Program-made: the position numbers and the translations under genes
The notes under the pieces: model-generated
Told to the model about the DNA's origin: nothing
The model's database searches: none
The model's input: only the letters and a program-made list of their open reading frames with translations
In this document: piece after piece, positions 1 through 64,000 of the stretch
Layout of the letters: each line of letters opens with the position of its first letter
Position numbering within the stretch: the first letter of the stretch is position 1
Virus record (IMG/VR): IMGVR_UViG_3300010403_000705
Coordinates: 248,001 to 312,000 of that record
Length of the DNA: 64,000 nt
Strand: one strand, 5' to 3'

Positions 1-7
1 TGGTACA

Positions 8-202
8 GTGGCTATCATAGTGATGAGCAATCACCAAGCTGATATGTTGCAACTGTATAACAACCATCAGTTGCCGTTGCTTATCGGGGCTTCCATCATT
101 CCCATCATCTCTATTATGATTAGCCGGTGGTGGGGACTATTCTTCTATCTGTTCGCTTCTATAGCAGTCACGGCTCTTGTCATAGCTACTGTCGTGGTCT
201 AA
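8..202 (+). CDS. small membrane protein (probably 5'-truncated by window), paralog of 335..637
   Basis: Hydrophobic ORF sharing the YxNHQxPxL...ISRWWGLxFY motif with the next gene. Confidence 0.7.
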   Translation: MAIIVMSNHQADMLQLYNNHQLPLLIGASIIPIISIMISRWWGLFFYLFASIAVTALVIATVVV

Positions 203-205
203 TGA

Positions 206-228
206 AGAGGGGGACTAGCGCCCCCTCT
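206..228 (+). terminator. GC-rich hairpin after stop codon
   Basis: AGAGGGGG-actagcg-CCCCCTCT. Confidence 0.55.
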
Positions 229-246
229 GTTGTTAGAGTTGTGACT

Positions 247-281
247 TGGTACATCACTTGCAGATTGCATATTCAATGCCA
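247..281. promoter_or_regulatory. 35-bp dyad sigma54-like element, copy 1
   Basis: TGGTAC-N5-TTGCA-gat-TGCA-N7-TGCCA; GG-N10-GC on both strands. Confidence 0.75.
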
Positions 282-334
282 AGTGATGTAGATGATTGTT
301 AGAGACCCATCAAGTAATCAATCTGAAATTAACT

Positions 335-637
335 ATGCTCCTCATCTCGATCCTCTCCTTGGTTCTGTCAATCACCTCGATCTTCGTGGGTGGTGGCAAA
401 GGAATTGCTATGTGGGTGATTGGCACGATTGCCTTAATCATCGCTGGCAACTTTCTGGGGAATGTGATTCAGATGTACAGCAATCATCAGGGACCCATCC
501 TCCTGGCAACTGCGGGGATTCAGGTAGTGGCGATTCTCATCTCGCGGTGGTGGGGTTTGGTTTTTTACTTCGTTGCTTCGGTGGGTCTTACCCTGGTTCT
601 TTTCCTCGGTGCCCTGGCTACCATGACGGTTGGTTGA
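335..637 (+). CDS. membrane protein, paralog of 8..202
   Basis: Several hydrophobic helices; shared motif with the upstream gene; ATG at 335. Confidence 0.75.
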   Translation: MLLISILSLVLSITSIFVGGGKGIAMWVIGTIALIIAGNFLGNVIQMYSNHQGPILLATAGIQVVAILISRWWGLVFYFVASVGLTLVLFLGALATMTVG

Positions 638-671
638 TAGACCCATCTACTTGTTGCTCGGAGAGATAGCA

Positions 672-815
672 ATGCTAACCATCTTTTGGCTGATTGGTCT
701 GCTTTACTGTTGCATTAAGTCCGGTTCGGAAGGAGTAGCTTTTTACCTGCTGGCAACCTTCCTGTTTTTTCTTCTGTTAGGTCGTGTCAATTACAGCTTG
801 CATAGTGGGTTCTAA
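672..815 (+). CDS. small membrane protein
   Basis: GGAGAG upstream of ATG; two hydrophobic segments. Confidence 0.55.
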   Translation: MLTIFWLIGLLYCCIKSGSEGVAFYLLATFLFFLLLGRVNYSLHSGF

Positions 816-836
816 CCAATCTGTTGTATGCTGGTA

Positions 837-869
837 GTCCTGGATCCTCCTAAAATAAGGATCCAGGAC
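837..869 (+). terminator. hairpin terminator-like
   Basis: GTCCTGGATCCT...AGGATCCAGGAC 12-bp stem. Confidence 0.6.
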
Positions 870-890
870 TTACCTGTCATCTATTCTTGT

Positions 891-925
891 TGGCATATCA
901 ATTGCAATATACAGTATCTATACCA
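891..925. promoter_or_regulatory. 35-bp dyad sigma54-like element, copy 2
   Basis: TGGCAT-atcaa-TTGCA-ata-TACA-N7-TACCA. Confidence 0.75.
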
Positions 926-1169
926 AGGTGCAAAAAAGACTACTGCAAACCCATCCATTATTGATCTTGCTCTAAGTTATGAAGAACCTCTTTTGGTACG
1001 GTGTGGTCTTCGTGGGCGGTTTGTTCGTTGGGACGCAGTACATCTCTCCCATCCTGCCGCAGTTGAATCATACTGTGACGGCGATTTCGGATGGCGCCAG
1101 TAGCGTCAAGTCGTCTCTTCCCAAGGTCAAGTAAGTCCTGCGCCGACTCTTACATTACGATAAGCGACA

Positions 1170-1358
1170 ATGAAGACCATCTTTCTGACTTTGACTCTGG
1201 TTGTTGGTGGAATGTATGTGGGCGTCAAGTATGTGGCACCTATTGTGCCGCAAGCTCACATTCCGACGGCGGTAGAGTTCAAGGATGCTTTGCATAAGCT
1301 GCATCAGGAAGTCTCTTGTCCGGTCGGACCCAATCAGAGTAAGTGTCGCAAGATGTAA
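1170..1358 (+). CDS. small membrane-anchored or secreted protein
   Basis: MKT plus hydrophobic N-terminus. Confidence 0.65.
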   Translation: MKTIFLTLTLVVGGMYVGVKYVAPIVPQAHIPTAVEFKDALHKLHQEVSCPVGPNQSKCRKM

Positions 1359-1388
1359 CCCATCACGATCGAAAGGATACTCAATATC

Positions 1389-1589
1389 ATGAATTATTCT
1401 CCGCAGAAGCGTGCTGCCCGTACTCGTGAGCTGAACCGGCTGATTGACGCGCAGCTCAAAGATGACGACGCTCGACCCGCCCGCGTCAAGCGTCTTCGGG
1501 CTCCCATCGACGACACCGATCTGCTGCCTGATCTCTACCGCTCTCCACGCGGTCGGCGTAAGCAGAAGCCGCACCATACCCACGACTGA
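1389..1589 (+). CDS. small basic hypothetical protein
   Basis: AAGGA RBS; followed by hairpin. Confidence 0.65.
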   Translation: MNYSPQKRAARTRELNRLIDAQLKDDDARPARVKRLRAPIDDTDLLPDLYRSPRGRRKQKPHHTHD

Positions 1590-1596
1590 ACCAACT

Positions 1597-1626
1597 ATGC
1601 CTGGCACCTTTTAGGTTGCCAGGCAT
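1597..1626 (+). terminator. hairpin terminator-like
   Basis: ATGCCTGGCA...TGCCAGGCAT. Confidence 0.6.
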
Positions 1627-1646
1627 TATTATTTAAACTAGTTGTT

Positions 1647-1785
1647 TGGCATATGAGTTGCAATTAGCACAAGCTGTACCAAGGGCAAATTTAATAAGCC
1701 TGCACTTATGGCACGGAAGTTGTAATTAGCATAAGCTGTTCCAAGTCTTATGGCACGCTAGTTGCTAACTACAAGTCTTGTACCA
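1647..1785. promoter_or_regulatory. three tandem 35-bp dyad sigma54-like elements (1647-1681, 1709-1743, 1751-1785)
   Basis: TGGCAT-atgag-TTGCA, TGGCAC-ggaag-TTGTA, TGGCAC-gctag-TTGCT, each with an inverted partner half. Confidence 0.8.
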
Positions 1786-1978
1786 AGCTCTGTGATGTCT
1801 TAGAAGACACCCATCAATTACTATGATGTTGCTTAGACACCGGTTGACGCTAAGCAAAGCGCGAAACCGAAGCGGTGGCGAATAGCTGCTGCGCCCCTTA
1901 CGGTGGTTTCTCTCTCCCATCCCGTAAAGGGGTGATCCAATAAGAGAGACAGATTCCAGCAACCAAAAGGAGCGCATC

Positions 1979-3358
1979 ATGAATTCTCGCACCGACCACA
2001 ACTCTCTTCTCGCCGCTCTCGATTCCAGTGCTCTCAACTTCGTGACCGCCGCCTACGGTGCACCGGCGGCTCCCATCAAGCCGACCTTCTCGATCGTCAG
2101 CAACGTCAGCGCTTCGGATCTCCGAACGCCCAAGGCTCCCAAGACGGGCACCAAAGAAGTGATCCACACTGTCAAGCCGTGCAAGCTGCCCTCGCAAGGC
2201 ACCCTCGACGCGGCGAGCTTCCTGGTTGCCACACGGCAGGCTGGCAAGAGACCGGCGACGTACATCCAAGATACCACCGATCTGGAGACGGGCGAGTTTC
2301 ATGCCGCTGGTTCTCCGCGACTGTCGGATAACGGCAGTCCCATTCTGGTTCACGATCCCAAGGTGCAGGTCGCTGATGAAGCCGCCAACATCGCTGCTTT
2401 CTGCGGTTACGATCTCTCGCTGCCCCACGGCACTCAGCTTGATAACGCGGTCAGGATCGCTCGAAGCACGCTGCAATCGCGGCACGATCATCGCGGCAAC
2501 GGGCAATCCTCCAAGCCAGCGGCTGGCGATTGGTCTCGCGATTCTACTCACTTCACCTATGGCGCAAAGCGCCATGCGGTCACGGTAACGCATCACATCG
2601 CGGCACAGCAGATCACCCCGGGTGCCGCCCATCGTTCGCCAGAGGCGCATCAGAATAGGTGGAGCATCGCTGGTTACGTGGCTGGGCGTCCCAATGCCCT
2701 TGCCAAGCTGGTCTCTGACCTGGAGGGGCGTGAGCGTCTGGCGGTGAGCGACAAGATCACGTTCGTCAACCTGCGCGAGCACGTGATGAAGAATGAGCTT
2801 GACGCCTATACCAAGCGTCTCGCCGCCGAGTTTCCTTCGACCGTCGCCTTGCGCGAGACGCTCAATGAGAATGGCGACGTGGTGGGATACGAGAAGGTCG
2901 AGATCAAGAATCCCATCGCCGCGTCTCTGCATGGGCTTCCGTGGAGGAGCGAGAAGCTGATCAACGCTCTTGCCAGTCTTCAAGCTCTGGCGGAAGCCCG
3001 TCTGGAAGCGATTCGCGCCGACAAGACAGGCGTGGATGTGGATGTGGAAACGGCTTACCAAACGGTTGCCCGTATCGCCGAGGAAGAGGCGACCGCTCCC
3101 ATCCGTCAGGGAGAAGAGATCGAGATCGAGAGCATCAATGTCAAGGGCATGCCTGCCAAGATGAGCCGTTATCAGGTGCGCTTGGCGGAAGCTAGCCGGC
3201 TTGCCAATCTCTCGAATCTCGCCGCCGAAGGTGACGCCATCTCTCAGCAAGAGTGCTTCGAGATCGTCTGCTCCCGTACGCGTCAGTCCCTGTCACAGCG
3301 TGGCGCGCCCACGATTGAGGAAGAGCTGACTCTCCTCAACTCTCTTCCCAAGGGATGA
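1979..3358 (+). CDS. hypothetical protein (459 aa), probably highly expressed early protein
   Basis: AAGGAG RBS, strong C/G-ending codon bias, downstream of triple promoter-like element, followed by hairpin. Confidence 0.85.
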   Translation: MNSRTDHNSLLAALDSSALNFVTAAYGAPAAPIKPTFSIVSNVSASDLRTPKAPKTGTKEVIHTVKPCKLPSQGTLDAASFLVATRQAGKRPATYIQDTTDLETGEFHAAGSPRLSDNGSPILVHDPKVQVADEAANIAAFCGYDLSLPHGTQLDNAVRIARSTLQSRHDHRGNGQSSKPAAGDWSRDSTHFTYGAKRHAVTVTHHIAAQQITPGAAHRSPEAHQNRWSIAGYVAGRPNALAKLVSDLEGRERLAVSDKITFVNLREHVMKNELDAYTKRLAAEFPSTVALRETLNENGDVVGYEKVEIKNPIAASLHGLPWRSEKLINALASLQALAEARLEAIRADKTGVDVDVETAYQTVARIAEEEATAPIRQGEEIEIESINVKGMPAKMSRYQVRLAEASRLANLSNLAAEGDAISQQECFEIVCSRTRQSLSQRGAPTIEEELTLLNSLPKG

Positions 3359-3549
3359 GAAACTCTGAGATTTGGGAGAGGGGCTCGGTCCCTCTCCCAT
3401 CTCTTCTTAAGATTCGATGTTATCGAAGATAATTGAAACAGCACAGGTTCCTGCCAAAGACGCGCATGCGTATATCAGAGCCTATGACTGTTGCAATTCT
3501 CTTCAATAGAATTGAGTTTAGGAGAACCATGAAACAGTTTAAGAGAAAC

Positions 3550-3912
3550 ATGAAACAGTTTAAGCTGTATTGGTTGTCTGGTAAGATCGAGGCTGACGCT
3601 TGTCGAAGAGCGGGCGTTGGTGGTTCATCACTTGCCGCACTTGATTACTCCTATAAGGAGTTAAAGGCTGAAGTCAAAGCCTTGACCAACCAAGAGCTTG
3701 CTGATCTCTGTCGGAGCTTCGCAGACATCTGGTCTGATAATATCGAAGATGACAGGCAACCGGTTCTTGCGCAACTCTCTGAGTATGCAAAGACGGATGT
3801 GAGTCTGCACGCCAGGTTGGTTGCTATGATCTCGCTGTATATCTTCGGTCGGTCGCAATCGACTGTGGCGGTAGAAGAATTCCTGGACAATATCTATCAA
3901 CCAGAAGGTTGA
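3550..3912 (+). CDS. hypothetical protein
   Basis: ORF; start region duplicated (ATGAAACAGTTTAAG at 3529 and 3550); AGGAG before the first copy. Confidence 0.6.
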   Translation: MKQFKLYWLSGKIEADACRRAGVGGSSLAALDYSYKELKAEVKALTNQELADLCRSFADIWSDNIEDDRQPVLAQLSEYAKTDVSLHARLVAMISLYIFGRSQSTVAVEEFLDNIYQPEG

Positions 3913-4062
3913 CCCATCCATGCGTCAATGGCTACGTGATCGTTATCGTCGGAGAGACCTGACCATCAAGCTGCGACGTAAGGAGTCAGGTCTTCGTCGG
4001 TTTCGAATCAAAGATGATCGGTATGCAATACCGCGAGAGCGGTGGCAACAGGAGCCCATCTG

Positions 4063-4284
4063 ATGTCAAGTGGTTTTAATTGCTACCTCAGTCAGGTCAA
4101 GTTGACCGTGGATGGCTACGAGCATGGACCGTGTGGCAAACATTGGGGCGTGGGTAAGCCACTGTACAAGATGGATATCAAGATGGCAGACTTCTGGAAG
4201 ACCGCCCATCTGCGCGCGGATGATCGTGAGGATGCCAAAAAGAAAGTGCTAAAGCAGTATCCTAAAGCGCTGTTCTTCATCTGA
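4063..4284 (+). CDS. hypothetical phage protein
   Basis: GGAG RBS; GY..G..WGVGKPLY motif. Confidence 0.65.
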   Translation: MSSGFNCYLSQVKLTVDGYEHGPCGKHWGVGKPLYKMDIKMADFWKTAHLRADDREDAKKKVLKQYPKALFFI

Positions 4285-4319
4285 TACCCATCTCTGTGTC
4301 TAAGTGAGGTCAAAGCATC

Positions 4320-4517
4320 ATGGCAAAGCCGGTGTGGCAGCAGAGGTTGCAGGACAAGCTGAATAGTAACCCGCTGTGTTTCGTCGGAGACACGCATCTG
4401 GTCAAGCACGTCTCTTGTCTCAAACAGGGTGAGAGCAAAGGAAAAAAGGTTACTCTGAGATTGGCGGTTAACTTCAGCTTCAATACCTGTGCGGAATGTA
4501 AGGTCTCGGTCAGGTAA
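4320..4517 (+). CDS. hypothetical protein
   Basis: GAGG RBS, ORF. Confidence 0.5.
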   Translation: MAKPVWQQRLQDKLNSNPLCFVGDTHLVKHVSCLKQGESKGKKVTLRLAVNFSFNTCAECKVSVR

Positions 4518-4530
4518 CGACGTGTGTCTG

Positions 4531-5004
4531 TAGGTGCGGAAGCGAGAACGCTTGGAAGGAACACCCGAAGGATTCGGTGGTAATTGCGTCCAGTTGGTAA
4601 GATACAGATCGGTTAAGTTCCGAGTCTGACACTGGGTCTATCACTCTGCTTCAGCAATAGAGTTGTACCTAATAAGCTAATCCAATTATCAAACCCATCT
4701 GGGTTGGTTGGAACGCGAGCTTGGGTTGAGCTGAAAAAAGAGATAGCAATCTGTTAACGCGATTGATGATGGTCCAATCGACAGGTCATACCGCTGTAAG
4801 ATCGGAAGTTTTGCGGCGGACATTGGAGAGTTTGAGTCTCTCCCATCAATCTCCCACTGACAGAATGAAACGCGGTTTTAATATTCTCCGGTAACCCCGG
4901 ATAGGTGTGGGGTCTGTGACAGCACCGAGGGAGCCCCATAGTTCTGTACAGTGACGTGTGAACGCACACGTCACCCTCATCCAAGCGTTTTCCCTTCCGC
5001 ATCT
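4531..5004 (+). ncRNA. candidate ~470-nt structured RNA with internal tRNA-like domain
   Basis: TAGGTGCGGAAG..AACGCTTGGA pairs with TCCAAGCGTT..CTTCCGCATCTA; internal cloverleaf-like fold 4761-4851; no + ORF. Confidence 0.55.
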
Positions 5005-5042
5005 AGAAACAACTCTAGCAACTCTTATCCGAGGCTGGCATC

Positions 5043-5378
5043 ATGTCAAAAGTTTCTGGTTTCGTTAACGTTGTCAGGGGTTACGTAGGCATCCTGTCTA
5101 AATTCGTCAGAAACTCATTGTTTCATGAATGCTCCAGCGTCGAGATGCTGAAAGAACGCCTGTCTCGCGGCAATTGGTGCCTTGCCCAGGCTTTCTACTG
5201 GCAGGATCTTTGTTTCATCAACCAAGTCGACGGTGGCGATGAATGGCTCGTCATCAAGGGCGATCTCGTGTTCGAGAGTTTGACTGTCGAGCCGATGATC
5301 GCTAGCGGTCGCTTCGACGACTTCCTTCGAAGGGTGATGACGGCGAGTCGTGAACAACTTCTAACGCTTCAATACTAG
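5043..5378 (+). CDS. hypothetical phage protein
   Basis: GAGG RBS; GNWCLAQAFY...INQVDGGDEWLVIK. Confidence 0.75.
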   Translation: MSKVSGFVNVVRGYVGILSKFVRNSLFHECSSVEMLKERLSRGNWCLAQAFYWQDLCFINQVDGGDEWLVIKGDLVFESLTVEPMIASGRFDDFLRRVMTASREQLLTLQY

Positions 5379-5439
5379 ATCTAAAGAGAACCCATCGACC
5401 AACCATTAATAGAGACCTTAGTAAAGGTAAAGAATAGCT

Positions 5440-5715
5440 ATGAGTTCCTATCAGGTCCTGGCGAGATTGGAATTGCCAGGCGTAAAGGATGATAATATCT
5501 CCTGTACTGTTTCCACGTTGGAAACAGGTCTTTCGAACGTAATGTCAGTAGTGCAGATCGGAGAAAAAGTTTGGCGAGAGATACATCCTCGTGCGCCTGA
5601 AGATGTGTGTGGGTTTCTGGACATGATGAAGAAATGTATCAAACGTGCCCATCACGATCTAGGAATGGCAAAAAAGGAACTTCAATTTCTCAATCTTGAT
5701 CCCAATCAGGAGTAA
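5440..5715 (+). CDS. hypothetical protein
   Basis: ORF followed by palindromic terminator. Confidence 0.65.
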   Translation: MSSYQVLARLELPGVKDDNISCTVSTLETGLSNVMSVVQIGEKVWREIHPRAPEDVCGFLDMMKKCIKRAHHDLGMAKKELQFLNLDPNQE

Positions 5716-5740
5716 AAAGACAGAAGCTAGTCCAGCGTGC

Positions 5741-5780
5741 AAAGAAGAGAGACGGTGCGTACGCACCGTCTCTCTTCTTT
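5741..5780. terminator. perfect 40-bp palindrome, bidirectional terminator-like
   Basis: AAAGAAGAGAGACGGTGCGT|ACGCACCGTCTCTCTTCTTT followed by T-rich tract. Confidence 0.7.
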
Positions 5781-5793
5781 GTTTTTAATTGGT

Positions 5794-5828
5794 TGGTATG
5801 AAGATTGCAAATTGCAAAGTCTAAGCCA
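5794..5828. promoter_or_regulatory. 35-bp dyad sigma54-like element
   Basis: TGGTAT-gaaga-TTGCA-aat-TGCA-N7-AGCCA. Confidence 0.75.
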
Positions 5829-5887
5829 ATCTATCGGAGACCCATCAACCAAACCTACCTTTGCGTGAAGGAAAGGAATTGATTTTC

Positions 5888-6142
5888 ATGACTCTGAGAC
5901 TGGATCAGTTTTATAAAGATTGTCTGGCTCGTTACATGCAAACAGGCGAGCGATATGGGCAAGCTGCCTTTAACCATTTGCTAGAGGTGCGCCCATCACT
6001 GGCAGAACAAGTTCGAGGAACAGAATGCGATCCCTTCCATTGCACTCGACAGGCTGATACCTCTGTTGCTCCGGCGGGGATGCGAAAGGTCTGGGATAAC
6101 TTCGTGGAATTCCTTTCCCAGCACTGGGATGATTCCGCTTAA
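5888..6142 (+). CDS. hypothetical phage protein
   Basis: AAGGA RBS; RYGQAAFN..L..RP....VRGT..DPF motif. Confidence 0.7.
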   Translation: MTLRLDQFYKDCLARYMQTGERYGQAAFNHLLEVRPSLAEQVRGTECDPFHCTRQADTSVAPAGMRKVWDNFVEFLSQHWDDSA

Positions 6143-6203
6143 ACGTTAAGTCTTGTTTATCCTTCATCCCATCTCTCACAAGAGAAGATAGAGAGTAGCA
6201 TCT

Positions 6204-6677
6204 ATGAAGACCGTCAAAGAGATTCTGATTGAGGCTTCCAATCTTCTTTCTGAGGATACATGGTATCAGGGATCTTTTTTCAATACACGATGGCAGGAAG
6301 ATACAGAGTGTACTGTGCTATGCTATTGCGCGCATGGCGCGGTTCAGGCTGTTGGTAATGAAAAAGTAGCTGAGATCTTGTCATCACCCATATGTATCGA
6401 GATTGCTGTGACCAGTGATGCACAGGATGTCGCGGGCGACACCCGAGCCCGTGACGCTTGGCGTCTGGGCGCCCAAAACACGCTTTTTGGGCTGTCTGTA
6501 CAAGACAACTGGAATTCCAGACCGTTCTTCTGTAACGATCCAACAATGGCAGCTCACTACGTTTTGGGTATGGTGGGCTTGACTTCTGTCTTTAACGATC
6601 TTGGTTCAACTACTTTTCAGATGATCAAGCAGAAGTTTACGCTGGCTATCGAGACCGCCAAACGGCTCGACATCTAA
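6204..6677 (+). CDS. hypothetical protein, paralog family A copy 1
   Basis: Shares W.QG..F, C.CAHGAV, HY.LGMVGLT..FND with 11321 and 13066. Confidence 0.8.
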   Translation: MKTVKEILIEASNLLSEDTWYQGSFFNTRWQEDTECTVLCYCAHGAVQAVGNEKVAEILSSPICIEIAVTSDAQDVAGDTRARDAWRLGAQNTLFGLSVQDNWNSRPFFCNDPTMAAHYVLGMVGLTSVFNDLGSTTFQMIKQKFTLAIETAKRLDI

Positions 6678-6680
6678 TAA

Positions 6681-6709
6681 AAAAGGAACGGCACCCCGCC
6701 GTTCCTTTT
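6681..6709 (+). terminator. intrinsic terminator
   Basis: AAAAGGAACGGC...GCCGTTCCTTTT. Confidence 0.7.
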
Positions 6710-6717
6710 GAAAGTTC

Positions 6718-6752
6718 TGGCACTGACATTGCAGATTGCATTTAATATACCA
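6718..6752. promoter_or_regulatory. 35-bp dyad sigma54-like element
   Basis: TGGCAC-tgaca-TTGCA-gat-TGCA-N7-TACCA. Confidence 0.8.
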
Positions 6753-6804
6753 ACAGCGATTAACACTGATAAGCACCCATCAGTTAATAAGATCTTCTAC
6801 AACT

Positions 6805-6957
6805 ATGGCTCGCATGAATATCAACGGTCTGACCTTCAATGACTGGCTGTCTGCCGCAGGATGCTCTTCGGATAAAGGCAAAGGAATCATCACTCTGATG
6901 TTGATCTCTGCCTGGCAAGGTGGGGAAGATCCGTGTGAGTGGAAGCAAGATAGCTAA
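6805..6957 (+). CDS. small hypothetical protein
   Basis: First ORF after promoter-like element. Confidence 0.5.
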   Translation: MARMNINGLTFNDWLSAAGCSSDKGKGIITLMLISAWQGGEDPCEWKQDS

Positions 6958-6994
6958 GCTTTCCCATCCTACAGCATAAGGACAGATATCTATC

Positions 6995-7447
6995 ATGAAA
7001 GTCTATATTCTCGCGGGCGCCAGTGGCAGCGGTAAGAGTCATCTAGCTTCGAAGATATGGGCTAGCCATCCAAAGGTGCTGGTATGTAGCGCCGACGACT
7101 ACCTCTATGATAGCCATGGCACTTATGTGTGGGGCGCGGATAAGCTCGCCGCTGCACACAACGAATGTCTGAAGAAGTTCATTGCTGCTGTTCAAGAAGA
7201 AGTGCCTGTGGTGGTGGTGGATAATACCAATACCACCATAGCAGAGATCGCGCCTTACTACAGCATTGCAGCCGCCTACGGCGCTGAGGTTGAGCTTGTC
7301 ATCCTCTTCTGCAATCCAGAAAAAGCCGTCAACCGTAACAAGCATAATACGCCGGCACCGGTAGTAACTGCCCAGATAAAGCGCCTCGGATGTCAAGAGC
7401 TTCCTTCGTTCTGGAAGTGTTCTATTCAAGTGATGTGCACAGATTGA
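6995..7447 (+). CDS. P-loop nucleotide/polynucleotide kinase (AAA_33-like)
   Basis: GASGSGKS Walker A, CSADDY, VVVDNTN, RNKH lid. Confidence 0.85.
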   Translation: MKVYILAGASGSGKSHLASKIWASHPKVLVCSADDYLYDSHGTYVWGADKLAAAHNECLKKFIAAVQEEVPVVVVDNTNTTIAEIAPYYSIAAAYGAEVELVILFCNPEKAVNRNKHNTPAPVVTAQIKRLGCQELPSFWKCSIQVMCTD

Positions 7448-7454
7448 ACCACTG

Positions 7455-7484
7455 AGGCGAGGGGAGCATCCCCTCGCCTTTTTT
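7455..7484 (+). terminator. intrinsic terminator
   Basis: AGGCGAGGGGA-gca-TCCCCTCGCCT plus T tract. Confidence 0.75.
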
Positions 7485-7490
7485 GCTGAA

Positions 7491-7525
7491 TGGCGCAGTG
7501 ATTGCTAGTTGCAAAGTAGATGCCA
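7491..7525. promoter_or_regulatory. 35-bp dyad sigma54-like element
   Basis: TGGCGC-agtga-TTGCT-agt-TGCA-N7-TGCCA. Confidence 0.75.
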
Positions 7526-7595
7526 TCAACCATCCAGGTAATAAACTAATAAACCCATCGATTAATAAGAGATCCAATATCTGAGAGGTGCAACG

Positions 7596-9063
7596 ATGTT
7601 TCAGATCACGGGCGAGCATGGTCATGTGGATGGCGATGACGAATTTTATCTGATGCAGTTGCGTGATACCCATCAGCTCCAAGAGCTTCTCCACGGAGCC
7701 TGCGATGATGATGTGGAAAGCAAGTGCCCTTATATCGGTCTTCTGCCGCAAGAGAGCGAGAAAGAAAACGGGTCTCCCATCAATTGGGGCATCAGTTTCC
7801 GGCACGAGACTGATGCCGAGATCGATGAACAGATTCGATATGCAATGCTTTTAGTCTCAGTGTGAGCTGAAGCAGAGCATCAACCCATCAAGCCATAGAA
7901 GAGAAAGTTGGTATGGAAAACATCGGACCTGTTGCATCTTACACCGAAGGGCTGCGAGCCATCAAGTTCCTCGCCAGGCTGTCGAGGTTGCCAATCATCT
8001 TCTTTGGGTTGGATCCCAGTCCTCACAGCAATCAGCTTTGGCTGACCTATAATAAACGTCGCCACGAAGAGCTGTTTCGAGAGGGCTCGGTTGGCATGGG
8101 GATGGGTTCTCATGAATTGGCTGGCGCCTTGGATGCCTGGCGATGTCTTAATCGCACCCATCAGCGACGCAAAATCTCTAACCCAAGAGCTGTAAAGCCT
8201 CGGACTTTTAATGACGTGAAGTTATCGTTCCAATATGATGAGGAAAAAACATGAGTTCATCTCCCATCAGCAGCGAGGTCCCGACCTCGCGAGAGTTGAC
8301 CTATCAGCAAGTACAGCAGCAGTTTCCGGAAGCTTGGGAAGAGCTTCCCAAATCTTATCAAGCAGATAGCTGTCTGACCTTTTACTTGCAGGACCATGAG
8401 TTGTCGGCGGACCATGACCTGCACGCGGAAACGTATGTGTGGCTTCCCACCCAGTCTTTCTGGACTCTCGTTAACAGACGGCATCGATAATCACAACTTC
8501 ACAGTCTCTTATTCCTGAGGAAGGCTCAATACAAGGATGTGACATCTATGGAGCCCATCGTCATTGAAGTGTCTGAGGAACCTGGACTAACGGGGCTTCA
8601 AGAGATTGTACGACGTATCAAGAGTCTCATCAATCCGGATCCTTGGGCGGAGTCAGCACCCATCATTCTGCGTGGTACGGCAAAAACTCTGGCGCTGGTT
8701 AAACTGCTGCGACTGAATCAAGTACAGGGGATTCAGATGGAGGTGATATCTTCTGCCTCACCTCCAGATCCCATCATGAATACCTAAGTAGACATCATGA
8801 AAAAACTAGTCAGACTGACTATCATCTATCTGCATCACAAGTCATCTGCTGTGGTAACGGCGGATGTGCAAACCAAGGATGGTTGGGATACTCTGACAGT
8901 ACCAGACCATATCATGAATGACATGGCAACTGAGTTGGGTTGCCCATCTGGAACTTACTTCACCTATATTATTAGCGAGGATCTTTGCGCCTCGTTTGAT
9001 GATTCTGGTGTCTTCAGATCATGTCATGATTCTGATCAGAGCTGTTGGCGCAAGTGCCTCTGA
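7596..9063 (+). other. cluster of five small hypothetical CDS (7596-7865, 7913-8254, 8251-8490, 8539-8787, 8797-9063)
   Basis: Tightly packed co-directional ORFs with RBS-like purine tracts. Confidence 0.6.
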
Positions 9064-9132
9064 GGCGTGGTAGAAAACCATAACCCATCCGCAAACTTCA
9101 GACATTATGTAGTTGGTGTGAGGTCAATCAAG

Positions 9133-11301
9133 ATGAAGAATCAGCCGCTGCCGATCGATGCCTTCTTGCCTGTTATTCTCGAAAGCGTTTCTTCTAATCC
9201 AGTCACGATCATTGTTGCCGAAACTGGCGCTGGGAAAAGCACGCGGGTTCCGCGTGCCTTGCTGGAAGCTGGCAAAAAAGTAGTGGTCACCCAACCGCGT
9301 CGTCTGGCTGCCGAATTGGTGGCTGAAAGAGTGGCGGCAGAGCACGGGTCTCCCATCGGTTCTTCTGTGGGATACAGGTTGGGCGGCGGGGTGCGAGTTG
9401 ATAACTCCAAGACTCGATGTTTGTTCATCACAGAGGGTCTGGCTCTGGTGCGTGAGCTGATGTCTTCTCAGGACTCCCATCACTCCTATGATGTGCTGGT
9501 GCTCGACGAAGTGCACGAATGGCACGAAGACATGGAGATTCTGGTTGCCTGGTGCCGGCGCGCTCTGGCAAGCAATGCGAAGTTTCGGTTGGTGCTGATG
9601 AGTGCCACCCTGGAAGCGCACAAGCTTTCTGAATACTTCGACGGAGCACCCATCATCAATGTTCCTGGTCGTATTTTTCCCGTGACGGTACAGGAACCCG
9701 AGGCGATGATTGAGGGCGATCAGAACCTGTGGAATCCCATCGTGCGCGACGTGACGCGATTGGTACAGCAAGGACGCAATGTCTTGGTCTTCGTTCCCGG
9801 CAAGCCCGAGATCTCTCAAGTCTGTGAAATGCTCAAGTTTACTGGGGCGAACGTTTTCCCTCTGCACGGCGAATTGGATAAAACAGAACGGCAGAAGTGT
9901 TTTGCCAGCTACTCCCATCCCAAGGTGATCGTCTCGACCAACGTATCACAGACTAGCATCACCATCGATGATATTGATGCAGTGGTGGATTCCGGTCTGG
10001 AGCGACGGGTGGAAGTGGTCAATGGTGTAGAGGGTCTGCGGCTGCGGTTGATCTCCAAAGCAGATTCTGCCCAGCGCCGCGGGCGCGCCGGTCGTTGTCG
10101 GGCAGGTATCTATATCGATCACAGCGATAACGCTTTTCGCACCATGCCCGGCGTGGGTTTTCGAGAAGAGTTTCCCATCCCCGAGATCTCTCGCGTCTTG
10201 CTTGACCGTGCGGTTCTTCGTCTGGCAATGGCGGATCTGGATCTGGAAGCTCTGGATCTGTTTCATGGTGTTTCTACATCTGAGGTGCATCTTGCCAAGG
10301 AAGTGCTTCGTGCGCTGGGTTGCCTGGGTGAGGGAATCCAGGTCACAGAGATTGGGCGACGCGTCTATCAGCTTCCCATCGGCGTTCGCTCTGCGCGGAT
10401 GCTGATAGAGGCTGAGAAGCGAGGATGCCTGAGTGAGGTGATGACCATTGCCGCCATCATCGAAAGCGGCGGAATCGTTGACAATAAAAACATCAACGAA
10501 GCAACTGGCATTCCCATCTGGCGCAATTTGGGCAGTGATAGCACCAGCGATCATCTGACCATGCTGAGAATCTTTCAGCATGCCACGGCAGGAAAGACCC
10601 CGTGGCGACAGCTTGGTTTGCACGGCAAAGGAATGTCGCAAGCCATAGAGACGCGCAAGGCATTGGAGTCCGCCAGCAAGAGAATCCTTGCCAGCGATTC
10701 CCATCGCAAAGGTACAACGGAAGATATCATTAAGAGCGTTTTGAGCGGCTTGGTTGATCAATTCCGAGCACGAACCACCAATCGTTGGGGAGAGTACACC
10801 TACGGCACTGACTGCCGGAAGCTCGGACAGACCTCCAGCGTTGTTGCCAGCGCCCATCAGTTTGTGGTAGGCATGCCTTTTGATATCTCTACCAAGAAGG
10901 GTGGGATCTTGGGTCTGCTGCAATTCGCTTCTGGAGTGAAGGTAGAGTGGGTGTTGGAGCTTGCTCCACATCTCTTCAAGGTACAGCGCGAAGCGCCGAA
11001 GTACGATCCGAATCTGGATCAGGTTGCTCGCACTACTACTGTTAAGTTCAGGGATCGCGTGGTGGCTAGCTTTGCCGATCCTTGCAATGAAGGAGATACT
11101 CTGGCGCAATATCTCTCGGAAGTTGTCAGTTTCAGCGATGCCTATGGCTATGGTTTTTATAGTTTGCCCGAGGCGTACCGCCGTGCTCTTCGAACTTTGC
11201 AGGGTCGTCCACGTCAGGTAGTACACACCCATCTCCGAAGTGTTTTGAGTGGGGTAGGTCGCCTGGCGAATGTAACGCCTTCTAGTTTGATGATGCAATG
11301 A
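9133..11301 (+). CDS. DEAH-box (HrpA/HrpB-like) RNA helicase
   Basis: LPI start, AETGAGKST, TQPRRLAA, DEVH, MSAT, PLHG, STNVSQTSITIDD, QRRGRAGR, HA2-like region. Confidence 0.92.
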   Translation: MKNQPLPIDAFLPVILESVSSNPVTIIVAETGAGKSTRVPRALLEAGKKVVVTQPRRLAAELVAERVAAEHGSPIGSSVGYRLGGGVRVDNSKTRCLFITEGLALVRELMSSQDSHHSYDVLVLDEVHEWHEDMEILVAWCRRALASNAKFRLVLMSATLEAHKLSEYFDGAPIINVPGRIFPVTVQEPEAMIEGDQNLWNPIVRDVTRLVQQGRNVLVFVPGKPEISQVCEMLKFTGANVFPLHGELDKTERQKCFASYSHPKVIVSTNVSQTSITIDDIDAVVDSGLERRVEVVNGVEGLRLRLISKADSAQRRGRAGRCRAGIYIDHSDNAFRTMPGVGFREEFPIPEISRVLLDRAVLRLAMADLDLEALDLFHGVSTSEVHLAKEVLRALGCLGEGIQVTEIGRRVYQLPIGVRSARMLIEAEKRGCLSEVMTIAAIIESGGIVDNKNINEATGIPIWRNLGSDSTSDHLTMLRIFQHATAGKTPWRQLGLHGKGMSQAIETRKALESASKRILASDSHRKGTTEDIIKSVLSGLVDQFRARTTNRWGEYTYGTDCRKLGQTSSVVASAHQFVVGMPFDISTKKGGILGLLQFASGVKVEWVLELAPHLFKVQREAPKYDPNLDQVARTTTVKFRDRVVASFADPCNEGDTLAQYLSEVVSFSDAYGYGFYSLPEAYRRALRTLQGRPRQVVHTHLRSVLSGVGRLANVTPSSLMMQ

Positions 11302-11320
11302 GCAAAAAGGAAAGAGTGAT

Positions 11321-12097
11321 ATGACGCATAAGATAACTCAGATTCTCATTGATTCCAAGGGCATCCTTTCCCCTGACAATTGGAGACAAGGCTCTTACTT
11401 CAAAGCTGAATCCGATTCTCTTTGCATGTGCGCTCACGGCGCTGTGCAAGTCTTTGCAAACGAGCGAGTCTTTAGCATTGTCGCGCCGTTTCTGAAACAG
11501 TCTTCTACCCATCACTCATCGCCGTCGACAGTGGAACGAGCGGTGTTGATGGCAGAGGCGGCATCCGCAGCGGATAGTCCTGGAAAGGCGGCGTCGATGG
11601 CATGTGGCACCGCAAAGACGCCGATTGATGCGGCATCGTTGGCAGCGACGGCGGCATCACGGGTAGAGGCGTCACTGGCGGCGCGACGTGGGGCGGCGTC
11701 GGCGGTAGGAGCGGTGGACAGCGCCGTCGCTGCGGCGGCTTCCGTGGCGGTTACAGAAGCGTTGGCTTCAGCGGCGGGTTATGAGGCGGATGATGTTGGC
11801 GCCGCTGATGTGGCGTTTGCAGGAATTAAAGCATCGCACATGGGAGCGACGGCAGCATCAGAGGGTGCGCAGCATGCTGAAGATGCAGCAGTTACACCTA
11901 CGAACGCCAGCACTGACGCCTTTACAATGGCGTGGAATACCCGTTCTTCGTGGGTGAAAGGTAATCTAGAGGCTCACTATATCCTTGGAATGGTTGGTCT
12001 GACCACATCTTTTAATGATTCTGCCAAGAGTCTGCAAGAGGTGCTGGTCAAGTTTGACGAAGCCATTGCTTTGAGCAAGGTTCTTCTGCCTGAGTAA
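11321..12097 (+). CDS. hypothetical protein, paralog family A copy 2, with Ala-rich insert
   Basis: Conserved termini as in 6204 and 13066; GC-rich low-complexity centre. Confidence 0.8.
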   Translation: MTHKITQILIDSKGILSPDNWRQGSYFKAESDSLCMCAHGAVQVFANERVFSIVAPFLKQSSTHHSSPSTVERAVLMAEAASAADSPGKAASMACGTAKTPIDAASLAATAASRVEASLAARRGAASAVGAVDSAVAAAASVAVTEALASAAGYEADDVGAADVAFAGIKASHMGATAASEGAQHAEDAAVTPTNASTDAFTMAWNTRSSWVKGNLEAHYILGMVGLTTSFNDSAKSLQEVLVKFDEAIALSKVLLPE

Positions 12098-12824
12098 AGG
12101 ATTGTTGCCTATAAGCTCGTTACCCATCAGGGTCGCGAGCTTGTGGCATTGATCGGATAGCTGAGGCTTCCGGGATTCGATAGATTAGTAAGGGAGATCG
12201 TAGGTGGTGGTGTCCTACTGTTGCAATCATCAGCAAAACGTTGAAGGTGGCAATATAGGGAAGAATACATATCCTGACCGTTTGAATTACTCTATCGGAG
12301 TCGCTGTGGGTGAGGGCGTCTTAAATACTTACCCATCATGTGGGGACCCAATGTTAGGTTGGATCTGATGGATGCGTTGGTTGGGGCTGCCCATCAATTC
12401 TATCAAAAGGTTGGCTTAGAAGCAGCCATCCTCTAAGGAGTGCCGCCGTAGAAAGGAGCTGCCCGCCGAAAGGCTAACCCATCACTACCGCTATAAAGAG
12501 GTGATGGAGTACGGGGAGCAACGGTTAAAAAATACCTCCACAAATCAATAGATGAATCTAAAAGTAGTTTATTGAGGAATAGTGGTTGCGGATTCTGTGT
12601 AGCTTTGGCGTAACAGCACATTGATAGAGTTTTCTCTTAGGTTTTGGTATGTGTACCTTTTTAATCACTGCTAGGTATTATGCAACCTATATAAAAGCAT
12701 AACCCTGTTTGCTAAATTGCCTGTCTGACGCATTACGGGGTATAACTGACTGTGCCGACAACTACCCATCGTTAGAGTCCACCTTTGTCAATGAAGCGTG
12801 GTTAAGGGTAGAGCATTGACGCAA

Positions 12825-12912
12825 GGGCGAATGGCGAAACTGGTAGACGCAGTGGTTTCAAAAACCGCCGAGGTAAAATCTCGTGGGGGTTCGATTCCCC
12901 CTTTGCCCACCA
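12825..12912 (+). tRNA. tRNA-Leu(CAA)
   Basis: GGGCGAA/TTTGCCC acceptor, GTGGT-TTCAAAA-ACCGC anticodon arm, long V-arm, TTCGATT T-loop, encoded CCA. Confidence 0.9.
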
Positions 12913-12937
12913 TGGGATTACTTTGTAATTCCCATCT

Positions 12938-13040
12938 GTCGAGCAGTGGCGGAAACGGATAGACGCTAAGGCAGTATGGCTGAGCTTAGTGATGATAAAC
13001 TATCACTAAGCATGCTGGTTCAAGTCCAGCCCTCGACACC
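12938..13040 (+). ncRNA. aberrant tRNA-like RNA (Leu-type D/T arms, no canonical anticodon arm, 10-bp V-arm)
   Basis: GTCGAG/CTCGAC acceptor, TGGCGGAA..GGATAGACGC, GCTGG-TTCAAGT-CCAGC, GCTTAGTGAT/ATCACTAAGC stem. Confidence 0.6.
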
Positions 13041-13065
13041 GATAGATTCCAATCATGGGAAATAA

Positions 13066-13527
13066 ATGAAAATTTCAGAAAAACTGATTGAAGCAAAATC
13101 ATATTTAACTGAGGAGACATGGCTACAAGGTCGACTTTTTCTCATTGAATTTGACAGTGGTAATATTCGTTTATGTGCTCATGCCTCTTGCGCTGTTGCA
13201 AGTAATGAAGCGATAAAAGCGCACTATGATAAAGCATGTGCGATAGTGGCTGCAAAGCAATATGCCTATGCTGACATCAGCAAAGCTACCGAACTAGGTG
13301 AGCTAACTTTGCTGATTGTTGCGTCTGATAAAGGAAACCAGTTAGCCAAAGATGGTGTTATGGTGGCTTGGAAAAACCGCCCATCATGGCTTAATGAAAA
13401 TAATCAGGTAAGTTACGTAGCAGGCATGGCGGGACTAACCATCGATTACAATGACACACATAGTTTACCAGAAGTTCTAGCCAAGTTTGATGAAGCTATT
13501 GCTGTAGCGCAATCTCTGGGCATCTAG
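13066..13527 (+). CDS. hypothetical protein, paralog family A copy 3
   Basis: ETWLQG, LCAHA, Y.AGMAGLT..YND..L.EVL.KFDEAI. Confidence 0.8.
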   Translation: MKISEKLIEAKSYLTEETWLQGRLFLIEFDSGNIRLCAHASCAVASNEAIKAHYDKACAIVAAKQYAYADISKATELGELTLLIVASDKGNQLAKDGVMVAWKNRPSWLNENNQVSYVAGMAGLTIDYNDTHSLPEVLAKFDEAIAVAQSLGI

Positions 13528-13550
13528 CCTTTTCTCAAAGGAAAAATATT

Positions 13551-13841
13551 ATGTCATGGATCAGGTCATTTCGTTCCCATCGAGAAGCTTGTGACATGAG
13601 GGATGTGCTCACGAAGCATGGTTTTGGAAAACGAGAAGATTTCGATGTTGTGACATCCAAGACTGCTTCAAGACTTTTTGATCTCAGTTATAATCACACC
13701 GCTTTTATGGTGCGCCCATGCAACAAGGAAACACAAGATCTCAATAGCAAGTACCTTTTGCTAGCAGTGCAAGCCAGTAACTTCTTGCATGGCTGGATTG
13801 CCTGCACCAACACCAAGAAGCCGCGCCCGAAGGTATCGTAA
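13551..13841 (+). CDS. hypothetical protein
   Basis: AAGGA RBS; terminator hairpin at 13846-13878 follows. Confidence 0.7.
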   Translation: MSWIRSFRSHREACDMRDVLTKHGFGKREDFDVVTSKTASRLFDLSYNHTAFMVRPCNKETQDLNSKYLLLAVQASNFLHGWIACTNTKKPRPKVS

Positions 13842-13892
13842 CTGCAAGGTTGGAGGAGGGGTTCCCTCCTCCAACCTTTGCTATATGGCTTA

Positions 13893-13927
13893 TGGTACAA
13901 CTTTTGCATTATGCACAATGAATGCCA
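13893..13927. promoter_or_regulatory. 35-bp dyad sigma54-like element
   Basis: TGGTAC-aactt-TTGCA-tta-TGCA-N7-TGCCA after hairpin 13846-13878. Confidence 0.8.
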
Positions 13928-14002
13928 ACATAAAAGTTTATAGGGTTTGCACTTCCCATCAGCTTTTGTTTGGTGATATTGATCGAGGAGTGCCAGAGAA
14001 TT

Positions 14003-14323
14003 ATGTGTGAGTTTCAAGTTGCTCTAACGTTATCCCAGATTGACTCCCCAAACGATGATCGTCAGATCATCGCTGCATTGGTCAAAGCCGGGCGTTTCGT
14101 CATAGTAGCTGAATTTCCACGATACTGTCATCTGACCGATGCTCTTATTGGAAGCGGAAAGATGATGGTCTCCGATCATGCAACTCGCGAAGAAGCGCTA
14201 GCAGCAATGCCTGCTGACGAGGAAGAGTTGTATCATTATGTACTTCCCAAACCTCAGGCGAATAACGTCAAGGTGGTAAACGAGGAAAAACAATCATCCG
14301 TGGAAGATGAGATTCCTTTCTAA
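14003..14323 (+). CDS. hypothetical protein with acidic C-terminal EDEIPF tail
   Basis: GAGGAG upstream; SSB-like C-terminal tip. Confidence 0.7.
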   Translation: MCEFQVALTLSQIDSPNDDRQIIAALVKAGRFVIVAEFPRYCHLTDALIGSGKMMVSDHATREEALAAMPADEEELYHYVLPKPQANNVKVVNEEKQSSVEDEIPF

Positions 14324-14364
14324 AGACCCATCAAGATGAACATACGCAAAAGAAAGACCTGAAT

Positions 14365-14610
14365 ATGAATGTAGGTTTGTCCTACCGCGGCGCCGTCATC
14401 CTGGATATGCTTAAAGCGAAAAACGGCAAGGTGCTTTCCCATCGTGCCATTGGACGGCGGCTTTGGAAAACCGATGCTCCTGCATCGTGGACTACCATGA
14501 TTGCAATTGAGATTGGCAAGCTGCGACGGATTGATTCCAATCTGCGTCGTCAGATTGTCAATGTACATGGCAAGGGTTACATGTTTGGATGCACTGTGCT
14601 CCACAAGTAA
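14365..14610 (+). CDS. stand-alone OmpR/PhoB-type winged-helix DNA-binding protein
   Basis: IL.ML....GKVLS...I...LW...I.KLRR...I.NVHGKGY pattern of the Trans_reg_C domain. Confidence 0.75.
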   Translation: MNVGLSYRGAVILDMLKAKNGKVLSHRAIGRRLWKTDAPASWTTMIAIEIGKLRRIDSNLRRQIVNVHGKGYMFGCTVLHK

Positions 14611-14675
14611 CCCATCAATCACAGATACATCACATAGACAGCAGTAACCAACATCAAGAAAAGGGAGACCTGAAT

Positions 14676-15041
14676 ATGAAGACCTACAGCAATCGTGACG
14701 GCAAGGTGACTGAGACCCGTGAGAGCGCCATGCGAAGGATCAGCACGGGCGACACGACCGCAAACGATCTTTCCCATCCGAATCAGCATGTCCGTCGAGC
14801 GGCGTGGCTGGCGAGCGACGCTCAGTTGCCGGAAGAGCCTGTCGCGCTGAAGCATCTGTTCGCTTCGCTGTGCCCTGGGGCTTTCAACAGGGTTTGCGCT
14901 CTCAAGAACGAAGGCGTTTCGCATGAGCCTCAGGAGGGAACCGATATCCCCATCAGTCTGATCTACTACAACGCGGCGGGAAGTTCCAAGCTCGCGGCGG
15001 CGTTCGTGGAGAAGCTTCCCATCTTCTTCGATCAGATCTAA
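14676..15041 (+). CDS. hypothetical protein
   Basis: GGGAG RBS, GC-biased codons. Confidence 0.7.
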   Translation: MKTYSNRDGKVTETRESAMRRISTGDTTANDLSHPNQHVRRAAWLASDAQLPEEPVALKHLFASLCPGAFNRVCALKNEGVSHEPQEGTDIPISLIYYNAAGSSKLAAAFVEKLPIFFDQI

Positions 15042-15247
15042 AAATATGACGATGTGAGGCGTGGGAACTGAAAGATAGTAGTCAGGCACAATGACAGGTC
15101 ATAAGGAAGAATTAAAATTCTTCCTTATGACGCTTAGTGCCATGCGCTTATTCTGACCCTGTAATGACTACCATTGGAGCGCAGCGCCTTACATCACGAT
15201 TTAATCCCATCTTTTGAGATGGCTTGAGCAAGGGTTAAAGGTGACCT

Positions 15248-15493
15248 ATGATTCTCGTGTCAAACATTAGACAAGATCTTAATAACAGTGGGCTTAACAG
15301 CCAATTGTCAGATGCTGATCTTCTGGGTGTATACGAAAAACTGTTTGCCAAAGGATATGATTATCACAATCATATTCTTTATATCCTTGCAGAGCTTCGT
15401 GGTACATCTCAACGCGAATTGCAAGAGACAATAGACTGGTGTGGTCCTGGTAGCTCCGAGGATATGGCATACTTTGACAAGGTATGTCCGTAA
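15248..15493 (+). CDS. hypothetical protein
   Basis: AGGTG RBS, ORF. Confidence 0.6.
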   Translation: MILVSNIRQDLNNSGLNSQLSDADLLGVYEKLFAKGYDYHNHILYILAELRGTSQRELQETIDWCGPGSSEDMAYFDKVCP

Positions 15494-15866
15494 ACCTCAT
15501 CAAGCAATAAGCACCAAGAGATTGTCATGCCACATCAAAAAAGGATCCCAGGGATCCCATCGGATATATAAACCTATACGATACTTGCGAAATGCAGAAA
15601 GAAAAGGTTTAACATTATGTTCTTCACGTGATGTGAGCGCTAAACTCTGTCAATGGGCTTGGATTTAGCTTTATAGGTAGCTCTCAGTAAAAAGTGAGCT
15701 TAGGATACAAGCTACGTCTGGTAAGATTGACAGAGACTCTAAGAGGGCGGCGCTAACATAAAAAGCCCTGCTAGTTTGTATCACCCATCAAATTAGGAGA
15801 ATACCTAGGAGAATATCAGCCATCAATACGATGGCGCTAATCTCGGATTACCCTCTCACTTGGCGG

Positions 15867-15949
15867 CTGTAATTTGGGGGTTCGAATCCCTCTGTGCTTT
15901 AGGCATAGCTCAATCGGTAAGAGCAATCGCTTTTAAGCGATCATTACAG
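15867..15949 (+). ncRNA. circularly permuted tRNA-like module within a long ORF-free structured region
   Basis: Order T-arm, closed acceptor hairpin, D-arm, anticodon arm, enclosed by CTGTAAT/ATTACAG. Confidence 0.7.
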
Positions 15950-16669
15950 TGTACCTTGTGAGTAAGGCGAAACTATTAGCTCTCCTATCAAAGCTCCCAT
16001 CCAAACACAGGATAAATCAATCCAAGTGCAATTCCTGTTTCCTGTTTTTTTGGAACCGTAAAAACGGTATGATTTACTCCTGACATAATTGTACGCCCGA
16101 TTCACTAACTAGGGCTATAGATACCATAGGGATAACTTAACGCTCTCCCATCAGATCGTAGCGTTACACGGGATGCAAGAGGCTTGCTGGGCGGACAAGG
16201 ATCCATCCGCAATATTGAAGATGCTGAGCATGCCATATATCACCAGGGTTTCCGGCTCAATGGGTTTGGAAACACTTTGATAGATGCAGATCATGACTGA
16301 ATACTCATTCAATAAAACCACCTAACACTTGCTATAACACCCATCATATAAGGCGGGTTAGATAAAGCTGAGGAAACCGTTGGGAAGTTGAGTTTTGATC
16401 GAGACCTTATGATGATTGCGCCTCGCGCATGAGGGTTGGTAGGATACCCATCTATCTACCAAGGCAATGTAGATCAAGACAACCGATATACCACGTCTTG
16501 AAGAACGTGGATCGCCAACGGAGCATTAGGGCTACGCTCAGCGCCCGCCTAATGTTTAACTTGTGGTTAGTGTATAGTTAACAAGAGACCCTTGTATTGT
16601 ACCCATCAATCTTGTTGATTATGTACTGTTCACAAGCTCATTGAAAAGTTATCATATCGAGGTGATATC

Positions 16670-19249
16670 ATGACGCGCGAAGCACCCAAAGGTTTTGAGA
16701 TCATTGTGGCTCCTGTCTGTGGCAGTGAGGAGAATGGCTGGAGAATCTGCGGAAACGATAAATTGCGTCAGGTTGTTCTTGATCCCATCAGCGCGGAGGC
16801 TCTGGCACTCTCAGAGCGTGGTTCTGGGTTGGTGGTCATTTTGCGCCCGCAGTTCAATGAGCCTCATCTGGGCAAATATGCTTTCCGGGAGTATCGCAGT
16901 TTTGATGGTGGTCTGTTTGAGGAGATTCATTTTACCCTCGGCGCCAACACTTCCAAGCAGAAGCGATTGGACAATGAGATCGTTCTTCCTTCGCCGCCCA
17001 TCTCTTAACACCTCTCATGGTGTGTAATGGTCTTGAAAGGTCATCATGCATTGTTACGATCCTTACAACGTATCACATGTGATTGCTTACTTTGGTTACG
17101 AACAAGTTTTTTGCCGCGTTGGCAATTACGATGATGCTGAAGTTCATGGGAACAAGATAGACCGTACCTTCACCCAAGGTCTTGAGAATCATCTTGCCCA
17201 TCGAGTAGGGATACACCCCGAAAACAAGCAGGGCTTTTTGTGGGTTGATAACAGTAAAAAAATCCATTACGGGATGTTCTATGATTGTGACTTTGTGCAC
17301 ATCGAATGGCACACCCATCGTGTATTCAAAGAGTCGGTGCCTAACAACTTCTCCCGCGGCAAATTCATGGTACAAGCCGCTTATCTAGAATATCTGCGGT
17401 TTCCCAATCATGGATCCACCATTCGAGTCACGCAGTACGTTGATGGTCCTAGAGACTTTATTAGGACTTCCAACAGATTCCATAATGAAACGCCCATCGG
17501 TGCTGTTCGTTTTGTAGTAGGTGTTGACAATTCTTTTTGGAAGCTGACTAACTGCGGCGACCAAGGTCTCACAACTACACGAATTAACATTCAGACACAA
17601 GGATACTAAGATGACTGAGAGAGTGAAGCTGTGGCGTCGACGAGATTTGATGTCAAGTAAACGCTTGGCGTCGTCATTGCTGACCGGATTGATGAGCAAT
17701 ACATCTGAGGCATGGAAGAATCCCATCAAGCTGGTTGAGATGTGCTATGCTATCTCTGATGAGTTCGTTCGTCAGTCCAACCGTCGTGGAGAAGGAACGG
17801 GGAAAAAGCGTCGCAAACGCTGATTAAACCTGGCGTTATCATTGTTCCCATCTTTAATGGAGAGTTTCATGGCTAAGGATCTGTTTATCGCAGCGGTATT
17901 TCTCTTGTGGGGCGGCGTCTATTTTGCAACGCCAAAGACGTATTATAATCCTCTCGTGGGATATTATACCGGACGATACACCAATGCCGCGTGGCTATGT
18001 TTCTTTGCGTCACTGGTGTGTGTCTGTGTGGGTCTAAGTGTGCTTCACTAATTCCCATCTCTAACATGTGGGAAGATAAAACATGAGCAAAGATTTTCCC
18101 ATTCCGGTGGTGGTGCTTCGCAAAGAGTTTTCACAGATACGCGGGCGCTCACATGCGGCAACCCGTCAGGAATTTCTGCAAGCTTGTCAAGCATATCTTA
18201 AAGAATACAAGCTACCTGAGACTCCTGACAATTGGGTACATGCTGCGAAGACGTGTCGTATTCACTGTCGTCGATGTGATGGCACGGGAATGTTTATTAC
18301 TGGCATGAGCAATGGTCAGCCCATCGGACCTGGTGGACCTTGTTATCGATGTAACGGCAAGGGTTGGCAGAATGATGCGGATGCTCGGCGCAACTTTGGT
18401 GCTGATATGCATCAAAAAGTAATTCTCTAACAGACCATCGGAAAAAGGAGATGTCATGTTCCTTGAGGAAAATCACGAGTATCTCCAAGTAAGTCGAGCG
18501 CTGAGCGAATTGGTAGCTGCCCTGACCCATCTGGACATTGCTATCCTGTGTAGTGACGCCACTTTGACAGATGCTCGCGCAGCAGTCGTCAAAGGAAAAC
18601 GGCAGCTTGAATTGCGAAAGGCAGAGATTCTGGCAAACCATTATCAATTGTTGGAGAAACATGGTATGCTGTGACAGATAGCATTGTCCTGAAGCCCACT
18701 GCTAAAGAAGAGCATCAGGCAAAAAGGCGATCTAAAAAAGAACGTAAGGGAAAATCTTAACGTTTCCCATCCACCGCACACTAAATAAGGCTCATATGAT
18801 CAATCAGATTGTTGAACAGTTTCTCATTGCTGCTTGTATCGCTACCATTGAGGCATCGGATCGTCTGACTGAGGAGTTTAACAACGCTATGAAAAACAGC
18901 ATCGCCAGCAATGGCTGGGGGATGTTTTCTCCTCCGGATATGGGCAAGATGCATGCCATGGCGGCGCTGGACTATAATGAAAAGCGATGGGTGCCGATGC
19001 TGAGCCTCATCGAATGCTAGCCCATCAGAAGGATTCTATACTATGAATATGAAGTGCGCTCCTGATAATCCCAATGCTGTCTTTTTTGTTATCGATGGAT
19101 TGCGTTGCATAGGCTCCAACCATCGTTGTCGGATGCCCATCATTGAGGATGATGCAATCTGGTGCGGAAGTACCACGGCTCCAGATATGGATAGCTTGTA
19201 CTATACAGATTTTGATGACGAAGAGGATGATCCTGTGGACCACACCTAG
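16670..19249 (+). other. cluster of small hypothetical CDS (16670-17008, 17046-17609, 17611-17823, 17869-18051, 18456-18674, 18796-19020, 19043-19249)
   Basis: Co-directional packed ORFs with RBS; terminator hairpin at 19279-19312. Confidence 0.6.
18083..18430 (+). CDS. protein with DnaJ-type zinc-finger repeats
   Basis: CRRCDGTG and CYRCNGKG (CxxCxGxG). Confidence 0.7.
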   Translation: MSKDFPIPVVVLRKEFSQIRGRSHAATRQEFLQACQAYLKEYKLPETPDNWVHAAKTCRIHCRRCDGTGMFITGMSNGQPIGPGGPCYRCNGKGWQNDADARRNFGADMHQKVIL

Positions 19250-19329
19250 GACCTTCTGGCGTTAACTGTTAAGACTTGAAAGTGGCGGGTAGCACAACGC
19301 TCCCGCCACTTTTTTGTTTTATTATGAAT

Positions 19330-19364
19330 TGGTATAGTATTTGCAATATACATTAACCATGCCA
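19330..19364. promoter_or_regulatory. 35-bp dyad sigma54-like element
   Basis: TGGTAT-agtat-TTGCA-ata-TACA-N7-TGCCA after terminator 19279-19312. Confidence 0.75.
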
Positions 19365-19698
19365 ATTCTATCTCCCATCGTTTTTCCTACATCAGTAAGG
19401 TAAGACCTAACAAGACATTTAAGAGGGTCAAGAAAAATGAGATTCAGGGAGATTGGTAATTTGGGGGTTGCTGTCTTGATTGCCGAAGATGTCCCATCGC
19501 TCAAGATGGATCAGACAGCTTGGCTTTATGCCATAGGCTGTGTGTCAGCTATCTTCAGTGGTATTACCATGCTTTCCACCATTGTTTTTTAACCCATCAT
19601 CGATAAGTTTAAACAACTGTTATGAATACAAGTATCAACATCCTTCATGTTTCGATGATTTTGGTGGGCTTGTTGTCTCTGTTGGTTCCCATCCTGTC

Positions 19699-21779
19699 AT
19701 GAGTCCAGTCGAAGGTTACCGTTATTTAACGGATGCAGAACTATTGGGATCTTTAATTCCTTGGGGACACAACTTTTCTCCCTCTGTTTCTCACGCGGTG
19801 TTAAAAGCACCATGGGAATTGCTAGATGGTGAACAGTTAGGAACTCAGGTGTTAGTCCCATCAGGTCATTATCTGTTGCAGCGTATGCCCAATCCTTTTG
19901 GCTACGCCGCTCATTGGTATGTGCTGGCTGGAACATCGGTTGGCATGACATGCTCTGCTTGGGCGCAATGGGTGAATGGCGGTATTGATAAGCACGGCAA
20001 ACCCATCAATTGGGGAGTTCGCGAGATTATTCTTTATGTAGGTGGAAAGAAATTTCCTCCTCTTAATATAGAAGTAGCTCGCAAAAAAAGGATGGTTCCT
20101 GTGGCTGACAGTCGACCGCCTAGCAGAAAAATCCCATCCATGCTTGAAGTTCCTCTGTTGGAGCAGCATGAGCTTGATGCTCTAGCTGCTTGTCGGAGTG
20201 AGCAACAGTGGATTGATGTGTGTTTTCAGGTTACCAGCAAGCGCGGCGGAGCCTTCCCATCTGATTGGCATGCTCGCGTTATGTGTGGTCTGAAGCAAAA
20301 AGTTTTCAAGCGCTGGGAGTAGTCGTGAAAATCTGCCTCAATCAATTTGAACATAATCGTCAGTTGCGTGATCGTGCCGTTCTTTGTCAACCCACCCATC
20401 AGTTGACCAATTGGTGGGAGGATGAGATTGATAATGTGCAGGAACTGATCCCCATTATCTGCGACTCCATTGACAAGTCTGGTGAAGTCGTGACCATTGT
20501 TGCCCTGAGAGATTCTGGACTGCACTCTAGGAGCTTGGTGGAGATCAAGCACTTTGTTCAATGGTGTGTAGGTGTATCATAAGCTGATCCTATAACTGGA
20601 TTAAATGTTATGACTAACAGAGAAATGCTTACCTTCATATCAAGTGATGTAAAACAAGCTTTCAAAGATGCTGAGCATGCCTTGAACCAGTGTCCTGAAA
20701 AATCATATTCTGCGGCTTCTACTGCTTTGTTTTTCGGTGTTTCTATAGGGACGGGTATCATCATCCCACCCTCATCCGAAAATGATCTTGAAATGGAAGC
20801 TTTCAGAAAAATGTGCATTTACTACACAGTAGTGTTGAGTAAGGAATAGTAAAAGATGGCATACTCGATATATGTATACAGCAAGCGCCCATCCAATTCA
20901 TTTTGGAAGTGCCCCAAGTGTGGCAAGACCATGCGAGCGCATAGCGCTTATCATCTCAAGAGCTGTAAAGGTTCTTTCTAGAAAATTCCCATCATGAATA
21001 AAACGCTGCAAAACTTACATCCTAATGCCAGTCGGCATATGATACGTCCAGCGCGGGTGTTGTTGAACTTTATCCATCCCGATATCACGGTACGCACTCA
21101 TTGTCAGGGTGAAGAGTTTTTGTTTGATTGTGCAGCCACACATACTGTGTATGCCAAAATCATTATTGGTTGCCACCATTATCATCTTCACTTTTCAGCC
21201 TACGGTAAGAAACCAAAATTTGAATTGGAACTTTCCCGTGGCAGACTGGACGACAGCAATCTTATCAAGTTAGCTGACGCTTTGAATGCTTTGGCTGCTC
21301 TGGGAAGAGTTATGAGTCTAGCCGTTAACCCATCAGAGGAATAATGATTACAGAGAAAGAGTTGACTGAACTTGTAGAAAAGGTTCGAAGAACCGAGAGG
21401 ATCTGTTGTGTGGCTAGAGATACTCGACATGATCTTGATTGGGATCTTTGGAAGTATGCTAATCAAGAGGAGGGAAAATTCCTTCAGTCTCTCAAAGATA
21501 AACTGAAGCCCATCGGTCAGTAAAGACAATTAAATGTACAAAGACTCAGAATTGAACTTCATTTTGATGAAGATGTATTTGAGCCATGTCAGAACTGGGT
21601 CACCCATCCCAGAAAGTTTCTTGTATCTGGGAGAGATGTTCACCATCAAGGTTTGTCGCGCTAATAATATCGTTGGCAATCCCATCAGTATGTTGTCTGC
21701 TTTCAATCAAGAGACCGAAGCTTATCAATCACAGATAACTTTCTGGGATAGACAATGGAAATATAAGTCACGTTCCTGA
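19699..21779 (+). other. hypothetical CDS cluster (19699-20322, about 20325-20582, 20610-20849, 20994-21344, 21534-21779)
   Basis: Co-directional ORFs. Confidence 0.55.
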
Positions 21780-21789
21780 TTCTTTATTA

Positions 21790-21863
21790 GTCCTCTTAGC
21801 TCAGTCGGATAGAGCAATGGGTTTCTAACCCATCGGTCGGGAGTTCGAATCTCTCAGGGGACG
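21790..21863 (+). tRNA. tRNA-Arg(TCT)
   Basis: GTCCTCT/AGGGGAC acceptor, GCTC..GAGC D-arm, ATGGG-TTTCTAA-CCCAT anticodon arm, TTCGAAT T-loop. Confidence 0.92.
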
Positions 21864-21909
21864 CCGCAAGACGATGTATCCCATCAATTTATTGATTAGG
21901 TGTTATACC

Positions 21910-23469
21910 ATGGAAGTTCGTGAGTTAAGGAAGTTTCTCAATTGGTGTGCGGAACATAATATCGCTCTGGTCAAGGTGAACGCTATCAACGTGGCACCAC
22001 CAGAAGAAGTGGCATATCTGTTGCCTGACCAAGTGAGTGCTTTGTGCGGACAATTCAATAATCGTCCCATCCAACCTTATCGTCACGGGTGACAAGATGA
22101 TCAATCAAGCCTTTGACCGACTTGCCCAGGAAGTTCGCGATAACGATCGCCAGACTTTTACTTTCTCGGAAGCTCAAGGCTGGGCAGAAGAGTTAGGATA
22201 TAGCGCTGAACGCCCATCTGAGGTTATCAAAGCTCTCAAGTCACGAGGACTACAGATGGTAGAGAGGCATCCGCCCAAGACTTTTCGTACGTTAAACAGC
22301 AATCCACATGATCGTTGGATTGTTTCCAAGACACATGGTGGCGGCGGCGGCTCTAGTATTACTGGAATGGCTGGCTATGAAGGATAATCATTGTGGCGAT
22401 GAATGTCATGGTTGGTCCGCCGTGTGGTGTGCCGGATGTGGATCGGTTGCGCCATGCGCCCGAAACGATTGCCCATCCTGTCATGACGTGCTACAGGAAA
22501 CCCAGGCGCGACGAGAAGAAATGAAAAGTTTCGGTGGTTCAAGGGTTTTCGCTTCGCGACCTTTACGTCTCCAAAAGCGCCTTTAACCCATCACCTTACA
22601 ATAAACATTTACCTCAGATCGAAGAACCAAGTGATGAAAAAGACCCTTTCTCAGCGCAACCGTTTTATTTCTCCCAAAGCTGCACAGCAAGCCCTTCGTC
22701 GCCGTTTGCCGGCTTTGATGAAGAAGCTGAATGCTATGATAAGGAATGGTAGACGATGGTTTGGGTCGAACATCGACTTTGAACCTCCTTTCATGCCATT
22801 GGTTCATAAAGCTTTGATCAACGCTGGCTGGGAAGTGTCCGAAGAAAAAATTGGCATGGGACATACATTGAGTTTCCGCGCCAAGAATGAAAAAGATATC
22901 ATCAGGTTCTAATAAGAGCCGCTGCACCATCATCAATTGTATTAAATAAGGATACCATGATCGAACAGATGATTCGTCAAGCGATTGAAGATGAAAAAGA
23001 TTATCTGCTTCGCATTGCTCGCCTTAACAAGCTGCGGATGTTTTTGGATGCGCTAGAGAATGAGGCACAACGAATCAAGAAAATCGATCTTCCGTTATGG
23101 TATGTACAAGAGAATCGAAGCTATTACGGATATCATACGCATAACGGTGGCATCGAAAGCGGATCTTGGTTGATGATTCGTCAGGATGTAGATCCTGAGA
23201 TCCTAGAGTGGGTCAACGATTGTTGCAATAGTTGCCGGTATCTTGTTTCTGGATCTGAGGGATGGAAAGGTTCGCATCCCATCTATCACGGATTCTGTGA
23301 TAAGATGGTTGAAATTGGTAACAAGGTAACGCCATCCAAGCTTTATTATAAGGCAACTAATCTTCGTTATAGCAGCCAAAGCATTCGCGAAGGCTTAGTC
23401 AAGCGACTGGGAAGTCATACGTGGACACAGTGTCCACGCGATGTCAATGATCTGCCCATTTATCGCTGA
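21910..23469 (+). other. hypothetical CDS cluster (21910-22092, 22097-22387, 22634-22912, 22957-23469)
   Basis: Co-directional ORFs ending at hairpin 23486-23522. Confidence 0.6.
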
Positions 23470-23534
23470 GGAATTTCTGTTACGTCTTTGAGGAGCGTGG
23501 GATTACCCCACGCTCCTCAAAGTTATTGTTTAAT

Positions 23535-23569
23535 TGGCACTAGCATTGCAATATGCGAAGAGTATGCCA
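23535..23569. promoter_or_regulatory. 35-bp dyad sigma54-like element
   Basis: TGGCAC-tagca-TTGCA-ata-TGCG-N7-TGCCA after a 16-bp hairpin. Confidence 0.8.
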
Positions 23570-24036
23570 GTTATTTTCCCATCATCATAATGATCTCTGA
23601 TAACTTACTATATGGCGCTATCAAAAGCGTTCCTCACTAAGCGTTGCCTATCTTTGCGCTGGTGAATGTTATAAGGTCGGAACAATCCATCATGTTTTCT
23701 ATCTGTGGAGCCGATTGCACATCGGACGGTCGAATCGCGGGTCTAGAACCACGACTAAGAGCTGAAAAAGGCGAAAGCGGCGGTCAGCCAACCCATCCGT
23801 TGGAGGCATTGAAGCAGAGGAGAATGATTGGTGGTTTATTTCGTTAAATGTCGAATCTAGTTGGCAGAGGATATGCGGATGCACTTTAATTCGAGCTAGG
23901 CACATGCTCAATTGAAGTGGGAGGGGTTCGATTCCCATCCTGAAATATCATCGGTGCAAAGAGTATGCTTAACTAGGTGCCATTCAACATTTAACGAAAC
24001 AAGCTACCCATCAAAAACTAGACGTAATGAATAACC

Positions 24037-24345
24037 ATGAATAAGAAAAAAGAGATTGAATTGCTTCTTGGGTGGCTGGCTAACATTCCGATGCGAACGC
24101 GACATGTTGTAGCTTGTTACAACGTGGATCTATATAAGCAGCTCCTTCAGATTGAAAGTCAATGCTTGACTTTGGCGGCTGGAATCACCGGCTCCCATCT
24201 TATTCCCAATGGTGTTCATCTACTGATGAGCGTCGAAGACCTTGCGAATGTGTTGAGGCGCAATCCAGAATTCGCCGACAACTGCGCTGCGGCTTTAGTA
24301 ATGACACGTAGTCTTCCCATCCAGACTGACAACTCGGAAAAGTAA
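24037..24345 (+). CDS. hypothetical protein
   Basis: ORF. Confidence 0.6.
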   Translation: MNKKKEIELLLGWLANIPMRTRHVVACYNVDLYKQLLQIESQCLTLAAGITGSHLIPNGVHLLMSVEDLANVLRRNPEFADNCAAALVMTRSLPIQTDNSEK

Positions 24346-24360
24346 AGGACACTACATCAC

Positions 24361-24807
24361 ATGGCATACACCGTTTTTTATGATATGCTTGGTTTGGTGA
24401 TGGTGCGGATTGAGAATACTTTGGGTGCAGAAAACGAAATGATCTTCGTTGCTCAAAGCGGACGACGCTTTCGTTTCTGGCATGAAAACGATTGCTGCGA
24501 GAATGTTCAGATCGAAGAGATTGTTGGTGATCTTAATGATCTGATTGGTACTCCCATCCTGATGGCAGAAGAAGTGAGCAATGAAGATGCTCCAGTTTAT
24601 AACGGAAGCGAAAGTTATACTTGGACCTTCTATAAGTTCGCCACTGTTAAAGGTAACGTAACAGTGCGCTGGTTGGGAGAGTCAAGCGGTTATTACTCCG
24701 AAAGCGTGAGCTATGAGGAGATGGCGCCCGAGTCTTTCTTCGAAGAAGAGATAGCTCCCGAGACACATCGTAATAGTCAACCCATCAATCCTTTCGAGGA
24801 AGCTTAA
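24361..24807 (+). CDS. conserved phage hypothetical protein
   Basis: H..DCCE.V.IEEI.GDL.DL.G.PI..AEE...ESYTWTFYK..T.KG.VT.RWLGES.GYYSE pattern. Confidence 0.8.
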   Translation: MAYTVFYDMLGLVMVRIENTLGAENEMIFVAQSGRRFRFWHENDCCENVQIEEIVGDLNDLIGTPILMAEEVSNEDAPVYNGSESYTWTFYKFATVKGNVTVRWLGESSGYYSESVSYEEMAPESFFEEEIAPETHRNSQPINPFEEA

Positions 24808-24864
24808 TACGTCTCGGTCAGCTCTCACATCCGCGATTAATTTTCCTCTTGATGTGAGCCCATC

Positions 24865-25633
24865 ATGAATACCTGGGAAGAACAAATTAGTGTTGGACAA
24901 TGGCGCTGGCATGCCAATCAAGAAAGCCTAGCATTCTTAGTAGAAAAATGCGATACTATGTTTTGCGTGATCTGCTATCATGGCGGCAATCCAATTGGAG
25001 AGTATTGGTATAATGCCTTTGATCTTCAAAGAATTTATCCTCAACCCATCAGCTCTGATCAGATTGCCAAAGCGCTGACATCATGTAAAGACTAGCAAGT
25101 TAATAAAGCTTTTCCCATCAACGTCAAAACATCAATAACGGTAGCTAAGAGATAACAAGGGAGCAGAAAAAACCATGAATACTGGAAGCAAGGTTGCGGT
25201 TGTTGCGGGTCGTCATCGTCGGGCACTGGAGGGTTATGCGGGCACGGTGGATACCGTAGTTCGAGAGAGCGGTAAGGTTTGCGCTACCTTCGTCGATGGT
25301 CATGGCGAAGATGCCAAGCGCGTTTCGTTGCTCTTTGGTTTTGGTGAGCTCAGCGAGCTTGGTCTCAAGAAGTAATTCAAAACCCATCAGCGTTCACAGT
25401 TTCGGTTAAACCACAAGATTAACGATAGAACATCGAGGTTTATTATGAGCATTGATTCCAGCAAGTCGGCACCGGTTACTCGTTACGTTTCCAAGGGCTA
25501 TTTGAGGTTCGATGTCTTCGTCACCCATCGTGACCAGGGCACGGTGCAGTACACCATGGGGAATGACGATACGGTCTACGAGAAGAGTCCGGAGGCATTC
25601 GATACCTGCTATGGTGTTCCTGGCAAGCGCTGA
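24865..25633 (+). other. three small hypothetical CDS (24865-25095, 25175-25375, 25445-25633)
   Basis: Packed ORFs with RBS. Confidence 0.6.
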
Positions 25634-25881
25634 CCCATCATGAAACAGATTCTATTAGGTTTCGGAGTTGGATGCATAGCCACCGCGATGTTTCTTGTTC
25701 TCGCAGCGACTGTGTATATACTTCTCAAGTAGAACCCAACGCTCGGCGGCAACTGGTGCTTTGGCACTGGTGCCGCCAATGGGCGTTGCAAGAAGACGGT
25801 TTTTAGATGTCCCATCGGACATCAAGATAACTAAGAGAAGCGACGCAATCAAGCGTTAAACGATACTAAGGAGACACGACA

Positions 25882-26337
25882 ATGAAGGTTGACAATATCT
25901 CGGTGATCAAGGCTGCTGACGGTACTATCGACTTCGATGCCCTGAAGGTGCAGTTCGATGCGAAGTACACCGCTGAATACGAGAACGCGCTGACGGCGTT
26001 TCTCAAGAAGGTCGAGGAAGCGGATGCTGAGTTCAAGAAGGTTCTTAACGGCGACCCCGAGGCTATTTTCAGCAATGCCGCGGAGTGGTTCTTCGATACT
26101 TACGGTGCTGCGGCTCCCAAGCACAGCAAGCTGTCGATTGTGGAGATGACCGTTGGTAATCTGGTCACGACGGGCAAGATCAAGATGACCGACATGAAGG
26201 TGGTGAAGGAGCACTTCGCGGAGTGGCTGACCGAGAATACCGACAAGCCCGGCGCGGGGGCGCGCTTCACGCAGAATTCCAAGCAGGGACGCGATGCTGG
26301 TCTGTATCGCACTCGCAAGAACCCTGAGATTGTCTGA
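25882..26337 (+). CDS. hypothetical protein, likely abundant; paralog of 55238..55711
   Basis: AAGGAG RBS, extreme codon bias, followed by hairpin. Confidence 0.85.
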   Translation: MKVDNISVIKAADGTIDFDALKVQFDAKYTAEYENALTAFLKKVEEADAEFKKVLNGDPEAIFSNAAEWFFDTYGAAAPKHSKLSIVEMTVGNLVTTGKIKMTDMKVVKEHFAEWLTENTDKPGAGARFTQNSKQGRDAGLYRTRKNPEIV

Positions 26338-26876
26338 TAGGGACTGATGCAAGATGTCCGGGGCTTCTTTCAGAAGCCCCGGACATCTTTGCTTTCCCAT
26401 CAGACAATCAGAAAGACTATTCACATGAAGTATTTTGTTCTTATATTAACTGGAGGTTTGTTCTTTCTTGCATGTTCCTTAGTGTGGCATTACTGTTCTG
26501 AATGGTGGCACGCCTTGCTTGCGTGCGTGTTTCTGTTTTTCTTTTCATTCTTCTCTATACTAAGTGGTATGGTTATACAGGATGATTGACCCATCACTTA
26601 TTCTTTTGGCTATCTTTAAGAGAGGAGTAGATTATGACAAATGAATGGGGAATGGTTCCAGTCTTCAATCGACACAATATGCAAATTGGCGAGTCTCTGT
26701 ACGAAGGAGATATCATCATGGTTCCGCGCGATAACAGTTATCGCGTTTTCAAATATGAGATTACTGGATCTTATGTAGAGACTTCGCATCAAATCATCGG
26801 TCTTGATTTGAAGGACGATTAAGATAGATTCTCACGAATGGGCGCGTATGCGCCCATGATATTTATATTTATTGAT

Positions 26877-26911
26877 TGGCATCATCATTGCATTTTGCAT
26901 ATGCTATACCA
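26877..26911. promoter_or_regulatory. 35-bp dyad sigma54-like element
   Basis: TGGCAT-catca-TTGCA-ttt-TGCA-N7-TACCA after hairpin 26838-26857. Confidence 0.8.
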
Positions 26912-27145
26912 AATCTGTGATGAATCAACCCATCACACAATGAGTTGATAATAGATCAGGAGATTTGAGTCATGAGAAAATTTTTATGTTGGCTTGGTTT
27001 CCATGACTGGATCTGGAATGCTTCGATTTTTGTTCCTAACAAGGGAATGTATCACCTTGCCGAATGTTCTGGTTGTAAGAAAAACAACACAGTCAGAAAA
27101 TCTAGAATGGTGTTGAAGTAACCCATCTTCGAAAAACGTAGATTT

Positions 27146-28970
27146 ATGAAAGTTCCTCGACGTTTTTATCCACAAGTAACTGCTCTTCTCGCCTATCTTC
27201 GAAAAATGCAAGTCTTGGAAACAATAGCCAATTCATTGCATAGCAAGTTGGAGGATGATTCCGCCACTGATGCGGATCGATCCCATCTGTTGGAAGTTTT
27301 GGATGAGATGCAAGGTGCTGTGGCTACCTATGAGGAACATTTAGCTCAGGGACCACTTTTAACTTGCATAGCCAAAACTCAGATTGCTATGTTAAGAAAA
27401 CTTTCTGAGAGCAATCAACCCATCACTAATAAAAAATATCAGAAAAATAGATAGCTAATACAATGTTCATCGTTCAACCAACCCATCAAGTTCATAGGCA
27501 GATGCAAGATCGTGCAGTAGCTTTTCAGCATGCACGCCAAGTGAGCTACCTTTATCCCATCCAAGTGATAGTGGTTGATGAAGGTGATGAGAAGTACGGA
27601 CCGGCTTCAATAGCAAGGTTCTTGAACGGCAAACAAACTTTTCCCATCTGAGGTTCAGCAATTATGAATTCTTTTGAGCGCAATCTTCGACGCACCGATC
27701 CCATCGCAGCTAGCCTTCTTGATGATGTGTTTGGCATTAGCGACCAAGAGAGTGCTCGATTGTTCCGAGAGGCTAACACTCAGAAGCAAGGAAAATTTCC
27801 TAGACTGGTGATGAACGGACATTTCACTATTGATAGTCAAGAAGCTGCTCCATATCTGGAGCGAGCTGCCGAGATGGCAGGGGAATTTAATCTGCCCATC
27901 CACTTGCAAGATCCGCGAGAGTACACGATACACATCGTTTATCCATAACGGAAGAACTTTCCATCGAGGTGTCACATGTCTCAAGTTGTTTCTAGATCCC
28001 TGGCACCAGATGCACCCAAGGATTCATATTTTCCCAATAATCCGCAAGCTGATCATGCCCCTGGGTGTTTGGTAAATCAATCAACATATAGTTGTTCATG
28101 TGGTTTAACCTCCCATCAGCTTGATACAGGATGTTTCGTTTTATACGATCCTTACAGCATGTATCGAGCCAATCATCTTCCCAAGATTCAGAAATATCAA
28201 CCCATCACAGACATGGAAGGTTTTTTGGCTGGATTGAGAATCAAGAGCCGAGAGTTCGATATGGAGAGCTTCCGTCGAGAGGAAGAAAAATAACCTTCAT
28301 GTCCAAAGTTGAAAATAATTCCAACCCTCAGTTAATTGAGGGTTGGTGGGATCGGCAATCTCGTCTATATGGTTCTGATCAGTCAAAATGGTGGGCACAC
28401 ATGCCCATCCACGAACGCGTAGAGATGGTAGCAGATATTATTAAGAGTGGTGCCATCCCTCTTTACACTGCTGTGGGAGCTAATACTCTGTATCTCCGTG
28501 GTGCTCCCATCCATGAAGTAATTGACTGCATCATCATTCTGTTGCTGAATGACAAAGACCCACAGATACTTAAATGGTTTGAAGATTTACAGTCAAGCTA
28601 TTCCAGTCGTCTGTTGGTTTTGGAACTTGGCTGGCGTGGCTGGTTGAAAACTCTATCTGTCATCTAACCCATCAAAAGAATAAATATGGATAAGAAAACG
28701 ATAGAAGATTTCATCGAAGCTTTCGCTTGGTTCGGATCGAATACCGATAAGATTGTAGCCCATCTGAAAACAGATAATGGTGCTATCAAAGCTGTAGCGA
28801 ATTGGTTTACCCGAGCTTATTCCAACCCTCAGAGTTTCACCATGGTAAACGGTTTCATAGTTTCATCCACGGTGATTCGTCGGATCTATTGTTGGAACCC
28901 CATCAATCCTGAGAAATTGTCAGAAGCCCGGGATGCCATCCAAAACTTGTTTCCATCGTTGTATCAGTAA
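27146..28970 (+). other. hypothetical CDS cluster (27146-27454, 27463-27651, 27664-27948, 27976-28293, 28299-28667, 28686-28970)
   Basis: Packed co-directional ORFs. Confidence 0.6.
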
Positions 28971-29005
28971 TAACCCATCTCTGCAAAGAAGGAATCACAT
29001 ACGTT

Positions 29006-29242
29006 ATGCTCTTCAAGATTACTCCGGTTGTTTGTGCCCTGACTTTTCTCATTGTTCTGTCCGGTTGCGGCACCCGTGAGGTGCAGCCTCAGTTCCCTTC
29101 GCCCGATCCTCGGACGGTGGATCGGCTTGAGACGGACGCAGTGGAAGCCAACAAGAAGCTGGCGAATGCTTATTGGGATAGCAGCAAGGCATGGGCAGAG
29201 ATGCAGTATCTTCGTGCCAAGGCGTCTTACTGTCAGCCTTAA
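29006..29242 (+). CDS. putative lipoprotein
   Basis: Signal peptide with lipobox LSGC. Confidence 0.7.
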   Translation: MLFKITPVVCALTFLIVLSGCGTREVQPQFPSPDPRTVDRLETDAVEANKKLANAYWDSSKAWAEMQYLRAKASYCQP

Positions 29243-29475
29243 CCCATCCCGAACTTTTACAACCCCAGAAGAGGCTTCAGATGAAGCTCTGCTGAAAAGC
29301 AAAAGGTTATAGATAATATACACCTCTTCTGTAATTCTTAGGTTCGGTGTTCCGTAAGCGTGTGCGTGAGTCGGTAGGACGCATAAGTTTCCCTGTTAAA
29401 AACACCTCTTTCTTATCTCTCATTGTACTCCGAGTTTTTATAAACCACCAATAATTCTGAAGGAGACTACACACC

Positions 29476-30192
29476 ATGGCGAAAGATCCCAAGAGGAGCG
29501 ACGATACCAGCACCGGCGTCAAGAGCATCAGTCGCTCGGCAATGAATGCCGCCAAGAGAGCAGCAGCCAAGGCGAAACAGAATCCCATCCTTCGAGGAGG
29601 AGTCTGCTCGTCCTGCGGACAGAAGTCCACGTCATGCAGCACCAATACCGCACACATGGGATGCCTGGGTTACTTCGCCGGTCCGTCAATGACAACCAAC
29701 AAAACCTTTGATGATCCTCTTTTTGATGCTCTGGCGCAGCATGATTCGCTAAGCTATGATGGCACCATTCTCCGACAGCCCATCGAGGGGACCTGGATCA
29801 ACGAGAGTGTTCTTCAGCAGCGTCGCGCTGAACGTCGGCAGGAAGCTCTTCTGCGCGCCAGTAAGCGAGTGATCCTGACCTCTGTTTTTGAGAAGTGTCA
29901 AGGCGAGGATGAGAACGGCGCCTATGAGTTTGACAAGTGTGTGCGCGTCAACGTGACTAATGGTCTGGGCGAAGCGGTGTCGTGGCTGGATGGCGCATGG
30001 CGCACCGAAGTTGAGCAGCAGGAATATGCCGCTCAGAAAGAAGCCAAGCTGCGTGCCAGCATTATTGAGGTGGCTTCTCCAGAAGAAGATCAACTTTTGT
30101 CGGGTCTCAGTGATCTCCCGGAATGTCCGGATGATTCTTACGAGAAGCTCCTTCTGCAACCTCAGGTTGATATCATTATCGCTGCGTGCTAG
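29476..30192 (+). CDS. hypothetical protein (CxxC)
   Basis: AAGGAG RBS, 238 aa. Confidence 0.8.
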   Translation: MAKDPKRSDDTSTGVKSISRSAMNAAKRAAAKAKQNPILRGGVCSSCGQKSTSCSTNTAHMGCLGYFAGPSMTTNKTFDDPLFDALAQHDSLSYDGTILRQPIEGTWINESVLQQRRAERRQEALLRASKRVILTSVFEKCQGEDENGAYEFDKCVRVNVTNGLGEAVSWLDGAWRTEVEQQEYAAQKEAKLRASIIEVASPEEDQLLSGLSDLPECPDDSYEKLLLQPQVDIIIAAC

Positions 30193-30319
30193 CATTATGA
30201 AGGTTGATTTATTTATCAACCCTGAAAACGTTAACTAAAGAAATCAACTGATCATTATCTGGTTGTTGATGGGGATCTAAAATAAAGATCCCCATCAACA
30301 CACACACGGACGCAAAGAT

Positions 30320-30538
30320 ATGAATTTCGATCAAATGTCAATTCGTATTGCTGCTAAGATTGAGAATCCTGCGCATTGGATGTTGGAGCTTCGTCGTATC
30401 GCTACTGAGCTTCGTCTTGATGTGCGTCGGTGTCTTCCTTTGGCGCCTGAATCTTTGCAAATCGCTTGCCGGGCGCTGCTTGATGAGGCAGGCAAACAGA
30501 GACGTACGCCTGCGGAAATCCTTCGCGCTGTTGATTAA
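30320..30538 (+). CDS. hypothetical protein
   Basis: ORF ending at terminator 30546-30574. Confidence 0.65.
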   Translation: MNFDQMSIRIAAKIENPAHWMLELRRIATELRLDVRRCLPLAPESLQIACRALLDEAGKQRRTPAEILRAVD

Positions 30539-30594
30539 AGGAATCATGGGGCGGCTTCTCAGAAGCCGCCCCATTTTTATTTCTTGTTTAAGAA

Positions 30595-30629
30595 CGGCAC
30601 AGATTTTGCATAGTGCATAATACATGCCG
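30595..30629. promoter_or_regulatory. 35-bp dyad sigma54-like element
   Basis: CGGCAC-agatt-TTGCA-tag-TGCA-N7-TGCCG. Confidence 0.75.
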
Positions 30630-30999
30630 CATTTTTCCCATCCAGAATCAAACATAACTAAAAGTATGGATAACACTACAGTTCATATTATCAATTGGTC
30701 TATCATGCGCTTTGTGGGACCAGGATATGATCCCATTGTATTGCATGGTGATTTTTGCGGACATCCGAGTCTTGATCGTGGCACGCCTAGTTCTTTTTTA
30801 TCATTCGATAAGAAAAATTTGCTTGGCAAAAGTATAAGCGGAAAAGTCTATATTTTGGAAGCTTGTTCTTTTCGTCCGACTGGGTTTGCGCGCACGCTGG
30901 AAGATGCGTGTGATTGGATCGAGCAGAATTGGGTGAGAAAAAAATAAAATAATTTACCGCCCATCTATCAGATTTATTTTTCTAATATGAAGGATACTT

Positions 31000-31446
31000 A
31001 TGATTACTCTGGCAAGATTTGATGTTTCTGAAATCCTCCCTCTAATAGGAGCAGGACAGGAGCCCATCATGCTCAAAGGTCATAGGGTTAAAGTTGGATC
31101 CACTAGATTAGAGTGTCTCAAAAGAAATCAGAAATGTGTTTCTTGTCATCGGGTTGGTACTGTCTTTCTTTTGCAGAGTCACCGTGGAGAAACACCACAT
31201 CTAAATCTTTTCCATGTGATGGCAGATAAAGAGCCAGAAAACTGGAACTTAGTTGCATGGAAATCAATGTGGAAAAATTTGATGACTCAAGATCATATCA
31301 TTCCTAAATGGTCTGGAGGATCTGATAGTATTGATAATTTACAGACTATGTGTTCGTCGTGTAACCATAAAAAAGGTGGTAGCACTCCAGAAGATCCTAG
31401 TCGGGATCCAAATTGCGCGACGCGAAAAAAGAAAAAAAGAAAGTAA
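31000..31446 (+). CDS. HNH endonuclease
   Basis: CVSC ... TQDHIIPKWSGGSDSIDNLQTMCSSCNHKKG. Confidence 0.88.
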   Translation: MITLARFDVSEILPLIGAGQEPIMLKGHRVKVGSTRLECLKRNQKCVSCHRVGTVFLLQSHRGETPHLNLFHVMADKEPENWNLVAWKSMWKNLMTQDHIIPKWSGGSDSIDNLQTMCSSCNHKKGGSTPEDPSRDPNCATRKKKKRK

Positions 31447-31792
31447 AAGACAAGAATCTATCTCTATTGTCTTTTACGATCGGGTGCATGTATGAGAGTG
31501 TCTGTTATCTGATGCGCAATTATTTTAACACAATAGAAAATGAACGGTTAACATATGTCAAATTATTGGCTGATCTTTATAGTAACTTGGCTATTTACCT
31601 CTAGTGCATTACATCTTGTTACCTGGTTTATAGCGCAAGCTAAAATGAGGAATAAGATCAGTGATGCCTGGCTGGATGGCTGTATTGCCGCGCATAAAAG
31701 TGTATCTGTCTGTCCTTTTGAGCAAGGAACCGTGCAATCTATTTGGTGGCATCGTGGGTTCAAGCATATCAACCTTTTAGGGCAGTAGAGTA

Positions 31793-32392
31793 ATGGGAGC
31801 TGATGGCGGTGTCTGTTGGGTTGCATTGCACGATGCTTCTCAATATAAAAGAGTAACCCATCTCTTAATGCCTTTCTATTTTCTTACCGAATATGGAAAT
31901 GCTAATTGGCAAGAAGAAGCTAACGATGTTTTTCGTGATGCCAATGATTTTGGTCCCCCGAAGTATTTGGTAGGTACTTATGGTTCTTTTCAGGACTTTA
32001 GTATCTATGAGGACTTGCAAGAAATTCTGCAATCAGAAGACCAAATTTGTCTTGATCCATCTCTGACATTTACAGAATTAGTAGATGATTTAGTTTGTAG
32101 ACCTCTAATGTGCTATGAAGAGGGTTCAACTAAAGGTAGTAGATGGCAATACGTCTTGGAGGGAATCTTTGGAAAGAACCTATTATACTATTATGATGTC
32201 AATGGTCAACACCCTTCCTTATTAGAAGCTATGTTATGGGAGGCAGTTCATTCTACATATTATGTATATGGTCGAGCCAAAGCGATTGATAAATTATTTC
32301 CAATCGCTGACATGCGCGTGTGTGATTGGGTGGATGAATTAAAATCTTTGCTTGATTATAAACATGTCTTGCATGAAGAAACATGGACATAA
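31793..32392 (+). CDS. hypothetical protein
   Basis: 199-aa ORF. Confidence 0.7.
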   Translation: MGADGGVCWVALHDASQYKRVTHLLMPFYFLTEYGNANWQEEANDVFRDANDFGPPKYLVGTYGSFQDFSIYEDLQEILQSEDQICLDPSLTFTELVDDLVCRPLMCYEEGSTKGSRWQYVLEGIFGKNLLYYYDVNGQHPSLLEAMLWEAVHSTYYVYGRAKAIDKLFPIADMRVCDWVDELKSLLDYKHVLHEETWT

Positions 32393-32454
32393 CTGGTCCA
32401 ATTATTTGATTGATAAATTAAGCTCTGGATTGATTCTGCAATTATAGAGTAAAG

Positions 32455-33714
32455 ATGTGGTTCCAAAATCTTTCTGATACCGAAGAAGCTGGGTGGTTTC
32501 CTGAAACACATGCACACCCAGATAAGTTTGGAGATCTGTGGGCAATGACGCCTACATATAAACTTCAGAAATCATCTGGGCAAAAAGACATTGTTCTATT
32601 GTCTACTGGTGGTTTTACTCCTCTTCATGATGGTCATATTTGCATGATGGAAGCCGCAAAGATTCACATGGAATCTCAAGGCTTTCGTGTGCGTGGAGGA
32701 TATATTTCTCCAGGTCATGATGATTATGTAGTTCAACATAAAGGCGTACGCATCTACGCGCCTGAACGTTTAGTGTATGCTAATAACAAGTTAAAGGATC
32801 ATCCTTGGTTAATGGTTGATCCTTGGGAAGCTATTGGTTGTTCTTGTAGTGTTAATTTTACGACAGTCATTGATCATTTGGAAAAATTTCTTAACTGTCG
32901 TGTTTGTTTTGTTGTAGGATCGGATAACGCCAGATTTTCTTTGGCTTTCCAAGAGCATGGACTTTTGTGTATTGTACCTCGTTCGGCAGAAGTTTTACCT
33001 AATCCTAAATACCGAACTCGATCGTACATGCATAAGTCGCAAAATGTTTTTATTGCTAACAATGAGCCAATTATAGGTAGCAGTACAGACACGCGCAGAG
33101 AGATGAGTTTTGGTAACTTGCAAGAAAAAAAGAAATTAATTCTGCGTGTAGATGCCGATTCAGAGTCATATCTGAGTCGGTTACTTGCTATTCTAGTAGA
33201 TTATTATGCTGAAATAAGTATTGTTAGAGTAGCTGAGCAAGAACTACCACATGGTATAGCTAATCTAGTTAGTTTAGATCAGATGATGGTATCATCTTTC
33301 GGTAACTTGGGTATCTCTAGAAACTATGCCGAAGGTGGCTACATCAAACTAGGATATATTAATCGTCCTGGTACTTCTGCTTTAGGGCAGCAAATAAAGT
33401 TTTTTACCAATCAATCCGTTTCTCTTTTTGATGATGATGTGGTGACTGGTAGCACGATGCGTAAAGTAAGCGCTTTACTTAAAGAAGTAAATTGTAAAGT
33501 GGTCTCGTATCATGCTTTGTCTTTTACTGATGAAGGTATGTATGAGATTTTAGATAGCAGAGATTTCCTTCCGATTTCCGAAGGTGGTTTAGTGGTACGT
33601 GGGATGAGAGTGCCATACATTTATCCATACGTGTGTCCACACGCACGTGCGTCCATATTATCTAATCAGGCTGTTGAATTTTCTGATCGTATTTATAAAG
33701 AATTCTGGAGCTAA
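32455..33714 (+). CDS. NMN/NaMN adenylyltransferase (NadD/NMNAT-like) fused to a C-terminal PRTase-like domain
   Basis: GGFTPLHDGH (HxGH), SPGHDDYV, VDPWEA, VGSDNA, SST..R; C-terminal LFDDDVVTGSTM PRPP-binding loop. Confidence 0.8.
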   Translation: MWFQNLSDTEEAGWFPETHAHPDKFGDLWAMTPTYKLQKSSGQKDIVLLSTGGFTPLHDGHICMMEAAKIHMESQGFRVRGGYISPGHDDYVVQHKGVRIYAPERLVYANNKLKDHPWLMVDPWEAIGCSCSVNFTTVIDHLEKFLNCRVCFVVGSDNARFSLAFQEHGLLCIVPRSAEVLPNPKYRTRSYMHKSQNVFIANNEPIIGSSTDTRREMSFGNLQEKKKLILRVDADSESYLSRLLAILVDYYAEISIVRVAEQELPHGIANLVSLDQMMVSSFGNLGISRNYAEGGYIKLGYINRPGTSALGQQIKFFTNQSVSLFDDDVVTGSTMRKVSALLKEVNCKVVSYHALSFTDEGMYEILDSRDFLPISEGGLVVRGMRVPYIYPYVCPHARASILSNQAVEFSDRIYKEFWS

Positions 33715-33726
33715 TAGAATGTAGAT

Positions 33727-34821
33727 ATGCTCAAGGAAAAATATCTAATTTTATACTATTTTAACATGATTATTGGTTCAGATAACGATTTGTTTGATTC
33801 AAATGATTCATTGAGTAAATCTCTTGTACTTTCATGGATTAAATATTTGGAAGACAAGAGTTATGATATATTATCTAAGCATTACCCCAAAGATGAAGCG
33901 CAGGTTGAGGTAACTAACGGTTCGCAAAACTTTATAGGAAAAATTGTTCGTTATCCCAAATCTTTAGGAGAATCAACAGGATGTCTATTTGTAATCGATA
34001 GAGAGTATGGCGGCGGTTCTTGGGTGCCGTACCTATGTATTACTGAAATAAATGGATAATTAATATGATTATTTCTAAACTCTTAAAAGATAAGATGCAT
34101 AATAGAGGTGTACCTGGTTGGTTTATTCATGAAATATTTGATCGTAATTATCATATTAACGATGGAGAATTGTTGTCTTGGACATTGATTCCATTGCTAG
34201 ATCAAATGCCCATCTTATCATCTCATAAAGATAGATATGGAGTTAAGGCGGCTGAGCAAGCAAGAGTATTAACAGATGCGGCGATGCAAATATCTTTGCA
34301 GTGTTTTCAAATCACACCTGGTTTTAAAAAGCTTAGTGATGAATTTAAGAATTATCTTAATGAATCTTCAACTTGGCATCTTCAATCTTTTTTTAGTGGA
34401 ATTAGATTGAAGTATAATCACACTAAGTTGAAAAGTGTCATTGAAGCTAGCTTTTGGTCTAGTCACGATTATGGTGTTAAGATAAATGATTGGGGATTTA
34501 ACCCAATGAATCAAGCTGCACATGCAGCGCATGTTTTTACACAATCCGCTACTATTCTTGATAGTGAATTTGTTTGGTCAGAAGCTGCGAAACTCTTACA
34601 GAAGATTAGTAAAAACAATGAAGATTCCTGAACATAGGCGTTGTATTCATGATCGTAATAAAAACCAAATTGGATATGTTTGGTATAGTGGTCCAGTAAT
34701 TTCTATTGAAGGAAAATTGTACCATTGTTCAGATTATGATGATGGTTATTTTGAAGTAGTTCCCATCATTGTAGAAGGTGGGATCCATTATTGTCTTGGC
34801 GATTCTCGAATGAGTGATTAA
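33727..34821 (+). other. three hypothetical CDS (33727-34059, 34065-34631, 34618-34821)
   Basis: Packed ORFs. Confidence 0.6.
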
Positions 34822-34831
34822 AAAAAATATA

Positions 34832-35695
34832 ATGAGTAAATCAAAAGGTAAGCAACAGGTAAATATTACTATTCTTTACGGTCTGCCTGGTAGTGGAAAA
34901 TCCTTTTATAGTCAACGAAACAAAGAGACTAGAGTTGACTTTGATGCTATCATTAAGTCACATGGACCAAATAAATTTGCTGTTTTAAAAGAGCTTAATA
35001 GGCAAACAGAAATAAAATTATCAAGAAATTATTACTACACTAGAAACCATGCCGTAACTATTGATGGTTTGGTTACTACCAATCAACAGCTTCGAGATTT
35101 GATCGATTCCTTTACCAGTTACTTCCAACAATATCAGATCATTTTTAGGTTAGTATATTGGAATGAAGACCGAGAAGCTTGTCTTCATAACGATAAAAAC
35201 CGTCGTACAATTTCTGCGGCAGCGGCAATTAAATCTATGCCGTATGAAAAACCGCATTTTGATTCTTTTCCTGAACTATCCCAGAAAAGAATTCAACCTA
35301 TGAAGGTAGTGAAAAAGCATAATGCTATTTCATGGATCTCCCATCTGTTAAGAGAGTTGGATTATGATCCTATTCAGATCGAAACTATTACTGACACTAT
35401 GCAATTGGAATCTAAAAGCTGGTGTTTGGGCGGAGAATGTTGCACTTGGGATGATCAATCTTCTGTAGTAGAAGCACAGGCTCCGCGGCAGTTCGAGGAG
35501 CTTGATAGGCTGCTTGTATATATTAATCCTGAGATTACAGCTATAGATTTTAGACAGATAAAGGATATCTGTTGTAGTCTATTTCATTTTTCCGAATCAG
35601 ATTATTATGGCGGCAGCACCGATAATGCCAGACATGTATGTGATCTAAAACAGTTATATGAATGTTTACTAAATCTTCAATTCATAAATGAATGA
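34832..35695 (+). CDS. P-loop kinase (PNK-like) with extra C-terminal domain; paralog of 39995
   Basis: ILYGLPGSGKS, IDGL.TTN.QLR, EDREACL.ND..RR. Confidence 0.82.
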   Translation: MSKSKGKQQVNITILYGLPGSGKSFYSQRNKETRVDFDAIIKSHGPNKFAVLKELNRQTEIKLSRNYYYTRNHAVTIDGLVTTNQQLRDLIDSFTSYFQQYQIIFRLVYWNEDREACLHNDKNRRTISAAAAIKSMPYEKPHFDSFPELSQKRIQPMKVVKKHNAISWISHLLRELDYDPIQIETITDTMQLESKSWCLGGECCTWDDQSSVVEAQAPRQFEELDRLLVYINPEITAIDFRQIKDICCSLFHFSESDYYGGSTDNARHVCDLKQLYECLLNLQFINE

Positions 35696-36612
35696 GATAC
35701 TATAATCATATGCTTTTTAATCCTAGTGATTATCTGGTACAGAAAATTTCTTTGCTAGAAGACTATTTCATTCAATTCGGAATTGATGCAGTAGTTTTTG
35801 GAATGTCTGGTGGTGTAGATTCAGCAGTAGTTGCTGGAATTCTCAAGCGTTGTCAATCACTCAAACGAGTGATTGCAGTGGCTGCACCCATCTCTTCTAA
35901 GGGAGCTACTAATCAAGATGTGGCGGCAAATCGAGCGGTCAAACAATGTGAGGCTTTTGACCTTGAAGTATGGAAGCTTGATCTTACCCCCGCTCAGTTT
36001 TGTTATGAAGGCATCATGAGATGTTCCCCATCTAATGCAGAGGGTGAGAGAAGAGTATGGGCAGACGGACAGATCCTTTCAATTGCTCGAACTCCTTTGT
36101 TTTATGGTGTGGCTGCGCATCTGCAAGCTGAAGGATATCGGGCTGTGGTTTCTGGCACCACGAATCGTTCCGAGGGATCATATATTGGATTCTACGGTAA
36201 AGGTTCAGACGGTATGAATGACATCCAACCTATCTCAGATATGTGGAAGTCTCAGGTCTTTGCACTAGCCAATCATCTGGGAGTGATTCCTGAAATTATC
36301 AATGAGAAACCGCGTGGAGATGTTTGGGATTCTCGTTGTGATGAAGAGATGATTGGCGCCACTTATCCTCAGATAGAAGCTTATCTAGAAGCTAAATGTC
36401 TTAGTTTTTCAATGAACCCATTTTCGCCCGCAGCCACGTCTTACCAAAAAATGGTTGGTGCTGAAGCGATAGAAAAACTTCATAGCATCAATCGTCATAA
36501 ATATCTAGTCGGGTCCCCTGCTATTCATTTTGATATTCTTGATCGCCATATACCGGGTGGATGGTCTGAAATGAATAGTTATACCCATGTCCTTGGAAGA
36601 CGTTATGTCTAA
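35692..36612 (+). CDS. nadE: NH3-dependent NAD+ synthetase
   Basis: GMSGGVDSAVV, GTTNRSE, GFYGKGSDG..DIQPI.D..KSQV..LA..LG, DEEMIG.TY. Confidence 0.9.
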   Translation: MRYYNHMLFNPSDYLVQKISLLEDYFIQFGIDAVVFGMSGGVDSAVVAGILKRCQSLKRVIAVAAPISSKGATNQDVAANRAVKQCEAFDLEVWKLDLTPAQFCYEGIMRCSPSNAEGERRVWADGQILSIARTPLFYGVAAHLQAEGYRAVVSGTTNRSEGSYIGFYGKGSDGMNDIQPISDMWKSQVFALANHLGVIPEIINEKPRGDVWDSRCDEEMIGATYPQIEAYLEAKCLSFSMNPFSPAATSYQKMVGAEAIEKLHSINRHKYLVGSPAIHFDILDRHIPGGWSEMNSYTHVLGRRYV

Positions 36613-36625
36613 AGGTAGAAGGTAA

Positions 36626-36916
36626 ATGAAGCTAAATATAGCTGACTTACGTTATTATTCGATTGCTAATAGAACGCAAATCCAAGCACAGGAAAGATGT
36701 GCTTGTTACTATTGTATTAAAATCTATCAATCAAATCTGATTGTAGAGTGGCATTTGGAAAAACGTGGTCAATATAAAGGGGAAGAAACAGCTATTTGTC
36801 CTTTCTGTGGAATTGATTCAGTGATTCAATTCGAGCATTCTTTCCATGAAGAAATTGATATTTCTTTTCTGAAGTCCGCCAGAGATTATTGGTTTCATAA
36901 CAATAGCTCTAAATGA
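36626..36916 (+). CDS. small Cys-rich (zinc-binding) conserved hypothetical protein
   Basis: CACYYC ... TAICPFCGIDSVI. Confidence 0.75.
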   Translation: MKLNIADLRYYSIANRTQIQAQERCACYYCIKIYQSNLIVEWHLEKRGQYKGEETAICPFCGIDSVIQFEHSFHEEIDISFLKSARDYWFHNNSSK

Positions 36917-36955
36917 TTTTGGATTCAAAATACAATAACTAAAAGTAATAAAATT

Positions 36956-37771
36956 ATGCTTAATCTTGGATTCAAAGGTTCTGTGCCTGGCGCTTGGCGT
37001 GTCCCAGAAAACTTCAAACTAACAGCACATTGTTGCAGTGGATTGTCAAAGTCAATCCTTCCCAATCTTGCCTTATACATTCCAGACGCCTTATCAAAGA
37101 AGGATTGTGATCTTCTTATAAAACTATTTCGCAAACAAAAAACTGCTCCTGTAGCAGTATCAGGATACCAAACTGCTGATCCAAATGAAATTGGCAGTGT
37201 GCGTGCGACAGGTTGGGGACCAGAGCTGAGTGCACAATTGTGGGAGAAACTGTGTGCAGCATGCAGCGCATTTGGTGTTGCACTTGGCAGTGAGTATGGT
37301 CCTGTTTCAGTAAATCAATTTACACCCACTGACTGGTACGCTATCCCAGGCAAACGCAAAGAGCATACTAGATGGATAGAATCCGGAATTTCTCCAGTGC
37401 TTAGGTTTATGGAATACAGACATGGGGGACGTCATAATACCCATTATGATATGGGATTTGATTATGAAGCTCATAATCCAAACGATCATCGACGCACTCT
37501 TATGTCTGTGGTATGGTATTTGAATGAAGAACCTCATTCAGGAGGTTGTACTAGATTTATTGAAGACGGTCAATCCCATCTACCGATTTGGAATAGAAAG
37601 CTAGATGATTGGGAGCGTTCTGCTAGTGAAGATGAAGTATTAGCTACGCAACAGCCGCATCGTGGGGGTGCTTTGATTTTTTGGCACCGAATGGCTCATG
37701 ATGTGCAAGAATTTACTGGTAATTCTCGCATCATTATCCGTGGTGATATTGAATTCACTGCGCTGAACTAA
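36956..37771 (+). CDS. 2OG-Fe(II) oxygenase (prolyl-hydroxylase-like)
   Basis: RFMEY..GG.H..HYD, YLN....GG.T.F, H..AHDV, R...RGD. Confidence 0.85.
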   Translation: MLNLGFKGSVPGAWRVPENFKLTAHCCSGLSKSILPNLALYIPDALSKKDCDLLIKLFRKQKTAPVAVSGYQTADPNEIGSVRATGWGPELSAQLWEKLCAACSAFGVALGSEYGPVSVNQFTPTDWYAIPGKRKEHTRWIESGISPVLRFMEYRHGGRHNTHYDMGFDYEAHNPNDHRRTLMSVVWYLNEEPHSGGCTRFIEDGQSHLPIWNRKLDDWERSASEDEVLATQQPHRGGALIFWHRMAHDVQEFTGNSRIIIRGDIEFTALN

Positions 37772-37929
37772 GTTAACCCCTCACTTTTATTTAGTGAATA
37801 AAATATGGATCCCATCATAGAACACATTTTGTTATCTTATACAAGTACCGGATTGGCTTTCTTTATAATTAGAGAGATGTTTATCTATCTTGATGGTGGT
37901 CGATAACCTTTTATAAGGATCATAACTCT

Positions 37930-39097
37930 ATGAGTTACATTGCAATTATCAATCCCTCCAGTTGCATGGTAGTTACATTGGGACAAGGCACTCAAATCAT
38001 TGATGCCAATCCTTCATTCTTTTTGCTTGATCTTATCAGACGTGGTTATGATATTGCTGTTATTTCTTCTTCAAATAAATTTTCTGATGTTGAGAAGTGT
38101 TGGCTTGATTTGATTCCGAGCGAAAATATCTTCCTGCCCATTGGTGAGAATGAAGAGTGTTTTGGGGTTTATAATTCCTCTGTTATTGCCGCTTGGGCGG
38201 CGGCTTTTAAGAAGTTTGGATTGAAACCACCCATCGATCAAACTCGTTGGACCAACTATAAGAGAGCTGCTCAAGAACAAGGAGTAGTAACGGATCCATC
38301 GGATCTACTTCCACAGGATAATTCTTAATCTTTTAACGCATAAAATTACAGGATCATAGTGATCCGACAGCTTGGGCGGGTGAATATTTACAATGAAAAT
38401 ATCTTACGAGTCCACAGCGGCTGCTATTTTTCTCCTTGAAGTAAAAATGGTTGTTGCTCATTTAGCTAGCGATTATATTTCGGAGCTAGAAAATAGATGC
38501 AGCTATCTTTCAATATTAGAAGGATGTGGCTGGACAGAGCAACAATTTGATCAAGAAACACTACGTCGTGTGGATGCAGGATGGAAATTTCTTCGTCCAT
38601 CACCTCGTGGTAATCATCCAATGCATGCGTTGATGCCTGTCTCCCTTAACGGGATGGCGGGCATTCCGCCTTTAAGCATTTAAGGGGCATTAAATAGCAT
38701 ACATGATATGTTTAATGTACAGATCAAGAATCTCAATACTGAAACATGGATGTATGAAAATGTTGCCGTAATATCTTTTTTACTTTCTATATGGTGGCTG
38801 ACTGGTCATCAAGCAGTTGAACTTATTGGTAGTGCAGCAGTGTTTTTTGGTTTTTGTTGCTCGTCAATTAGTGACCGTATGGTTGAGAGAGAAGCAGCCA
38901 GAACCAAACCTTTAGTACATTGTTATAGAATGTATTGGTGGTTCTTTTGGGCAAAAGAATGCAGTTTTGCTATCTATTTTGCCCTGCATGGCGCATGGAG
39001 CGCTATTGCTGGATGTATAGTGTTTGGTTTATACCCACTATGGCGTAAATACTGGCGTTACATTCACCCTTTGCGGCTTTCTAAAAGTAAGTCTTAA
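37930..39097 (+). other. three hypothetical CDS (37930-38328, 38393-38683, membrane protein 38708-39097)
   Basis: ORFs; the last is hydrophobic. Confidence 0.6.
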
Positions 39098-39189
39098 TAG
39101 AAGACACGCGCCTAAAATTTAATAGGCGCGCACTTTGCAGAACCGCAATCTTACCAAAGGCTAGCGATTTTGCAAGTTTTCTTATGAAT

Positions 39190-39224
39190 TGGTATATATT
39201 TTGCATAGTGCAATTAGTATGCCA
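39190..39224. promoter_or_regulatory. 35-bp dyad sigma54-like element (last copy seen)
   Basis: TGGTAT-atatt-TTGCA-tag-TGCA-N7-TGCCA. Confidence 0.8.
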
Positions 39225-39281
39225 CATCTTTCCCATCACCTAATTGATTAGGACTTCCGAACATCTGAAAGAAAATTGATT

Positions 39282-39623
39282 ATGGAAAGATCACTCACTA
39301 AAATTGTATATAATAGTTGTTTTGGTATATTCGGACTATCTCAAACTGCGATTGAAAAACTAGAACAACTGGGGGCGGGTAAAATTGGTATTGATTTTGA
39401 TGAGCATTTTTGCAATCTGCCACGACATCATGCGCTTCTAGTACAAGTTGTAGAGGAGCTTGGTACTCAAGCTAGTAGTTATTATTCTGATTTAGTAATT
39501 GCTAAGATCGAAGGCAATAGATACATTATTGATTCGTATGATGGATGCGAATGTGTACAAGTCCCATCAAGTATCGAATGGGTACAGGACCCATCGAGTA
39601 TCGAATGGGTGATTATAGACTAG
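39282..39623 (+). CDS. conserved phage hypothetical protein
   Basis: KIV.N.CFG.FGLS, RH..LLVQVVEELG..AS, YDG.E; C-terminal 27-bp duplication. Confidence 0.75.
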   Translation: MERSLTKIVYNSCFGIFGLSQTAIEKLEQLGAGKIGIDFDEHFCNLPRHHALLVQVVEELGTQASSYYSDLVIAKIEGNRYIIDSYDGCECVQVPSSIEWVQDPSSIEWVIID

Positions 39624-39887
39624 AGTTTGGAGAAGTGATCGCAGTTACGAGATCCTAAGACGTAGCCTCAGAAATATCTCACTGTCGGATAGCTGGCAAC
39701 GCAAGTTGTTGTAGGTCGCAGATTCATGATAGGCTTTGATGTTTTAGCTCCAATTCATAGATATTAAACGTAATTTTGCTTGCACATTAATCAACTAAGT
39801 TACTTAGCTCTGAAGCGCAATCTTCTAACATTCATGTGGAATGTGAAAAGGCTTAGATACCGATGTTGAATTACGTTTGATATTTAT

Positions 39888-39970
39888 GCCGAAGTGGTGG
39901 AATGGCAGACACAGCGGACTCAAAATCCGCCGCCCATAAGGGCATGAGGGTTCAAGTCCCTCCTTCGGTA
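39888..39970 (+). tRNA. tRNA-Leu(CAA), second copy
   Basis: GCCGAAG/CTTCGGT, GCGGA-CTCAAAA-TCCGC, long V-arm, TTCAAGT T-loop. Confidence 0.92.
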
Positions 39971-39994
39971 CTAATCAATTTTAGGAGATGGTAT

Positions 39995-40810
39995 ATGTCT
40001 AAAGGTAAAAAATCAAAATCCATTACTATTCTATACGGTTTGCCAGGAAGTGGTAAATCTACATACGCCAAGGATACTGGTATTTCTGTAGTAGATGCTG
40101 ATGAAATTGGACATAAATTCTTTGCATCTACAAATGAGAGATTTGCGTACTTAGCTAGCAAAGTAGAGTATGTATTGACCTCTAAATATACAGACTCTGT
40201 TATTATTGATGGATTATTTACCACCAATGAACAGTTGAGAAGGATTATAGATTCTCTTTCTTTTCTTTCGGAAAAATGGCAAATCACATTTAAATTGGTT
40301 TACTGGGTCGAGGATCGAGCAGCGTGTCTTGTTAATGATCAAGGAAGGAGAGCAAAAAGTTCCGCTATTTCAATTAATAATCTTCCTTTTGAAAAGCCTG
40401 ATCCTTCAGTAGTTCCTGAGTTTTTCGTTAGCAAAAATAGAATTAAAGAAATGCAAGTAGTGCAAAGATCTCCTGCTCAAATTTGGGCGAAATCACTTGA
40501 TCTTGATTCAAATAAAATGGAATTAAGATCTGAAAGTTGGTCTTTAGGAGGAACATCCGGCAATTGTTGGGACAATGAGTTGAGAAGAATCAGTCCAAGT
40601 TCGCCACTAGAATTTGTGGAGTTCGACGAGCTATTGCAAAAGGTTTGTCCTAACCTTTCTTATTTGCAATATAAAGAGATCAATAGATCTTGTTGCAGAC
40701 TTGATGAACACGAATCAACTGATTATTATAGTGGTTCGGAAACAATTGTCCAACATGTGTGCGATATAAATGCATTATATAATAAACTTTCTAACTTAGG
40801 GATTATTTAA
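39995..40810 (+). CDS. P-loop kinase (PNK-like), paralog of 34832
   Basis: AGGAG RBS; ILYGLPGSGKST; same C-terminal domain (W.LGG..G.CWD, DYY.G). Confidence 0.82.
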   Translation: MSKGKKSKSITILYGLPGSGKSTYAKDTGISVVDADEIGHKFFASTNERFAYLASKVEYVLTSKYTDSVIIDGLFTTNEQLRRIIDSLSFLSEKWQITFKLVYWVEDRAACLVNDQGRRAKSSAISINNLPFEKPDPSVVPEFFVSKNRIKEMQVVQRSPAQIWAKSLDLDSNKMELRSESWSLGGTSGNCWDNELRRISPSSPLEFVEFDELLQKVCPNLSYLQYKEINRSCCRLDEHESTDYYSGSETIVQHVCDINALYNKLSNLGII

Positions 40811-41229
40811 TAAGATCTCCGAAATAGAAAATCAAATGTTTGATAGCAGGGGCGCCGCTCCCATCGTAGATGTTTGGATGACGTAGATGAAGTCATTGTA
40901 GTAAAATATATTGTCAAAATGACTAATTCTTTGAATGGCATATTACAACTTATCAACTACATGCGATAAGAATTATGTAATGTGGACCGGAGCAGAGAAA
41001 AGAGAACAGGACAATCTTCTAATTCTTTGGGTCGACACCACGTGCCCTTAGAAAATTTAGTGCGAGCTTTAAGCGATCGGCAAACGTGGTTATTTTTAGT
41101 TGAAGATGCTCAGGGAAGCTTATATGTCCTAATGCTATGATACCTAGCGCTGGAAGAGTGATGTGACTTGCATAGGAGAGACTATGCTTAATAACTACAA
41201 TTAAATATTTTTGTTTCAGAGAAAATAAT

Positions 41230-41938
41230 ATGTCACCAGAGTTGGTTCGACCAAATCTTGAAGTATGGGTACATAGTCATTATCGGATGCCACAACGTGG
41301 CACATTAACAACTGGTCATATCATGACTAGTAAAGAGAAACCATATTCTTGGCTGACTGTCAATATCAATGGTCATTGTAGTGATTATGAGATCGGAAGA
41401 ATTACTATTTATGGTAATAACCACGATCTAGCGTATTATTACCATAATGGTAAAAAGTTGTTTTATGAACATCAAGCAGCACATTTAGTGCCAGGAATCA
41501 TGTATGATTGCGTATGATCCTCATTATGACAGACTATTTAGGGATAATGAACATATTTATCCCAAATTAGAATGTGATAAATATATTTATAGCAGTGATG
41601 GATCCCCTAACGGTGACTCATCAATTTGGTATGTACATGATTGTCAGACTTTCGACTATCTTTGTGATTCTTATTGTGATGACTCTGGTGAGCTAATTCT
41701 TCGTCCAGAATGGCAGAACAAGCGTAAGGCAGAGTTAAAAGAACTATATATTCCTGGATACTGGTCTTATCCTGATATTTATACTCTATCTATAGTTGTA
41801 TTTACTTCGCTTGAAGCAATTACTAGTTGGTTTGAGAAGATAGATTATACTAGGATGCCAAGTGTAATTTCTGATCCTAAAGGTCAAAAATATAAACTTT
41901 ACTGTCGTAAGATTGTAACTGCTGAGAGAATAGTTTAA
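41230..41938 (+). other. two hypothetical CDS (41230-41517, 41504-41938)
   Basis: Overlapping co-directional ORFs. Confidence 0.6.
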
Positions 41939-41941
41939 ATT

Positions 41942-42508
41942 ATGTTAGAAAAAGTTTTCTTTAAAAAAGATTTTAGGATCTTCAGTCATAAAGATGAATT
42001 TATTTTTCATCCTGGTGTTAATCTATTAGTAGGTGATCAAGGCACTGGTAAAAGTACATTGTTTTATTTACTGGCTGGTAATCGTCAATTTTCAAATGTA
42101 ATTCAATATACTACTACAGCCAATAGCAGTGTTCCCATCAGATTCTTTGACTTTGAGAAACATAATCCTCGCTCATCCAGCGCATTATATACTGAAAATG
42201 AGGATAAGCTCAACGCTCAATTAGGTTTGATGTTCTCCTCTCATGGTCAAGGTGTAAATGCTATTATCAAGGCAGCAACCCAATTCAAAGCACCAATGGT
42301 GCTAATGATGGATGAACCTGATATGGCTTTATCCCCACGTTCCGCTAAGAAATTGGTAGAAACTTTCCAATTACTTTCACAGAAAGGAATTCAGATTATT
42401 GCCGCAGTACATAATCCCATCGTCATTGAATCCGTAGATCAGGTGTTATCTCTGGAACATAAGAAATGGATGTCTTCTAGAGAGTTCTTAACTCAACATT
42501 TAAAATGA
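41942..42508 (+). CDS. ABC-type ATPase (stand-alone)
   Basis: GDQGTGKST, SHGQ signature, MMDEPDMALSP, H-loop AVH. Confidence 0.85.
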   Translation: MLEKVFFKKDFRIFSHKDEFIFHPGVNLLVGDQGTGKSTLFYLLAGNRQFSNVIQYTTTANSSVPIRFFDFEKHNPRSSSALYTENEDKLNAQLGLMFSSHGQGVNAIIKAATQFKAPMVLMMDEPDMALSPRSAKKLVETFQLLSQKGIQIIAAVHNPIVIESVDQVLSLEHKKWMSSREFLTQHLK

Positions 42509-42540
42509 CAATGATGTAGAGATTATAAATTAAACAATTT

Positions 42541-42632
42541 GGGAGCATAGCTCAATGGTTAGAGCAACCGCCTTATAAGCGGTTTACCGGCTGATTACCG
42601 GAAGCGTGGGGGTTCAAGTCCCTCTGCTCCTA
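42541..42632 (+). tRNA. tRNA with TAT anticodon (Ile) and a long variable arm
   Basis: GGGAGCA/TGCTCCT, GCTC..GAGC, ACCGC-CTTATAA-GCGGT, CCGG/CCGG V-stem, GGGGG-TTCAAGT-CCCTC. Confidence 0.8.
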
Positions 42633-42944
42633 CTAAGACCCATCGGCTTACATCTTTAGGTGAATAATTATGGATACAGGAACTATATCATATCATCCTG
42701 ATAATATAGGCGGAAAGCTTATTATTAGCGTTATGTCAAATGGTAAACTTGCAATAGATGTAAAATCACATGGATATAATCTTTACATGTTTACTTTTGA
42801 TTTGGAGTCAGCCAAGAATTTGAGAGATGCTCTTTGTTCTGCCATTGAACAAATGGCAATTAACATAAATTTTCCGTCAGATTCATAATCATCTTCCTGC
42901 TATCTTTTTATAAGAGCAAAGTGATTGTTGAGAGTAGACTTTCC

Positions 42945-43292
42945 ATGAAAATAAAAGAGATGATTCGATTGGCTGCGGACTTTGCCAAGTCCGGCGATCC
43001 GAAAAGAAGTTATTTTCTGGGTGCTATTGGAGTACGTAGTGATGGTGTAGTCGTTATGGCACGCAATGATATGATTCAAACACCAGAACCCTCTGCTCAT
43101 GCGGAAGCAAGATTGGTCCGTAAACTTGGCAAGGATGCTTCTATGGTAGTGGTGGTGCGTGTTATGAAGGGTAGCGGACAGCTTGCCATGGCAAAGCCGT
43201 GTAAACACTGCCGCACGGCTCTGAAAAATTATAGAGTGAAGAAAGTATATTTTACTGCCGATAATGGCAAGTTGTCTGTATTTGAAATGTGA
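42945..43292 (+). CDS. cytidine/nucleotide deaminase-like protein
   Basis: HAE ... KPCKHC zinc motifs. Confidence 0.82.
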   Translation: MKIKEMIRLAADFAKSGDPKRSYFLGAIGVRSDGVVVMARNDMIQTPEPSAHAEARLVRKLGKDASMVVVVRVMKGSGQLAMAKPCKHCRTALKNYRVKKVYFTADNGKLSVFEM

Positions 43293-43660
43293 GTAGGGAA
43301 AACACAATGCTGATTGCTAAAATTGGTTCCGATTTTCAAATCACACTTGACGAATCAGAAGCTCCTGCTTTGAAGAGAGCACTGAAGATCTATCACGCAC
43401 AATGTGTTGCCTGTGCTGGTAAACGCACTGCTAGACCTTCTCAAGGTCTTATGCAGATGCAAAATGATCTGAGTGTTATTAATGAATTGCTAGACGGAAT
43501 TGATACTTTTCTCTCATGTGACGGAGTAAACACTACTTATGATCAATAGGTTTACATAGCCTAAAAAGTTGACATAAAAGAGCTTGAAGTTGAATGATGA
43601 ATAGAGTCTCATCAATTAATTCAAGATGATTCCCATCACCCTATAGCCAAAGGTATAATC

Positions 43661-45223
43661 ATGGCATACCAACGACGAAATAATGGTTACCGTGGCAATA
43701 ACAAAGGCTATAAAGCCGTTACAACTTCTTCAAAACCGAAGCCTCGTTTGTCCCGTCCTTCTGAATATCAGATTGCTATTTTTGAGGCAGTAACGAAAGC
43801 TGCCGAACAAGTTATTAATAACTTTCGTTCGGGTATTAAAACTGTCATTGGTATTCATGTGGATGCGCTGGCAGGATGTGGAAAGACCTCCACGACAGTA
43901 GAAAAAGATTACTATCTGCCTGCTGAATTGCGACAAGACGCGGTTAGTGTAGCTTTTAATAGCGATATTGCATCTGTTTTGAAAGAAAGAGTTGCTGATG
44001 GTGTAGAATCAAAGACCATTCACGCTCTGGGGCGAGCTGCTTTGGTTCGTGCTTTTCCAAGGTTGAATTCTTACTCAGCACTAGATACCAGGAAGTATGA
44101 TGGTTATCTTAATGCTGAGCTAGGCAACTGGGAGCCGCGCACTATGGTTGCACGAGAAAATGTCATAAAAATGATTGATCGGGCTCGTGATTACATGGCA
44201 TGGACCGCTGAAGCTATGGATCCGTTGTTCGATCAATATGATATGGACTCAGGTCATTTGACTAGGGATGAGTTTTTGCGTCTGGCTCAAAAAGTTTTGG
44301 TCGCTGGTTTGCAAGATACTAATCGCATGGATTATGGCGATATGATTGCTATGCCACTTTACCATAACCTTGAGCTGCGACGATATTCTCTTCTATCTGT
44401 GGACGAATATCAGGATCTCTGCCCATCACAGCATGAATTGTTGGATAGGAGTATTAGACCTGGTGGACTGTTTGTTTCCGTAGGAGATGAGAATCAAGCC
44501 ATTTATATGTGGCGTGGCGCTGATTGCGACTCTATTGCTCACGGAGTGGCTAGATACAATTCTACTCGTTATCTTCTTCCAAGAACCTACCGATGTGGGA
44601 AAGCTATTGTAGCTTCTGCGCAGGAATTTGTTCCTGCTTTGGAGTGTCCATCTAACGCCCATGAAGGCGAAGTAAGAGAAATGGCTATCGATAAATTGGT
44701 TGATGAAGCGCAACCTGGCGATGCCATTCTTTCGCGTCTTAATGCGCCTCTGGTTAAATTGTGTTTTGCTTTAATTCGCGCCGGCATTCCCGCCAATATC
44801 CAAGGGCGAGATGTCTCGGATAGGCTTAAATTTATGATTAAGCGAAGTGAAGCAAAAACCATTGATGCTTTGCTGGCGTGGATCGAGAAATGGCGAGAAA
44901 CTGAAGTTGCTAGGCTGACACGTCAACACAAGCCAATTGAGACAGCCAATGATTATGCAGAGTGTCTTTCAACTCTTTGTGAAGGTAGATTTGAGATTGT
45001 TGAAGTAATACAGGCAATTGATGATCTATTTCCCAAGAATATGCCAGAGCGTATTGTCATTCTTTCTTCTGTACATCGTGCAAAAGGAAAAGAGTGGAAG
45101 AGAGTTTTTGTACTCGAAGATACATTTTTTCTGAAGAATGGTAATCCACGGGAGGAAGTTAATCTGGCGTATGTAGCTCGCACTCGTGCGATGAATATGT
45201 TAATTAAAGTGAAGAGTCGCTAA
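43661..45223 (+). CDS. UvrD/Rep-family SF1 DNA helicase
   Basis: ALAGCGKTST, AFN, TIHALG, VDEYQD, VGDENQAIY.WRGA, TYRC, SVHRAKGKEW, YVARTRA. Confidence 0.92.
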   Translation: MAYQRRNNGYRGNNKGYKAVTTSSKPKPRLSRPSEYQIAIFEAVTKAAEQVINNFRSGIKTVIGIHVDALAGCGKTSTTVEKDYYLPAELRQDAVSVAFNSDIASVLKERVADGVESKTIHALGRAALVRAFPRLNSYSALDTRKYDGYLNAELGNWEPRTMVARENVIKMIDRARDYMAWTAEAMDPLFDQYDMDSGHLTRDEFLRLAQKVLVAGLQDTNRMDYGDMIAMPLYHNLELRRYSLLSVDEYQDLCPSQHELLDRSIRPGGLFVSVGDENQAIYMWRGADCDSIAHGVARYNSTRYLLPRTYRCGKAIVASAQEFVPALECPSNAHEGEVREMAIDKLVDEAQPGDAILSRLNAPLVKLCFALIRAGIPANIQGRDVSDRLKFMIKRSEAKTIDALLAWIEKWRETEVARLTRQHKPIETANDYAECLSTLCEGRFEIVEVIQAIDDLFPKNMPERIVILSSVHRAKGKEWKRVFVLEDTFFLKNGNPREEVNLAYVARTRAMNMLIKVKSR

Positions 45224-45272
45224 CACTAAATATATGGGGGAGGATTCATGCCTCCCCCATATAGGTATCTAT

Positions 45273-45947
45273 ATGAAGCAAAATAAATCTCCTGGAATTA
45301 TTGAAAATAGCTTTCGTCCTAGTGATGAAGAAATAGCCTCTATACGGACAGAGATATCTGACAGTATTATTAACGCAGAAAGAGTACGTCTTTTTGGTAT
45401 TGTCTGGGATTCAAATTCTAATTGCTGGATGAACTTATGTCATTCTGAAATTAAATCTAATGTAGAATACTTTATAGATGATGCGAAGCGTCGCGCTAAT
45501 ATACTACTTAGCAGAATGGCATTACCATCACAGCCTTTAATCTCGCTACTTAAACAAGCTGATTTGCTAGAAGCTGAAGCCATCTCTCTTGATGATAGGT
45601 CAACTAAGTTACGTAAACTCGCTAATGGTCTACGTAAATGTGCCAACGATGATACAATAAAACAGCACAACGAACCCATCCATAATTTACGTACCCAGGT
45701 TGACGAGATTGCCGTAGCCCACCAAGAGCGACTCTATAAGGTGCAGGAGTTCTGCACCATTCCCCGGACGATCACTGAGATTGCCGACGCGCTCTTCGGC
45801 GCGAATGAGGGGTATGGAAAGATGCCTGCCTACGCGTTGGCAGGTGCCCACATTGAGTACCTTCATGCTCAAGGCAAGATCCGTATCGATAATTTGAATG
45901 ATGTTGAAAAAGGGCGAGCGTTAGCGATTCGCTATAAGAAGAGTTAG
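45273..45947 (+). CDS. chimeric hypothetical protein; C-terminus resembles the tail of MBL-fold hydrolases
   Basis: AT-rich 5' part, GC-richer 3' part from about 45670 (EPI..L...EI...HQERL...EIADALFG...AHIEYL..QG). Confidence 0.6.
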   Translation: MKQNKSPGIIENSFRPSDEEIASIRTEISDSIINAERVRLFGIVWDSNSNCWMNLCHSEIKSNVEYFIDDAKRRANILLSRMALPSQPLISLLKQADLLEAEAISLDDRSTKLRKLANGLRKCANDDTIKQHNEPIHNLRTQVDEIAVAHQERLYKVQEFCTIPRTITEIADALFGANEGYGKMPAYALAGAHIEYLHAQGKIRIDNLNDVEKGRALAIRYKKS

Positions 45948-46043
45948 GTTCTACACAATTGCCGTACGTATGTATGGACATGCGAGTATTTGTTTACCCA
46001 TCTTCATCAGTGATTTAGAGCCAGTTAAAGAAAGAAGGCTAGC

Positions 46044-46757
46044 ATGAGTGATCTCAACAATATTATTGAACGTGTTCATCGCCTTTTGTCATTATCGAAA
46101 AGTTCTAATGCTAATGAGGCAGCAGCGGCAGCGGCAGTTGCCAACCGGCTAATTGATACTTATCGTTTATCAGAAGCTGATCTTGAATGTCGTCGTGAGG
46201 CGACGGAACCGATTGAGGAAGATACTGATTACGTCTATCAATCTGGTAGGATTAATCCATGGAAGGTTGAGTTAGTCTCTGTTCTGGTTGGTCATTATGG
46301 TCTAAGCTTCTGGAACGATGTTGATTTTAGTTCTGGTCGCAAAGTAACTCGCTATAAGATGTTAGGTCGTAAATCTGACATTACTATTGCAAAATATATG
46401 TTCGCTTGGTTATCCACTGAATGTCAACGTTTGTGTGATATGGAAGCTAAAGGCAAAGGACATATTTTTGCCGGATCTTATTGTCTTGGTTTTGTACAAG
46501 GAATTGCAGCACAATTAAAGAACAGTCGAGCTGAAGCGCAAAAAGATGCCACTAGTTCATCCATTGTTAAAATTGATGCTAGAGGTGTAGAGGCAGAACG
46601 GTTGATGTACAGATTGCATCCAAATCTTCGAATGTCTTATAGTCGTTCTAATATGAGATATGATAGTGATGCCTTGATTGCGGGGAAAAACAAAGGTAAA
46701 TCTATGCATTTAGGTGCTTCTTTTGGTACAGGCGGAACTCGCTTGCTATCACGATAG
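46044..46757 (+). CDS. DUF2786-like domain protein
   Basis: I.RV..LL.LS.S.N.NEAAAA...A..L...Y.L N-terminus; SY..GF..G. Confidence 0.75.
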   Translation: MSDLNNIIERVHRLLSLSKSSNANEAAAAAAVANRLIDTYRLSEADLECRREATEPIEEDTDYVYQSGRINPWKVELVSVLVGHYGLSFWNDVDFSSGRKVTRYKMLGRKSDITIAKYMFAWLSTECQRLCDMEAKGKGHIFAGSYCLGFVQGIAAQLKNSRAEAQKDATSSSIVKIDARGVEAERLMYRLHPNLRMSYSRSNMRYDSDALIAGKNKGKSMHLGASFGTGGTRLLSR

Positions 46758-46868
46758 TAATAAGATACTAGCGCCGGAATGAATAATGTCGAGAATCCTT
46801 CGACGATAAAATAACGGGGCTTAATAAGATTCATTCCTGGCGCACGTACTTGAAAGTTACGGTTATAT

Positions 46869-47605
46869 ATGGCTACACAACTACCTCAACAATTTGATTG
46901 GTTGAAAATCCACCTTGGATTTTATGATAGATTAGAACTATCTCATACTGCATCTAAGCAGAAACTGTGGGAAGAATTGTTAGGTGACGCCTTAGATAGA
47001 TATGTAGTACAATCGGTAGGCTTCATGAAGACTCCCATCCCTCAAAAATACTTACCTAAGGATAGGCAGAATGTATAAACATGCTTGGTTTAGCAAATTG
47101 CATGAACCATGGATTGGTTCATGGGAGGTTGATACAATAGATCAACGTGTTGTTCGTGCCACATATATGACTGATGTCTATAGTGCTACATATATTTTTC
47201 ATGACAAAGTATATTTAGGACTAGTGAAGTATGATTCGCGAAGAGACTTTTCAATGAAAAGCTCATTCAATCCAACTTCATCTGTTATTCCTACTCCAGG
47301 AATAAACTTATGTTATAAGTGCGGACACGAAATAAAACTTCGAGAACTTTTTTTTAGTACCTACATCGGTTGTTGGTGCTAAATTTTTGCGATTTAACAA
47401 TTTAAAATCAATTTGGAAAGAAAAAATGCGAGAGGATAAGGTTCCCAGTTCTTACAGAACTCCACTGAAGGGTCATCGAAATTTTGATCACGACGAGGAT
47501 TCTGGTCGTCAAGCGGAAAAGATTCGCCGTCAGCGACCACATAGCTCGGAACAATATGATAAGAAACCACGACGACCAAATCGTCATGGCAAACCTTTGT
47601 GGTGA
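46869..47605 (+). other. small hypothetical CDS (46869-47078, 47071-47382, about 47426-47605)
   Basis: Packed ORFs. Confidence 0.5.
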
Positions 47606-48179
47606 AAGACTCAAAAATGCGCGACTTATTTACTCCGGGCACGGTGTTTGTTTTGGGCGTTCTAATTCTATATTTTGGTGCACATATTGCACTTCAATAT
47701 ATAGCAACCCATCCAGAATATCCAGGGCAGTTACCTTGTAAATGTGAGTCTAAGTGAATCTCCAATAGATTTTGTTCTCCCGCCTTTAATGCTGGATCCA
47801 CAAGTAAAGCATTATTGTTTCGTCTAAGTTGCTCCACGCAACATCCATCATTGTCAATGATGTGCGACGTGACATAAAAATATGACAGAGATTTTCCACC
47901 CAATTGCTTTTGCTTTGGGCAAAGAGGATATTATTTAGTATTTAATCCATGAATTATGCGAGGTTGAAATTGGTTTCTTCCTGAGTATAAACTCTGCTTG
48001 AAGAGATTTATCTTAACGTAAACCTACCAATTCCTCTAGTTCCAGAGAATGGATTTGATAACGCATAACTAGGAATGATAAAAATAATAAATAGTTTCGG
48101 CATTTGTTCAATATAGCAATTAAAAGCAACACTCGGCTCTGGATACTTCAGACATCTAAGTCATATTTTTAAGACTTCT

Positions 48180-48438
48180 TGCACTGAACTCGCGCAGGTC
48201 TAAATAAACCTCTCATGGTGATACAGAATCACTTCTGCAACCGGAAATGGGTTTAGCCTGGGTCAATCTGTTCATGATGACAGATACATAGTAGATAGCC
48301 AAAGTGATAGGCTAACTCTGACAAAGATAGCATGGTAGACCCATTTATCTACGTCGGAGTCTTGTCTTACTACAGTAATGTTCAGAATTTTATTCTGAAT
48401 TAGGGGCGCGAGCTTTTGAAGTAGATGACCTAAGTGCA
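48180..48438 (+). ncRNA. candidate pseudoknotted structured RNA
   Basis: Three long-range pairings plus several internal hairpins in an ORF-free region; T tract follows. Confidence 0.45.
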
Positions 48439-48478
48439 TGTTTTTTTGATGACCAGTACAATTTTTAGAGGATGAATT

Positions 48479-48958
48479 ATGTTACCCGAAGAAATAATGT
48501 CTGCTGTTAGGAGAGACAATAAATTCAAAGTAGTAGACATGGAAATTCGACGACGGTTTGAATCGAAACGAGATGAAGTGATAGCTGCATTTTCAGCTCT
48601 TTCAGATCTCGATAAGCAGATGGCTGTCGCTTATCTAATAAAACTGTTAGGCTCCAAGCTGTAAAGATAAGGAAAATTGTACATGAGTCTTCCTAAGATT
48701 ACACATGTCGCTATCAGGTTTAGGGGTAAGATTTATTCTCTACCTGCTCCCAATAGGCATCATCATGTGATTGCTGATATTGTACGACAAACAGGTGTAA
48801 ATTGTGTAGATTCCTATGGAGAAAACCAAGGTTTCTTAGACGAGCACGGAAATTATTTGAACAGGCATCAAGCATTAATAAATGCCTTAGATAATAAACA
48901 AGTAAAAAATGTAAAAGAGATTCGTATGAATCTTCTTTTCTCAGAAGACGTTTGGTGA
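48479..48958 (+). other. two hypothetical CDS (48479-48664, 48683-48958)
   Basis: Second has RHH...QGFLD..G.YL.R..A...LFSEDVW, a pattern common in phage proteins. Confidence 0.65.
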
Positions 48959-49025
48959 ATGGCTATATTGATGCAGATCATATAGATAAAAAAACCGTGT
49001 GACGAATACCTGCGGTGCCATTCAT

Positions 49026-49100
49026 GGGAGTTGTAATGCTCAATGGTAGAGCTACCAATAGAAGCTTGGTGGTTGAAGGTTCAACTCCTTCTGACTCCCC
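49026..49100 (+). tRNA. aberrant tRNA-Phe(GAA)-like
   Basis: GGGAGTTG/TGACTCCC, GCTC..GAGC, ACCAA-TAGAAGC-TTGGT, GAAGG-TTCAACT-CCTTC. Confidence 0.6.
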
Positions 49101-49126
49101 TAACCTTATCTAGAAAGAATCTATAT

Positions 49127-52100
49127 ATGATTTTCAATGATTTTAGAAATCTTCATGTTGGAAATGTAGTACGCGAAAAATTATCTGGTCGCCTTGGAAA
49201 GATAGTTCTTTTAGTAGTGGGTCGGTCATTTGATGAATCTGAGATTCATGTTATTAATGATAAAAAAGATCATGAGTTTTCTATTTTTCCAGATGAATAT
49301 TCAATTGTTAGTTCGGTCACTTCTGATTCGATGTAATATCTTTGAATGATTTAGAGAAACATGAAAGTTAAAAAAGCTATACATCTTCTTTCTAAAATGG
49401 ATCCAGATGCGGATGTTTGTCTTGATCTTTCTGCATTAGGTTCTGTGTCACAAGGAGTTACTGGTGATGCTAGACTCGTAAGTGAATTCTCTACAGGTTG
49501 GTATGTAGTAGACAGTCCAGGTATGGCATTTGGATGCCACGTAGATTATAATTCTGCATCAACAATTCAAGTAGATGGTAAACCATTACTAGACTTGACT
49601 TCACCTAATATCACGCCCGCAATTTTTATTAGATGGAGAAAGTAATTAACGGAATGTTATGGCAATCATAGTTTTCTTTTCTGTTCTTAATGTTTTGATT
49701 GGTCAAATTAAAACTACCGCAGTTTTCCCTATGATTACTTCTTTTGTGTGTATAGTAGGTTGGATTATTTATTCACTGCCTCCTCCACCTCCACCATTTG
49801 TACCATCATGAGCTCTGATATAAATAAAATAGCAAGCAGGTTATCTGTTATAATTGGTGATATCGCGCGTATGGAAGATAGCATGGCAGCCGATGTACTA
49901 TGGAGAATGGCATGTGATTACATGAGAGTTGCTAGAGATTTTAATTCTGGCGATTCTTGTCAAGAGAAAAATAATCGTATTGTAGTGGCACAACAGATGA
50001 TGCTTCGTAAAGATATTTTTCATCGGTACTACGACAGATTCGCGAAAGAAATTGCTTGCCTTAGCAAGACAAACAAATGACAATTTGTATTATTGTATTT
50101 TGTATAGTTATTGTATATATCATTTGTAGAATTACCTGGAACATTTTTAAATGGCTATTGATCGCCTTAGTGATCGGATCTCTGTATTATTGGTATTCTA
50201 CTAACAAAGACAATAACAATCTTCACATAAATTCTTATAAACTTACAACTATTATCACTCCCATCCATAATTAGATTTGTAAATAGAAGTGTGGTTACGT
50301 TTTAACATTTGACCTAAGGATAATCTCATATGTCTCTTCCGTATACATCTGATCAGCGACGGGCAGCAAACACTGTTCAAGCACGTATTCATAACGCTCG
50401 TGTTGCTCAACGTGATGCCAAACATAATCTCCGATTAGCTCGGCTTGAGTTTATGTGCGCGAAGGCAATTGCGGATGCGCAAGCTTCAGCGCAAGCTGCT
50501 GAGGCAGAGGTAGTTAGTTTTAAAGCGCGGGTTGAAATTCTTAATCGTCGTGGACGACATGATGGTCCGTAAATTTCTTAAAATATAAGATTTAGGGCGG
50601 TGATATTTTAATTAATTCACCGCCCTATTTTTTATGCATTATACAAATGAGAGACGAGAAAATATGATTCCTAATGTCTTTATAAGCACGCTGATATTTT
50701 TCTTATATTTTTACGCCATTGTACATAGCCCAAGCGAATTTATCACAACTGTGTTGGTTATGATAATGCTTATGTATCATCATTTTTATTGTCTTTTAAA
50801 TAAAATTATTGATTCTAGAAAGTATAAACAAAATGTCTAATTTTCCTTCTCCCCTCGAAGACGACTGGATTGGTCATCCTAATGTTTTATCTGATCATAC
50901 AAATGAAGATACAAAGTATTTAATTACCCATCGCGATCGTATTGAAGTGCTTGGTGGCTGGAGTGATCCTGAAGCTTGTTATAGTTATGACGAAATTGCA
51001 TTGATTCGTTTATCTAATCATGTTACCAGCGAAGTATGTTACTATGCTTTAAATACTGCCGGATGCTCTTGCCCTTCTCCTACTGAAACTTGGCAAATTG
51101 ATTTTGGTCCAGCAACCCTTGATGAGCTTCGCGAATGGTGTTCTAAAGGAAATCAATCATCAATTCTTTCTCCTCTATTGACTGATGAAGCTTTGGGATT
51201 TGCTCCATCAAATAAATTTTAATAATAAGGACGGTTTATTATGGCGCGCGGAAAAAATAAAATTGTTCAAAAGAAGTCTCCTTCATTGCGAGATAACATC
51301 AAGACGTATCGCCGAGAGTTGCATGGTGATATTGCAGAAGCATTTGATACAGCTTTCTGCACACTGGCAGGCACTGGTCCCTTTAAGAAAGCCCTCAATA
51401 GCGGTACAGATCTACAAAAAGCTTTTGTGGCTGCTAAGCTAGCAGCACAAGAAGCTCGTAAGCTACATCCTATTGTTGATGTCCCTAATCTTCCCGAAGA
51501 GGATGAATAAAAAATGTACATCAGACTTCTAAAAATCTCTCCTGTGGAAGATTCCTTGGTTGTGGATCCTAATTCTATTGATGGAACCTCTTATATTCGG
51601 GTTAGTAATCCAGATGTTATCTCCTCACTATTAGAATGTGTTGAGGTGCCAGCTCTTCCTATTCGTGATCAAGAGTTACAGTTTGATGGATTTGATAGCG
51701 TGGATCCTGCTGTAATATTTCGAGTACATCAAGTACAGCAACATATTAAATTAGTTAAAGAAGTATCGCGTCAACGATTAGTTTCTCGACGAGAACCACC
51801 ACCTCATATTGATGCGACTGTGTGGGTACGTTAATGTATTGCTCTTTTTTAGCTTTTGTCTACGGTCTATTTGTAGTAATTGTTTGGGTAGCCCTACAAC
51901 AAAGGGCACCTATGAGACTTCGCGATTATTGCGCTGTCATCTTTATTGGATGGCTTGCTTCACCTTTTATTTTCCTTATCTGGTTGATGAATAAAATCAT
52001 CAAATTAATTCACCATCATTGGTAATTTTTCATGTCTCTTAAGAATACTCTTAAATATAATAATGAACAACTTAGGTTGTATGCTGCTTGGTTTAACTCT

Positions 52101-54083
52101 CTGATGGCGTTAGAGAGTTTATCCACAGACTCCAGTATAGAAGAAAAATCAAAAGTTTTGATTAGTTTTAATAAAGCTCGACAAGCAGCAGTCGCTGCTG
52201 GCGTTCCTGGTATTTATTGAATTCATAGTCTTTGTCGTAAATTTTATCAAAACTTACATGGCTCTCACCCACATTACCAGTCGTATGTAATCTTATAACT
52301 TACAGTTACTTGCTAGCAAGTAACTCTCGACAAAAAGTTGGGGACTATATAATAGGGGAAGTATATTATTTAGTATGTAAAAATTAGAGGGTAGAGTAAA
52401 ACCATAACATTATAGATCAGTGTATTTGATTTATTGAAAGTGGAATAATACATGACTAGCAAAATAAATTTGATTAGCTCAGTTGGGTTCCCTTATATGA
52501 TAAAAGATATGCGTGGTCGATTGTCTAATAAAGCTGACTACATCAGATATATTTGGTTGATGTATAATTTACATCAACCGTATATTATAGTAATACGAGA
52601 TTACAATCCCGTACCTTATGTGCGTGATCAAGATGACAAAGATTTAAAATCTGAAGAAAAAATTCTGCTCAGTTAAGAAAAGAAAATTCTCATTTCTCAA
52701 AATTACGAGTACGGATTAATTATAATAAACCCTATGTCTAAATGAGAAATTATGTGGTATTATATTCCTATCAGTCTCACCAAAGGTGATAGATTTCAGG
52801 ATAAAAAAGATCCTAGTATCATAATCGAATTTGAACGCGTTGAAGGTGATGCCAATGATCCTATATTTGTTTTCAATACCTCAGATGGACAACTTCGTAT
52901 AACAAGATCTGTTTTCAGTTCTGTATATGAAACTTGGATTGATCCATGGGCATCACAAAAAAAGTTTGCGTTAAAGCATGGTTTTACATGGTATGATGAG
53001 GAGATTCCCGCTATACCTAAAGTTAAGATGGAATTTTAACCGTGACCTTTAATGATAAAATTTTTACGGCTGCTCATCGCTTAGGTCAATTAAGTTTATT
53101 CGATAAACTTAATTCAATTAAATATTTCTGTACGCCCCGTCCAATAGTTAAGTTTATTATTACTATATCTGGAAATGGTACAAGTGGCAATCATGCTGAA
53201 ACTATTAAAAATGGTAAGATTGTTTTTGATGTACAGGTAAAAAATACTTCTATTTTTGGTGGATGGTATTGGGTCTTAAAATATTACGATCCTTTTTATA
53301 TAGATTCACTTATAATTAAACAAGGTAACAAGGAAGATTAAATATGCATGGGTGTCAACCATTTTTTTCAACTAGTTCTTTGAAAGAAGCAAAGCGTCTT
53401 CTTTCCGTTATCGTAAAAGATACTGGCGGTAAAACTTGTTTCCATGCACATGAGCTATCAGAGCCTCTTCTAGGTGCGCCTAGAAGAAACAGATTTGCTA
53501 TTTATTTCGATGCCGATAAATATACTGTGTTATTTCCTGATACCGCACAACAAAATGTGGCTAGATTCAGGTCTCGTATGGCTTGTTATTTATCTGGATA
53601 TTTGGCTGGTGAAGCCGCACAACGTCGATTAGAGAGTAAAATGATCAGACTAAACCAAAGAAGGAATGAGGAACGTCGCCATGGTCTTTGATAATAAGGT
53701 GGCAACAAAACACTCTATTGACATGACGTTAGAGGGTGTTCTTAGGCTGTGTGAGATGAATAAAATTTCACAGGAATTGTATTATGCAGCCAGAGATTGG
53801 CTAATTAATCCTAATAATTTTATTCCTACACGGACAGTTAATCATGCCCTATCATTGTTTGAAAGTAAGGTAAATGGTCGTACGTAGAATTTTTAGTCTT
53901 TTATATGCTGTCATTTTTTCCTATGTGATTCATGATGATATTTTAATCAATCATTTGAAAAAGACCGAAGCCAAATCGGTTGCTTTATTATGCGTGCTCG
54001 TACTATGGATGCTATTATGTATAGAGTCCCATCTAGCTAATATGGAGCAAGCTATCAATAAGGATAAGAAAAATTCCGATTAA
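49127..54083 (+). other. long run of small AT-rich hypothetical CDS (e.g. 49361-49645, 49808-50080, 50330-50572, 50833-51222, 51241-51510, 51514-51834, 52752-53039, 53344-53691)
   Basis: Packed + strand ORFs, several hydrophobic; no recognisable domains. Confidence 0.55.
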
Positions 54084-54195
54084 TTGGAGACGACGAGATG
54101 GCTGATCAGTTAATGGGCGGATCGTTTTGGTTGTTGATTTCGATGATGATTCTCTATCGTATCAATAGACGATCAAGTCGTGGTTGAAGTATTAT

Positions 54196-54283
54196 GCTAA
54201 CTCTGGGCATTGGCGAGCCCAAGGCGAAGTAAACGCCCCGTCAAGTAAAATTGGCTGAGTTAGTTCGAGTCTAACAGTTGGCA
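54196..54283 (+). tRNA. aberrant tRNA-Tyr(GTA)-like
   Basis: GCTAACT/AGTTGGC, GGGC..GCCC D-arm, GGCG-AAGTAAA-CGCC, long V-arm, GTTAG-TTCGAGT-CTAAC. Confidence 0.65.
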
Positions 54284-54300
54284 CTTAAAAGGAAACATTT

Positions 54301-54784
54301 ATGTCTGTTTCAAATCTAAGTAATGAAATGTCGAGCTTGATTACTTCCAGTCTTAAGGATCCACGGGATTGGTTGACGGCTGTGCGTCAAATTCTGGATC
54401 TAGCTAGTATAAATCCTAGCACTACACTTGCTATCAGTGACGGCACTCTAGATTCTATTTGCTGGTCAACGTTGGATAATGTATCGAAAAAATATTCAAA
54501 TGGGCTTGATAAGATAGCAGTAGCTATTCGAGTTTGGAGAACCAAAAATGAGTCTTAATGAATATGAAATGCAGCGTCAGAAAGTCCTTGAAGCTCAAGC
54601 AGCTCGAAGCGCCAACACAGAAGAACATTCTCCAATATGTTCCCATCCAGAATGTCAAATCGAAAGAGAAGCTCGACGGACATTAGAATCAATGCCCGAG
54701 CATGATTATTATCAGAAATCTTGGGTAATGGAGATGCTACAAGAAAGACTTCGTAGAATTGAGGAAAAGGCTCTACGTGATTAG
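54301..54784 (+). other. two hypothetical CDS (54301-54558, 54548-54784)
   Basis: AAGGA RBS, coupled ORFs. Confidence 0.6.
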
Positions 54785-54968
54785 TGTTAATCATTGGAGA
54801 CCTGCTTGGGCAGACGAAGTAAAGAGATATAGTTTCTGGACAATTTATACGATTCGTCGCCAGAAAATTGCTGTAGTAGATTGTACTTGGGATGAAGCGC
54901 TAAGATTAAGTAAGTTACTTAGTAGTACACTTATTAGTGCAGAAAATATATCTTTATCATAAATTATA

Positions 54969-55127
54969 ACGGGGAGAACGACTAGAGACCGTCGTTACGA
55001 CGAAAACAAGAAAATGGTGGTCCGCAGCCACTTTCAAGGTAAATTAACCTTGAATCCTTTAAATGTTGGAAAGAGTTCTTGTTATTAATCGTGCAGGTAG
55101 GTGAACCAATTCCTACCCCCGTCGCCA
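54969..55127 (+). ncRNA. tRNA-like-ended RNA with a large insert, ending GCCA
   Basis: ACGGGG/CCCCGT terminal stem, AACGAC/GTCGTT, AACAAGAA/TTCTTGTT, GTAGG/CCTAC. Confidence 0.5.
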
Positions 55128-55237
55128 ATTTCAAAGGTATCTAATCCCATCATACTGAGAAATCAGAGTGAATAGATACTGATGTGGTAGTAACCACAAA
55201 ATAATTAATAACCATTAAAAATTAAATGAGGTGTGTC

Positions 55238-55711
55238 ATGAGTAAAATTCTAGTTAAGTGTATCAAACGTGGTTCAGATGGTCAAGTGGATATGCAGCGG
55301 ACGAAGGAAAGTTATGAAAGTGCTCTTCTGGAAGATTTTGCAAAGGCGATGACCTTAGCTGAGCAGAAGCTTCAGAAAGCTTATGAGGAAGGTCGTAGTA
55401 GTTTTGATGCAGATCTAGCTGCATATCTGAGTCAGAGGGCAGAGTGGGACGTACTTTCTAAGACATATATTGATCGAGCATTCGATCGATTCTCTAATTC
55501 AGCTAAGGGAGGCTGTATCACTAAGCCCACACTGATCAATCTTTGTATTACTTCAATGGCTCATGACAAGGTTATTGATATGTCGCAACTACCTAAAGCA
55601 CGAGAGATGGTAGCGGCATTTATTACTGACAATACAGATTCGCTATACACAGTAGAGAAGGGTATTGATGGTGGTGTTCGCCGGATCCCAGTACCTACCG
55701 TAGAAAGCTGA
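55238..55711 (+). CDS. hypothetical protein, paralog of 25882
   Basis: GAGG RBS; K...DG..D...K, F..NT...KG.DGG similarity; 34-bp palindrome at 55731-55764 follows. Confidence 0.75.
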   Translation: MSKILVKCIKRGSDGQVDMQRTKESYESALLEDFAKAMTLAEQKLQKAYEEGRSSFDADLAAYLSQRAEWDVLSKTYIDRAFDRFSNSAKGGCITKPTLINLCITSMAHDKVIDMSQLPKAREMVAAFITDNTDSLYTVEKGIDGGVRRIPVPTVES

Positions 55712-55797
55712 TCGCTCGTATCAATAATTAATATGACCGGAGGTGTTAACACCTCCGGTCATATCTATTGAAAATTTCAAGCAATTAGGAGCTGTTT

Positions 55798-56920
55798 ATG
55801 AGTGTTAGTGCAAAAGATGTCTTAATTGCTCAAGCAGAGCGCCTGCTTATGGTAATTCCTAATACATATAAGAATTTCTCTCTTGGAAGAATTCAGGAGA
55901 AAATTTTTGAAATGTATGAGTCAGAAAAGCAGAATCCACCAACTGGTATTAGGGCACAAGAGTTAACCACTTTGATGTGGCATTGGTTAGAGGCATACAA
56001 TGCGTTTGTCATGGATCCAAATTTTGAAGAAAGTGTTAGTAATTTTGGAATTATTTCTATTAGACTAATAGAAGGAATAAGTGTCATAACAACTTTTTGT
56101 TGTGACCACGAGCATTTTTTATCTCTACCTTCTGTTGTTTATTATGACAAACTTTACTTAGGAAAAGCTGGTTGGAATAGTTCGGCTAATCGTTGTTATT
56201 ATCGCAGCGATGATGCGATTGTCATTAGTCTTAATAAGAAGAAAATCGAATCAGTCAAGCAAGAGATTTTTAACTGTCCTAAATGTTTAGTTAAATGGAC
56301 AATAAATGGTTCAAAGGCTACCTCTGGCATTTACACAGTTGAAGTACAAGATGTATACAAAGGCATTGGGATGTCTAATAGTAGATGGATGAGATGTTCT
56401 AATTGTAACATTATAAGCTGGATTCCTTATACTAAAAAATAGGTTTGTCATCCAACAATGTTTCAATATCTTTTGCGGATAGATCTAAAGTTGATATTCT
56501 TAAACGTGGATCGGGATCCTCGGCATGGTAAAAATATTTCAAAAAATTCTTATAGAGCAAGCTGAAAAAATAGTAAATGCTGATAAGGGTGCTTTACAAG
56601 ACTATACTCTTGATCAAATCAGAGAAATCATTCGAGGCATCTATACTCTAGAGAAACTTCGTAGATTAAAACCAAGATCGGAACTATGGAATTGGCTTTT
56701 AACCTTCGATTACATGATGCGATCTGACTGTCATGATTCAACTATGTATGGGGTATGTAATTTAGAATGGAGCAATAGTTCAGTTTGTTTGATAGTATCG
56801 TGTTATGATTACCATCATTGGGAGTCACTCCCATCAGTAGTTGAATTTAAATCATATTCGCTACAAAAAAGAGGCTGGGATGCAATCGATAATACTTGTC
56901 GATATATGAGTACCAGTTAA
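55798..56920 (+). other. two paralogous hypothetical CDS (55798-56442, 56525-56920)
   Basis: Shared LI.QAE, LPSVV, GW....N.C.Y motifs. Confidence 0.7.
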
Positions 56921-57780
56921 AGTTTAGTATAATAAAACTACAGGAAAAATATTATGGCTGGTAAAGGTGCACGACAAGGTAGGCGACTGAGGCGACAAGC
57001 TAAGCTCGGACCTCTTGTTGAACTAATTTCTCAAACAGAACATTCGGATATTCTTTCTTGTGGACATGAGGAGCCAAAAGGACCAGCTAGGCAGTATGGT
57101 CCAGGTAAAATTTGGCGGCATTGTTCTCAATGTCCAGCAGTTGTGATTGATGCAATAAATTCTCATGAATCCACAATTATTTGAGATATATGACGTAGTA
57201 GTTGATCAAAACACATTGAACGTTAGTTTAAGTTTTCTAGCTAAAACTGGACAGCAAATATCTTTAGAGATGTCCAAAGATGACATCAAACAAATTATTT
57301 CTCTTATTTTAAGGGAAAGTGATATTAGATTGGGTGCTAGTATTGAAGGCACACTCATCTTTGATAATTTTTAATCCAGGATAATAAAATGGAAATGACT
57401 GTTGCGATTCCTGTTATTTGGGGAAATGTGTTTTGTGTGGTGCTTCCGGCTCCTCCTAAAGGAGATCAAACAAAATGGAATGCTGATAATTTAGCTTGGA
57501 TTAAGAAACTGATCAACCTTAGTCCTGTGAACGTTGAGCCAACTGAACCCCCAGATGATGTGGCATAATATGAATCCTTCATTTACTGTTATTGATACAG
57601 CCGAAACTATTATTATTGGATGTGATCAATGGGCAGCGCTTAATATTCGGTTGATTACATTAAGTAATAAACAAATGATTATATCTTTGACCGCTCCATC
57701 GGCTTGGTGAACGGTTAATTGATTGGGCTGATAAGTGTGATAACGAAAGAGCATGAATACTAATATGGCGAGGAAAATAA

Positions 57781-58110
57781 ATGAACTACCGACGTTGGTC
57801 TACACGGTTGCTAAATTGGTTTGAGGCAGTCTGTTCATCCTGGGATATGGGAGTTCATCTTCAACCTCACGATCACGGTGGTGCCCAAGGATTTATTTTT
57901 CTTCTGTGGGGAGAGTTGCATGAATCTCGGTGGGAAGAAAAAGATGGTCGACTAATCTTAATTGAACGTACTATCATGAAGGGACCTGCTTTTGGATATA
58001 TTAAAGCAACCGATGTTCATGATGTATGTGCAGTAAAAAAATCATACGCGGCACAATTATATTTTCCTGTACCAAGAAATGTGAAAGTGTTTCAAAATAC
58101 TGATCATTAA
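57781..58110 (+). CDS. cupin-fold (cysteine dioxygenase-like) protein
   Basis: W..G....PHDHGG..G....L.GEL.E..W ... VH.V ... LY. Confidence 0.65.
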   Translation: MNYRRWSTRLLNWFEAVCSSWDMGVHLQPHDHGGAQGFIFLLWGELHESRWEEKDGRLILIERTIMKGPAFGYIKATDVHDVCAVKKSYAAQLYFPVPRNVKVFQNTDH

Positions 58111-58226
58111 TGTTTAGGTACATGATACTCCCATCCCGATTAATATTTACTGTGTGGGAGAATGCTGCATGACTTTAGAAAAAAAGCAATGGCAAAATAT
58201 TAAACCTTGCAATTAGGAGAATCATT

Positions 58227-59450
58227 ATGTCAGATTGGAAGCCACAAGTTGTAAAAATCTGCAAAGTAGAAAAGCATTTTAATGCTGATACCTTGGATAT
58301 TGTTTTCACTTCAATTGGTGACTATCCAATTGTTACCAAGCTGGGTGAGTACCACGTAGGTGATTTAGCAGTATATATTCCAATTGACACCATCGTTCCT
58401 GATGTTAATGAATTCTTTTTCCTTTGTCCCAAACATGAAGGAAGTGTCATTCCTAAATATGAATTAGGTTGTGTTCCAGAGCGCTATCGACGAATTAAAG
58501 CAAAGAAGATTCGTGGACAATATTCACAAGGCATGTTGATTGCGTGCCCTCTGTACATTAATGGTCATCTTGTGTCTGCATCTGAGATGATGCAGAGTGG
58601 CATGCCTGAGGAAACAATTCTATCTCTTGATGTAGTTAAGATTTTGGGTCTTACTAAGTGGGAAGAAGAGGAAGAAGAAGCTTCCGATCTTTATGCAAAG
58701 AAAGCTAAAGAACACACGCAAACAGAAAAAAGACCTGAAGGTTGGTCTATTCCTTACTATGATATTGATGGTTTGAGAAAGTGTTCAGATTGTTTGGCTC
58801 CTGATGAAGAGATTGTTTTAACTGAAAAAATTCATGGGGCGAATGGTAGTTTTTGCCATGATGGATCTAGGTTGTGGGTAAAATCTCGCAATTTGTATAA
58901 GAAAGGGGAAATTGAGGTTCCAGTATATGAAGAGTTAGTTAGTGATGTTATTGAAGAAACTGGAGAGCAAATTAAGCAGCATGTGCGTGTAGGAACCAAG
59001 ATGATTCCCTCTACTGATCAGTGGTGGGAAGTTGCACGACGCTTGGGTTTAGAAGACAAGTTATCTCAATATCCAGGTCTGGTTTTCTTTGGCGAGGTAG
59101 CTGGACAGGTTAAAGGTTTCCGATACGATGCTAAAATTGTAGATGAAAAACTACAACCATGTCTATATCTTTTTGATGTATGGGATCTCAAATCCATGAG
59201 GTATTTGGATTATGATGATCGCATTTCATTGATTCAGTCGCTTGATTTAACGCCAGCCCCACAACTTTATAGAGGTCCTTGGCTTGGTAAAGAAAAAATG
59301 TATCCTTATGCTGAAGGAAAAACAACTACTAGCGGTAAGCATATTCGAGAAGGTTTTGTCTTGAATACAATTAAAGAAAGATTTGAGCCGCGATTAAATG
59401 GTAGGATGCAAGCTAAGTTGGTCGGAGAATCCTACAATCTTCTAAAGTAA
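58227..59450 (+). CDS. RNA ligase, Rnl2/DRB0094-like
   Basis: N-terminal H.NAD.L...GD..VY.P.D, RG..SQG; TEKIHGAN motif I, FGEV.G, LFDV, REGFV, K.V.E.Y. Confidence 0.88.
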   Translation: MSDWKPQVVKICKVEKHFNADTLDIVFTSIGDYPIVTKLGEYHVGDLAVYIPIDTIVPDVNEFFFLCPKHEGSVIPKYELGCVPERYRRIKAKKIRGQYSQGMLIACPLYINGHLVSASEMMQSGMPEETILSLDVVKILGLTKWEEEEEEASDLYAKKAKEHTQTEKRPEGWSIPYYDIDGLRKCSDCLAPDEEIVLTEKIHGANGSFCHDGSRLWVKSRNLYKKGEIEVPVYEELVSDVIEETGEQIKQHVRVGTKMIPSTDQWWEVARRLGLEDKLSQYPGLVFFGEVAGQVKGFRYDAKIVDEKLQPCLYLFDVWDLKSMRYLDYDDRISLIQSLDLTPAPQLYRGPWLGKEKMYPYAEGKTTTSGKHIREGFVLNTIKERFEPRLNGRMQAKLVGESYNLLK

Positions 59451-59896
59451 AGGTAAATGTGATCATGACAAGAGATAAAAATCTTATCCGTTTTAACTTT
59501 TCTGATATTAAAGAAGCACTACAATTGCTCGGAGAAAAACGCGGGATGAGTGGTTCTTTTGAAGTTTTAGAGAGAATTACAGCTACTATATCTGAATTTG
59601 ATAATAGTATTTTAAAAGCTGGCGTAGAATATATTCTTGTTCCAAAGTGATAGAAGTTTTTCACAAAATTCATTATTGTGTTCACCTGTGGTAATGAATA
59701 ATTTAGTACGAATTGAGTTCGGCGAACGGTGAAGGTTTTCATAAAGAATAAGGCATGACAAAGAGACAGATGCTAACTAATAGATAGGCGCGAGTTGACT
59801 TGAAATTTGGCACTTTAGACGCAGTGTCAGGTTGGAAAAGAAAAATACTTTCCCCAGTGACCCTATAAGTGCTACTGTCATAGTAGTTATGTCCTA

Positions 59897-59973
59897 GCGT
59901 GTTGACGTCAATGGTGGCGTAATGTTATCTTGTCTCGATAACATTGACGGTTCGAATCCGTGGACACGTCCCA
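59897..59973 (+). tRNA. aberrant tRNA-Asp(GTC)-like with a 9-bp anticodon stem
   Basis: GCGTGTT/GACACGT, AATGTTATC-TTGTCTC-GATAACATT, ACGG-TTCGAAT-CCGT, 3' CCCA. Confidence 0.55.
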
Positions 59974-60086
59974 TCACATAAAATAAGTGAATCACAAATA
60001 TGAATCAAGACGAATTTATGAACGAAGTAGATCAGTTTTTTGTTGGTTAGCTTATTCTCAACTTTCTTGATGAAGGATTCGAAATA

Positions 60087-60707
60087 ATGCGTAAGATGCC
60101 TTGTCTTTTAGTTCGTGAATTTAATGGACCGAATTCATTTACATTAACGGATCAAATTACTACTGGTTGTGAATGGGTATTAAAAGGAGAAGGTATCGCA
60201 TCTCGTAAATGGGATGGTACGGCGTGCATAGTAATTAATGGAGAATTATTCAAAAGGTTTGATGCCAAAAGAAAACCGGACGGATCTTATAAATTGCCGC
60301 CTAATGGTGCCATCCCATGTTGTGATCCAGATCCTATTACTGGACATCACCCACATTGGATCAAGTGTTTACCTAATCATCCCCCTGATCAATATCATAT
60401 ACAAGCCTGGCAAAAACTAGGACAAGCTATTGCTCGTACCAAACAAGATGGAAGACGGTTTGTTAGTCCGCCGGACGGTACTTACGAATTGATTGGTCCT
60501 CAAATTGGAGCTAATGCAGAAGGTGTAGAGCAGTTAATGTTTAAACTTCACGGTGCTGATATCTTGGAGGTTCCAAGAACCTTGGAAGGTATTCGTAAAT
60601 TTATCTCTGATAATATGATGGAAGGTGTAGTATTCTCCAATAAAAATGGTTTAATGTGCAAGATTAGGCGCAAGGACTTTGGTCTTCCCTGGGGAAAAAA
60701 TAAATGA
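60087..60707 (+). CDS. RNA ligase, DUF5565/C12orf29 (Rlig1)-like
   Basis: RKMPC, RKWDGTAC motif I, GH.PHW, GTYELIGP.I..N, HG, MEGVVF, KIRR.DFGL.W. Confidence 0.78.
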   Translation: MRKMPCLLVREFNGPNSFTLTDQITTGCEWVLKGEGIASRKWDGTACIVINGELFKRFDAKRKPDGSYKLPPNGAIPCCDPDPITGHHPHWIKCLPNHPPDQYHIQAWQKLGQAIARTKQDGRRFVSPPDGTYELIGPQIGANAEGVEQLMFKLHGADILEVPRTLEGIRKFISDNMMEGVVFSNKNGLMCKIRRKDFGLPWGKNK

Positions 60708-60893
60708 ATGCCTTCAAGTATTTGTGTGCAGTAACAGTGATTACTTTCATTTGGTTACTAGGAAAGATTGTAGAGAATCCAAGATGGAAGATTTAAAGTA
60801 CGCTCTTGGGTTTGCTTTGATAGCATTTGTGTATTGTGCTATTATCATTTTGACGTATCCTGGTCCATAGATTATTATTTGTAGGGATAATTA

Positions 60894-61136
60894 ATGTTAC
60901 CAATTAAAATCCAATATGGCACTCTACCCCGTCGAGGGCAATTTAATCGAGCTTTATTAGAAGCTATGCCACCAAATAGACCCATCCGTTTTCGTGGTGA
61001 TAGTAGAATGGGTGATGCAGATGTTTCTGCTACAGATTTTTTTCTAGAACTTCGTAATGCCCATCGCGAAGGCACTGCGGATGCTATGGAATGGATTAGA
61101 CAGCATTTGCTTTTTATTTCTATTCATTGGGTTTAG
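60894..61136 (+). CDS. hypothetical protein
   Basis: AGGGA RBS, ORF. Confidence 0.6.
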   Translation: MLPIKIQYGTLPRRGQFNRALLEAMPPNRPIRFRGDSRMGDADVSATDFFLELRNAHREGTADAMEWIRQHLLFISIHWV

Positions 61137-61173
61137 ATCAAACGTACAATAACTATATAAGGAAGATATACCT

Positions 61174-62739
61174 GTGACACTCAAGAGAAATGTATCGAAT
61201 GTTCGGGAGAGAGACGCTCTTACTGGAAGATTCAAAAAGAAGTTGGCTGCTCAAGCTCTCGCCGTTGCAAACTCAACCGCTATAGTTGAGACCCAACAAT
61301 TAGCGGCATCAGTGACAAGTAAGCCGCAACCAAAAAATCTTAACTCACAACAACTGTTCAGATTTTTTCATAGAAGTAAAGTTCGTAATCCTATTTACGT
61401 TCGTGTTCTAGAACGTAGTTTATGTGATGTAAGAGATGCTTATGGATCTATTATTCAGCCGATCCATACTCTTTCACATACCGATTTGATGATTAATAAT
61501 ATGCAGAATTATGATTATCGAGTCTATGTCAATTTTTCACCTCTTCAAGGAAATTCTGATAGCAGATATTTTGACAACTCACATCAATTTATCCTTTTTG
61601 CAGAAGGTGATGAAGGGTATGACGAAATATACAAGGCATTCGAATCAGTGCGATTAGCAAATATTTATCGTAATCTGCATCACGATTTTACTATTGGCTG
61701 TGATCCAGAAGTTTTTGTTGAGAAGAAAGAGGGCGGTCTGATTCCCGCTTTTATGTTTCTTCCCAGCAAAGAGCGCCCTACTCTCACTGCTAATAATCGT
61801 GACGGCGGTCGCCTTGGTAATTTCAATGGTTTCGGTGGATGCACTATGTATTGGGATGGTTATCAAGCCGAGTTCACTACTAAGGCGCAGACATGCTTAG
61901 GTCATCATTGTGATTCTATTGCGGCAGGACTTACTGGAGTTTATCGTGCAGCCAATGAAAAATTCCCTGGTGCAAAACTAAGTATGCGATCAGTGTTTCA
62001 TATTGATCCAGAGGCTTTGATGTCAGATGAGGATGAGCATGTTGCTTTTGGCTGCATGCCATCTTTCAATGTGTATGGGTTGAAAGTAAATATGCCTCCT
62101 GCACGTGAGGTGCCTTTTAGGTCTGCCGGCGGTCATATTCACTTCGGTACTAACCGACTGACGCATGCTCAAGCTGAACCAATGGTAAAAGCATTAGATG
62201 CTATTCTGGGAGTAGCGTGCGTGTCTTTGTTCGCAGAGTTTGATGATCCTAATCGTCGAAAGCTGTATGGTCTTCCTGGAGAGTATCGATTGCCTCCGCA
62301 TGGATTAGAGTATCGACCTCTGAGTAACGCTTGGTTGTCGCATCCTATGATTACTAATTTGGTAATCGACCTAGCTCGTAAGTGTGTAGTCTTTGGTCGT
62401 AAGAATCTATTGTCTTCGTTTTGGAAGACAACAGAAGAGGAAACGATTGATACTATCATTCGATGCGATGTGGAAACATCGCATAAAATCTTAGAGCGTA
62501 ACCGAGAAGTTCTCAAACAGCTTCTCAAAGCTTCCTATCAACGTGCTGGTGATAGTGATCTTGAGACATTATTTAATGTCTTCAAGAATGGTATCGGCTC
62601 AGCTATCAAAAATCCTCGTGATTTCGAGACTAATTGGAAGTTCAAAACTGGGTGGATTGCACATTATGGCGGCGCGGGTGAGCCCAATGTTGCGACGTTT
62701 ATGAGTAATCGTCGTCACAATCCCAAGTATCTTATGTGA
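61174..62739 (+). CDS. phiEco32-like COOH-NH2 ligase type 2
   Basis: TIGCDPEVF, DGYQAEF, FGCMP.FN.Y, RSAGGHIHFG, RRKLYG.PGEYR...HGLEYRPLSN.W. Confidence 0.85.
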   Translation: MTLKRNVSNVRERDALTGRFKKKLAAQALAVANSTAIVETQQLAASVTSKPQPKNLNSQQLFRFFHRSKVRNPIYVRVLERSLCDVRDAYGSIIQPIHTLSHTDLMINNMQNYDYRVYVNFSPLQGNSDSRYFDNSHQFILFAEGDEGYDEIYKAFESVRLANIYRNLHHDFTIGCDPEVFVEKKEGGLIPAFMFLPSKERPTLTANNRDGGRLGNFNGFGGCTMYWDGYQAEFTTKAQTCLGHHCDSIAAGLTGVYRAANEKFPGAKLSMRSVFHIDPEALMSDEDEHVAFGCMPSFNVYGLKVNMPPAREVPFRSAGGHIHFGTNRLTHAQAEPMVKALDAILGVACVSLFAEFDDPNRRKLYGLPGEYRLPPHGLEYRPLSNAWLSHPMITNLVIDLARKCVVFGRKNLLSSFWKTTEEETIDTIIRCDVETSHKILERNREVLKQLLKASYQRAGDSDLETLFNVFKNGIGSAIKNPRDFETNWKFKTGWIAHYGGAGEPNVATFMSNRRHNPKYLM

Positions 62740-62759
62740 TCATTTGTATATATTTTGTT

Positions 62760-62793
62760 TATGGGGAAGATTGGTTAACCAATCTTCCCCATA
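62760..62793. terminator. perfect 34-bp palindrome between the two ligase genes
   Basis: TATGGGGAAGATTGGTT|AACCAATCTTCCCCATA. Confidence 0.65.
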
Positions 62794-62888
62794 ATATTTT
62801 GTAATATAGCAATGCTTAGCTTACCCATCCTCACTGTATAAGCATCATGTAAGTACATAATGTAAGCCTTTGGTTAAAAGGATTCAAA

Positions 62889-64000
62889 ATGAAGATTAAA
62901 ATTTCTGATTTGATTAGCACGGGACATTCTGCTGTTGTTCAACATAAGAGTGGATATATTGGTCCGACTTATTATTTGAAGCGAAATAGTAATGAACTTT
63001 CTCGCGATTTGTATGCTGATGGATATTTTTTACCGGATGAAAAGTTTATTATCGTCAATGCTTATAGGCAAGGCGAAGTAACGCATATGTCAGTGGCTAA
63101 TTCATATGATTTTAAAGTACGTGGATATTATGTACCTTATGATCAGGAATTTGATCTGTTAGAGAATGATGATCTTAGTTTTGCTTGGGACGAGGTTAGA
63201 AAATCTAATGTGTCAAGATATCTTCATCATGGATTTACTATTGGTTCTGATCCAGAGATTTTTGTTGAGGATCGAAATGGAAATATGATTCCTGCTTTCC
63301 TATTCCTTGGTTCTAAGGAAGAACCCAATCATACTGCGATAGGTGATCATTATGGTTCCGATGGTGGTCATCCTATGTACTGGGATGGTTTTCAAGCAGA
63401 GTTTACCACTCGTGCCGGACATTGCTTGGAGTATCATACAGACTCAGTAGCTGCTGGTATTAAAGGCGTCTATGATGCAGCTAGGAAAAAATTTCCAGAT
63501 GCACGTCTTAGCTGTCGTAATGTTTTTGATATCTCTAATGATATGCTACAAACTGCTAAAGAAGAGCATGTAGCTTTCGGATGTATGCCGAGCTTTAATG
63601 CTTATGGATTGCAGGTGAATATGCCTCCTGCTCGTGAGGTGTCTTTCAGATCTGCTGGCGGTCATATTCATTTTGGTCTAGGTAAAATTACCAATGACTC
63701 TGCTGTCAGTATTGTTAAAGCATTAGATATGATTGTCGGTGTATCCTGTGTTAGTCTTTTCGATAAATTTGATAATCGAAAAAGAAGAATGATGTATGGT
63801 CTTCCTGGAGAGTATCGATTGCCTCCGCATGGATTAGAGTATCGTACACTTTCCAATGCCTGGCTTATTCATCCTTTCATTATGAATCTGGTGATCGATA
63901 TTGCTAGAAAAGCTGTGGTATTGAGCCAACGTGGTTGGCTAGATCTGTGGGTAAGTGACGAAGAAGAAACGATTGATACTATTATGAGATGCGATGTTGA
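62889..64000 (+). CDS. second phiEco32-like COOH-NH2 ligase type 2 (runs off window)
   Basis: AAGGA RBS, ATG at 62889; TIGSDPEIF, WDGFQAEF, RSAGGHIHFG, YGLPGEYRLPPHGLEYR; absent from ORF track because there is no stop in the window. Confidence 0.85.
   Translation, partial: MKIKISDLISTGHSAVVQHKSGYIGPTYYLKRNSNELSRDLYADGYFLPDEKFIIVNAYRQGEVTHMSVANSYDFKVRGYYVPYDQEFDLLENDDLSFAWDEVRKSNVSRYLHHGFTIGSDPEIFVEDRNGNMIPAFLFLGSKEEPNHTAIGDHYGSDGGHPMYWDGFQAEFTTRAGHCLEYHTDSVAAGIKGVYDAARKKFPDARLSCRNVFDISNDMLQTAKEEHVAFGCMPSFNAYGLQVNMPPAREVSFRSAGGHIHFGLGKITNDSAVSIVKALDMIVGVSCVSLFDKFDNRKRRMMYGLPGEYRLPPHGLEYRTLSNAWLIHPFIMNLVIDIARKAVVLSQRGWLDLWVSDEEETIDTIMRCDV

Follow-up and report, generated by a model that had tools for sequence, protein, structure and literature searches.

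The analyzed window is a 64,000-nt stretch of DNA, corresponding to positions 248,001 to 312,000 of IMG/VR record IMGVR_UViG_3300010403_000705. The window is internal to a ~447.6-kb phage genome, recovered as two mutually permuted assemblies. Its left part belongs to a GC-rich island (GC content 0.45-0.53) of small early-type genes, and its right part has a GC content of 0.36-0.41. The island has a sharp left edge, a junction with phage DNA of 0.26-0.34 GC, located about 630 nt before the window (position ~880 of sequence L001). All genes in the window are located on one strand. These include a gene for an HrpA-like DEAH helicase (9067-11301, +) and a gene for tRNA-Arg(TCT) (21790-21865, +). 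Genes for RNA repair, namely RNA ligases, a polynucleotide-kinase-like ATPase, and the HrpA-like helicase, were found in the same region.

Distribution of the CCCATC Hexamer

The hexamer CCCATC was found 183 times on the + strand of the window, whereas its reverse complement, GATGGG, was found on this strand only 3 times. In total, 150 copies are located in positions 1-31,100 (4.8 per kb) and 33 copies in positions 31,101-64,000 (1.0 per kb). The zero-order expectations for these two parts are 5.5 and 2.5 copies, respectively, and Markov models of orders 0-2 give 5.5-12.4 copies for the island. The dense part of this lattice (1-31068, +) has a mean gap of 208 nt and contains all three reverse copies; the first copy lies before the window, at position 916 of L001. 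The sparser part (31069-64000, +) contains no reverse copies and continues beyond the window to at least 101.6 kb, with 21 more copies on the + strand, none in reverse, and a density of 0.6-1 per kb.

To exclude codon usage as the source of this enrichment, synonymous codons were shuffled, keeping every protein sequence and the codon pool of the region, which makes the control conservative. In the coding sequences of the island 98 copies were observed versus 17.5±3.9 expected (maximum 31 in 200 shuffles), and in those of the right-hand part 22 versus 3.7±2.1. Thus, the enrichment did not vanish under the control that had been named beforehand as able to refute it. Among 60 Pro-Ile dipeptides, 47 (78%) are written as CCCATC, against about 15% expected from codon usage, and these dipeptides are themselves about 3-fold over-used. 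The hexamer was found in all three reading frames (47, 33, and 17 copies) and at 53 intergenic sites (35% of copies). Intergenic density is twice the coding density, and many copies lie between a stop codon and the next ribosome-binding site. However, no fixed position relative to start codons or tRNA ends was found. Gaps between copies are under-dispersed (CV 0.61 versus 0.99±0.08, minimum gap 51, Fano factor 0.48), with no periodicity or helical phasing.

The reverse orientation is depleted. In the AT-rich block from 31 to 92 kb, GATGGG was found 0 times versus 10.5-16 expected at any Markov order. CCCATC is by far the most asymmetric hexamer, with a ratio of 51:0 against 22:2 for the next best. 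Of the three reverse copies in the island, the one at 8101-8106 lies inside an ORF, the one at 18986 is predicted to pair with the forward copy at 19021 in a hairpin (18986-19026), and the one at 30268 forms a perfect hairpin with the forward copy at 30291 (30268-30296).

The lattice was first noticed in a sequence-only reading, and its observation holds: the approximate counts, the three reverse positions, and the copies directly after stop codons, directly before ATGs, in the anticodon stem of the tRNA, and after promoter-like loci were all confirmed. Three details required correction. The helicase gene contains 12 copies, not 11; density falls as a step at about 31 kb to a plateau that persists for at least 70 kb, not as a smooth decay; and the window does not start at a genome end.

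Palindromes with sigma54-Like Half-Sites

In addition to the hexamer, 35-bp palindromes were found in the window. Each half of these palindromes matches the sigma54 -24/-12 consensus in sequence and spacing (TGGCAC-N5-TTGCW), and the palindromes follow terminators. At the left end of the window, a terminator-like hairpin (209-226) is followed by a palindrome (247-281) and by CCCATC at 306. Similar composite units include a palindrome with CCCATC at 950 (891-955) and three tandem palindromes (1647, 1709, and 1751) after a terminator hairpin, where one CCCATC at 1810 follows the last palindrome (1647-1815). A terminator with a 20-bp stem (5739-5782) precedes the palindrome at 5794-5828, followed by CCCATC at 5841. 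A palindrome with CCCATC at 6776 (6718-6781) is followed by a unit containing a terminator (7454-7480), a palindrome (7491-7525), and CCCATC at 7554. Two further palindromes are followed by CCCATC at 13955 (13893-13960) and, with a weaker right half of the palindrome, at 19374 (19330-19379). The remaining units in the island consist of a terminator with a 16-bp stem (23486-23522), a palindrome (23535-23569), and CCCATC at 23578; a terminator (26838-26857), a palindrome (26877-26911), and CCCATC at 26929; and a terminator (30546-30574), a palindrome (30595-30629), and CCCATC at 30637. The composite unit also occurs outside the island, with a hairpin (39104-39133), a palindrome (39190-39224), and CCCATC at 39232. 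All of these units are on the + strand.

In 12 of 12 palindrome loci in the window, the next CCCATC lies 7-28 nt after the palindrome end, and at a 13th locus, at 87.6 kb, it lies at 41 nt. Random placement gives 1.6 of 11 loci, and 0 of 20,000 permutations reach 11. Eight or more palindromes lie 10-20 nt after strong terminator hairpins and upstream of genes, which is the layout of a transcription-unit start. The lattice itself starts just downstream of a promoter-like site at the island edge, next to a boundary element conserved in a relative. A scan of genome contigs for the composite element gave chance-level single hits only.

Conservation in Related Phages

The same hexamer with the same polarity was found in at least six related huge-phage lineages, whose island proteins are only ~30% identical and whose islands range in GC content from 0.42 to 0.65. 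Even spacing (CV 0.54-0.68) was found in five of the six lineages tested; the sixth gave a CV of 0.92. The composite of palindrome and hexamer is conserved in the sequences L121, L122, and L133 and in further huge-phage contigs, always in one orientation per contig. Of the 12 copies in the helicase gene, ten are at the same codon positions in the relative with 86% identity and three in the relative with 57% identity. About 70% of aligned sites are conserved against 18% for background hexamers, and losses are matched by nearby gains. A more distant relative, L135, lacks the lattice. It has non-palindromic sigma54-like promoters (TGGCAC-N5-TTGCTAATAG) followed by a 15-nt polar leader motif that contains CCATC.

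Over the 102 kb examined from the window start, the lattice is co-oriented with every gene (204 forward and 3 reverse copies), and no switch of polarity was seen in the 122 kb examined. Minus-strand genes located 10-20 kb upstream carry no sense-oriented copies (0 in 6.5 kb); the tag is therefore not universal to the mRNAs of this phage. No block of minus-strand genes carrying the lattice was found, so co-orientation with transcription cannot be separated from a fixed DNA polarity.

Possible Role of the Lattice

The analysis demonstrates that CCCATC is a motif acting at the level of nucleic acid, under purifying selection for its presence, polarity, and even coverage. It likewise establishes that in the window each unit of terminator, palindrome, and gene opens with a copy 7-28 nt after the palindrome, that further copies follow every 100-300 nt regardless of reading frame, and that the reverse orientation is selected against. 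The rest is inference. The promoter role of the palindromes is inferred from sequence and position only, as are the reading of the hexamer and its function. On this basis, CCCATC is tentatively interpreted as a sense-strand signal tied to rightward transcription of early and middle transcription units, a reading that is preferred to its rivals but held with less than even confidence. It is supported by the coding-independent enrichment, the copy after each palindrome, the layout of the terminator-palindrome units and their conservation, the co-orientation with genes, the depletion of the reverse complement, the even spacing, the compensated turnover of sites, and the polar leader motif after the sigma54-like promoters of L135. 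The hexamer would be read as transcription proceeds, either on the nascent RNA (CCCAUC) or on the exposed non-template strand of the transcription bubble, by a factor that must be re-engaged every few hundred nucleotides to keep sense transcripts productive through sustained elongation, protection from factor-dependent termination, or protection from decay. Because the promoter element is symmetric, the one-sided tag would also give transcription its direction, antisense RNA carrying no tag.

Some results argue against this view, including the absence of sense-oriented copies from the upstream minus-strand genes. In predicted RNA folds the motif is no more accessible than control hexamers of the same composition and is less accessible than with shuffled flanks, which argues against a simple single-stranded RNA-binding site. 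Strong intrinsic terminators end most units, so classical terminator read-through antitermination is unlikely. No candidate reader was found among about 60 ORFs scanned, where the only DNA-binding hit is a stand-alone OmpR-type winged helix and no NGN/KOW protein was found.

The interpretation offered by the sequence-only reading is partly supported. Its core inference, a polar signal of nucleic acid and not a protein motif, holds, based on the codon shuffle, the use of all frames and intergenic DNA, and conservation in relatives with diverged proteins. Of its three proposals, an RNA tag of early transcripts fits best, given the position of the first copy after each promoter-like palindrome that follows a terminator. 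The premise behind the other two, a Chi-like signal and loading sites for a protein acting on first-injected DNA, was a left genome end with density decaying away from it, and this premise is not supported by the internal position of the island in the two permuted assemblies, the junction at its left edge, or the step in density.

A Chi-like attenuator is the main rival and is not excluded, although it is considered unlikely. In this model, GATGGG on the minus strand would be recognized by RecBCD or AddAB of the host (or of a phage), and a dense array would protect, or make recombinogenic, DNA that the helicase-nuclease enters from the left. There is direct precedent, since the E. coli phage LLS, the P. 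aeruginosa phage MD8, and P1 carry abundant Chi sites that are oriented (20:3 in LLS and 32:0 in MD8) and clustered at a terminus (PMC12315714). The motif is short, asymmetric, independent of frame, and over-represented beyond codon usage, its complement is G-rich, the left edge of the dense domain is sharp, the geometry is correct for an enzyme moving rightward on the 3'-ended minus strand, given the established polarity of RecBCD, and the absence of the lattice from L135 fits a host-specific signal. On the other hand, no known terminus lies at the island edge, density is 10-20 times higher than in any known Chi-rich phage (1 per 115-300 bp against 1 per 1.9 kb), and the model predicts neither the copy after every promoter-like palindrome nor active removal of the reverse orientation. 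Still less likely is a tag for RNA processing or decay, as with T4 RegB, marking early mRNAs for cleavage by a phage or host endoribonuclease and thereby timing the shut-off of early genes or separating cistrons. The highest density in the block of early-type genes and lower density in later blocks, the intergenic excess, the nearby RNA-repair genes, and the polarity, automatic for an RNA signal, agree with such a tag, but the motif is mostly base-paired in predicted folds, has no fixed position relative to start codons or tRNA ends, and the tag would not explain the even coverage inside long ORFs or the removal of the reverse complement.

Orienting or loading sites, as with KOPS and SRS, for a double-stranded DNA translocase reeling in or moving the genome in one direction, for example during entry of a very long genome, are doubtful. 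Strict polarity, removal of the reverse orientation, a sharp start point of a long one-directional domain, and even spacing suited to repeated reloading are consistent with them, but no translocase gene was seen in the 122 kb examined, no known genome end lies at the island edge, and coupling to the terminator-palindrome units is not predicted. About equally doubtful is a consequence of restriction or modification, with sites kept in one orientation to escape a Type III or Type ISP enzyme that needs head-to-head sites, or serving as a strand-specific methylation mark. A 6-bp asymmetric word with its reverse orientation removed fits, and T7 carries 36 EcoP15I sites, all in one orientation (PMC3874151); however, evasion predicts orientation bias, not 14-29-fold enrichment, even spacing, or site conservation, three reverse copies persist in the island, and coupling to the palindromes is not predicted. 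Finally, a by-product of codon, dipeptide, or base-composition bias could look polar where all genes are on one strand, and high-order Markov models absorb much of the excess (order 4, 114 expected) because the motif inflates its own sub-words. This explanation is refuted by the roughly 5.6-fold excess over the codon shuffle, by the asymmetry of the hexamer, and by its retention across divergent islands; the intergenic copies also argue against it.

Comparison with Known Systems

No such signal has been described. Like Chi in the phages mentioned above, CCCATC is a short asymmetric oligomer that is the most over-represented word in the phage, oriented almost entirely one way, concentrated in one part of the genome, independent of codon usage, and subject to turnover during evolution; here, spacing is under-dispersed, the reverse orientation is depleted, and copies are positioned after promoter-like palindromes. 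T7, whose genes are also all on one strand, shows only mild enrichment of EcoP15I sites, with no even spacing and no conserved positions, while the enrichment described here is selectively maintained. The KOPS motifs of FtsK and SRS motifs of SpoIIIE share strict polarity and selection against the reverse orientation, but are G-rich 8-mers spaced about 10 kb apart, are chromosome-wide, and flip at dif, whereas CCCATC is a 6-mer found at 0.6-9 per kb and tied to transcription-unit starts. Leader-proximal elongation signals, such as ops/RfaH, lambda nut, HK022 put, and NusG-dependent TTNTTT pauses, are likewise strand-specific short elements located shortly after the promoter and read on the non-template strand or the nascent RNA, and CCCATC has this leader position if the palindromes are promoters, as inferred. 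However, ops, nut, and put occur once or twice per operon, the others are not selected for even spacing, the consensus differs (that of ops is 12 nt), no NGN/KOW protein that could be the NusG paralogue expected with ops was found among the about 60 ORFs scanned, and intrinsic terminators still end the units here. The GGAG sites of T4 RegB are a class-specific short word in early mRNAs but sit in Shine-Dalgarno regions only. The first-step-transfer pre-early region of T5 is a distinct one-directional block of small early genes making up about 7-8% of the genome, but it is terminal and has no such lattice. The U1 snRNP/polyadenylation-signal axis, which gives direction to mammalian bidirectional promoters, also relies on a short sense-enriched, antisense-depleted word repeated along the transcript downstream of a symmetric promoter; it is a eukaryotic mechanism with no known prokaryotic or phage counterpart, and the likeness is by logic only.

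A more speculative and unlikely, though not excluded, possibility is that the hexamer acts as a "sense licence". Symmetric sigma54-type palindromic promoters would fire, or could fire, both ways, and only RNA polymerase travelling over CCCATC every 100-300 nt, on the non-template strand or nascent RNA, would stay productive. Promoter direction and transcript survival would then be encoded along the whole transcription unit, not at the promoter, as a prokaryotic-virus counterpart of U1/polyadenylation-signal "telescripting" with a reader of unknown type.

Hundreds of copies of one 6-mer are held in place by selection across a clade of the largest known phages, with genomes of roughly 450 kb, and this constraint is strong enough to reshape protein sequences. 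If the hexamer is a transcription-coupled tag, it would be a new way of specifying transcript identity or direction in a prokaryotic virus and would also point to an unknown reader protein. If it is Chi-like, it would define the recognition sequence of an uncharacterized host helicase-nuclease and show an extreme form of Chi accumulation. In either case, the lattice, together with the GC-rich island and the palindromic sigma54-like elements, gives a sequence signature for finding the early region of these uncultivated phages.

Enrichment of the CCCATC Hexamer

The observation made in the sequence-only reading, namely a dense one-directional array of CCCATC hexamers, was confirmed. CCCATC was found 183 times on the + strand, while its reverse complement GATGGG was found only 3 times, at exactly the reported positions 8101, 18986, and 30268. 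Of the 183 copies, 150 are located in positions 1-31,100 and 33 in the rest of the window, as compared to zero-order expectations of 5.5 and 2.5, respectively. Because all long open reading frames (ORFs), which were called crudely, and all five tRNA genes are on the + strand, codon bias had to be excluded. To this end, synonymous codons were shuffled with preservation of every protein sequence and of the codon pool of the region, which already contains the codons of the motif itself. In the coding sequences of the GC-rich island, 98 copies were observed versus 17.5±3.9 in the shuffled sequences, and in the coding sequences to the right of it 22 copies were observed versus 3.7±2.1. Of 60 Pro-Ile dipeptides, 47 are written CCCATC, against about 15% expected, and the dipeptide itself is about three times more frequent than predicted from the amino-acid frequencies. 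The copies use all three reading frames (47/33/17), and 53 of them are intergenic. The core of the motif is exactly six bases with weak flanks: C is avoided at -1, G is rare at -2, and A is favored at +6. These flanks are the same in three lineages. No paper linking CCCATC or GATGGG to a phage signal was found in the literature.

Spacing and Orientation of the Copies

The gaps between copies in the island are under-dispersed, with a CV of 0.61 against 0.99±0.08 for random placement, a minimum gap of 51, a fitted gamma shape of 3.4, and a Fano factor of 0.48. Neither periodicity nor helical phasing was detected. This is even coverage and not a crystal-like lattice. GATGGG is depleted on the + strand: in the AT-rich block at 31-92 kb it was found 0 times versus 10.5-16 expected under Markov models of orders 0-4. 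Two of the three surviving reverse copies pair with an adjacent forward copy in predicted hairpins. The RNA accessibility of the motif, analyzed in predicted folds, is not elevated. A link of the motif to tRNA 3' ends was inconsistent, and only tRNAs were found in an Rfam search. Two of the tRNA genes in the window are unusually long, tRNA-Ile(TAT) (42541-42633, 93 nt) and tRNA-Tyr(GTA) (54196-54284, 89 nt); the latter is missed by the Rfam tRNA model at the gathering threshold.

Genomic Context of the GC-Rich Island

The window comprises bases 248,001-312,000 of IMGVR_UViG_3300010403_000705. The parent JGI contig (Ga0134123_10000001) is 447,633 bp, and an independent ENA assembly of the same phage (k141_5300428) is 447,666 bp. 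These two assemblies are permuted relative to each other by about 152 kb, so the contig ends carry no information about the genome ends. About 122 kb (27%) of this genome were analyzed. A megablast search against cultured phages gave no match, tblastn searches with two helicases gave only distant hits, and a metagenome scan with an alignment of an island protein of no known family returned only the source contig.

The dense part of the array is a GC-rich island (0.45-0.53) of about 32 kb, roughly 7% of the 447.6-kb genome. Its left edge is sharp and lies about 630 nt before the window, where DNA of 0.26-0.34 GC changes to about 0.5 GC, and the first CCCATC follows within 40 nt. This junction lies in L001:1-1100 (window -1511 to -410; L001 is the sequence covering the island edge). 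A tract of about 175 nt just before the island (L001:706-880; window -806 to -632) is purine-rich and contains almost no C on the + strand, and a match to a sigma70-like promoter was found at L001:815-860. The island is opened by paralogous small hydrophobic (membrane-type) proteins (L001:1432-1713 and window 292-669), which are conserved at the island start in a distant relative (L133:14897-15250). At the right edge of the island, a gene for an HNH endonuclease is located (31000-31446).

The 20 kb upstream of the island contain genes on both strands and only 3 copies of the hexamer, all in + orientation; the minus-strand genes there have no sense-oriented copies. One of the upstream genes, 3.7 kb before the island (L127:6854-7939, in an upstream sequence), encodes a peptide chain release factor 2 (RF2). 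The closest homologues of this protein are located on many contigs of 327-491 kb, which indicates a large clade of huge phages, and its presence could bear on stop-codon usage in the phage or its host. The RF2 homologues and their cluster names gave no organism names that could point to a host. Downstream of the island, all genes stay on the + strand, and the array continues at 1.0 copies per kb (31-64 kb) and 0.56 per kb (64-101.6 kb). In total, 204 forward and 3 reverse copies were found over 101.6 kb. The drop at about 31 kb is a step that coincides with the fall in GC and not a gradient, and the enrichment ratio falls only from about 29-fold to about 10-14-fold. The interpretation offered by the sequence-only reading was partly supported: the inference of a signal at the nucleic-acid level holds, but the premise of a left genome end with density decaying away from it is not supported.

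Recent horizontal transfer of the island or a chimeric assembly was rejected, since the junction is identical in independent assemblies, the layout of island plus array recurs next to the RF2 gene in relatives, and the AT-rich DNA also carries the polar motif. The possibility that the hexamer is a primase site was also rejected, because its density varies 8-fold along one block and there are no flipped copies on the other side of the point where gene orientation diverges.

Conservation in Related Phages

The island encodes an HrpA-like DEAH helicase (9067-11301). Homologues of this helicase led to the contig L121 (86% identity, syntenic), with 37 forward and 0 reverse copies in 8.1 kb, and to L122/L123 (57% identity, 11 shared genes), with 56:1 and 41:1 copies. 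More distant helicase relatives (L124-L126) show no polar hexamer at all. Cellular homologues with 45-49% identity carry names from Patescibacteria MAGs, and one more distant phage relative (L124) has a Ro60/TROVE gene next to the helicase. Together with RNA ligases and polynucleotide-kinase-like ATPases, this gives the region an RNA-repair flavor.

RF2 led to L132/L133 (71% identity; contigs of 349 and 452 kb), which show the same layout, including AT-rich DNA, a sharp switch to 0.52-0.65 GC, a conserved boundary element, and CCCATC at 152:5 in 20.6 kb, or one per 135 bp. The junction in this relative lies in L133:14140-14480, and the conserved boundary element is TTTGGGrGGCAA..CGTGCC..GACCCATC, with a small GGCA/TGCC hairpin. 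An island protein shared with the window is only 32% identical, so the array there cannot simply be inherited site by site. A scan for the composite of palindrome and hexamer (see Promoter-Like Palindromes) revealed further array-bearing contigs of 446.5, 447.8, 91, and 48.6 kb and others, with island GC of 0.42-0.65 and density of 3-9 copies per kb. The array is present here and in the lineages of L121, L122, L133, L146, L147, and L153. Under-dispersed spacing was found in five of the six related lineages tested (CV 0.54-0.68), while the sixth, L146, gave 0.92. In the alignment of the window with L121, DNA identity is 70% and background hexamer identity is 18%, whereas about 70% of aligned motif sites are conserved and losses are matched by nearby gains.

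A partial triple-motif scan of IMG/VR gave mostly chance singletons. A scan of the genome collection for the composite element gave only single hits at chance level. An 8-kb stretch at 0.38 GC in a contig binned as Candidatus Nanoarchaeia (L232, DATDZG010000037.1) contains 13 GATGGG and 0 CCCATC. This is probably a fragment of a related huge phage mis-binned into a DPANN MAG, so it gives no host information.

Promoter-Like Palindromes

The promoter-like loci are 35-bp palindromes located at 247, 891, 1647/1709/1751, 5794, 6718, 7491, 13893, 19330, 23535, 26877, 30595, and 39190. Each half matches the sigma54 -24/-12 consensus (TGGCAY-N5-TTGCW), an assignment based on sequence only, with a central TTGCA-N3-TGCAA that could form a small hairpin. 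A symmetric sigma54-type promoter would itself be unusual for a phage. At least eight of the palindromes lie 10-20 nt after strong intrinsic-terminator hairpins and upstream of genes. In 12 of 12 loci in the window, the next CCCATC starts 7-28 nt after the palindrome, and a thirteenth locus, at 87.6 kb, has it at 41 nt. Random placement predicts 1.6 of 11, and none of 20,000 permutations reached 11. The palindrome is symmetric, but the hexamer lies on one side only. This composite is conserved in L121, L122, and L133, and it has a single orientation in every contig found.

A more distant relative (L134/L135; RF2 67% identical) has a GC-rich island but lacks the array. Its CCCATC count is 9:1, and most of these copies lie inside another element. 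In this relative, non-palindromic TGGCAC-N5-TTGCTAATAG sites are followed, mostly 37-127 nt downstream (one at 279 nt), by a 15-nt polar motif, yCCATCGATCGACAAg. This motif occurs 22:0 in L135:9650-20642 (IMGVR_UViG_3300035180_002574), about once per 450 bp; it is mostly intergenic, usually lies just upstream of start codons, is sometimes found in tandem arrays 58-130 nt apart, and contains the 8-bp palindrome TCGATCGA.

Search for a Reader Protein

Pfam and PHROGs searches with about 60 ORFs revealed no candidate reader of the hexamer except a stand-alone 81-aa OmpR/PhoB-type winged-helix DNA-binding domain (14365-14610; Pfam Trans_reg_C, E = 2.7e-07). This is the only recognizable nucleic-acid-binding fold among the small island ORFs. 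Additionally, three tandem paralogues of the phiEco32-type COOH-NH2 ligase, followed by a GGACT-domain gene, were found (61174-62739 and L128:11716-15654, L128 being a further sequence from this analysis).

Possible Function of the Hexamer

Several alternative functions can be considered. A Chi-like role has real precedent: phage LLS has 20:3 oriented sites clustered at a terminus, MD8 has 32:0, and P1 has 50 sites (PMC12315714). Nonetheless, this role needs a DNA end that the assemblies do not show, and it explains neither the coupling to the promoter-like palindromes, nor the 10-20-fold higher density, nor the removal of the reverse word; it is considered possible but unlikely. Restriction-evasion bias of the kind described for T7 and EcoP15I (PMC3874151) explains polarity but not enrichment. 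A translocase-orienting role and a RegB-like decay tag remain possible, while a compositional artefact is excluded.

The analysis demonstrates that the signal acts at the nucleic-acid level, that it is selected for presence, polarity, and even coverage, that it is anchored to the start of terminator-bounded units, and that it is conserved across a clade. That the palindromes are promoters and that the hexamer is read during transcription is inferred, with no transcript data behind it. This reading is preferred only tentatively, being somewhat less likely than not. In the part of the genome analyzed, no minus-strand block with the array was found that could separate transcription from a fixed DNA polarity, and the upstream minus-strand genes lack the tag. 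Predicted RNA accessibility also speaks against this reading, and because intrinsic terminators still end the units, classical antitermination is unlikely. On the other hand, only reading of the hexamer during transcription predicts three features together: the leader-proximal copy, the co-orientation with all genes, and the depletion of the antisense word.

Follow-up and report, generated by a model that had tools for sequence, protein, structure and literature searches.

The early gene blocks of a huge phage of 433 kb begin with a 35-bp mirror-symmetric element, each half of which resembles a sigma54 (RpoN) −24/−12 promoter. The same dyad recurs in very diverse phages but is almost never found in bacteria, and in this phage it is coupled to a one-strand hexamer, CCCATC, repeated about every 200 bases. 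The window, the whole stretch of 64,000 nucleotides that was analyzed, is part of this phage genome. The preliminary description had listed 14 copies of a pattern TGGYAY-N5-TTGCW-N3-WRCR-N7-WRCCA, and this observation was confirmed by our analysis. The pattern gives 11 loci with no mismatch, compared with a mean of 0.00 in shuffled sequences, and with up to three mismatches it gives exactly the 14 listed loci, each matching on both strands (28 matches against 0.52 expected). The length is always 35 bp. All 14 elements are intergenic, lie 40–80 nt after the previous stop codon and point the same way as the genes. As claimed, the spacers are not conserved. The arms and spacers do not covary, since Watson-Crick pairing at the variable positions equals the expectation under independence, and the element is therefore not a hairpin or cruciform. 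It does have the twofold symmetry, with a fixed center, of a dyad operator.

The individual elements, all on the + strand, differ in their match to the pattern and in their surroundings. The element at 247–281 has 0 forward and 1 reverse mismatches, and is preceded by a hairpin at 198–237 (dG −23.9) and followed by CCCATC at 306 and an ATG at 335, which is +29. That at 891–925 (0 and 2 mismatches) follows a hairpin at 830–877 (dG −27.7), with CCCATC at 950 and ATG at 979. Three elements form a tandem triple: 1647–1681 (0 and 1) behind a hairpin at 1597–1626 (dG −20.8), a degenerate middle copy at 1709–1743 (2 and 2) without a terminator of its own, and 1751–1785 (0 and 1), followed by CCCATC at 1810. 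The element at 5794–5828 (0 and 1) follows a 20-pair hairpin at 5739–5782 (dG −36.8) and precedes CCCATC at 5841, while that at 6718–6752 (0 and 1) follows a hairpin at 6681–6709 with an A-tract before it and a T-tract after it, and precedes CCCATC at 6776 and ATG at 6805. The elements at 7491–7525 (1 and 1; hairpin 7454–7480; CCCATC 7554), 13893–13927 (0 and 1; hairpin within 13837–13887, dG −32.6; CCCATC 13955), 19330–19364 (0 and 2; hairpin within 19270–19321, dG −30.5; CCCATC 19374) and 23535–23569 (0 and 1; hairpin 23486–23522, dG −31.5; CCCATC 23578) show the same arrangement. At 26877–26911 (0 and 1; CCCATC 26929) the hairpin at 26824–26866 is weaker (dG −16.7, 9th percentile). The element at 30595–30629 is a variant with CGG/CCG outer arms (2 and 3), with a hairpin at 30538–30585 (dG −28.8), CCCATC at 30637 and ATG at 30666. 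Finally, the element at 39190–39224, in the low-GC part, is fully symmetric (0 and 0) and has CCCATC at 39232 but no strong upstream hairpin (28th percentile).

Counting the triple as one, the claim that each element follows a terminator hairpin holds for 10 of the 12 independent sites, with an upstream folding energy at about the 2nd percentile or lower, or for 11 if the weaker hairpin before 26877 is included. The claim that CCCATC follows closely holds for all 12, at 7–29 nt, whereas by chance about 13% of sites would show this. However, the proposed terminator-element-CCCATC cassette is not a closed unit, because CCCATC is a genome-wide sense-strand motif.

The interpretation in the preliminary description, that the elements are face-to-face sigma54 promoters, is only partly supported. 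Sigma54 promoters have the consensus TGGCAC-N5-TTGCW, with GG and GC doublets exactly 10 bp apart, and this spacing is invariant in both halves of all 14 window elements and all 35 elements of the family. The information profile of each half matches the consensus, including the ranking of conserved positions: T1 G2 G3 Y4 A5 Y6, with the two C positions relaxed to Y, and then T13 G14 C15 A16, mirrored at positions 20–23 and 30–35. The two halves are nevertheless not equivalent. T12, the T at −15, is conserved in 33 of 35 elements but its mirror A24 in only 18 of 35, and the forward half matches the consensus better in 19 elements, worse in 6 and equally in 10. In the window and its closest relatives, the forward half faces the strand that carries the CCCATC leader motif. 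Moreover, huge phages place two dyads back to back at divergent junctions, as seen in four of the viral loci that we retrieved (numbered with the prefix L): L007 at 3068/3148, L012 at 5195/5280, L036 at 1637/1712 and L002 at 3393/3451. In these phages, each element therefore serves one direction rather than acting as a symmetric switch.

A scan beyond the window, which had been named beforehand as a check, gave about 100 exact matches to the dyad in 76 viral loci, against 8 in 596 Gb of bacterial genomes, which is about chance. One-way TGGCAC-N5-TTGC units accompany dyads in other phages, but in the huge-phage family every perfect unit lies inside a dyad. The use of sigma54 by phages does occur elsewhere: many viral contigs of about 45 kb (L144–L194) encode a short enhancer-binding AAA+ protein, followed about 50 nt later by a canonical one-way TGGCACG-N4-TTGCT. 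These promoters have no mirror half and come with an activator gene, and the contigs share no sequence with the dyad loci. No excess of sigma70-like sites was found, and there is no sigma or RNA-polymerase gene in the window.

The genes for a sigma54 protein and its activator, whose presence had been proposed as a further test, were not found in the phage sequence examined, which left most of the 433 kb unexamined. No RpoN homolog lies in these contigs, as none of the 29 viral hits belongs to the family, and a profile search of the window and family ORFs found nothing. Likewise, no enhancer-binding AAA+ protein was detected in the window or family loci, nor in family contigs among the best 80 of 112 viral hits. 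The host was not identified, so that the suggested sigma54-reliant host, such as Myxococcota or other deltaproteobacteria, has no evidence either way, and these searches do not decide whether a sigma54 protein and an activator are available to the phage. There is also no conserved upstream enhancer, the sequence logo being flat apart from the T-tract.

The last copy of the triple dyad would drive a conserved early gene at 1979–3358 (+), encoding 459 amino acids. This is the most widely shared ORF among the dyad-bearing huge-phage loci, occurring in 7 loci, and its homolog in L014 also follows a triple dyad. It has no Pfam, PHROG, PDB or Foldseek match and no recognizable fold. Clustering of the ORFs of the 76 loci gave no shared DNA-binding family, so that no cognate protein was found for a dyad operator.

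Based on these results, we propose with moderate confidence that the elements are directional promoters of the early or middle transcription units of a huge phage of about 433–448 kb, each unit having the layout of intrinsic terminator, 5–20 nt, dyad, 7–29 nt, first CCCATC and gene(s). In this view, the working part is the forward half, TGGYAY-N5-TTGCA, a sigma54-type promoter most likely read by the sigma54 RNA polymerase of the host, with the start expected near position 27 of the element; there are no transcription-start data. The mirror half keeps the same critical bases except the T at −15, and may be a second binding site, either for the same reader in the opposite orientation or for a symmetric phage regulator that overlays the promoter, controlling firing rather than driving a second useful transcript. 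Our analysis demonstrates the existence, significance, symmetry, directionality and placement of the elements, their wide and phage-restricted distribution and their coupling to the downstream motif, whereas sigma54 as the reader, the position of the start and the function of the mirror half are inferences, and neither the activator that sigma54 would need nor the reader of the mirror half has been identified. An early program that depends on an ATP-driven activator is awkward, and a monomeric reader alone does not explain why every perfect unit in this family lies inside a dyad.

Another possibility, which we consider doubtful, is that the dyad is the site of a phage-encoded symmetric factor, either a dimeric or tetrameric transcription factor or the specificity subunit of a phage polymerase, which alone directs transcription. 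The resemblance to sigma54 promoters would then be convergent, or reflect a factor derived from the sigma54 DNA-binding domain. The near-perfect symmetry conserved across phages from 27 to 65% GC, the confinement of units to dyads in the huge-phage family, the near absence from bacteria and the lack of a detected RpoN or activator gene agree with this idea, as do the four contact blocks, which all read TNGCA, as two direct and two inverted copies 11, 8 and 11 bp apart. However, the mirror half shows the same graded conservation as a sigma54 site, including the Y/R degeneracy, which would be a coincidence for an unrelated protein; single bipartite units with exact sigma54 spacing occur alone in other dyad-bearing phages; and no shared DNA-binding protein was found.

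It is less likely that the elements are mainly high-affinity traps for sigma54 holoenzyme, which forms stable closed complexes, acting as roadblocks or insulators after terminators or titrating host sigma54 away from its regulon. Two binding orientations per site would double capture, and the position after terminators, the many copies per genome and the lack of a detected activator and enhancer are compatible with this, but the elements are directional and tied to the leader motif and gene starts, the region has no other promoter candidates, and in small phages the single copy often sits at the head of operons, frequently at divergent junctions. A true bidirectional promoter, with a leftward transcript serving as antisense RNA or colliding with read-through from the upstream unit, appears the least likely. 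In phages outside the huge-phage family, 29 of 71 dyads lie between diverging ORFs, although these ORF calls are naive, and some elements, such as that at 39190, are perfectly symmetric. On the other hand, huge phages use one dyad per direction at divergent junctions, no leader motif lies on the opposite strand to the left of any window element (only 3 GATGGG occur on the + strand, none of them adjacent), and the upstream hairpins are mostly not bidirectional terminators. The sponge, activator-bypass and switch ideas of the preliminary description were not tested.

Sigma54 promoters are regarded as tightly gated bacterial switches, and among the papers searched we found no description of phages using them. 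Relative to these promoters, the phage element shares the bipartite core, the strict spacing and the placement upstream of co-oriented genes, but it is always paired with an overlapping inverted copy 7 bp away, lacks enhancer sites, and has no cognate activator or sigma factor in the sequence examined. A mirror-symmetric form that is common in uncultivated phages and absent from bacteria would be a new promoter architecture, a simple sequence marker for these phages, and an entry point to how 400-kb phages time their early genes without an obvious polymerase or sigma factor of their own. The promoter/stem-loop cassettes of T4-type early regions, to which the preliminary description compared the elements, are likewise repeated hairpin-plus-promoter modules between small early genes on one strand. 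However, the promoter class differs and the non-conserved spacers leave little homology for recombination; a role in module shuffling was not examined. In promoters overlaid by a dyad operator, such as the lambda and LexA-type designs, one half is constrained by the polymerase and the mirror half would be needed only by a symmetric regulator, which would explain the single asymmetric position. Here, no regulator has been identified, and the mirror half keeps a sigma54-like profile rather than one of its own.

CCCATC is the commonest hexamer of the early region and occurs 183 times on the + strand of the window and 3 times on the − strand. The dense array at 1–31100 (+) contains 150 copies against 3, with a mean spacing of 208 nt, a minimum of 51 nt and a CV of 0.61, in all three frames, at 4.0 per kb in coding and 7.7 per kb in intergenic sequence. 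It continues more sparsely to 64000 and beyond, with another 33:0 in 31–64 kb and 17:0 in locus L204, which overlaps the last ~12.8 kb of the window and runs 8.8 kb beyond it. In the relative L019, an ATG lies at +30 of nearly every copy and there is no Shine-Dalgarno sequence, but in the window only about 15–25 of the 183 copies fit such a distance, and the predicted RNA accessibility of the motif is no different from controls, which leaves a role in translation initiation undecided. The strand bias and over-representation are those of a polar DNA motif. In L007 the motif switches strand with the direction of transcription at a divergent junction, and the fixed +30 distance to ATG in L019, L007, L012 and L014 points to expression, but as the whole genome was not examined, it was not settled whether replication or DNA ends, rather than genes, set the orientation. 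Like Chi, KOPS/SRS, the RfaH ops element and the NusG-dependent TTNTTT pause motif, CCCATC is strand-specific, over-represented, co-oriented with genes and selected at the nucleotide level. It is, however, 20 to 60 times denser, at one per 130–210 nt, with a minimum spacing of about 50–60 nt, is obligatory just after each promoter, and in relatives is fixed at 30 nt before start codons that lack a Shine-Dalgarno sequence.

A more speculative and rather doubtful possibility would be that huge phages of several lineages share a two-part, phage-private expression code, composed of a directional sigma54-like promoter locked into a 35-bp dyad and a sense-strand CCCAT(C/T) word that must follow each promoter. 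The word would recur every 100–200 nt through early genes, even at the cost of protein sequence, and sit exactly 30 nt before start codons lacking a Shine-Dalgarno sequence. A dedicated phage factor would read it on the non-template DNA strand or on the RNA, marking phage transcription units as 'self' for elongation control or ribosome recruitment. The word does reshape the proteins: it is selected strongly enough to triple the frequency of Pro-Ile dipeptides, which points to an unknown factor that reads phage genes along their whole length.

Our pattern searches confirmed the repeated 35-bp element. The pattern matches 11 loci exactly, with no match in 100 shuffles, and when up to three mismatches are allowed it matches the fourteen copies counted in the preliminary description and no others, each on both strands (28 matches against 0.52 expected). 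All ORFs of any length lie on the + strand, and every element is intergenic. The upstream hairpins are also real. Ten of the 12 independent sites have an upstream folding energy at about the 2nd percentile of the region or lower, while site 26877 is weaker and 39190 has none. The elements at 1709 and 1751 are tandem copies behind 1647. A CCCATC follows each independent site within 7-29 nt. The finding is real, statistically overwhelming and larger than was first seen. The interpretation offered with it was only partly supported. The sigma54 reading is the best available but unproven, and the idea of a terminator-element-CCCATC cassette needs correcting.

The window is identical to pieces of IMGVR_UViG_3300010403_000705, a viral contig of 432,844 bp, and lies in the interior of a near-identical contig of 447,666 bp in ENA (ERZ27256657 k141_5300428). 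Its genes are those of a large lytic phage, comprising many small unknown ORFs, an HrpA-like helicase, a UvrD-like helicase, NAD synthase, RNA ligase, kinase-like AAA_33 proteins, dCMP deaminase, phiEco32-type COOH-NH2 ligases and five tRNAs. An Rfam search returned only tRNAs. No sequenced phage is close, and no DNA match was found among 50,697 phage records.

A scan of relatives had been proposed beforehand as a way to examine the element, and we searched the viral collection with an exact, stricter form of the pattern. This gave about 100 matches in 76 loci, many of them in contigs of 200-480 kb and others in contigs of 40-60 kb spanning 27-65% GC. In contrast, the same scan of 596 Gb of bacterial genomes gave 8 matches, about what chance predicts for 17 fixed and 3 twofold positions. 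The dyad is thus a widespread, phage-specific element. In relatives of the window phage the layout is the same, with a hairpin, a T-rich spacer, the dyad, a short gap and the leader motif. A cultured model was also sought. Lentibacter phage ICBM1 shares 60% terminase identity with L043, a small dyad-bearing phage of the viral collection, but it has no dyad.

A logo of 35 non-identical family elements reads T1 G2 G3 Y4 A5 Y6, T12 T13 G14 C15 A16, T20 G21 C22 A23, R30 T31 R32 C33 C34 A35, with an AT-rich centre and spacers that carry no information. Variable positions on the two sides do not covary, which rules out a hairpin or cruciform and indicates that proteins rather than base pairing read the element. 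Both halves show the graded conservation of sigma54 promoters, with the strict 10-bp GG-to-GC distance. The one clear asymmetry is T12, the -15 position, which is kept in 33 of 35 elements, while its mirror, A24, is kept in only 18 of 35. The forward half matches the consensus better in 19 elements and worse in 6. Direction is therefore encoded, and it agrees with the genes and with the strand of the leader motif. In huge phages, divergent junctions carry two dyads back to back, one for each direction, which argues against one dyad serving both directions in those phages. In small phages the usually single dyad often lies at the head of operons, in several cases beside the terminase and portal genes, and often between diverging ORFs (29 of 71, although on naive ORF calls). 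In another phage lineage (loci L027, L052 and L062), arrays of the palindrome CTGCCAAAATGGCAG follow each dyad, and may represent a different regulator's operator coupled to the same promoter type.

Whether sigma54 is the reader was considered next. In addition to the conservation profile, one-way units with the same spacing occur beside dyads in other phages, and a scan for sigma70-like promoters in the window showed no excess. Moreover, clear sigma54 systems exist in other viral contigs. Contigs of about 45 kb (L144-L194, for example L153:3001-3750 and L157:3001-3770) encode a short sigma54-activator AAA+ protein with no DNA-binding domain, followed about 50 nt downstream by a canonical one-way TGGCACG-N4-TTGCT promoter with no mirror half. 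We found no description of this apparent phage sigma54 system in the papers searched, nor anything on sigma54 in jumbo phages, on phage enhancer-binding proteins or on CCCATC. These activator loci do not overlap with the dyad loci.

The preliminary description had named a search for RpoN-like and activator genes as a check on its reading, and this search found neither in the window or its family loci, although most of the 433 kb was not examined. A search with a single RpoN protein gave uninformative patterns, and an alignment-based scan using the invariant RpoN box then found 29 viral RpoN homologues, none of them in these contigs. The phage records that contain rpoN look like bacterial contigs. 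A group of viral contigs (L092-L107 and L112, with the match at about 4001-5275 in each), several of about 50 kb and others of 10-28 kb, carry a full-length RpoN homologue about 28-30% identical to the E. coli protein, which is either phage-encoded sigma54 or bacterial DNA in the viral collection. None of the best 80 of 112 viral activator hits is in the family, and local HMM searches of the window and family ORFs found nothing. Pfam scans of 137 window ORFs showed no sigma factor, polymerase subunit or sigma54-interaction domain. One early ORF within 1-32400, whose position was not located, matches the OmpR/PhoB-type winged-helix domain (Trans_reg_C, E = 2.7e-07). If sigma54 is the reader it is therefore the host's, with an activator that has not been identified. 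The tRNA set (Leu-CAA, Arg-TCT, Ile-TAT) hints at a host richer in GC than the phage, although this is a weak inference.

In this family every perfect unit lies inside a dyad, so the symmetry is functional. One possibility is that the same reader binds in reverse, acting as a competitor, trap or roadblock, which fits the sigma54-like profile of the mirror half. Another possibility would be that a symmetric phage regulator overlays the promoter, which fits the loss of the -15 T. Our analyses did not separate the two, and a clustering of all ORFs in the 76 loci found no shared DNA-binding family. Nor did they decide between the switch, sponge and activator-bypass functions suggested earlier. Taken together, the existence of the dyad, its phage-specific distribution and its encoded direction rest on the sequences themselves, while the involvement of sigma54 is an inference that we consider about as likely as not.

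The most widely shared gene among these loci is window 1979-3358, which encodes a conserved early protein of 459 aa directly behind tandem dyads. It sits behind the only triple dyad, as does its homologue in L014 (2895-4238, - strand), one of the dyad-bearing relatives. Further homologues lie in the dyad-bearing loci L012 (1461-2153), L038 (5248-6141), L007 (2224-3003, - strand) and L025 (8329-9012, - strand). The protein carries the motifs LDAxxFxxAxRxAGKR, GYVAGMP and ARERLAA, but it has no recognisable family or fold, with no Pfam, PHROG, PDB or Foldseek match. The structure model was poor (pLDDT 56), and Foldseek returned only coiled-coil noise. Neither this early protein nor the HrpA-like helicase has real phage relatives.

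The larger surprise is CCCATC. The preliminary description treated it as part of a cassette, but a closed cassette was rejected because the hexamer is genome-wide. It occurs 183 times on the + strand and 3 times on the - strand of the window, and it is also found in the relatives L019, L042, L014, L069, L008, L007, L012 and L038. It is densest in 1-31100 and is the commonest hexamer of the first 31 kb, with 149 copies on + against 3 copies of its reverse complement on the same strand. The hexamer is sharply defined, with only 'not C' preferred before it. The spacing is quasi-regular, with a mean of 208 nt and no gap under 51 nt where about 32 would be expected, while in L042 the mean is 128 nt with a CV of 0.41. 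No helical phasing of the motif was observed.

The hexamer lies in all three frames and in intergenic DNA, being twice as dense in the latter. Twelve copies, in all three frames, lie inside the gene for the early HrpA/DEAH-type (RNA) helicase of 744 aa (9067-11301). Pro-Ile occurs 60 times against about 20 expected, and 47 of these 60 pairs use CCC-ATC against 15% expected. The motif is therefore not a by-product of a peptide or of codon usage, but is selected at the nucleotide level at a cost to proteins. Lineage-specific extensions are present in relatives, namely CCCATC-N3-TAACGG in L019, CCCATCGCCAAACGG in L007 and CTCCCATTCAC in L012 and L038. Relatives also show a fixed +30 distance to start codons. 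In L019, ATG lies exactly 30 nt after almost every copy, with no Shine-Dalgarno sequence, and the window shows the same +29/+30 peak for a minority of copies. In L007 the motif switches strand with the direction of the dyads. An exposed RNA site received no support, as the predicted unpaired probability is 0.40 against 0.42-0.44 in controls. We conclude that a factor, not identified here, reads this word in the direction of transcription, either on the non-template strand or on the RNA.

Near 31000, the GC content drops abruptly from about 48% to about 37%, and the CCCATC density falls fivefold at the same place, which may be a boundary between two expression or replication regimes. The RNA ligase and three kinase-like AAA_33 proteins (58227-59450, 6995-7447, 34814-35695 and 39902-40810), together with the five tRNAs at 12825, 21790, 39888, 42541 and 54196, suggest an RNA or tRNA repair set. 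Finally, three tandem paralogues of the phiEco32-type COOH-NH2 ligase are followed by a GGACT-family protein, at window 61174-62739 and at 11716-14569 of L204, a locus that overlaps the end of the window and runs beyond it.

What the first reader, a model, noticed from the sequence alone, without database searches (positions are those of the whole stretch)
4531..5004. Closed ~470-nt RNA containing a tRNA-like domain with a 12-bp anticodon stem
Seen: the ends pair over about 22 bp (TAGGTGCGGAAG-cgag-AACGCTTGGA with TCCAAGCGTT-ttcc-CTTCCGCATCTA). Inside, 4761-4851 folds tRNA-like: GATTGATG/CATCAATC acceptor, TGGTCCAATCGACAGGTC D-like segment, an extended stem CCGCTGTAAGAT/GTTTTGCGGCGG, and T-arm GAGAG-TTTGAGT-CTCTC. 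Another hairpin is GTGACGTGTG/CACACGTCAC. Inference: a second tRNA-mimic-bearing ncRNA, suggesting a recurrent design in this phage.
Basis: partly seen in the sequence, partly recalled or inferred. Interest (0 to 1): 0.62.

Follow-up and report, generated by a model that had tools for sequence, protein, structure and literature searches.

The report
Orphan structured phage RNA with tRNA-like arm
A 474-base gene-free stretch of a ~447-kb phage genome folds far better than chance into an end-paired RNA with one tRNA-shaped arm, but no relative was found in any collection searched, so it stays a promising, unconfirmed non-coding RNA candidate.

Summary
Window 4531-5004 lies in a 525-nt gap with stop codons of all three kinds in every + frame. 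As RNA the + strand folds at -181.7 kcal/mol (z -7.2); the - strand reaches only -164.2 (z -4.9). The ends form a 27-bp duplex (-48.8 kcal/mol; shuffles -18.3 +/- 3.7). Bases 4761-4851 form the described cloverleaf: 8-bp acceptor, D-like hairpin, 12-bp stem capped by a 5-nt loop, and a T-arm that aligns with the phage's own tRNAs.

The tRNA likeness is only partial. ARAGORN calls a class II tRNA-Leu(UAA) only at 90% of its threshold, and Rfam finds nothing. The decoding fold is 19 kcal/mol worse than the 12-bp-stem fold, so this is not a working tRNA.

Every homologue search returned only the source contig. Covariation therefore cannot be tested. The closest syntenic relative lacks the element together with the two downstream genes and their terminator.

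Two other end-paired RNAs with tRNA parts occur in the window (15796-15997, weakly YrlA-like; 23822-24016), so "recurrent design" is supported.

My best reading is a + strand structured RNA, probably cut out of a polycistronic transcript at its terminal duplex, with a tRNA-derived arm acting as a protein-binding mimic. Function is inferred, not shown.

The parts
4531..5004 (+). Whole end-paired structured RNA candidate (474 nt)
   Evidence: MFE -181.7 kcal/mol, z -7.18. The - strand gives -164.2, z -4.91. Stops of all three types in all + frames.
4532..4559 (+). 5' strand of the terminal duplex (11 + 13 + 3 bp, one C.C mismatch, two G.U pairs)
   Evidence: duplex -48.8 kcal/mol, z -8.3 against shuffles.
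4975..5004 (+). 3' strand of the terminal duplex
4562..4579 (+). Small hairpin next to the terminal duplex
   Evidence: pair probability 0.5-0.8.
4582..4589 (+). 5' strand of the 8-bp helix (pairs with 4870-4877) that closes the central three-arm domain
   Evidence: P 0.90.
4590..4635 (+). Arm 1 of the central domain (hairpin)
4638..4746 (+). Arm 2 of the central domain: long, interrupted 109-nt arm
   Evidence: helix probabilities 0.70-0.97.
4747..4867 (+). Arm 3: the tRNA-like arm, including its 7-bp extension helix 4750-4756/4858-4864
   Evidence: z -3.93.
4761..4851 (+). tRNA-like cloverleaf: acceptor 4761-4768/4844-4851, D-like hairpin 4769-4789, 12-bp stem 4791-4819 with loop CGGAA, 5-nt variable segment, T-arm 4825-4843
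4870..4877 (+). 3' strand of the central-domain closing helix
4888..4900 (+). Short hairpin CCGG/CCGG
   Evidence: P 0.98.
4901..4947 (+). Imperfect hairpin
   Evidence: P 0.5-0.94.
4951..4974 (+). Perfect 10-bp hairpin with a 4-nt loop
   Evidence: P 1.00.
5043..5378 (+). Downstream 111-aa gene of the same indel block. Its family occurs in other mobile contexts.
5440..5715 (+). Orphan 91-aa ORF of the same indel block
5740..5786 (+). Perfect 21-bp hairpin plus T run: the intrinsic terminator that ends the block

Best explanation
The element is a + strand, non-coding, highly structured RNA of about 470 nt. It is native to this huge-phage lineage and is read as part of the rightward polycistronic transcript. 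No terminator lies between it and the two genes that follow.

Inferred mechanism:
- The 27-bp terminal duplex is the kind of two-turn double-stranded stem that RNase III cuts. It would release, or at least insulate, a compact RNA.
- The interior of that RNA is a three-arm domain. One arm is a tRNA-derived module.
- The module keeps an acceptor/T-arm stack and a T-loop that can still meet the D-like loop: G18 with U55, and A19:U56 in place of the usual G19:C56.
- Its anticodon arm is replaced by a 12-bp helix, so it cannot decode. It can only present the tRNA 'elbow' and acceptor to tRNA-binding proteins such as RNase P, T-loop modifiers, the CCA-adding enzyme or RNA-repair enzymes. It would act as a scaffold or decoy, much as Y RNAs use their tRNA-like module.

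What is shown: the structure, its strandedness, its non-coding status, and the tRNA-like T-arm and junction. What is inferred: transcription as a unit, cleavage, and the binding partner.
For: - Thermodynamics: z -7.18 for the + strand, interior z -3.07, tRNA-like arm z -3.93, terminal duplex z -8.3.
- RNA rather than DNA, and + rather than - strand: 165 pairs with 18 G.U on +, against 150 pairs with 8 G.U on -. The 1x1 loops of the + fold contain no A.C mismatch. With DNA parameters the two strands are about equal.
- Non-coding.
- Every gene called here lies on the + strand. No terminator follows the element, and the next one is at 5740-5786.
- tRNA relation: the T-arm and acceptor 3' half align with phage tRNAs better than shuffles do, at p <= 0.006 for four tRNAs. 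ARAGORN at 90% threshold calls 4763-4851; that threshold gives 0.6 false hits per 64-kb shuffled window, or about 0.002 for this site and strand.
- Not a decoder: the class II cloverleaf scores -13.4 kcal/mol and the 12-bp-stem fold -32.4.
- Native to the lineage: the element carries two copies of the lineage's polar hexamer CCCATC, which is the local genome density. About 0.06 copies would be expected in unrelated DNA.
- Recurrent design: elements B and C, and a tRNA-like gene without an anticodon loop in relative L007.
- RNA-repair context in the window: an RNA ligase and several AAA_33 kinases.
Against: - No homologue was found, so there is no covariation and no evidence of selection beyond the fold itself.
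- The closest syntenic relative, L006, lacks the element, so it is dispensable for the lineage.
- There are no expression data.
- Rfam's tRNA, YrlA, tmRNA, RNase P, GOLLD and ROOL models all fail on it.
- The D-arm is not significantly tRNA-like.
- The acceptor plus T stack is 14 bp rather than 12, and the acceptor helix continues into more helix. Both would hinder RNase P.
- No Ro60/TROVE-sized gene lies in the window.
Confidence: 0.45

Rival explanations
1. It is a cis-acting leader or processing element of the inserted gene block (element, 111-aa gene, 91-aa gene, terminator), not a trans-acting RNA. The long stem would be an RNase III site that separates the block's mRNA from the upstream message, and the folded 5' region would stabilise that mRNA.
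For: The element, the two genes and the terminator are present or absent together relative to L006. No terminator separates the element from the genes. The 3' strand of the stem ends 38 nt before the start codon, and the GAGG ribosome-binding site is left free. A sigma-70-like site lies inside the element at 4857-4884.
Against: About 420 nt of ornate interior with a tRNA-like junction is far more than a processing site needs. Other members of the 111-aa family have no such leader. The stem does not touch the ribosome-binding site, so no regulatory switch is apparent.
Confidence: 0.2
2. It is a decayed tRNA gene, or a remnant of a tRNA cluster, with no present function. The tRNA-like arm would be a pseudogene, and the rest would be spacer that happens to fold.
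For: tRNA genes sit in intergenic slots throughout this lineage. Relative L007 has a tRNA-Lys gene 11 nt after the small Cys-rich ORF that follows the homologue of window ORF 4042-4284, which is roughly the same slot. The + strand of the window has four sub-threshold tRNA-like hits, where the block-shuffled windows average about 0.6 for both strands together. The arm has the length of a class II tRNA.
Against: Neutral decay does not create a 27-bp terminal duplex (z -8.3), a 12-bp helix made with four G.U pairs, or an overall z of -7.2. All mismatches are of the RNA-tolerated kind on the transcribed strand.
Confidence: 0.12
3. It is a Y RNA in the strict sense: a Ro60/Rsr-bound RNA whose terminal stem binds the Ro ring and whose tRNA-like module recruits an exoribonuclease.
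For: It has the terminal stem plus tRNA-like module architecture. A weak YrlA match occurs elsewhere in the same window. YrlA RNAs are known in phages (PMC4201824).
Against: It is 474 nt, against 80-130 nt for characterised Y RNAs. There is no GNCGAAN0-1G motif and no YrlA hit at E <= 10. The module is in normal tRNA order and joined through its acceptor stem, not permuted. No TROVE-sized gene lies within 4 kb or anywhere in the window.
Confidence: 0.07
4. It is a miniature inverted-repeat transposable element (non-autonomous DNA transposon). The 'terminal stem' would be its 26-nt terminal inverted repeats, flanked by TA on each side.
For: Inverted arms 4525-4556/4980-5011 are 84% complementary, with TA just outside the GRTGCGGAAG ends. 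It lies in an indel relative to L006.
Against: A degenerate pattern matching both arms finds only this one element in 2.9 million viral contigs, 185,579 species genomes and 241 million metagenome records. The absence in L006 includes two genes and a terminator, so it is not a clean empty site. TA is palindromic and may simply be part of the repeat. The G.U asymmetry favours one RNA strand. The element has the lineage's CCCATC density.
Confidence: 0.06
5. It is a DNA-level hairpin, such as a single-strand promoter (Frpo/ssi-like) carried along with the 111-aa gene from the leading region of a conjugative element, or a replication or recombination hairpin.
For: The 111-aa family occurs beside SSB, ParE, DUF932 and RadC genes in conjugative-element-like contexts. 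Frpo elements are structured non-coding stretches upstream of such genes (PMC11541004). With DNA parameters both strands fold well, with z -4.8 and -5.7.
Against: The gene-regulatory regions searched for Frpo/ssi elements were 50-350 bp, and the predicted structures place -35/-10 elements within the folded DNA. Here the fold is branched, and the only promoter-like hexamers fall in different helices. Other family members carry no similar sequence. The RNA-specific G.U pattern argues against it. The cumulative GC skew shows no turn here.
Confidence: 0.03

Closest known systems
Bacterial and phage Y RNAs (YrlA, Rfam RF02553; Yrn1)
   Same: The 5' and 3' ends pair into a long stem. An internal module mimics tRNA with T- and D-like arms. 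They are encoded by some phages. A weakly YrlA-like RNA lies 11 kb away in the same window.
   Different: This element is four times larger. The tRNA-like module is in normal gene order and attached through its acceptor stem. In YrlA the stem-loop in the acceptor position is capped. There is no GNCGAAN0-1G motif, no Ro60 gene nearby and no covariance-model hit.
tmRNA (RF00023), including those of huge phages
   Same: The size class is similar. It has a tRNA-like domain with a T-arm, a degenerate D region, and a long helix where the anticodon stem would be.
   Different: In tmRNA the RNA ends form the acceptor stem with a CCA tail, and the long helix leads into pseudoknots and a tag reading frame. 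Here the ends form a separate 27-bp duplex, the tRNA-like domain is internal, and its long helix is capped. ARAGORN's tmRNA search found nothing even at a lowered threshold, and Rfam is negative.
Large ornate phage-associated RNAs (ROOL, GOLLD)
   Same: They are RNAs of several hundred nucleotides with multi-branched structure (PMC12286853, listed). From my own knowledge of the earlier literature, they are found in phages and prophages, often next to tRNA genes, and their function is unknown.
   Different: There is no match to either Rfam family. This element has no detectable family at all. Nothing is known about whether it forms oligomers.
tRNA-like processing signals (RNase P substrates such as M. 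smegmatis YrlA, phage P1 C4 and P4 CI RNAs, mascRNA)
   Same: An acceptor/T-arm stack with a T-loop sits inside a longer transcript. M. smegmatis YrlA is cut by RNase P and receives CCA. The other examples are from my own knowledge.
   Different: The stack is 14 bp rather than 12. The helix continues beyond the acceptor stem. The 3' flank reads UCCCA rather than NCCA. Cleavage was not tested.
Class II tRNA-Leu
   Same: The arm is 89 nt long and has a T-arm, a 7-8-bp acceptor stem and a 5-nt variable connector. ARAGORN calls tRNA-Leu(UAA) at 90% threshold.
   Different: It is below ARAGORN's default threshold and gets no Rfam tRNA score. It has G in place of U33, a mismatched anticodon stem and no G18-G19 doublet. 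The decoding fold is 19 kcal/mol less stable than the 12-bp-stem fold.
Bacterial MITEs (e.g. Correia/NEMIS, IS630-type with TA duplication)
   Same: It has roughly 26-nt terminal inverted repeats and TA at both ends, it is intergenic, and it can fold as RNA.
   Different: It is a single copy in every collection scanned. There is no clean empty site.

Membership tests
tRNA (RF00005) | Score at or above the family threshold with a tRNA covariance model or ARAGORN at default settings | tested here: not met
   No Rfam hit at E <= 10, even in a 106-nt search. ARAGORN at default settings finds nothing and calls it only at -ps90.
tRNA (RF00005) | Cloverleaf with a 7-bp acceptor stem, a 5-bp T stem and a 7-nt T-loop of the form UUCRANY | tested here: inconclusive
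   The four-way junction is present, with connectors of 0/1/5/0 nt. The T-loop is UUUGAGU (C56 replaced by U). The stems are 8 and 6 bp, giving a 14-bp stack.
tRNA (RF00005) | 5-bp anticodon stem with a 7-nt loop and U33 | tested here: not met
   There is a 12-bp helix with a 5-nt loop. The alternative fold has G33 and a C.U mismatch and is 19 kcal/mol worse.
YrlA / Y RNA (RF02553) | Covariance-model match | tested here: not met
   No hit at E <= 10. The only YrlA hit in the window is at 15874-15924.
YrlA / Y RNA (RF02553) | Ro-binding motif GNCGAAN0-1G near the 5' end (PMC4201824) | tested here: not met
   A regular-expression search of 4518-5042 finds none.
YrlA / Y RNA (RF02553) | Within 4 kb of a TROVE-domain (Ro60/Rsr) gene on the same strand | tested here: not met
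   Of the ORFs between 1979 and 12097, Pfam matched only DUF6197, AAA_33 and a DEAD/DEAH helicase. The two ~520-aa ORFs of the window are a UvrD helicase and a COOH-NH2 ligase. The rest of the 447-kb contig could not be examined.
YrlA / Y RNA (RF02553) | Long stem formed by the 5' and 3' ends plus a tRNA-like module | tested here: met
tmRNA (RF00023) | Ends form the acceptor stem with CCA; a tag reading frame and pseudoknots are present | tested here: not met
   ARAGORN's tmRNA search found nothing at default or lowered threshold. Rfam finds nothing here. The tRNA-like domain is internal.
ROOL / GOLLD / other Rfam large RNAs (RNase P, group I and II introns, OLE, 6S) | Covariance-model match | tested here: not met
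MITE | Multiple copies with conserved terminal inverted repeats | tested here: not met
   A degenerate pattern for both arms finds only this locus in the viral, genome and metagenome collections.
MITE | Target-site duplication and a matching empty site | tested here: inconclusive
   TA flanks both ends, but TA is palindromic. L006 lacks the element together with 0.86 kb of adjacent genes.
Frpo/ssi single-strand promoter | Structured non-coding stretch within the 50-350 bp regulatory regions searched for Frpo/ssi, with -35/-10 hexamers inside the folded structure (PMC11541004) | tested here: not met
   This is a branched 474-nt fold. The only promoter-like hexamers (4857-4884) lie in different helices.
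RNase III / RNase P substrate | Cleavage by the enzyme | not testable with these tools
   Only the geometry can be assessed: a 27-bp duplex, and an acceptor/T stack with a T-loop.

The most novel reading that the evidence does not exclude
The element is the founding member of a new class of large phage non-coding RNAs. In this class a tRNA-derived module that cannot decode is built into a ~470-nt scaffold with paired ends. It would be one of a set of at least three tRNA-mimic RNAs (4531-5004, 15796-15997, 23822-24016) that this huge-phage lineage uses to recruit or divert tRNA-processing, tRNA-repair or tRNA-targeting defence proteins of the host.
Probability: 0.25. Interest if true: 0.72.

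Novelty: new variant of a known kind. Interest (0 to 1): 0.5.

Why it matters
Huge phages carry many tRNAs and RNA-repair genes, and hosts attack phage translation by cutting tRNAs. A phage RNA that shows the tRNA elbow and acceptor stem but cannot decode would be a candidate decoy or scaffold in that conflict. It would extend tRNA mimicry by Y RNAs and tmRNA to a much larger, differently wired RNA.

Three such RNAs in 64 kb suggest a deliberate toolkit rather than an accident. If the element were confirmed, it would give a concrete RNA for pull-downs and structural work.

If it is instead only a processing stem with a dead tRNA inside, it still shows how tRNA genes decay into structured spacers in phage operons.

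Tried and rejected
**Known RNA families.** Rfam at gathering thresholds on the whole window, at E <= 1 on the whole window, and at E <= 10 on 951-nt and 106-nt stretches gave nothing meaningful for the element.

**Similar DNA in annotated phages.** There was none, either for the element or for the first 20 kb of the window.

**Paralogues in the window or fetched loci.**
- blastn and nhmmer found none.
- A covariance model of the tRNA-like arm found none.

**Pattern scans of public collections.**
- T-arm 19-mer: only the source contig.
- Degenerate pattern for both terminal arms, in viral, genome and metagenome collections: only the source contig, or nothing.
- Loop-only cloverleaf pattern: only the source contig.
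- Purine/pyrimidine-degenerate T-arm pattern in genomes: one Actinomycetota hit, which is an unrelated 30-nt hairpin.

**Pseudo-protein trick.** I searched the 82-aa - strand ORF over the element against 1.84 billion representatives. The aim was to catch homologous DNA that had been miscalled as genes. The only hit was a spurious tandem-repeat protein.

**Flanking genes as handles.**
- The 111-aa family is widespread but never syntenic with such an RNA.
- The 91-aa ORF is an orphan.
- The relatives found through the 459-aa gene lack the element.

**Readings considered and rejected.**
- Hidden protein gene under stop-codon recoding: all three stop types occur in all frames.
- Group II intron: a GUGCG lies near the 5' end, but there is no domain V and no Rfam hit, and the intron reading does not account for the 27-bp pairing of the two ends.
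- Group I intron, RNase P RNA, 6S RNA and T-box: no Rfam match.
- Retron RNA: no reverse transcriptase gene is adjacent.

**Neighbouring proteins.** Pfam, PHROGs, NCBIfam and PDB sequence searches of the immediate neighbours were uninformative.
Full report
**Where it sits.** The window is bases 240001-304000 of a huge-phage contig (IMGVR_UViG_3300010403_000705, 432,844 bp; the same genome as Ga0134123_10000001, 447,633 bp). Every gene called here is on the + strand. The finding lies in a 525-nt ORF-free gap, 4518-5042. Upstream is a 65-aa ORF (4320-4517) and downstream a 111-aa ORF (5043-5378). All three + frames of the gap hold 7-13 stop codons, and TAA, TAG and TGA all occur, so reassigning a single stop codon cannot make it coding.

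**Check of the observation.**
- The terminal duplex is 11 + 13 + 3 bp (4532-4559 with 4975-5004).
- An 8-bp helix (4582-4589/4870-4877) closes a three-arm central domain. Its arms are a hairpin (4590-4635), a long interrupted arm (4638-4746) and the tRNA-like arm (4747-4867).
- Three 3' hairpins follow: 4888-4900, 4901-4947 and the perfect 10-bp hairpin 4951-4974.

The whole element folds at -181.7 kcal/mol, with z -7.18 against dinucleotide shuffles. The interior alone gives z -3.07 and the tRNA-like arm z -3.93. The terminal duplex scores -48.8 kcal/mol. Shuffled arms average -18.3 +/- 3.7 (best of 2000: -34.7), and the best of 655 equally spaced segment pairs from the same window is -33.9.

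**RNA or DNA, and which strand.** With RNA parameters the + strand beats the - strand by 17.5 kcal/mol (z -7.18 against -4.91). The + fold has 165 pairs including 18 G.U pairs. Four of these lie in the 12-bp stem and two in the terminal duplex. The - fold has 150 pairs with 8 G.U. None of the single-base mismatches inside + strand helices is A.C. Every transition that departs from Watson-Crick pairing is therefore of the kind RNA tolerates on the transcribed strand. With DNA parameters the two strands are about equal (z -4.8 and -5.7). This pattern points to a + strand RNA rather than a DNA-level palindrome.

**The tRNA-like arm.** Bases 4761-4851 form a four-way junction:
- an 8-bp acceptor-like stem;
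- a D-like hairpin with loop AAUCGACA;
- a one-base connector;
- a 12-bp helix capped by CGGAA;
- a 5-nt variable segment;
- a 6-bp T-like stem with loop UUUGAGU.

The T-arm and acceptor 3' half align with the T-arms of the phage's own tRNAs and those of its relatives. Four tRNAs score better than shuffled controls at p <= 0.006. The 5' half does not.

The T-loop differs from the tRNA consensus only at C56, which is U here. The D-like loop has G-A where tRNAs have G18-G19. The G18-U55 contact could therefore be kept, and G19:C56 could be replaced by A19:U56. This is a reading of one sequence, not a demonstrated covariation.

ARAGORN finds nothing at default settings. At 90% of its threshold it calls 4763-4851 a class II tRNA-Leu(UAA). 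At that threshold, block-shuffled windows give 0.6 hits per 64 kb on both strands, so a false hit at this site and strand has a probability of about 0.002. Rfam's tRNA model gives no score at all, even in a 106-nt search. ARAGORN's decoding cloverleaf has G at position 33 and a mismatched anticodon stem. It scores -13.4 kcal/mol, against -32.4 for the 12-bp-stem fold.

My conclusion is that the arm is most likely tRNA-derived. It keeps the acceptor/T half and has lost the anticodon arm as a decoder. 'tRNA-like' is fair for the T-arm and the junction and overstated for the D-arm.

**Homologues.** None were found.
- The element and the first 20 kb of the window have no match in 50,697 annotated phages.
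- Exact and degenerate patterns for the T-arm, both terminal arms and the cloverleaf loops return only the source contig from 2.9 million viral contigs, 185,579 species genomes and 241 million metagenome records. One genome hit is an unrelated 30-nt hairpin.
- The 82-aa pseudo-ORF over the element, searched against 1.84 billion protein representatives, returned only a spurious repeat protein.
- A covariance model of the arm finds no paralogue in the window or in related loci.

Covariation, the decisive test, could not be applied.

**Comparative context.** The closest syntenic relative is L006, a Logan contig whose proteins in this region match at roughly 40-85% identity in tblastx. It has the homologues of ORF 4320-4517 and ORF 5861-6142 only 10 nt apart. 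The window has 1.34 kb between them: the element, the 111-aa gene, an orphan 91-aa ORF and a perfect 21-bp terminator at 5740-5786. The element therefore belongs to a variable block.

The 111-aa family occurs next to an ISL3 transposase, RadC, SSB, ParE and DUF932 genes in unrelated elements, and never with a similar RNA. The gene and the RNA are thus not a conserved pair.

A more distant relative, L007, has a tRNA-Lys gene 11 nt after the small Cys-rich ORF that follows the homologue of ORF 4042-4284, which is about the same slot. L007 also carries a tRNA-like gene whose anticodon arm is a mini-hairpin.

The element contains two copies of CCCATC. This hexamer occurs 183 times on the + strand and 3 times on the - strand of the window, and it shows the same bias in L006-L008. 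Two copies in 474 nt is the native density. About 0.06 would be expected in foreign DNA. This argues that the element is old in, or arose within, this lineage.

**Recurrent design.** The window holds other end-paired RNAs.
- Element B (15796-15997, z -4.1) has nested terminal stems. Its core consists of a T-arm, a capped acceptor-like hairpin, a D-arm and an anticodon-like hairpin. It gives a 28-bit partial YrlA hit.
- Element C (23822-24016, z -6.4) is a rod of about 45 bp carrying a canonical T-arm, with GUCGAA in its 5' strand.
- Element D (47860-48186, z -3.4) is end-paired, with no tRNA part noted.

The three tRNA-bearing RNAs are wired differently and share no sequence.

**What it most likely is and does.** I commit to a + strand structured non-coding RNA, at about 0.6 that the RNA fold itself is functional. 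No terminator separates it from the downstream genes, so it is presumably made within a polycistronic transcript.

The 27-bp two-turn duplex is the geometry of RNase III processing stems, as in rRNA operons and T7 early mRNA (established knowledge). The acceptor/T stack with its T-loop is what RNase P, TruB and the CCA-adding enzyme recognise. M. smegmatis YrlA shows that such mimics are really processed (PMC4201824).

The specific model is excision at the terminal duplex, with the tRNA-derived arm serving as a handle or decoy for a tRNA-binding protein. The window's RNA ligase and polynucleotide-kinase-like genes fit an RNA-repair setting. This model is inference, at about 0.25-0.3. The overall confidence of 0.45 reflects the broader statement.

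**Rivals.** These are a cis-acting leader or processing site for the block (0.2), a dead tRNA with chance structure (0.12), a true Ro-bound Y RNA (0.07), a MITE (0.06) and a DNA hairpin or single-strand promoter (0.03). The evidence for and against each is given in the rivals section.

**Comparison with known systems.** The element works most like a Y RNA or YrlA (terminal stem plus tRNA mimic), and in part like the tRNA-like domain of tmRNA. It fails the membership tests of both. There is no model hit, no Ro motif, no Ro60 gene nearby and the wrong wiring for YrlA. For tmRNA there is no terminal acceptor stem with CCA and no tag frame. It matches no Rfam large-RNA family (ROOL, GOLLD, RNase P, introns). 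I rate it a new variant of a known kind, a phage tRNA-mimic RNA. It could be upgraded if a family is found.

**Verdict.** This is a real, statistically strong, strand-specific RNA structure with a partly tRNA-like arm. It is an orphan, dispensable in the nearest relative, and untested for expression. Interest is 0.5. The structure and the trio of tRNA-mimic RNAs are intriguing, but without homologues or transcripts the functional claim remains a hypothesis.

Noticed in passing
whole window; also L006, L007, L008: The hexamer CCCATC occurs 183 times on the + strand and 3 times on the - strand, with about 7.7 expected per strand. It lies in genes (all three frames) and in spacers, with an excess 20-50 nt upstream of ORF starts and sometimes as CCCATCATG. 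Density is about 1 per 210 bp in 1-31 kb and much lower in the AT-richer 31-64 kb part. Relatives L006 (37:0), L007 (63:1) and L008 (34:0) share the bias; unrelated loci do not. It is a lineage-wide polar motif of unknown function. Chi-like, primase, RNA polymerase or RNA-processing signals are guesses. A literature search found nothing.
   Followed up: partly
window 15796-15997: An end-paired RNA of about 200 nt (z -4.1) with nested terminal stems. Its core is a permuted tRNA-like unit: T-arm, capped acceptor-like hairpin, D-arm and anticodon-like hairpin. It gives a partial Rfam YrlA hit (28.3 bits, below the gathering score of 69). No Ro60-sized gene lies in the window.
   Followed up: partly
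window 23822-24016: A 195-nt end-paired RNA (z -6.4). It is a rod of about 45 bp enclosing a hairpin and a canonical T-arm (GGGGUUCGAUUCCC). GUCGAA in its 5' strand resembles part of the Ro-binding motif GNCGAAN0-1G.
   Followed up: partly
window 47860-48186: A 327-nt AT-rich region closed by 31-nt inverted arms (74% complementary), z -3.4. It lies inside the 721-nt ORF-free gap 47758-48478.
   Followed up: partly
window 12965-13040, 49027-49100, 59897-59973: There are further sub-threshold tRNA-like hits on the + strand at ARAGORN 90% threshold. The one at 49027-49099 is a good Rfam tRNA (41 bits, Phe-GAA) that ARAGORN misses at default settings. With 4763-4851 that makes four such hits on the + strand, where shuffled windows average about 0.6 on both strands together.
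   Followed up: partly
window 42541-42633: The tRNA-Ile(UAU) gene has a roughly 21-nt stem-loop insertion in the variable region, which is unusual for an Ile tRNA. The Leu(CAA) genes at 12825 and 39888 and the Tyr gene at 54196 also carry long variable arms. The Tyr gene is called by ARAGORN but not listed by Rfam.
   Followed up: no
window 19322-19379, 30607-30642, 39182-39237: A repeated intergenic element of about 55 nt (TTATGAATTGGTATA ... TGCATAGTGCA ... ATGCCNCAT.TTTCCCATC). At 19270-19321 a terminator-like hairpin lies just upstream of it. It is possibly a phage promoter or regulatory module. The surrounding gaps fold with z -6.3 and -4.6.
   Followed up: partly
window 4518-5860 against L006 2557-2567: A 1.34-kb block is absent from the closest relative: the structured RNA, a 111-aa gene, an orphan 91-aa ORF and a perfect 21-bp terminator at 5740-5786. 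In L006 the flanking genes are 10 nt apart. The DUF6197 gene (6204-6677) is also placed differently in L006.
   Followed up: yes
L007 4287-4354 (and the weak YrlA hit at 4239-4337): The relative carries a tRNA-like gene (Rfam tRNA, 43.8 bits) whose anticodon arm is replaced by a 4-bp mini-hairpin (ACGU-UGCA-ACGU). It is another tRNA mimic in the clade that cannot decode.
   Followed up: partly
L002 ~2680-2720 and L017 ~2080-2125: A conserved non-coding motif (GGG.CAAGAAAAA.C.GGTGGT.TGCAATTGGGGCCACCCG) lies in non-coding DNA of two unrelated loci that carry the 111-aa gene family. L017 has conjugative-element-like neighbours (SSB, ParE, DUF932). It has no relation to the finding.
   Followed up: no
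window ~31000: G+C drops from 0.44-0.56 on the left to 0.34-0.43 on the right, together with the fall in CCCATC density. This suggests two genome modules with different histories or different expression classes.
   Followed up: no
window 39888-39971 against ORF 39902-40810: The mechanical ORF call 39902-40810 (AAA_33 kinase-like) starts inside the tRNA-Leu gene. The true start must lie further downstream.
   Followed up: no

What the first reader, a model, noticed from the sequence alone, without database searches (positions are those of the whole stretch)
15670..16600. Roughly 0.9-kb ORF-free structured region that hosts the permuted tRNA
Seen: no ORF of 60 aa or more in any frame between 15669 and 16669 in an otherwise densely coded genome. 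There are long-range complements (AGGCGGG at 16351 with CCCGCCT near 16544; GGCGCTA near 15833 with TAGCGTT near 16159) and local hairpins (CCACGT/ACGTGG, TTGGTAG/CTACCAA). CCCATC spacing is maintained through it. Inference: a large phage ncRNA, comparable in size to GOLLD/ROOL-class RNAs, with a tRNA-mimic domain.
Basis: partly seen in the sequence, partly recalled or inferred. Interest (0 to 1): 0.62.

Follow-up and report, generated by a model that had tools for sequence, protein, structure and literature searches.

The report
Permuted tRNA mimic in megaphage gap
The longest gene-free stretch of a ~433-kb soil megaphage holds a ~180-nt rearranged tRNA look-alike of the bacterial "Y RNA" (YrlA) type, plus a few other local RNA folds. 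Nothing shows that the whole stretch is one giant structured RNA.

Summary
The ORF-free stretch is real. Window 15669-16669 is the longest span without an ORF of 60 aa or more in the 432,844-bp phage record, and it probably runs 15494-16669. No stop-codon reassignment fills it.

Its one recognisable element is a ~182-nt plus-strand module (15806-15987). It has a canonical T arm, a closed acceptor-like hairpin, a canonical D arm and an anticodon-like arm with a 6-nt loop, all on a ~30-bp interrupted stem. Rfam's only credible hit is YrlA (Y RNA-like): core only, 28.3 bits, below the curated cut-off.

The genome encodes Ro60/Rsr, RtcB and a Pnk-like kinase, but rsr lies 131 kb away. The module opens at the variable-arm position, not the anticodon stem as in YrlA. 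Its D/anticodon half is closest to the phage's own tRNA-Ile(UAU).

The rest of the gap holds three further locally stable plus-strand folds and about 350 nt with no above-chance structure. There is no GOLLD/ROOL similarity. No homologue turned up, even in the sister megaphage, so covariation is untestable, and no RNA data exist.

Verdict: a new topological variant of a known kind of tRNA mimic in a multi-element non-coding region. The "single large ncRNA" reading is unsupported.

The parts
15494..16669 (.). Non-coding gap. The strictly ORF-free part (no ORF of 60 aa or more) is 15669-16669. The longest such gap in the genome.
   Evidence: alternative stop readings do not fill it
15645..15735 (+). 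Local fold A: a perfect 10-bp closing helix (15645-15654 / 15726-15735) around nested hairpins.
   Evidence: I7; z -3.15 for 15494-15805
15806..15987 (+). tRNA-mimic (YrlA-like) module: the whole element, including its interrupted basal stem.
   Evidence: MFE -65.4 kcal/mol, z -4.29, 0/200 shuffles; minus strand z -2.27; flank-flank cofold z -3.3
15806..15873 (+). 5' strand of the exit stem (UAGGAGA, GCUAAU, CCUCUCAC, GCUGUAAU), with a side hairpin at 15819-15835.
15876..15892 (+). T arm: 5-bp stem and a canonical UUCGAAU loop.
   Evidence: YrlA alignment
15893..15907 (+). Closed acceptor-like hairpin (4-6 bp, 3-nt loop) with the UA linker. Too short for a real 7-bp acceptor stem, and has no CCA.
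15908..15924 (+). D arm: GCUC / GAGC stem, loop AAUCGGUAA with G18 G19.
15926..15941 (+). Anticodon-like arm: 5-bp stem and a 6-nt loop UUUUAA (one nt short of a decoding loop).
   Evidence: closest to tRNA-Ile(UAU)
15943..15987 (+). 3' strand of the exit stem. Contains GGCGAA (15966-15971) in an internal-loop region; this resembles the Rsr-site motif GNCGAA but lies on the 3' strand.
   Evidence: motif definition from PMC4201824
16045..16051 (+). T7 run about 60 nt after the module. A possible weak end of a module transcript (inference only).
   Evidence: read from sequence; not flagged
16346..16556 (+). Local fold C: four stacked long-range helices, closed by AAGGCGGG / CCCGCCUU, around three hairpins.
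   Evidence: z -3.32, 0/200; minus strand z -2.06; no Rfam match
16557..16645 (+). Long imperfect hairpin D (27-nt arms), ending 25 nt before the next gene. The AGGTG ribosome-binding site is at 16660 and the ATG at 16670.
   Evidence: (I1)
15542..15558 (-). Intrinsic-terminator-like hairpin with a T run, on the minus strand at the left edge of the gap.
42541..42633 (+). The phage's own tRNA-Ile(UAU) with a long variable arm. It is the closest relative of the module's D/anticodon half (39 of 44 aligned bases).

Best explanation
**What it is.** The gap is a multi-element non-coding region on the plus strand of a soil megaphage, not one giant RNA. Its core is a ~182-nt tRNA-derived RNA (15806-15987).

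**Shown from sequence and folding.** The RNA has a circularly permuted cloverleaf: T arm, closed acceptor-like hairpin, D arm, then an anticodon-like arm. All the elbow-forming nucleotides are intact. The cloverleaf sits on a long interrupted stem that leaves it at the variable-arm position.

**Inferred origin.** It most likely arose from the phage's own tRNA genes through a dimer or tandem arrangement. This is the origin proposed for YrlA.

**Inferred function.** It probably works like bacterial and phage Y RNAs of the YrlA class. The L-shaped elbow would be offered to tRNA-binding enzymes. The stem, with its GGCGAA internal loop, would dock the phage-encoded Ro60/Rsr ring. The result would be an RNA quality-control or repair particle acting alongside the phage's RtcB ligase and Pnk-like kinase during infection.

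**The rest of the gap.** Fold A, fold C and hairpin D are separate local structures. They are probably leader, processing or regulatory elements of the same early transcription unit.
For: - The gap is real and unique in the genome.
- YrlA is the only meaningful Rfam hit: 28.3 bits, E 1.5e-3 for the region and 9.5e-5 genome-wide. It is the only such site in 433 kb.
- Phage YrlAs that sit directly upstream of Ro60 genes in other viral contigs score only 33-39 bits with the same model. The curated cut-off of 69 is therefore strict for phage members.
- Conserved tRNA features are present: T loop UUCGAAU, G53-C61, D loop with GG, the UA linker, A15/U48.
- ARAGORN draws a cloverleaf after the halves are swapped.
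- The fold favours the plus strand: z -4.29 against -2.27 on the minus strand. Flank complementarity is beyond shuffles.
- The D/anticodon half matches the phage tRNA-Ile(UAU) at 39 of 44 bases. The T half matches T arms of phage tRNAs.
- The genome encodes Rsr/Ro60 (vWA_Ro60 6e-18; PDB Rsr 2nvo 1.6e-13), RtcB (303 bits) and a Pnk-like kinase at window 6995-7447.
- There is no YrlA-like site, and almost no intergenic space, next to rsr.
- The centroid fold keeps only local domains.
Against: - No homologue of the module or region exists anywhere I could search. That includes the sister megaphage, which has Rsr at 81% identity. There is therefore no covariation or conservation evidence.
- No RNA-seq data exist.
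- The module is 131 kb from rsr, whereas known YrlAs are adjacent to it (PMC4201824).
- The Rsr-type motif is absent from the 5' strand. GGCGAA occurs once, on the 3' strand, and G.CGAA occurs about once per kb in this island.
- The score is below Rfam's gathering threshold, and only the T-AS-D core aligns.
- No promoter or terminator could be assigned.
- The resemblance to tRNA-Ile rests largely on the generally conserved D arm.
Confidence: 0.5

Rival explanations
1. Non-functional relic. The module is a recently rearranged or decayed pair of tRNA genes (a pseudo-tRNA), lying in a stretch of decaying intergenic DNA in a fast-evolving early region.
For: - It is a singleton, absent from the sister phage.
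- Its halves resemble the phage's own tRNAs.
- The acceptor is too short and the anticodon loop has 6 nt, so it cannot decode.
- The surrounding genes are ORFans with no relatives.
Against: - Every tertiary-interaction nucleotide of the elbow is intact.
- The anticodon stem differs from tRNA-Ile by a compensated pair.
- The flanks form about 30 bp of stem beyond shuffle expectation.
- No protein-coding remnants are detectable by tblastx in the gap.
- A dense genome keeps its longest non-coding stretch here.
Confidence: 0.22
2. One large (0.9-1.2 kb) structured ncRNA of the GOLLD/ROOL size class, with the tRNA mimic as one domain.
For: - The whole-gap fold is somewhat better than shuffles: z -2.8 on plus, from only 20 shuffles.
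- Four plus-strand-biased local domains sit side by side.
- GOLLD and ROOL are often phage-borne and lie near tRNAs (my own knowledge).
Against: - No Rfam hit to any large-RNA family at E up to 10.
- The centroid fold has no long-range scaffold.
- 15990-16340 gives z -1.25.
- No homologues, so no covariation.
- A T7 run after the module suggests separate units.
Confidence: 0.1
3. A DNA-level or cis-regulatory region. Options are promoters and a leader for the downstream early operon, a replication or packaging element, or a ~1.07-kb minus-strand transcript running from a weak promoter-like site near 16620-16647 to the minus-strand terminator at 15542-15558.
For: - A minus-strand intrinsic-terminator-like site lies at the left edge, and a 9/12 promoter-like site on the minus strand at the right edge.
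- Hairpin D and a small hairpin presenting the ribosome-binding site lie just before the ATG at 16670.
- The longest non-coding stretch of a phage is often regulatory (general knowledge).
Against: - Promoter-like hits are at background level: 6 found against 3.9 +/- 2.0 expected.
- All domains fold better on the plus strand.
- The T and D loops are canonical only on the plus strand.
- There are no iterons or AT-rich block and no skew change.
- No tyrosine integrase in the genome, so an attP reading fails.
Confidence: 0.1
4. The gap is filled by micro-ORFs (under 60 aa) that encode small proteins.
For: - Weakly positive codon scores for 16151-16321 (minus strand, 56 aa, +9.9 bits) and 16184-16300 (plus strand, 38 aa, TTG start, +6.3 bits).
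- The island is full of small genes.
Against: - These scores are within the range of antisense or shadow frames.
- No usable ribosome-binding site before the plus-strand candidates (read).
- The largest plus-strand ORF (16429-16581, 50 aa) scores -7.7.
- The candidates cover under 20% of the gap.
Confidence: 0.05

Closest known systems
YrlA (Y RNA-like, Rfam RF02553): Salmonella YrlA and its orthologues in over 250 bacteria and phages (PMC4201824; structure in bioRxiv 10.1101/312249)
   Same: - The order T arm, closed acceptor-like hairpin, UA, D arm.
- Conserved elbow nucleotides, no CCA end, and mounting on a long stem formed by the 5' and 3' flanks.
- The genome also encodes Ro60/Rsr and RtcB.
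- The proposed origin from dimeric tRNAs fits the resemblance to the phage's own tRNAs.
   Different: - The exit stem leaves at the variable-arm position, and a closed anticodon-like arm is kept. YrlA exits through the anticodon stem and has a V loop before T.
- GNCGAA is on the 3' strand, not the 5' strand.
- The module is 131 kb from rsr instead of adjacent.
- It is ~182 nt against ~110 nt.
- It scores 28 bits (core only) against a cut-off of 69.
Deinococcus radiodurans Yrn1
   Same: A Y RNA with a T-arm mimic and an 'anticodon arm' of 5 bp with a 6-nt loop (PMC4201824). This is the same odd arm geometry as here.
   Different: - Yrn1 keeps the normal tRNA arm order and lacks a full D arm.
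- It is encoded next to rsr.
- There is no sequence match here.
Thermus phage phiLo Yrl1/Yrl2 with phage Ro60 (PMC12135203)
   Same: Phage-encoded Ro60 with phage-encoded Y-like RNAs carrying a CGAA motif in a stem-bulge-stem. The phage Ro60 structure 9KOP/9L5Y matches this phage's Rsr at 2e-13.
   Different: - Yrl1 and Yrl2 lie directly upstream of Ro60.
- They are not described as tRNA-like.
Circularly permuted tRNA genes of the red alga Cyanidioschyzon merolae (my own knowledge, not checked here)
   Same: The 3' half (T arm) is encoded upstream of the 5' half (D and anticodon arms).
   Different: - Those genes mature into real tRNAs after circularisation and end processing.
- Here only 13 nt link the T stem to U8. 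A 7-bp acceptor with discriminator cannot form, and the anticodon loop has 6 nt.
GOLLD / ROOL large phage-associated ncRNAs
   Same: Phage-borne, near tRNA genes, several hundred nt without ORFs.
   Different: - No covariance-model similarity at E up to 10.
- No evidence for a single large fold or for conservation.

Membership tests
YrlA (RF02553) | T stem-loop with a tRNA-type T loop | tested here: met
   15876-15892: GGGGG / UUCGAAU / CCCUC, aligned to the model.
YrlA (RF02553) | [quoted passage not shown] | tested here: met
   15893-15907: 4-6 bp with a 3-nt loop, UA at 15906-15907.
YrlA (RF02553) | D stem-loop with conserved GCUC / GAGC stem and a GG in the loop; pyrimidine at the last V position (Levitt pair) | tested here: met
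   15908-15924. A15 with U at 15875 allows A15:U48 (criteria and 10.1101/312249).
YrlA (RF02553) | 5'/3' stem leaves the tRNA-like domain at the anticodon-stem position, with the V loop upstream of T | tested here: not met
   The stem GCUGUAAU / AUUACAGU (15866-73 / 15943-50) leaves at the variable-arm position. A closed anticodon-like arm (15926-41) lies between D and the stem.
YrlA (RF02553) | GNCGAAN0-1G Rsr-site motif near the 5' end | tested here: not met
   None on the 5' strand. The only G.CGAA in the gap is GGCGAA at 15966, on the 3' strand and followed by AC. The background rate is about 1 per kb.
YrlA (RF02553) | Encoded next to the Ro60/rsr gene | tested here: not met
   rsr is at G000 395103-396695 and the module at 263806-263987, about 131 kb apart. 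Control phage YrlAs lie a few hundred nt upstream of Ro60.
YrlA (RF02553) | Score at or above Rfam's gathering threshold (69 bits) over the full model | tested here: not met
   28.3 bits, model positions 29-81 of 114 only. Rsr-adjacent phage YrlAs score 33-39 bits.
YrlA (RF02553) | Binds Rsr/Ro60 and carries tRNA-type modifications | not testable with these tools
   Needs EMSA or co-IP and modification mapping.
Functional (permuted) tRNA gene | 7-bp acceptor stem with discriminator/CCA, and a 7-nt anticodon loop | tested here: not met
   Only 13 nt between the T stem and U8; 6-nt loop UUUUAA. ARAGORN on the swapped halves calls 'tRNA-?(tt)', and its acceptor was completed only by my poly-A padding. 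Not called in the native order.
Two-piece (permuted) tmRNA | Recognised by ARAGORN or the Rfam tmRNA-clan models; alanine-type acceptor with CCA; tag reading frame | tested here: not met
   ARAGORN finds none here. Rfam tmRNA matches the T arm only, at 10.5 bits. The genome has a standard tmRNA elsewhere.
GOLLD / ROOL / other large ncRNA families in Rfam | Match to the family covariance model | tested here: not met
   No hit at E up to 10 in 14950-16900, on either strand.

The most novel reading that the evidence does not exclude
A newly born class of phage Y-RNA-like tRNA mimic, made by permuting the phage's own tRNAs at the variable arm. It keeps a Lys/Ile-like anticodon arm and works at a distance with the phage's Ro60/Rsr, RtcB and Pnk-like kinase, or as a decoy for host anticodon nucleases. 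It would be expressed from the early, GC-rich, CCCATC-studded island. On this reading it would be direct genomic evidence for the 'tRNA-dimer origin' of Y RNAs.
Probability: 0.2. Interest if true: 0.7.

Novelty: new variant of a known kind. Interest (0 to 1): 0.45.

Why it matters
- **Known background.** Y RNAs that mimic tRNA are known partners of Ro60 in bacteria and some phages. Their effector and their evolutionary origin are still open questions.
- **What this element adds.** It keeps the conserved elbow but opens the cloverleaf at a different place. It retains an anticodon-like arm, and a likely parent tRNA is still present in the same genome.
- **If it is functional.** It would show that tRNA mimics of this kind arise repeatedly from tRNA genes, and that a Ro60 partner need not be encoded next to rsr. 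It would also give a compact construct for testing what the elbow recruits.
- **If it is not functional.** It is a cautionary example of a tRNA rearrangement relic that resembles a Y RNA.

Tried and rejected
**Searches for homologues (all blank)**
- blastn against 50,697 phage records.
- The neighbouring proteins in IMG/VR, and the 187-aa one also in the 5.8-billion-protein set, found only itself.
- A two-sequence profile of the upstream ORF found only the sister phage.
- A DNA pattern for the T-AS-D core in IMG/VR gave tandem tRNAs and classical YrlAs but no relative.
- The same pattern in JGI metagenomes found only the source contig Ga0134123_10000001.
- A covariance model of the module (R1) against the whole sister megaphage G001 and the Ro60-bearing fragments gave a best score of 11 bits. 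The one 20.5-bit hit (L011) is a pair of adjacent tRNAs.

**Expression**
- Only the source soil DNA run holds the region and there are no RNA runs.
- I therefore did not use read laying.

**Coding checks**
- Alternative stop readings were tested only as a check on the ORF-free claim, and none fills the gap.
- tblastx of the gap against both megaphages found no gene remnants.

**Other readings tested**
- attP / tRNA-fragment: no tyrosine integrase in the genome.
- Two-piece tmRNA: rejected.
- Y RNA next to rsr in this genome: the intergenic space is only about 50-140 nt and there is no YrlA-like hit.
- Shared promoter motif in island intergenic regions: nothing convincing. GCTATA and TTAGGT are enriched but few.
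- CCCATC presented in unpaired loops: rejected. Mean unpaired probability is 0.394 for both the motif and composition-matched controls.
- Atlas look-up of the downstream 112-aa protein: no lead.

Full report
**Setting.** The window is G000:C1:248001-312000 of a 432,844-bp virus record. The source is the soil-metagenome contig Ga0134123_10000001, 447,633 bp. The phage carries 39 tRNA genes and a tmRNA. It also encodes RtcB and a Ro60/Rsr orthologue.

**Observation.**
- No ORF of 60 aa or more lies between 15669 and 16669 in any frame.
- This is the longest such stretch in the whole genome.
- Reading TGA, TAG or TAA as sense does not close it. That was a check only; I claim no alternative code.
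- The 75-aa GTG ORF abutting the gap on the left has a negative codon score. Real neighbours score +10 to +35 bits. The non-coding span is therefore probably 15494-16669.
- tblastx finds no gene remnants in the gap.
- The GGCGCTA / TAGCGTT pairing needs two G-U pairs and is used in no predicted fold.
- CCCATC continues through the gap at the density of its surroundings.

**What is in the gap.** Rfam at gathering thresholds finds only four ordinary tRNAs in the window. At E up to 10 the only meaningful hit in the gap is YrlA (Y RNA-like), at 15874-15924 on the plus strand. It scores 28.3 bits and covers model positions 29-81, which are the T arm, a closed hairpin and the D arm. It is the only such site in the whole genome.

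**Fold of the module.** Folding 15800-16010 gives a ~182-nt module (15806-15987), read 5' to 3':
- an interrupted stem of about 30 bp, whose top helix is the 8-bp GCUGUAAU / AUUACAGU;
- UU;
- the T arm (15876-92);
- an acceptor-like hairpin (15893-15907);
- the D arm (15908-24);
- a 5-bp arm with a 6-nt loop UUUUAA (15926-41);
- the returning strand of the stem.

The z-score is -4.29 with 0 of 200 shuffles as good, against -2.27 on the minus strand. The two flanks pair better than shuffled flanks: z -3.3, 2 of 500. The T loop, G53-C61, the GG of the D loop, the UA linker and an A15:U48 pair are all present. These are the features that define the YrlA tRNA-like core (PMC4201824; 10.1101/312249). 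When the two halves are swapped in silico, ARAGORN draws a cloverleaf with a 2-nt 'anticodon'.

**Why it is not a working tRNA.** Only 13 nt link the T stem to U8, so no 7-bp acceptor can form. There is no CCA, and the anticodon loop has 6 nt. It is not a two-piece tmRNA either.

**How it differs from YrlA.**
- In YrlA the stem that carries the Rsr site leaves at the anticodon-stem position. Here it leaves at the variable-arm position and a closed anticodon-like arm is kept.
- The GNCGAA motif is missing from the 5' strand. One GGCGAA sits in an internal loop of the 3' strand (15966), but such hexamers occur about once per kb here.
- The module is 131 kb from rsr, and rsr has almost no intergenic space beside it.

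As a control, the same DNA pattern recovered classical YrlA modules in other viral contigs. Those score only 33-39 bits over the full model. In the two contigs that could be tested they lie a few hundred nt upstream of a Ro60 gene. Rfam's 69-bit cut-off is therefore strict for phage members. Adjacency to rsr is typical for the family and is not met here.

**Origin.** The D/anticodon half is most like the phage's own tRNA-Ile(UAU) at window 42541-42633. That tRNA has an unusual long variable arm. The match is 39 of 44 bases, with one compensated stem pair and a one-base-shorter loop. The T half resembles T arms of several phage tRNAs. This fits the published idea that YrlA-type RNAs arose from dimeric tRNA transcripts (10.1101/312249). 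The D arm is conserved among tRNAs in general, so I treat the parentage as suggestive only.

**Rest of the gap.**
- Fold A (15645-15735) has a perfect 10-bp closing helix. The z-score is -3.15 for 15494-15805.
- Fold C (16346-16556) has four stacked long-range helices around three hairpins. The z-score is -3.32 on the plus strand and -2.06 on the minus strand.
- Hairpin D (16557-16645) ends 25 nt before the next gene.
- The stretch 15990-16340 folds no better than chance, z -1.25.
- The centroid of the whole-gap fold keeps only these local domains.
- None of them matches any Rfam family.
- Promoter-like hits are at background level. One intrinsic-terminator-like site lies on the minus strand at 15542-15558.

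**Conservation.** None could be found. The sister megaphage G001 (446.5 kb, Rsr 81% identical) shares only scattered protein homology around this locus. It has no counterpart of the module or the gap. Searches of IMG/VR, JGI metagenomes, the phage collection and the protein databases return only the source contig. Only the source DNA run holds the sequence and no RNA run does, so I did not use read laying. Covariation and expression, the two decisive tests, could therefore not be made.

**Context that bears on function.** Besides Rsr and RtcB, the island around the gap encodes two relevant proteins:
- a Pnk-like P-loop kinase at 6995-7447 (phrog_505, 4e-10);
- a DEAH-type helicase with an HA2 ratchet domain at 9067-11301.

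Jumbo phages are known to combine RNA ligases, kinases and, rarely, a TROVE protein 'with a tRNA-like partner' for RNA repair (PMC7824862). A Thermus phage Ro60 binds phage-encoded Y-like RNAs and host PNPase (PMC12135203).

**Verdict.**
- The tRNA-mimic reading is right.
- The single GOLLD/ROOL-size RNA is not supported.
- My best reading (confidence about 0.5) is a multi-element non-coding region whose core is a tRNA-derived, YrlA-like mimic with a new topology. It plausibly partners the distant phage Rsr.
- A non-functional tRNA rearrangement relic remains a serious rival (about 0.2).
- I file it as a new variant of a known kind. It works like a YrlA but fails three of that family's defining tests: exit position, 5' motif and rsr adjacency.

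Noticed in passing
window 1-31000 (G000 ~247-280 kb), decaying to about G000 360 kb; also G001: **Compositional island.** The genome is about 30% GC, but GC jumps to 45-61% within about 1 kb at G000 ~247 kb, then decays over roughly 100 kb.

**One-strand motif.**
- The same span carries CCCATC on the plus strand only: 183 of the 186 sites in the window lie on the plus strand, against about 28 sites expected on both strands together.
- It occurs in all three reading frames (27/21/13), with no extended context.
- Close spacings are too rare: 5% under 70 nt against 29% expected.

**Sister phage.** G001 shows the same pattern: 352 against 4 sites, GC up to 70%, and a sharp onset followed by a gradient.

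This is a nucleic-acid-level signal of unknown function. The motif is not preferentially unpaired in predicted folds.
   Followed up: partly
window 15050-15200: A very stable element just upstream of the gap: a perfect 15-bp hairpin inside a longer stem. The z-score is -5.3 on the plus strand and even stronger on the minus strand in 150-nt windows. No T run follows it and there is no Rfam match.
   Followed up: partly
window 42541-42633; G000 58637-58710; G000 55645-55997: - tRNA-Ile(UAU) of 93 nt has a 21-nt variable-arm insert, which is unusual for a class I tRNA.
- A tRNA with anticodon CUA (amber-suppressor type) lies elsewhere in the genome.
- A phage-encoded tmRNA with tag ANDNAFVPMAQAA also lies elsewhere.
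   Followed up: no
window 6995-7447, 9067-11301, 35692-36612; G000 363250-364554, 395103-396695: An RNA-repair and RNA-metabolism gene set:
- a Pnk-like kinase;
- a DEAH/HA2 helicase;
- RtcB;
- Ro60/Rsr.

A NAD synthase homologue is also present.
   Followed up: partly
L025:2850-3000 and L024:2880-3000 (upstream of rsr in G001 and G002): About 140 nt of non-coding sequence directly upstream of rsr is conserved between the two relatives and contains UUCGA(A/G)AUAG. It may be their Y RNA. G000 has a different, AU-rich 58-nt hairpin there.
   Followed up: partly
window 47904-48478; G000 316083-316754 and 323219-323739: Further ORF-free stretches of 520-670 nt with no tRNA and no Rfam hit, in the GC-gradient region.
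   Followed up: no
window 14589-15041: The real start of this ORF is probably Met30 (14676), judging by alignment with its G001 homologue (40% identity over 95 aa). It is one of the few island genes shared with the sister phage.
   Followed up: yes
window 15794-15815: A tandem direct repeat, TAGGAGAATA, occurs twice 12 nt apart at the 5' foot of the module. The second copy forms the basal helix, and the first could pair in its place (D14).
   Followed up: no
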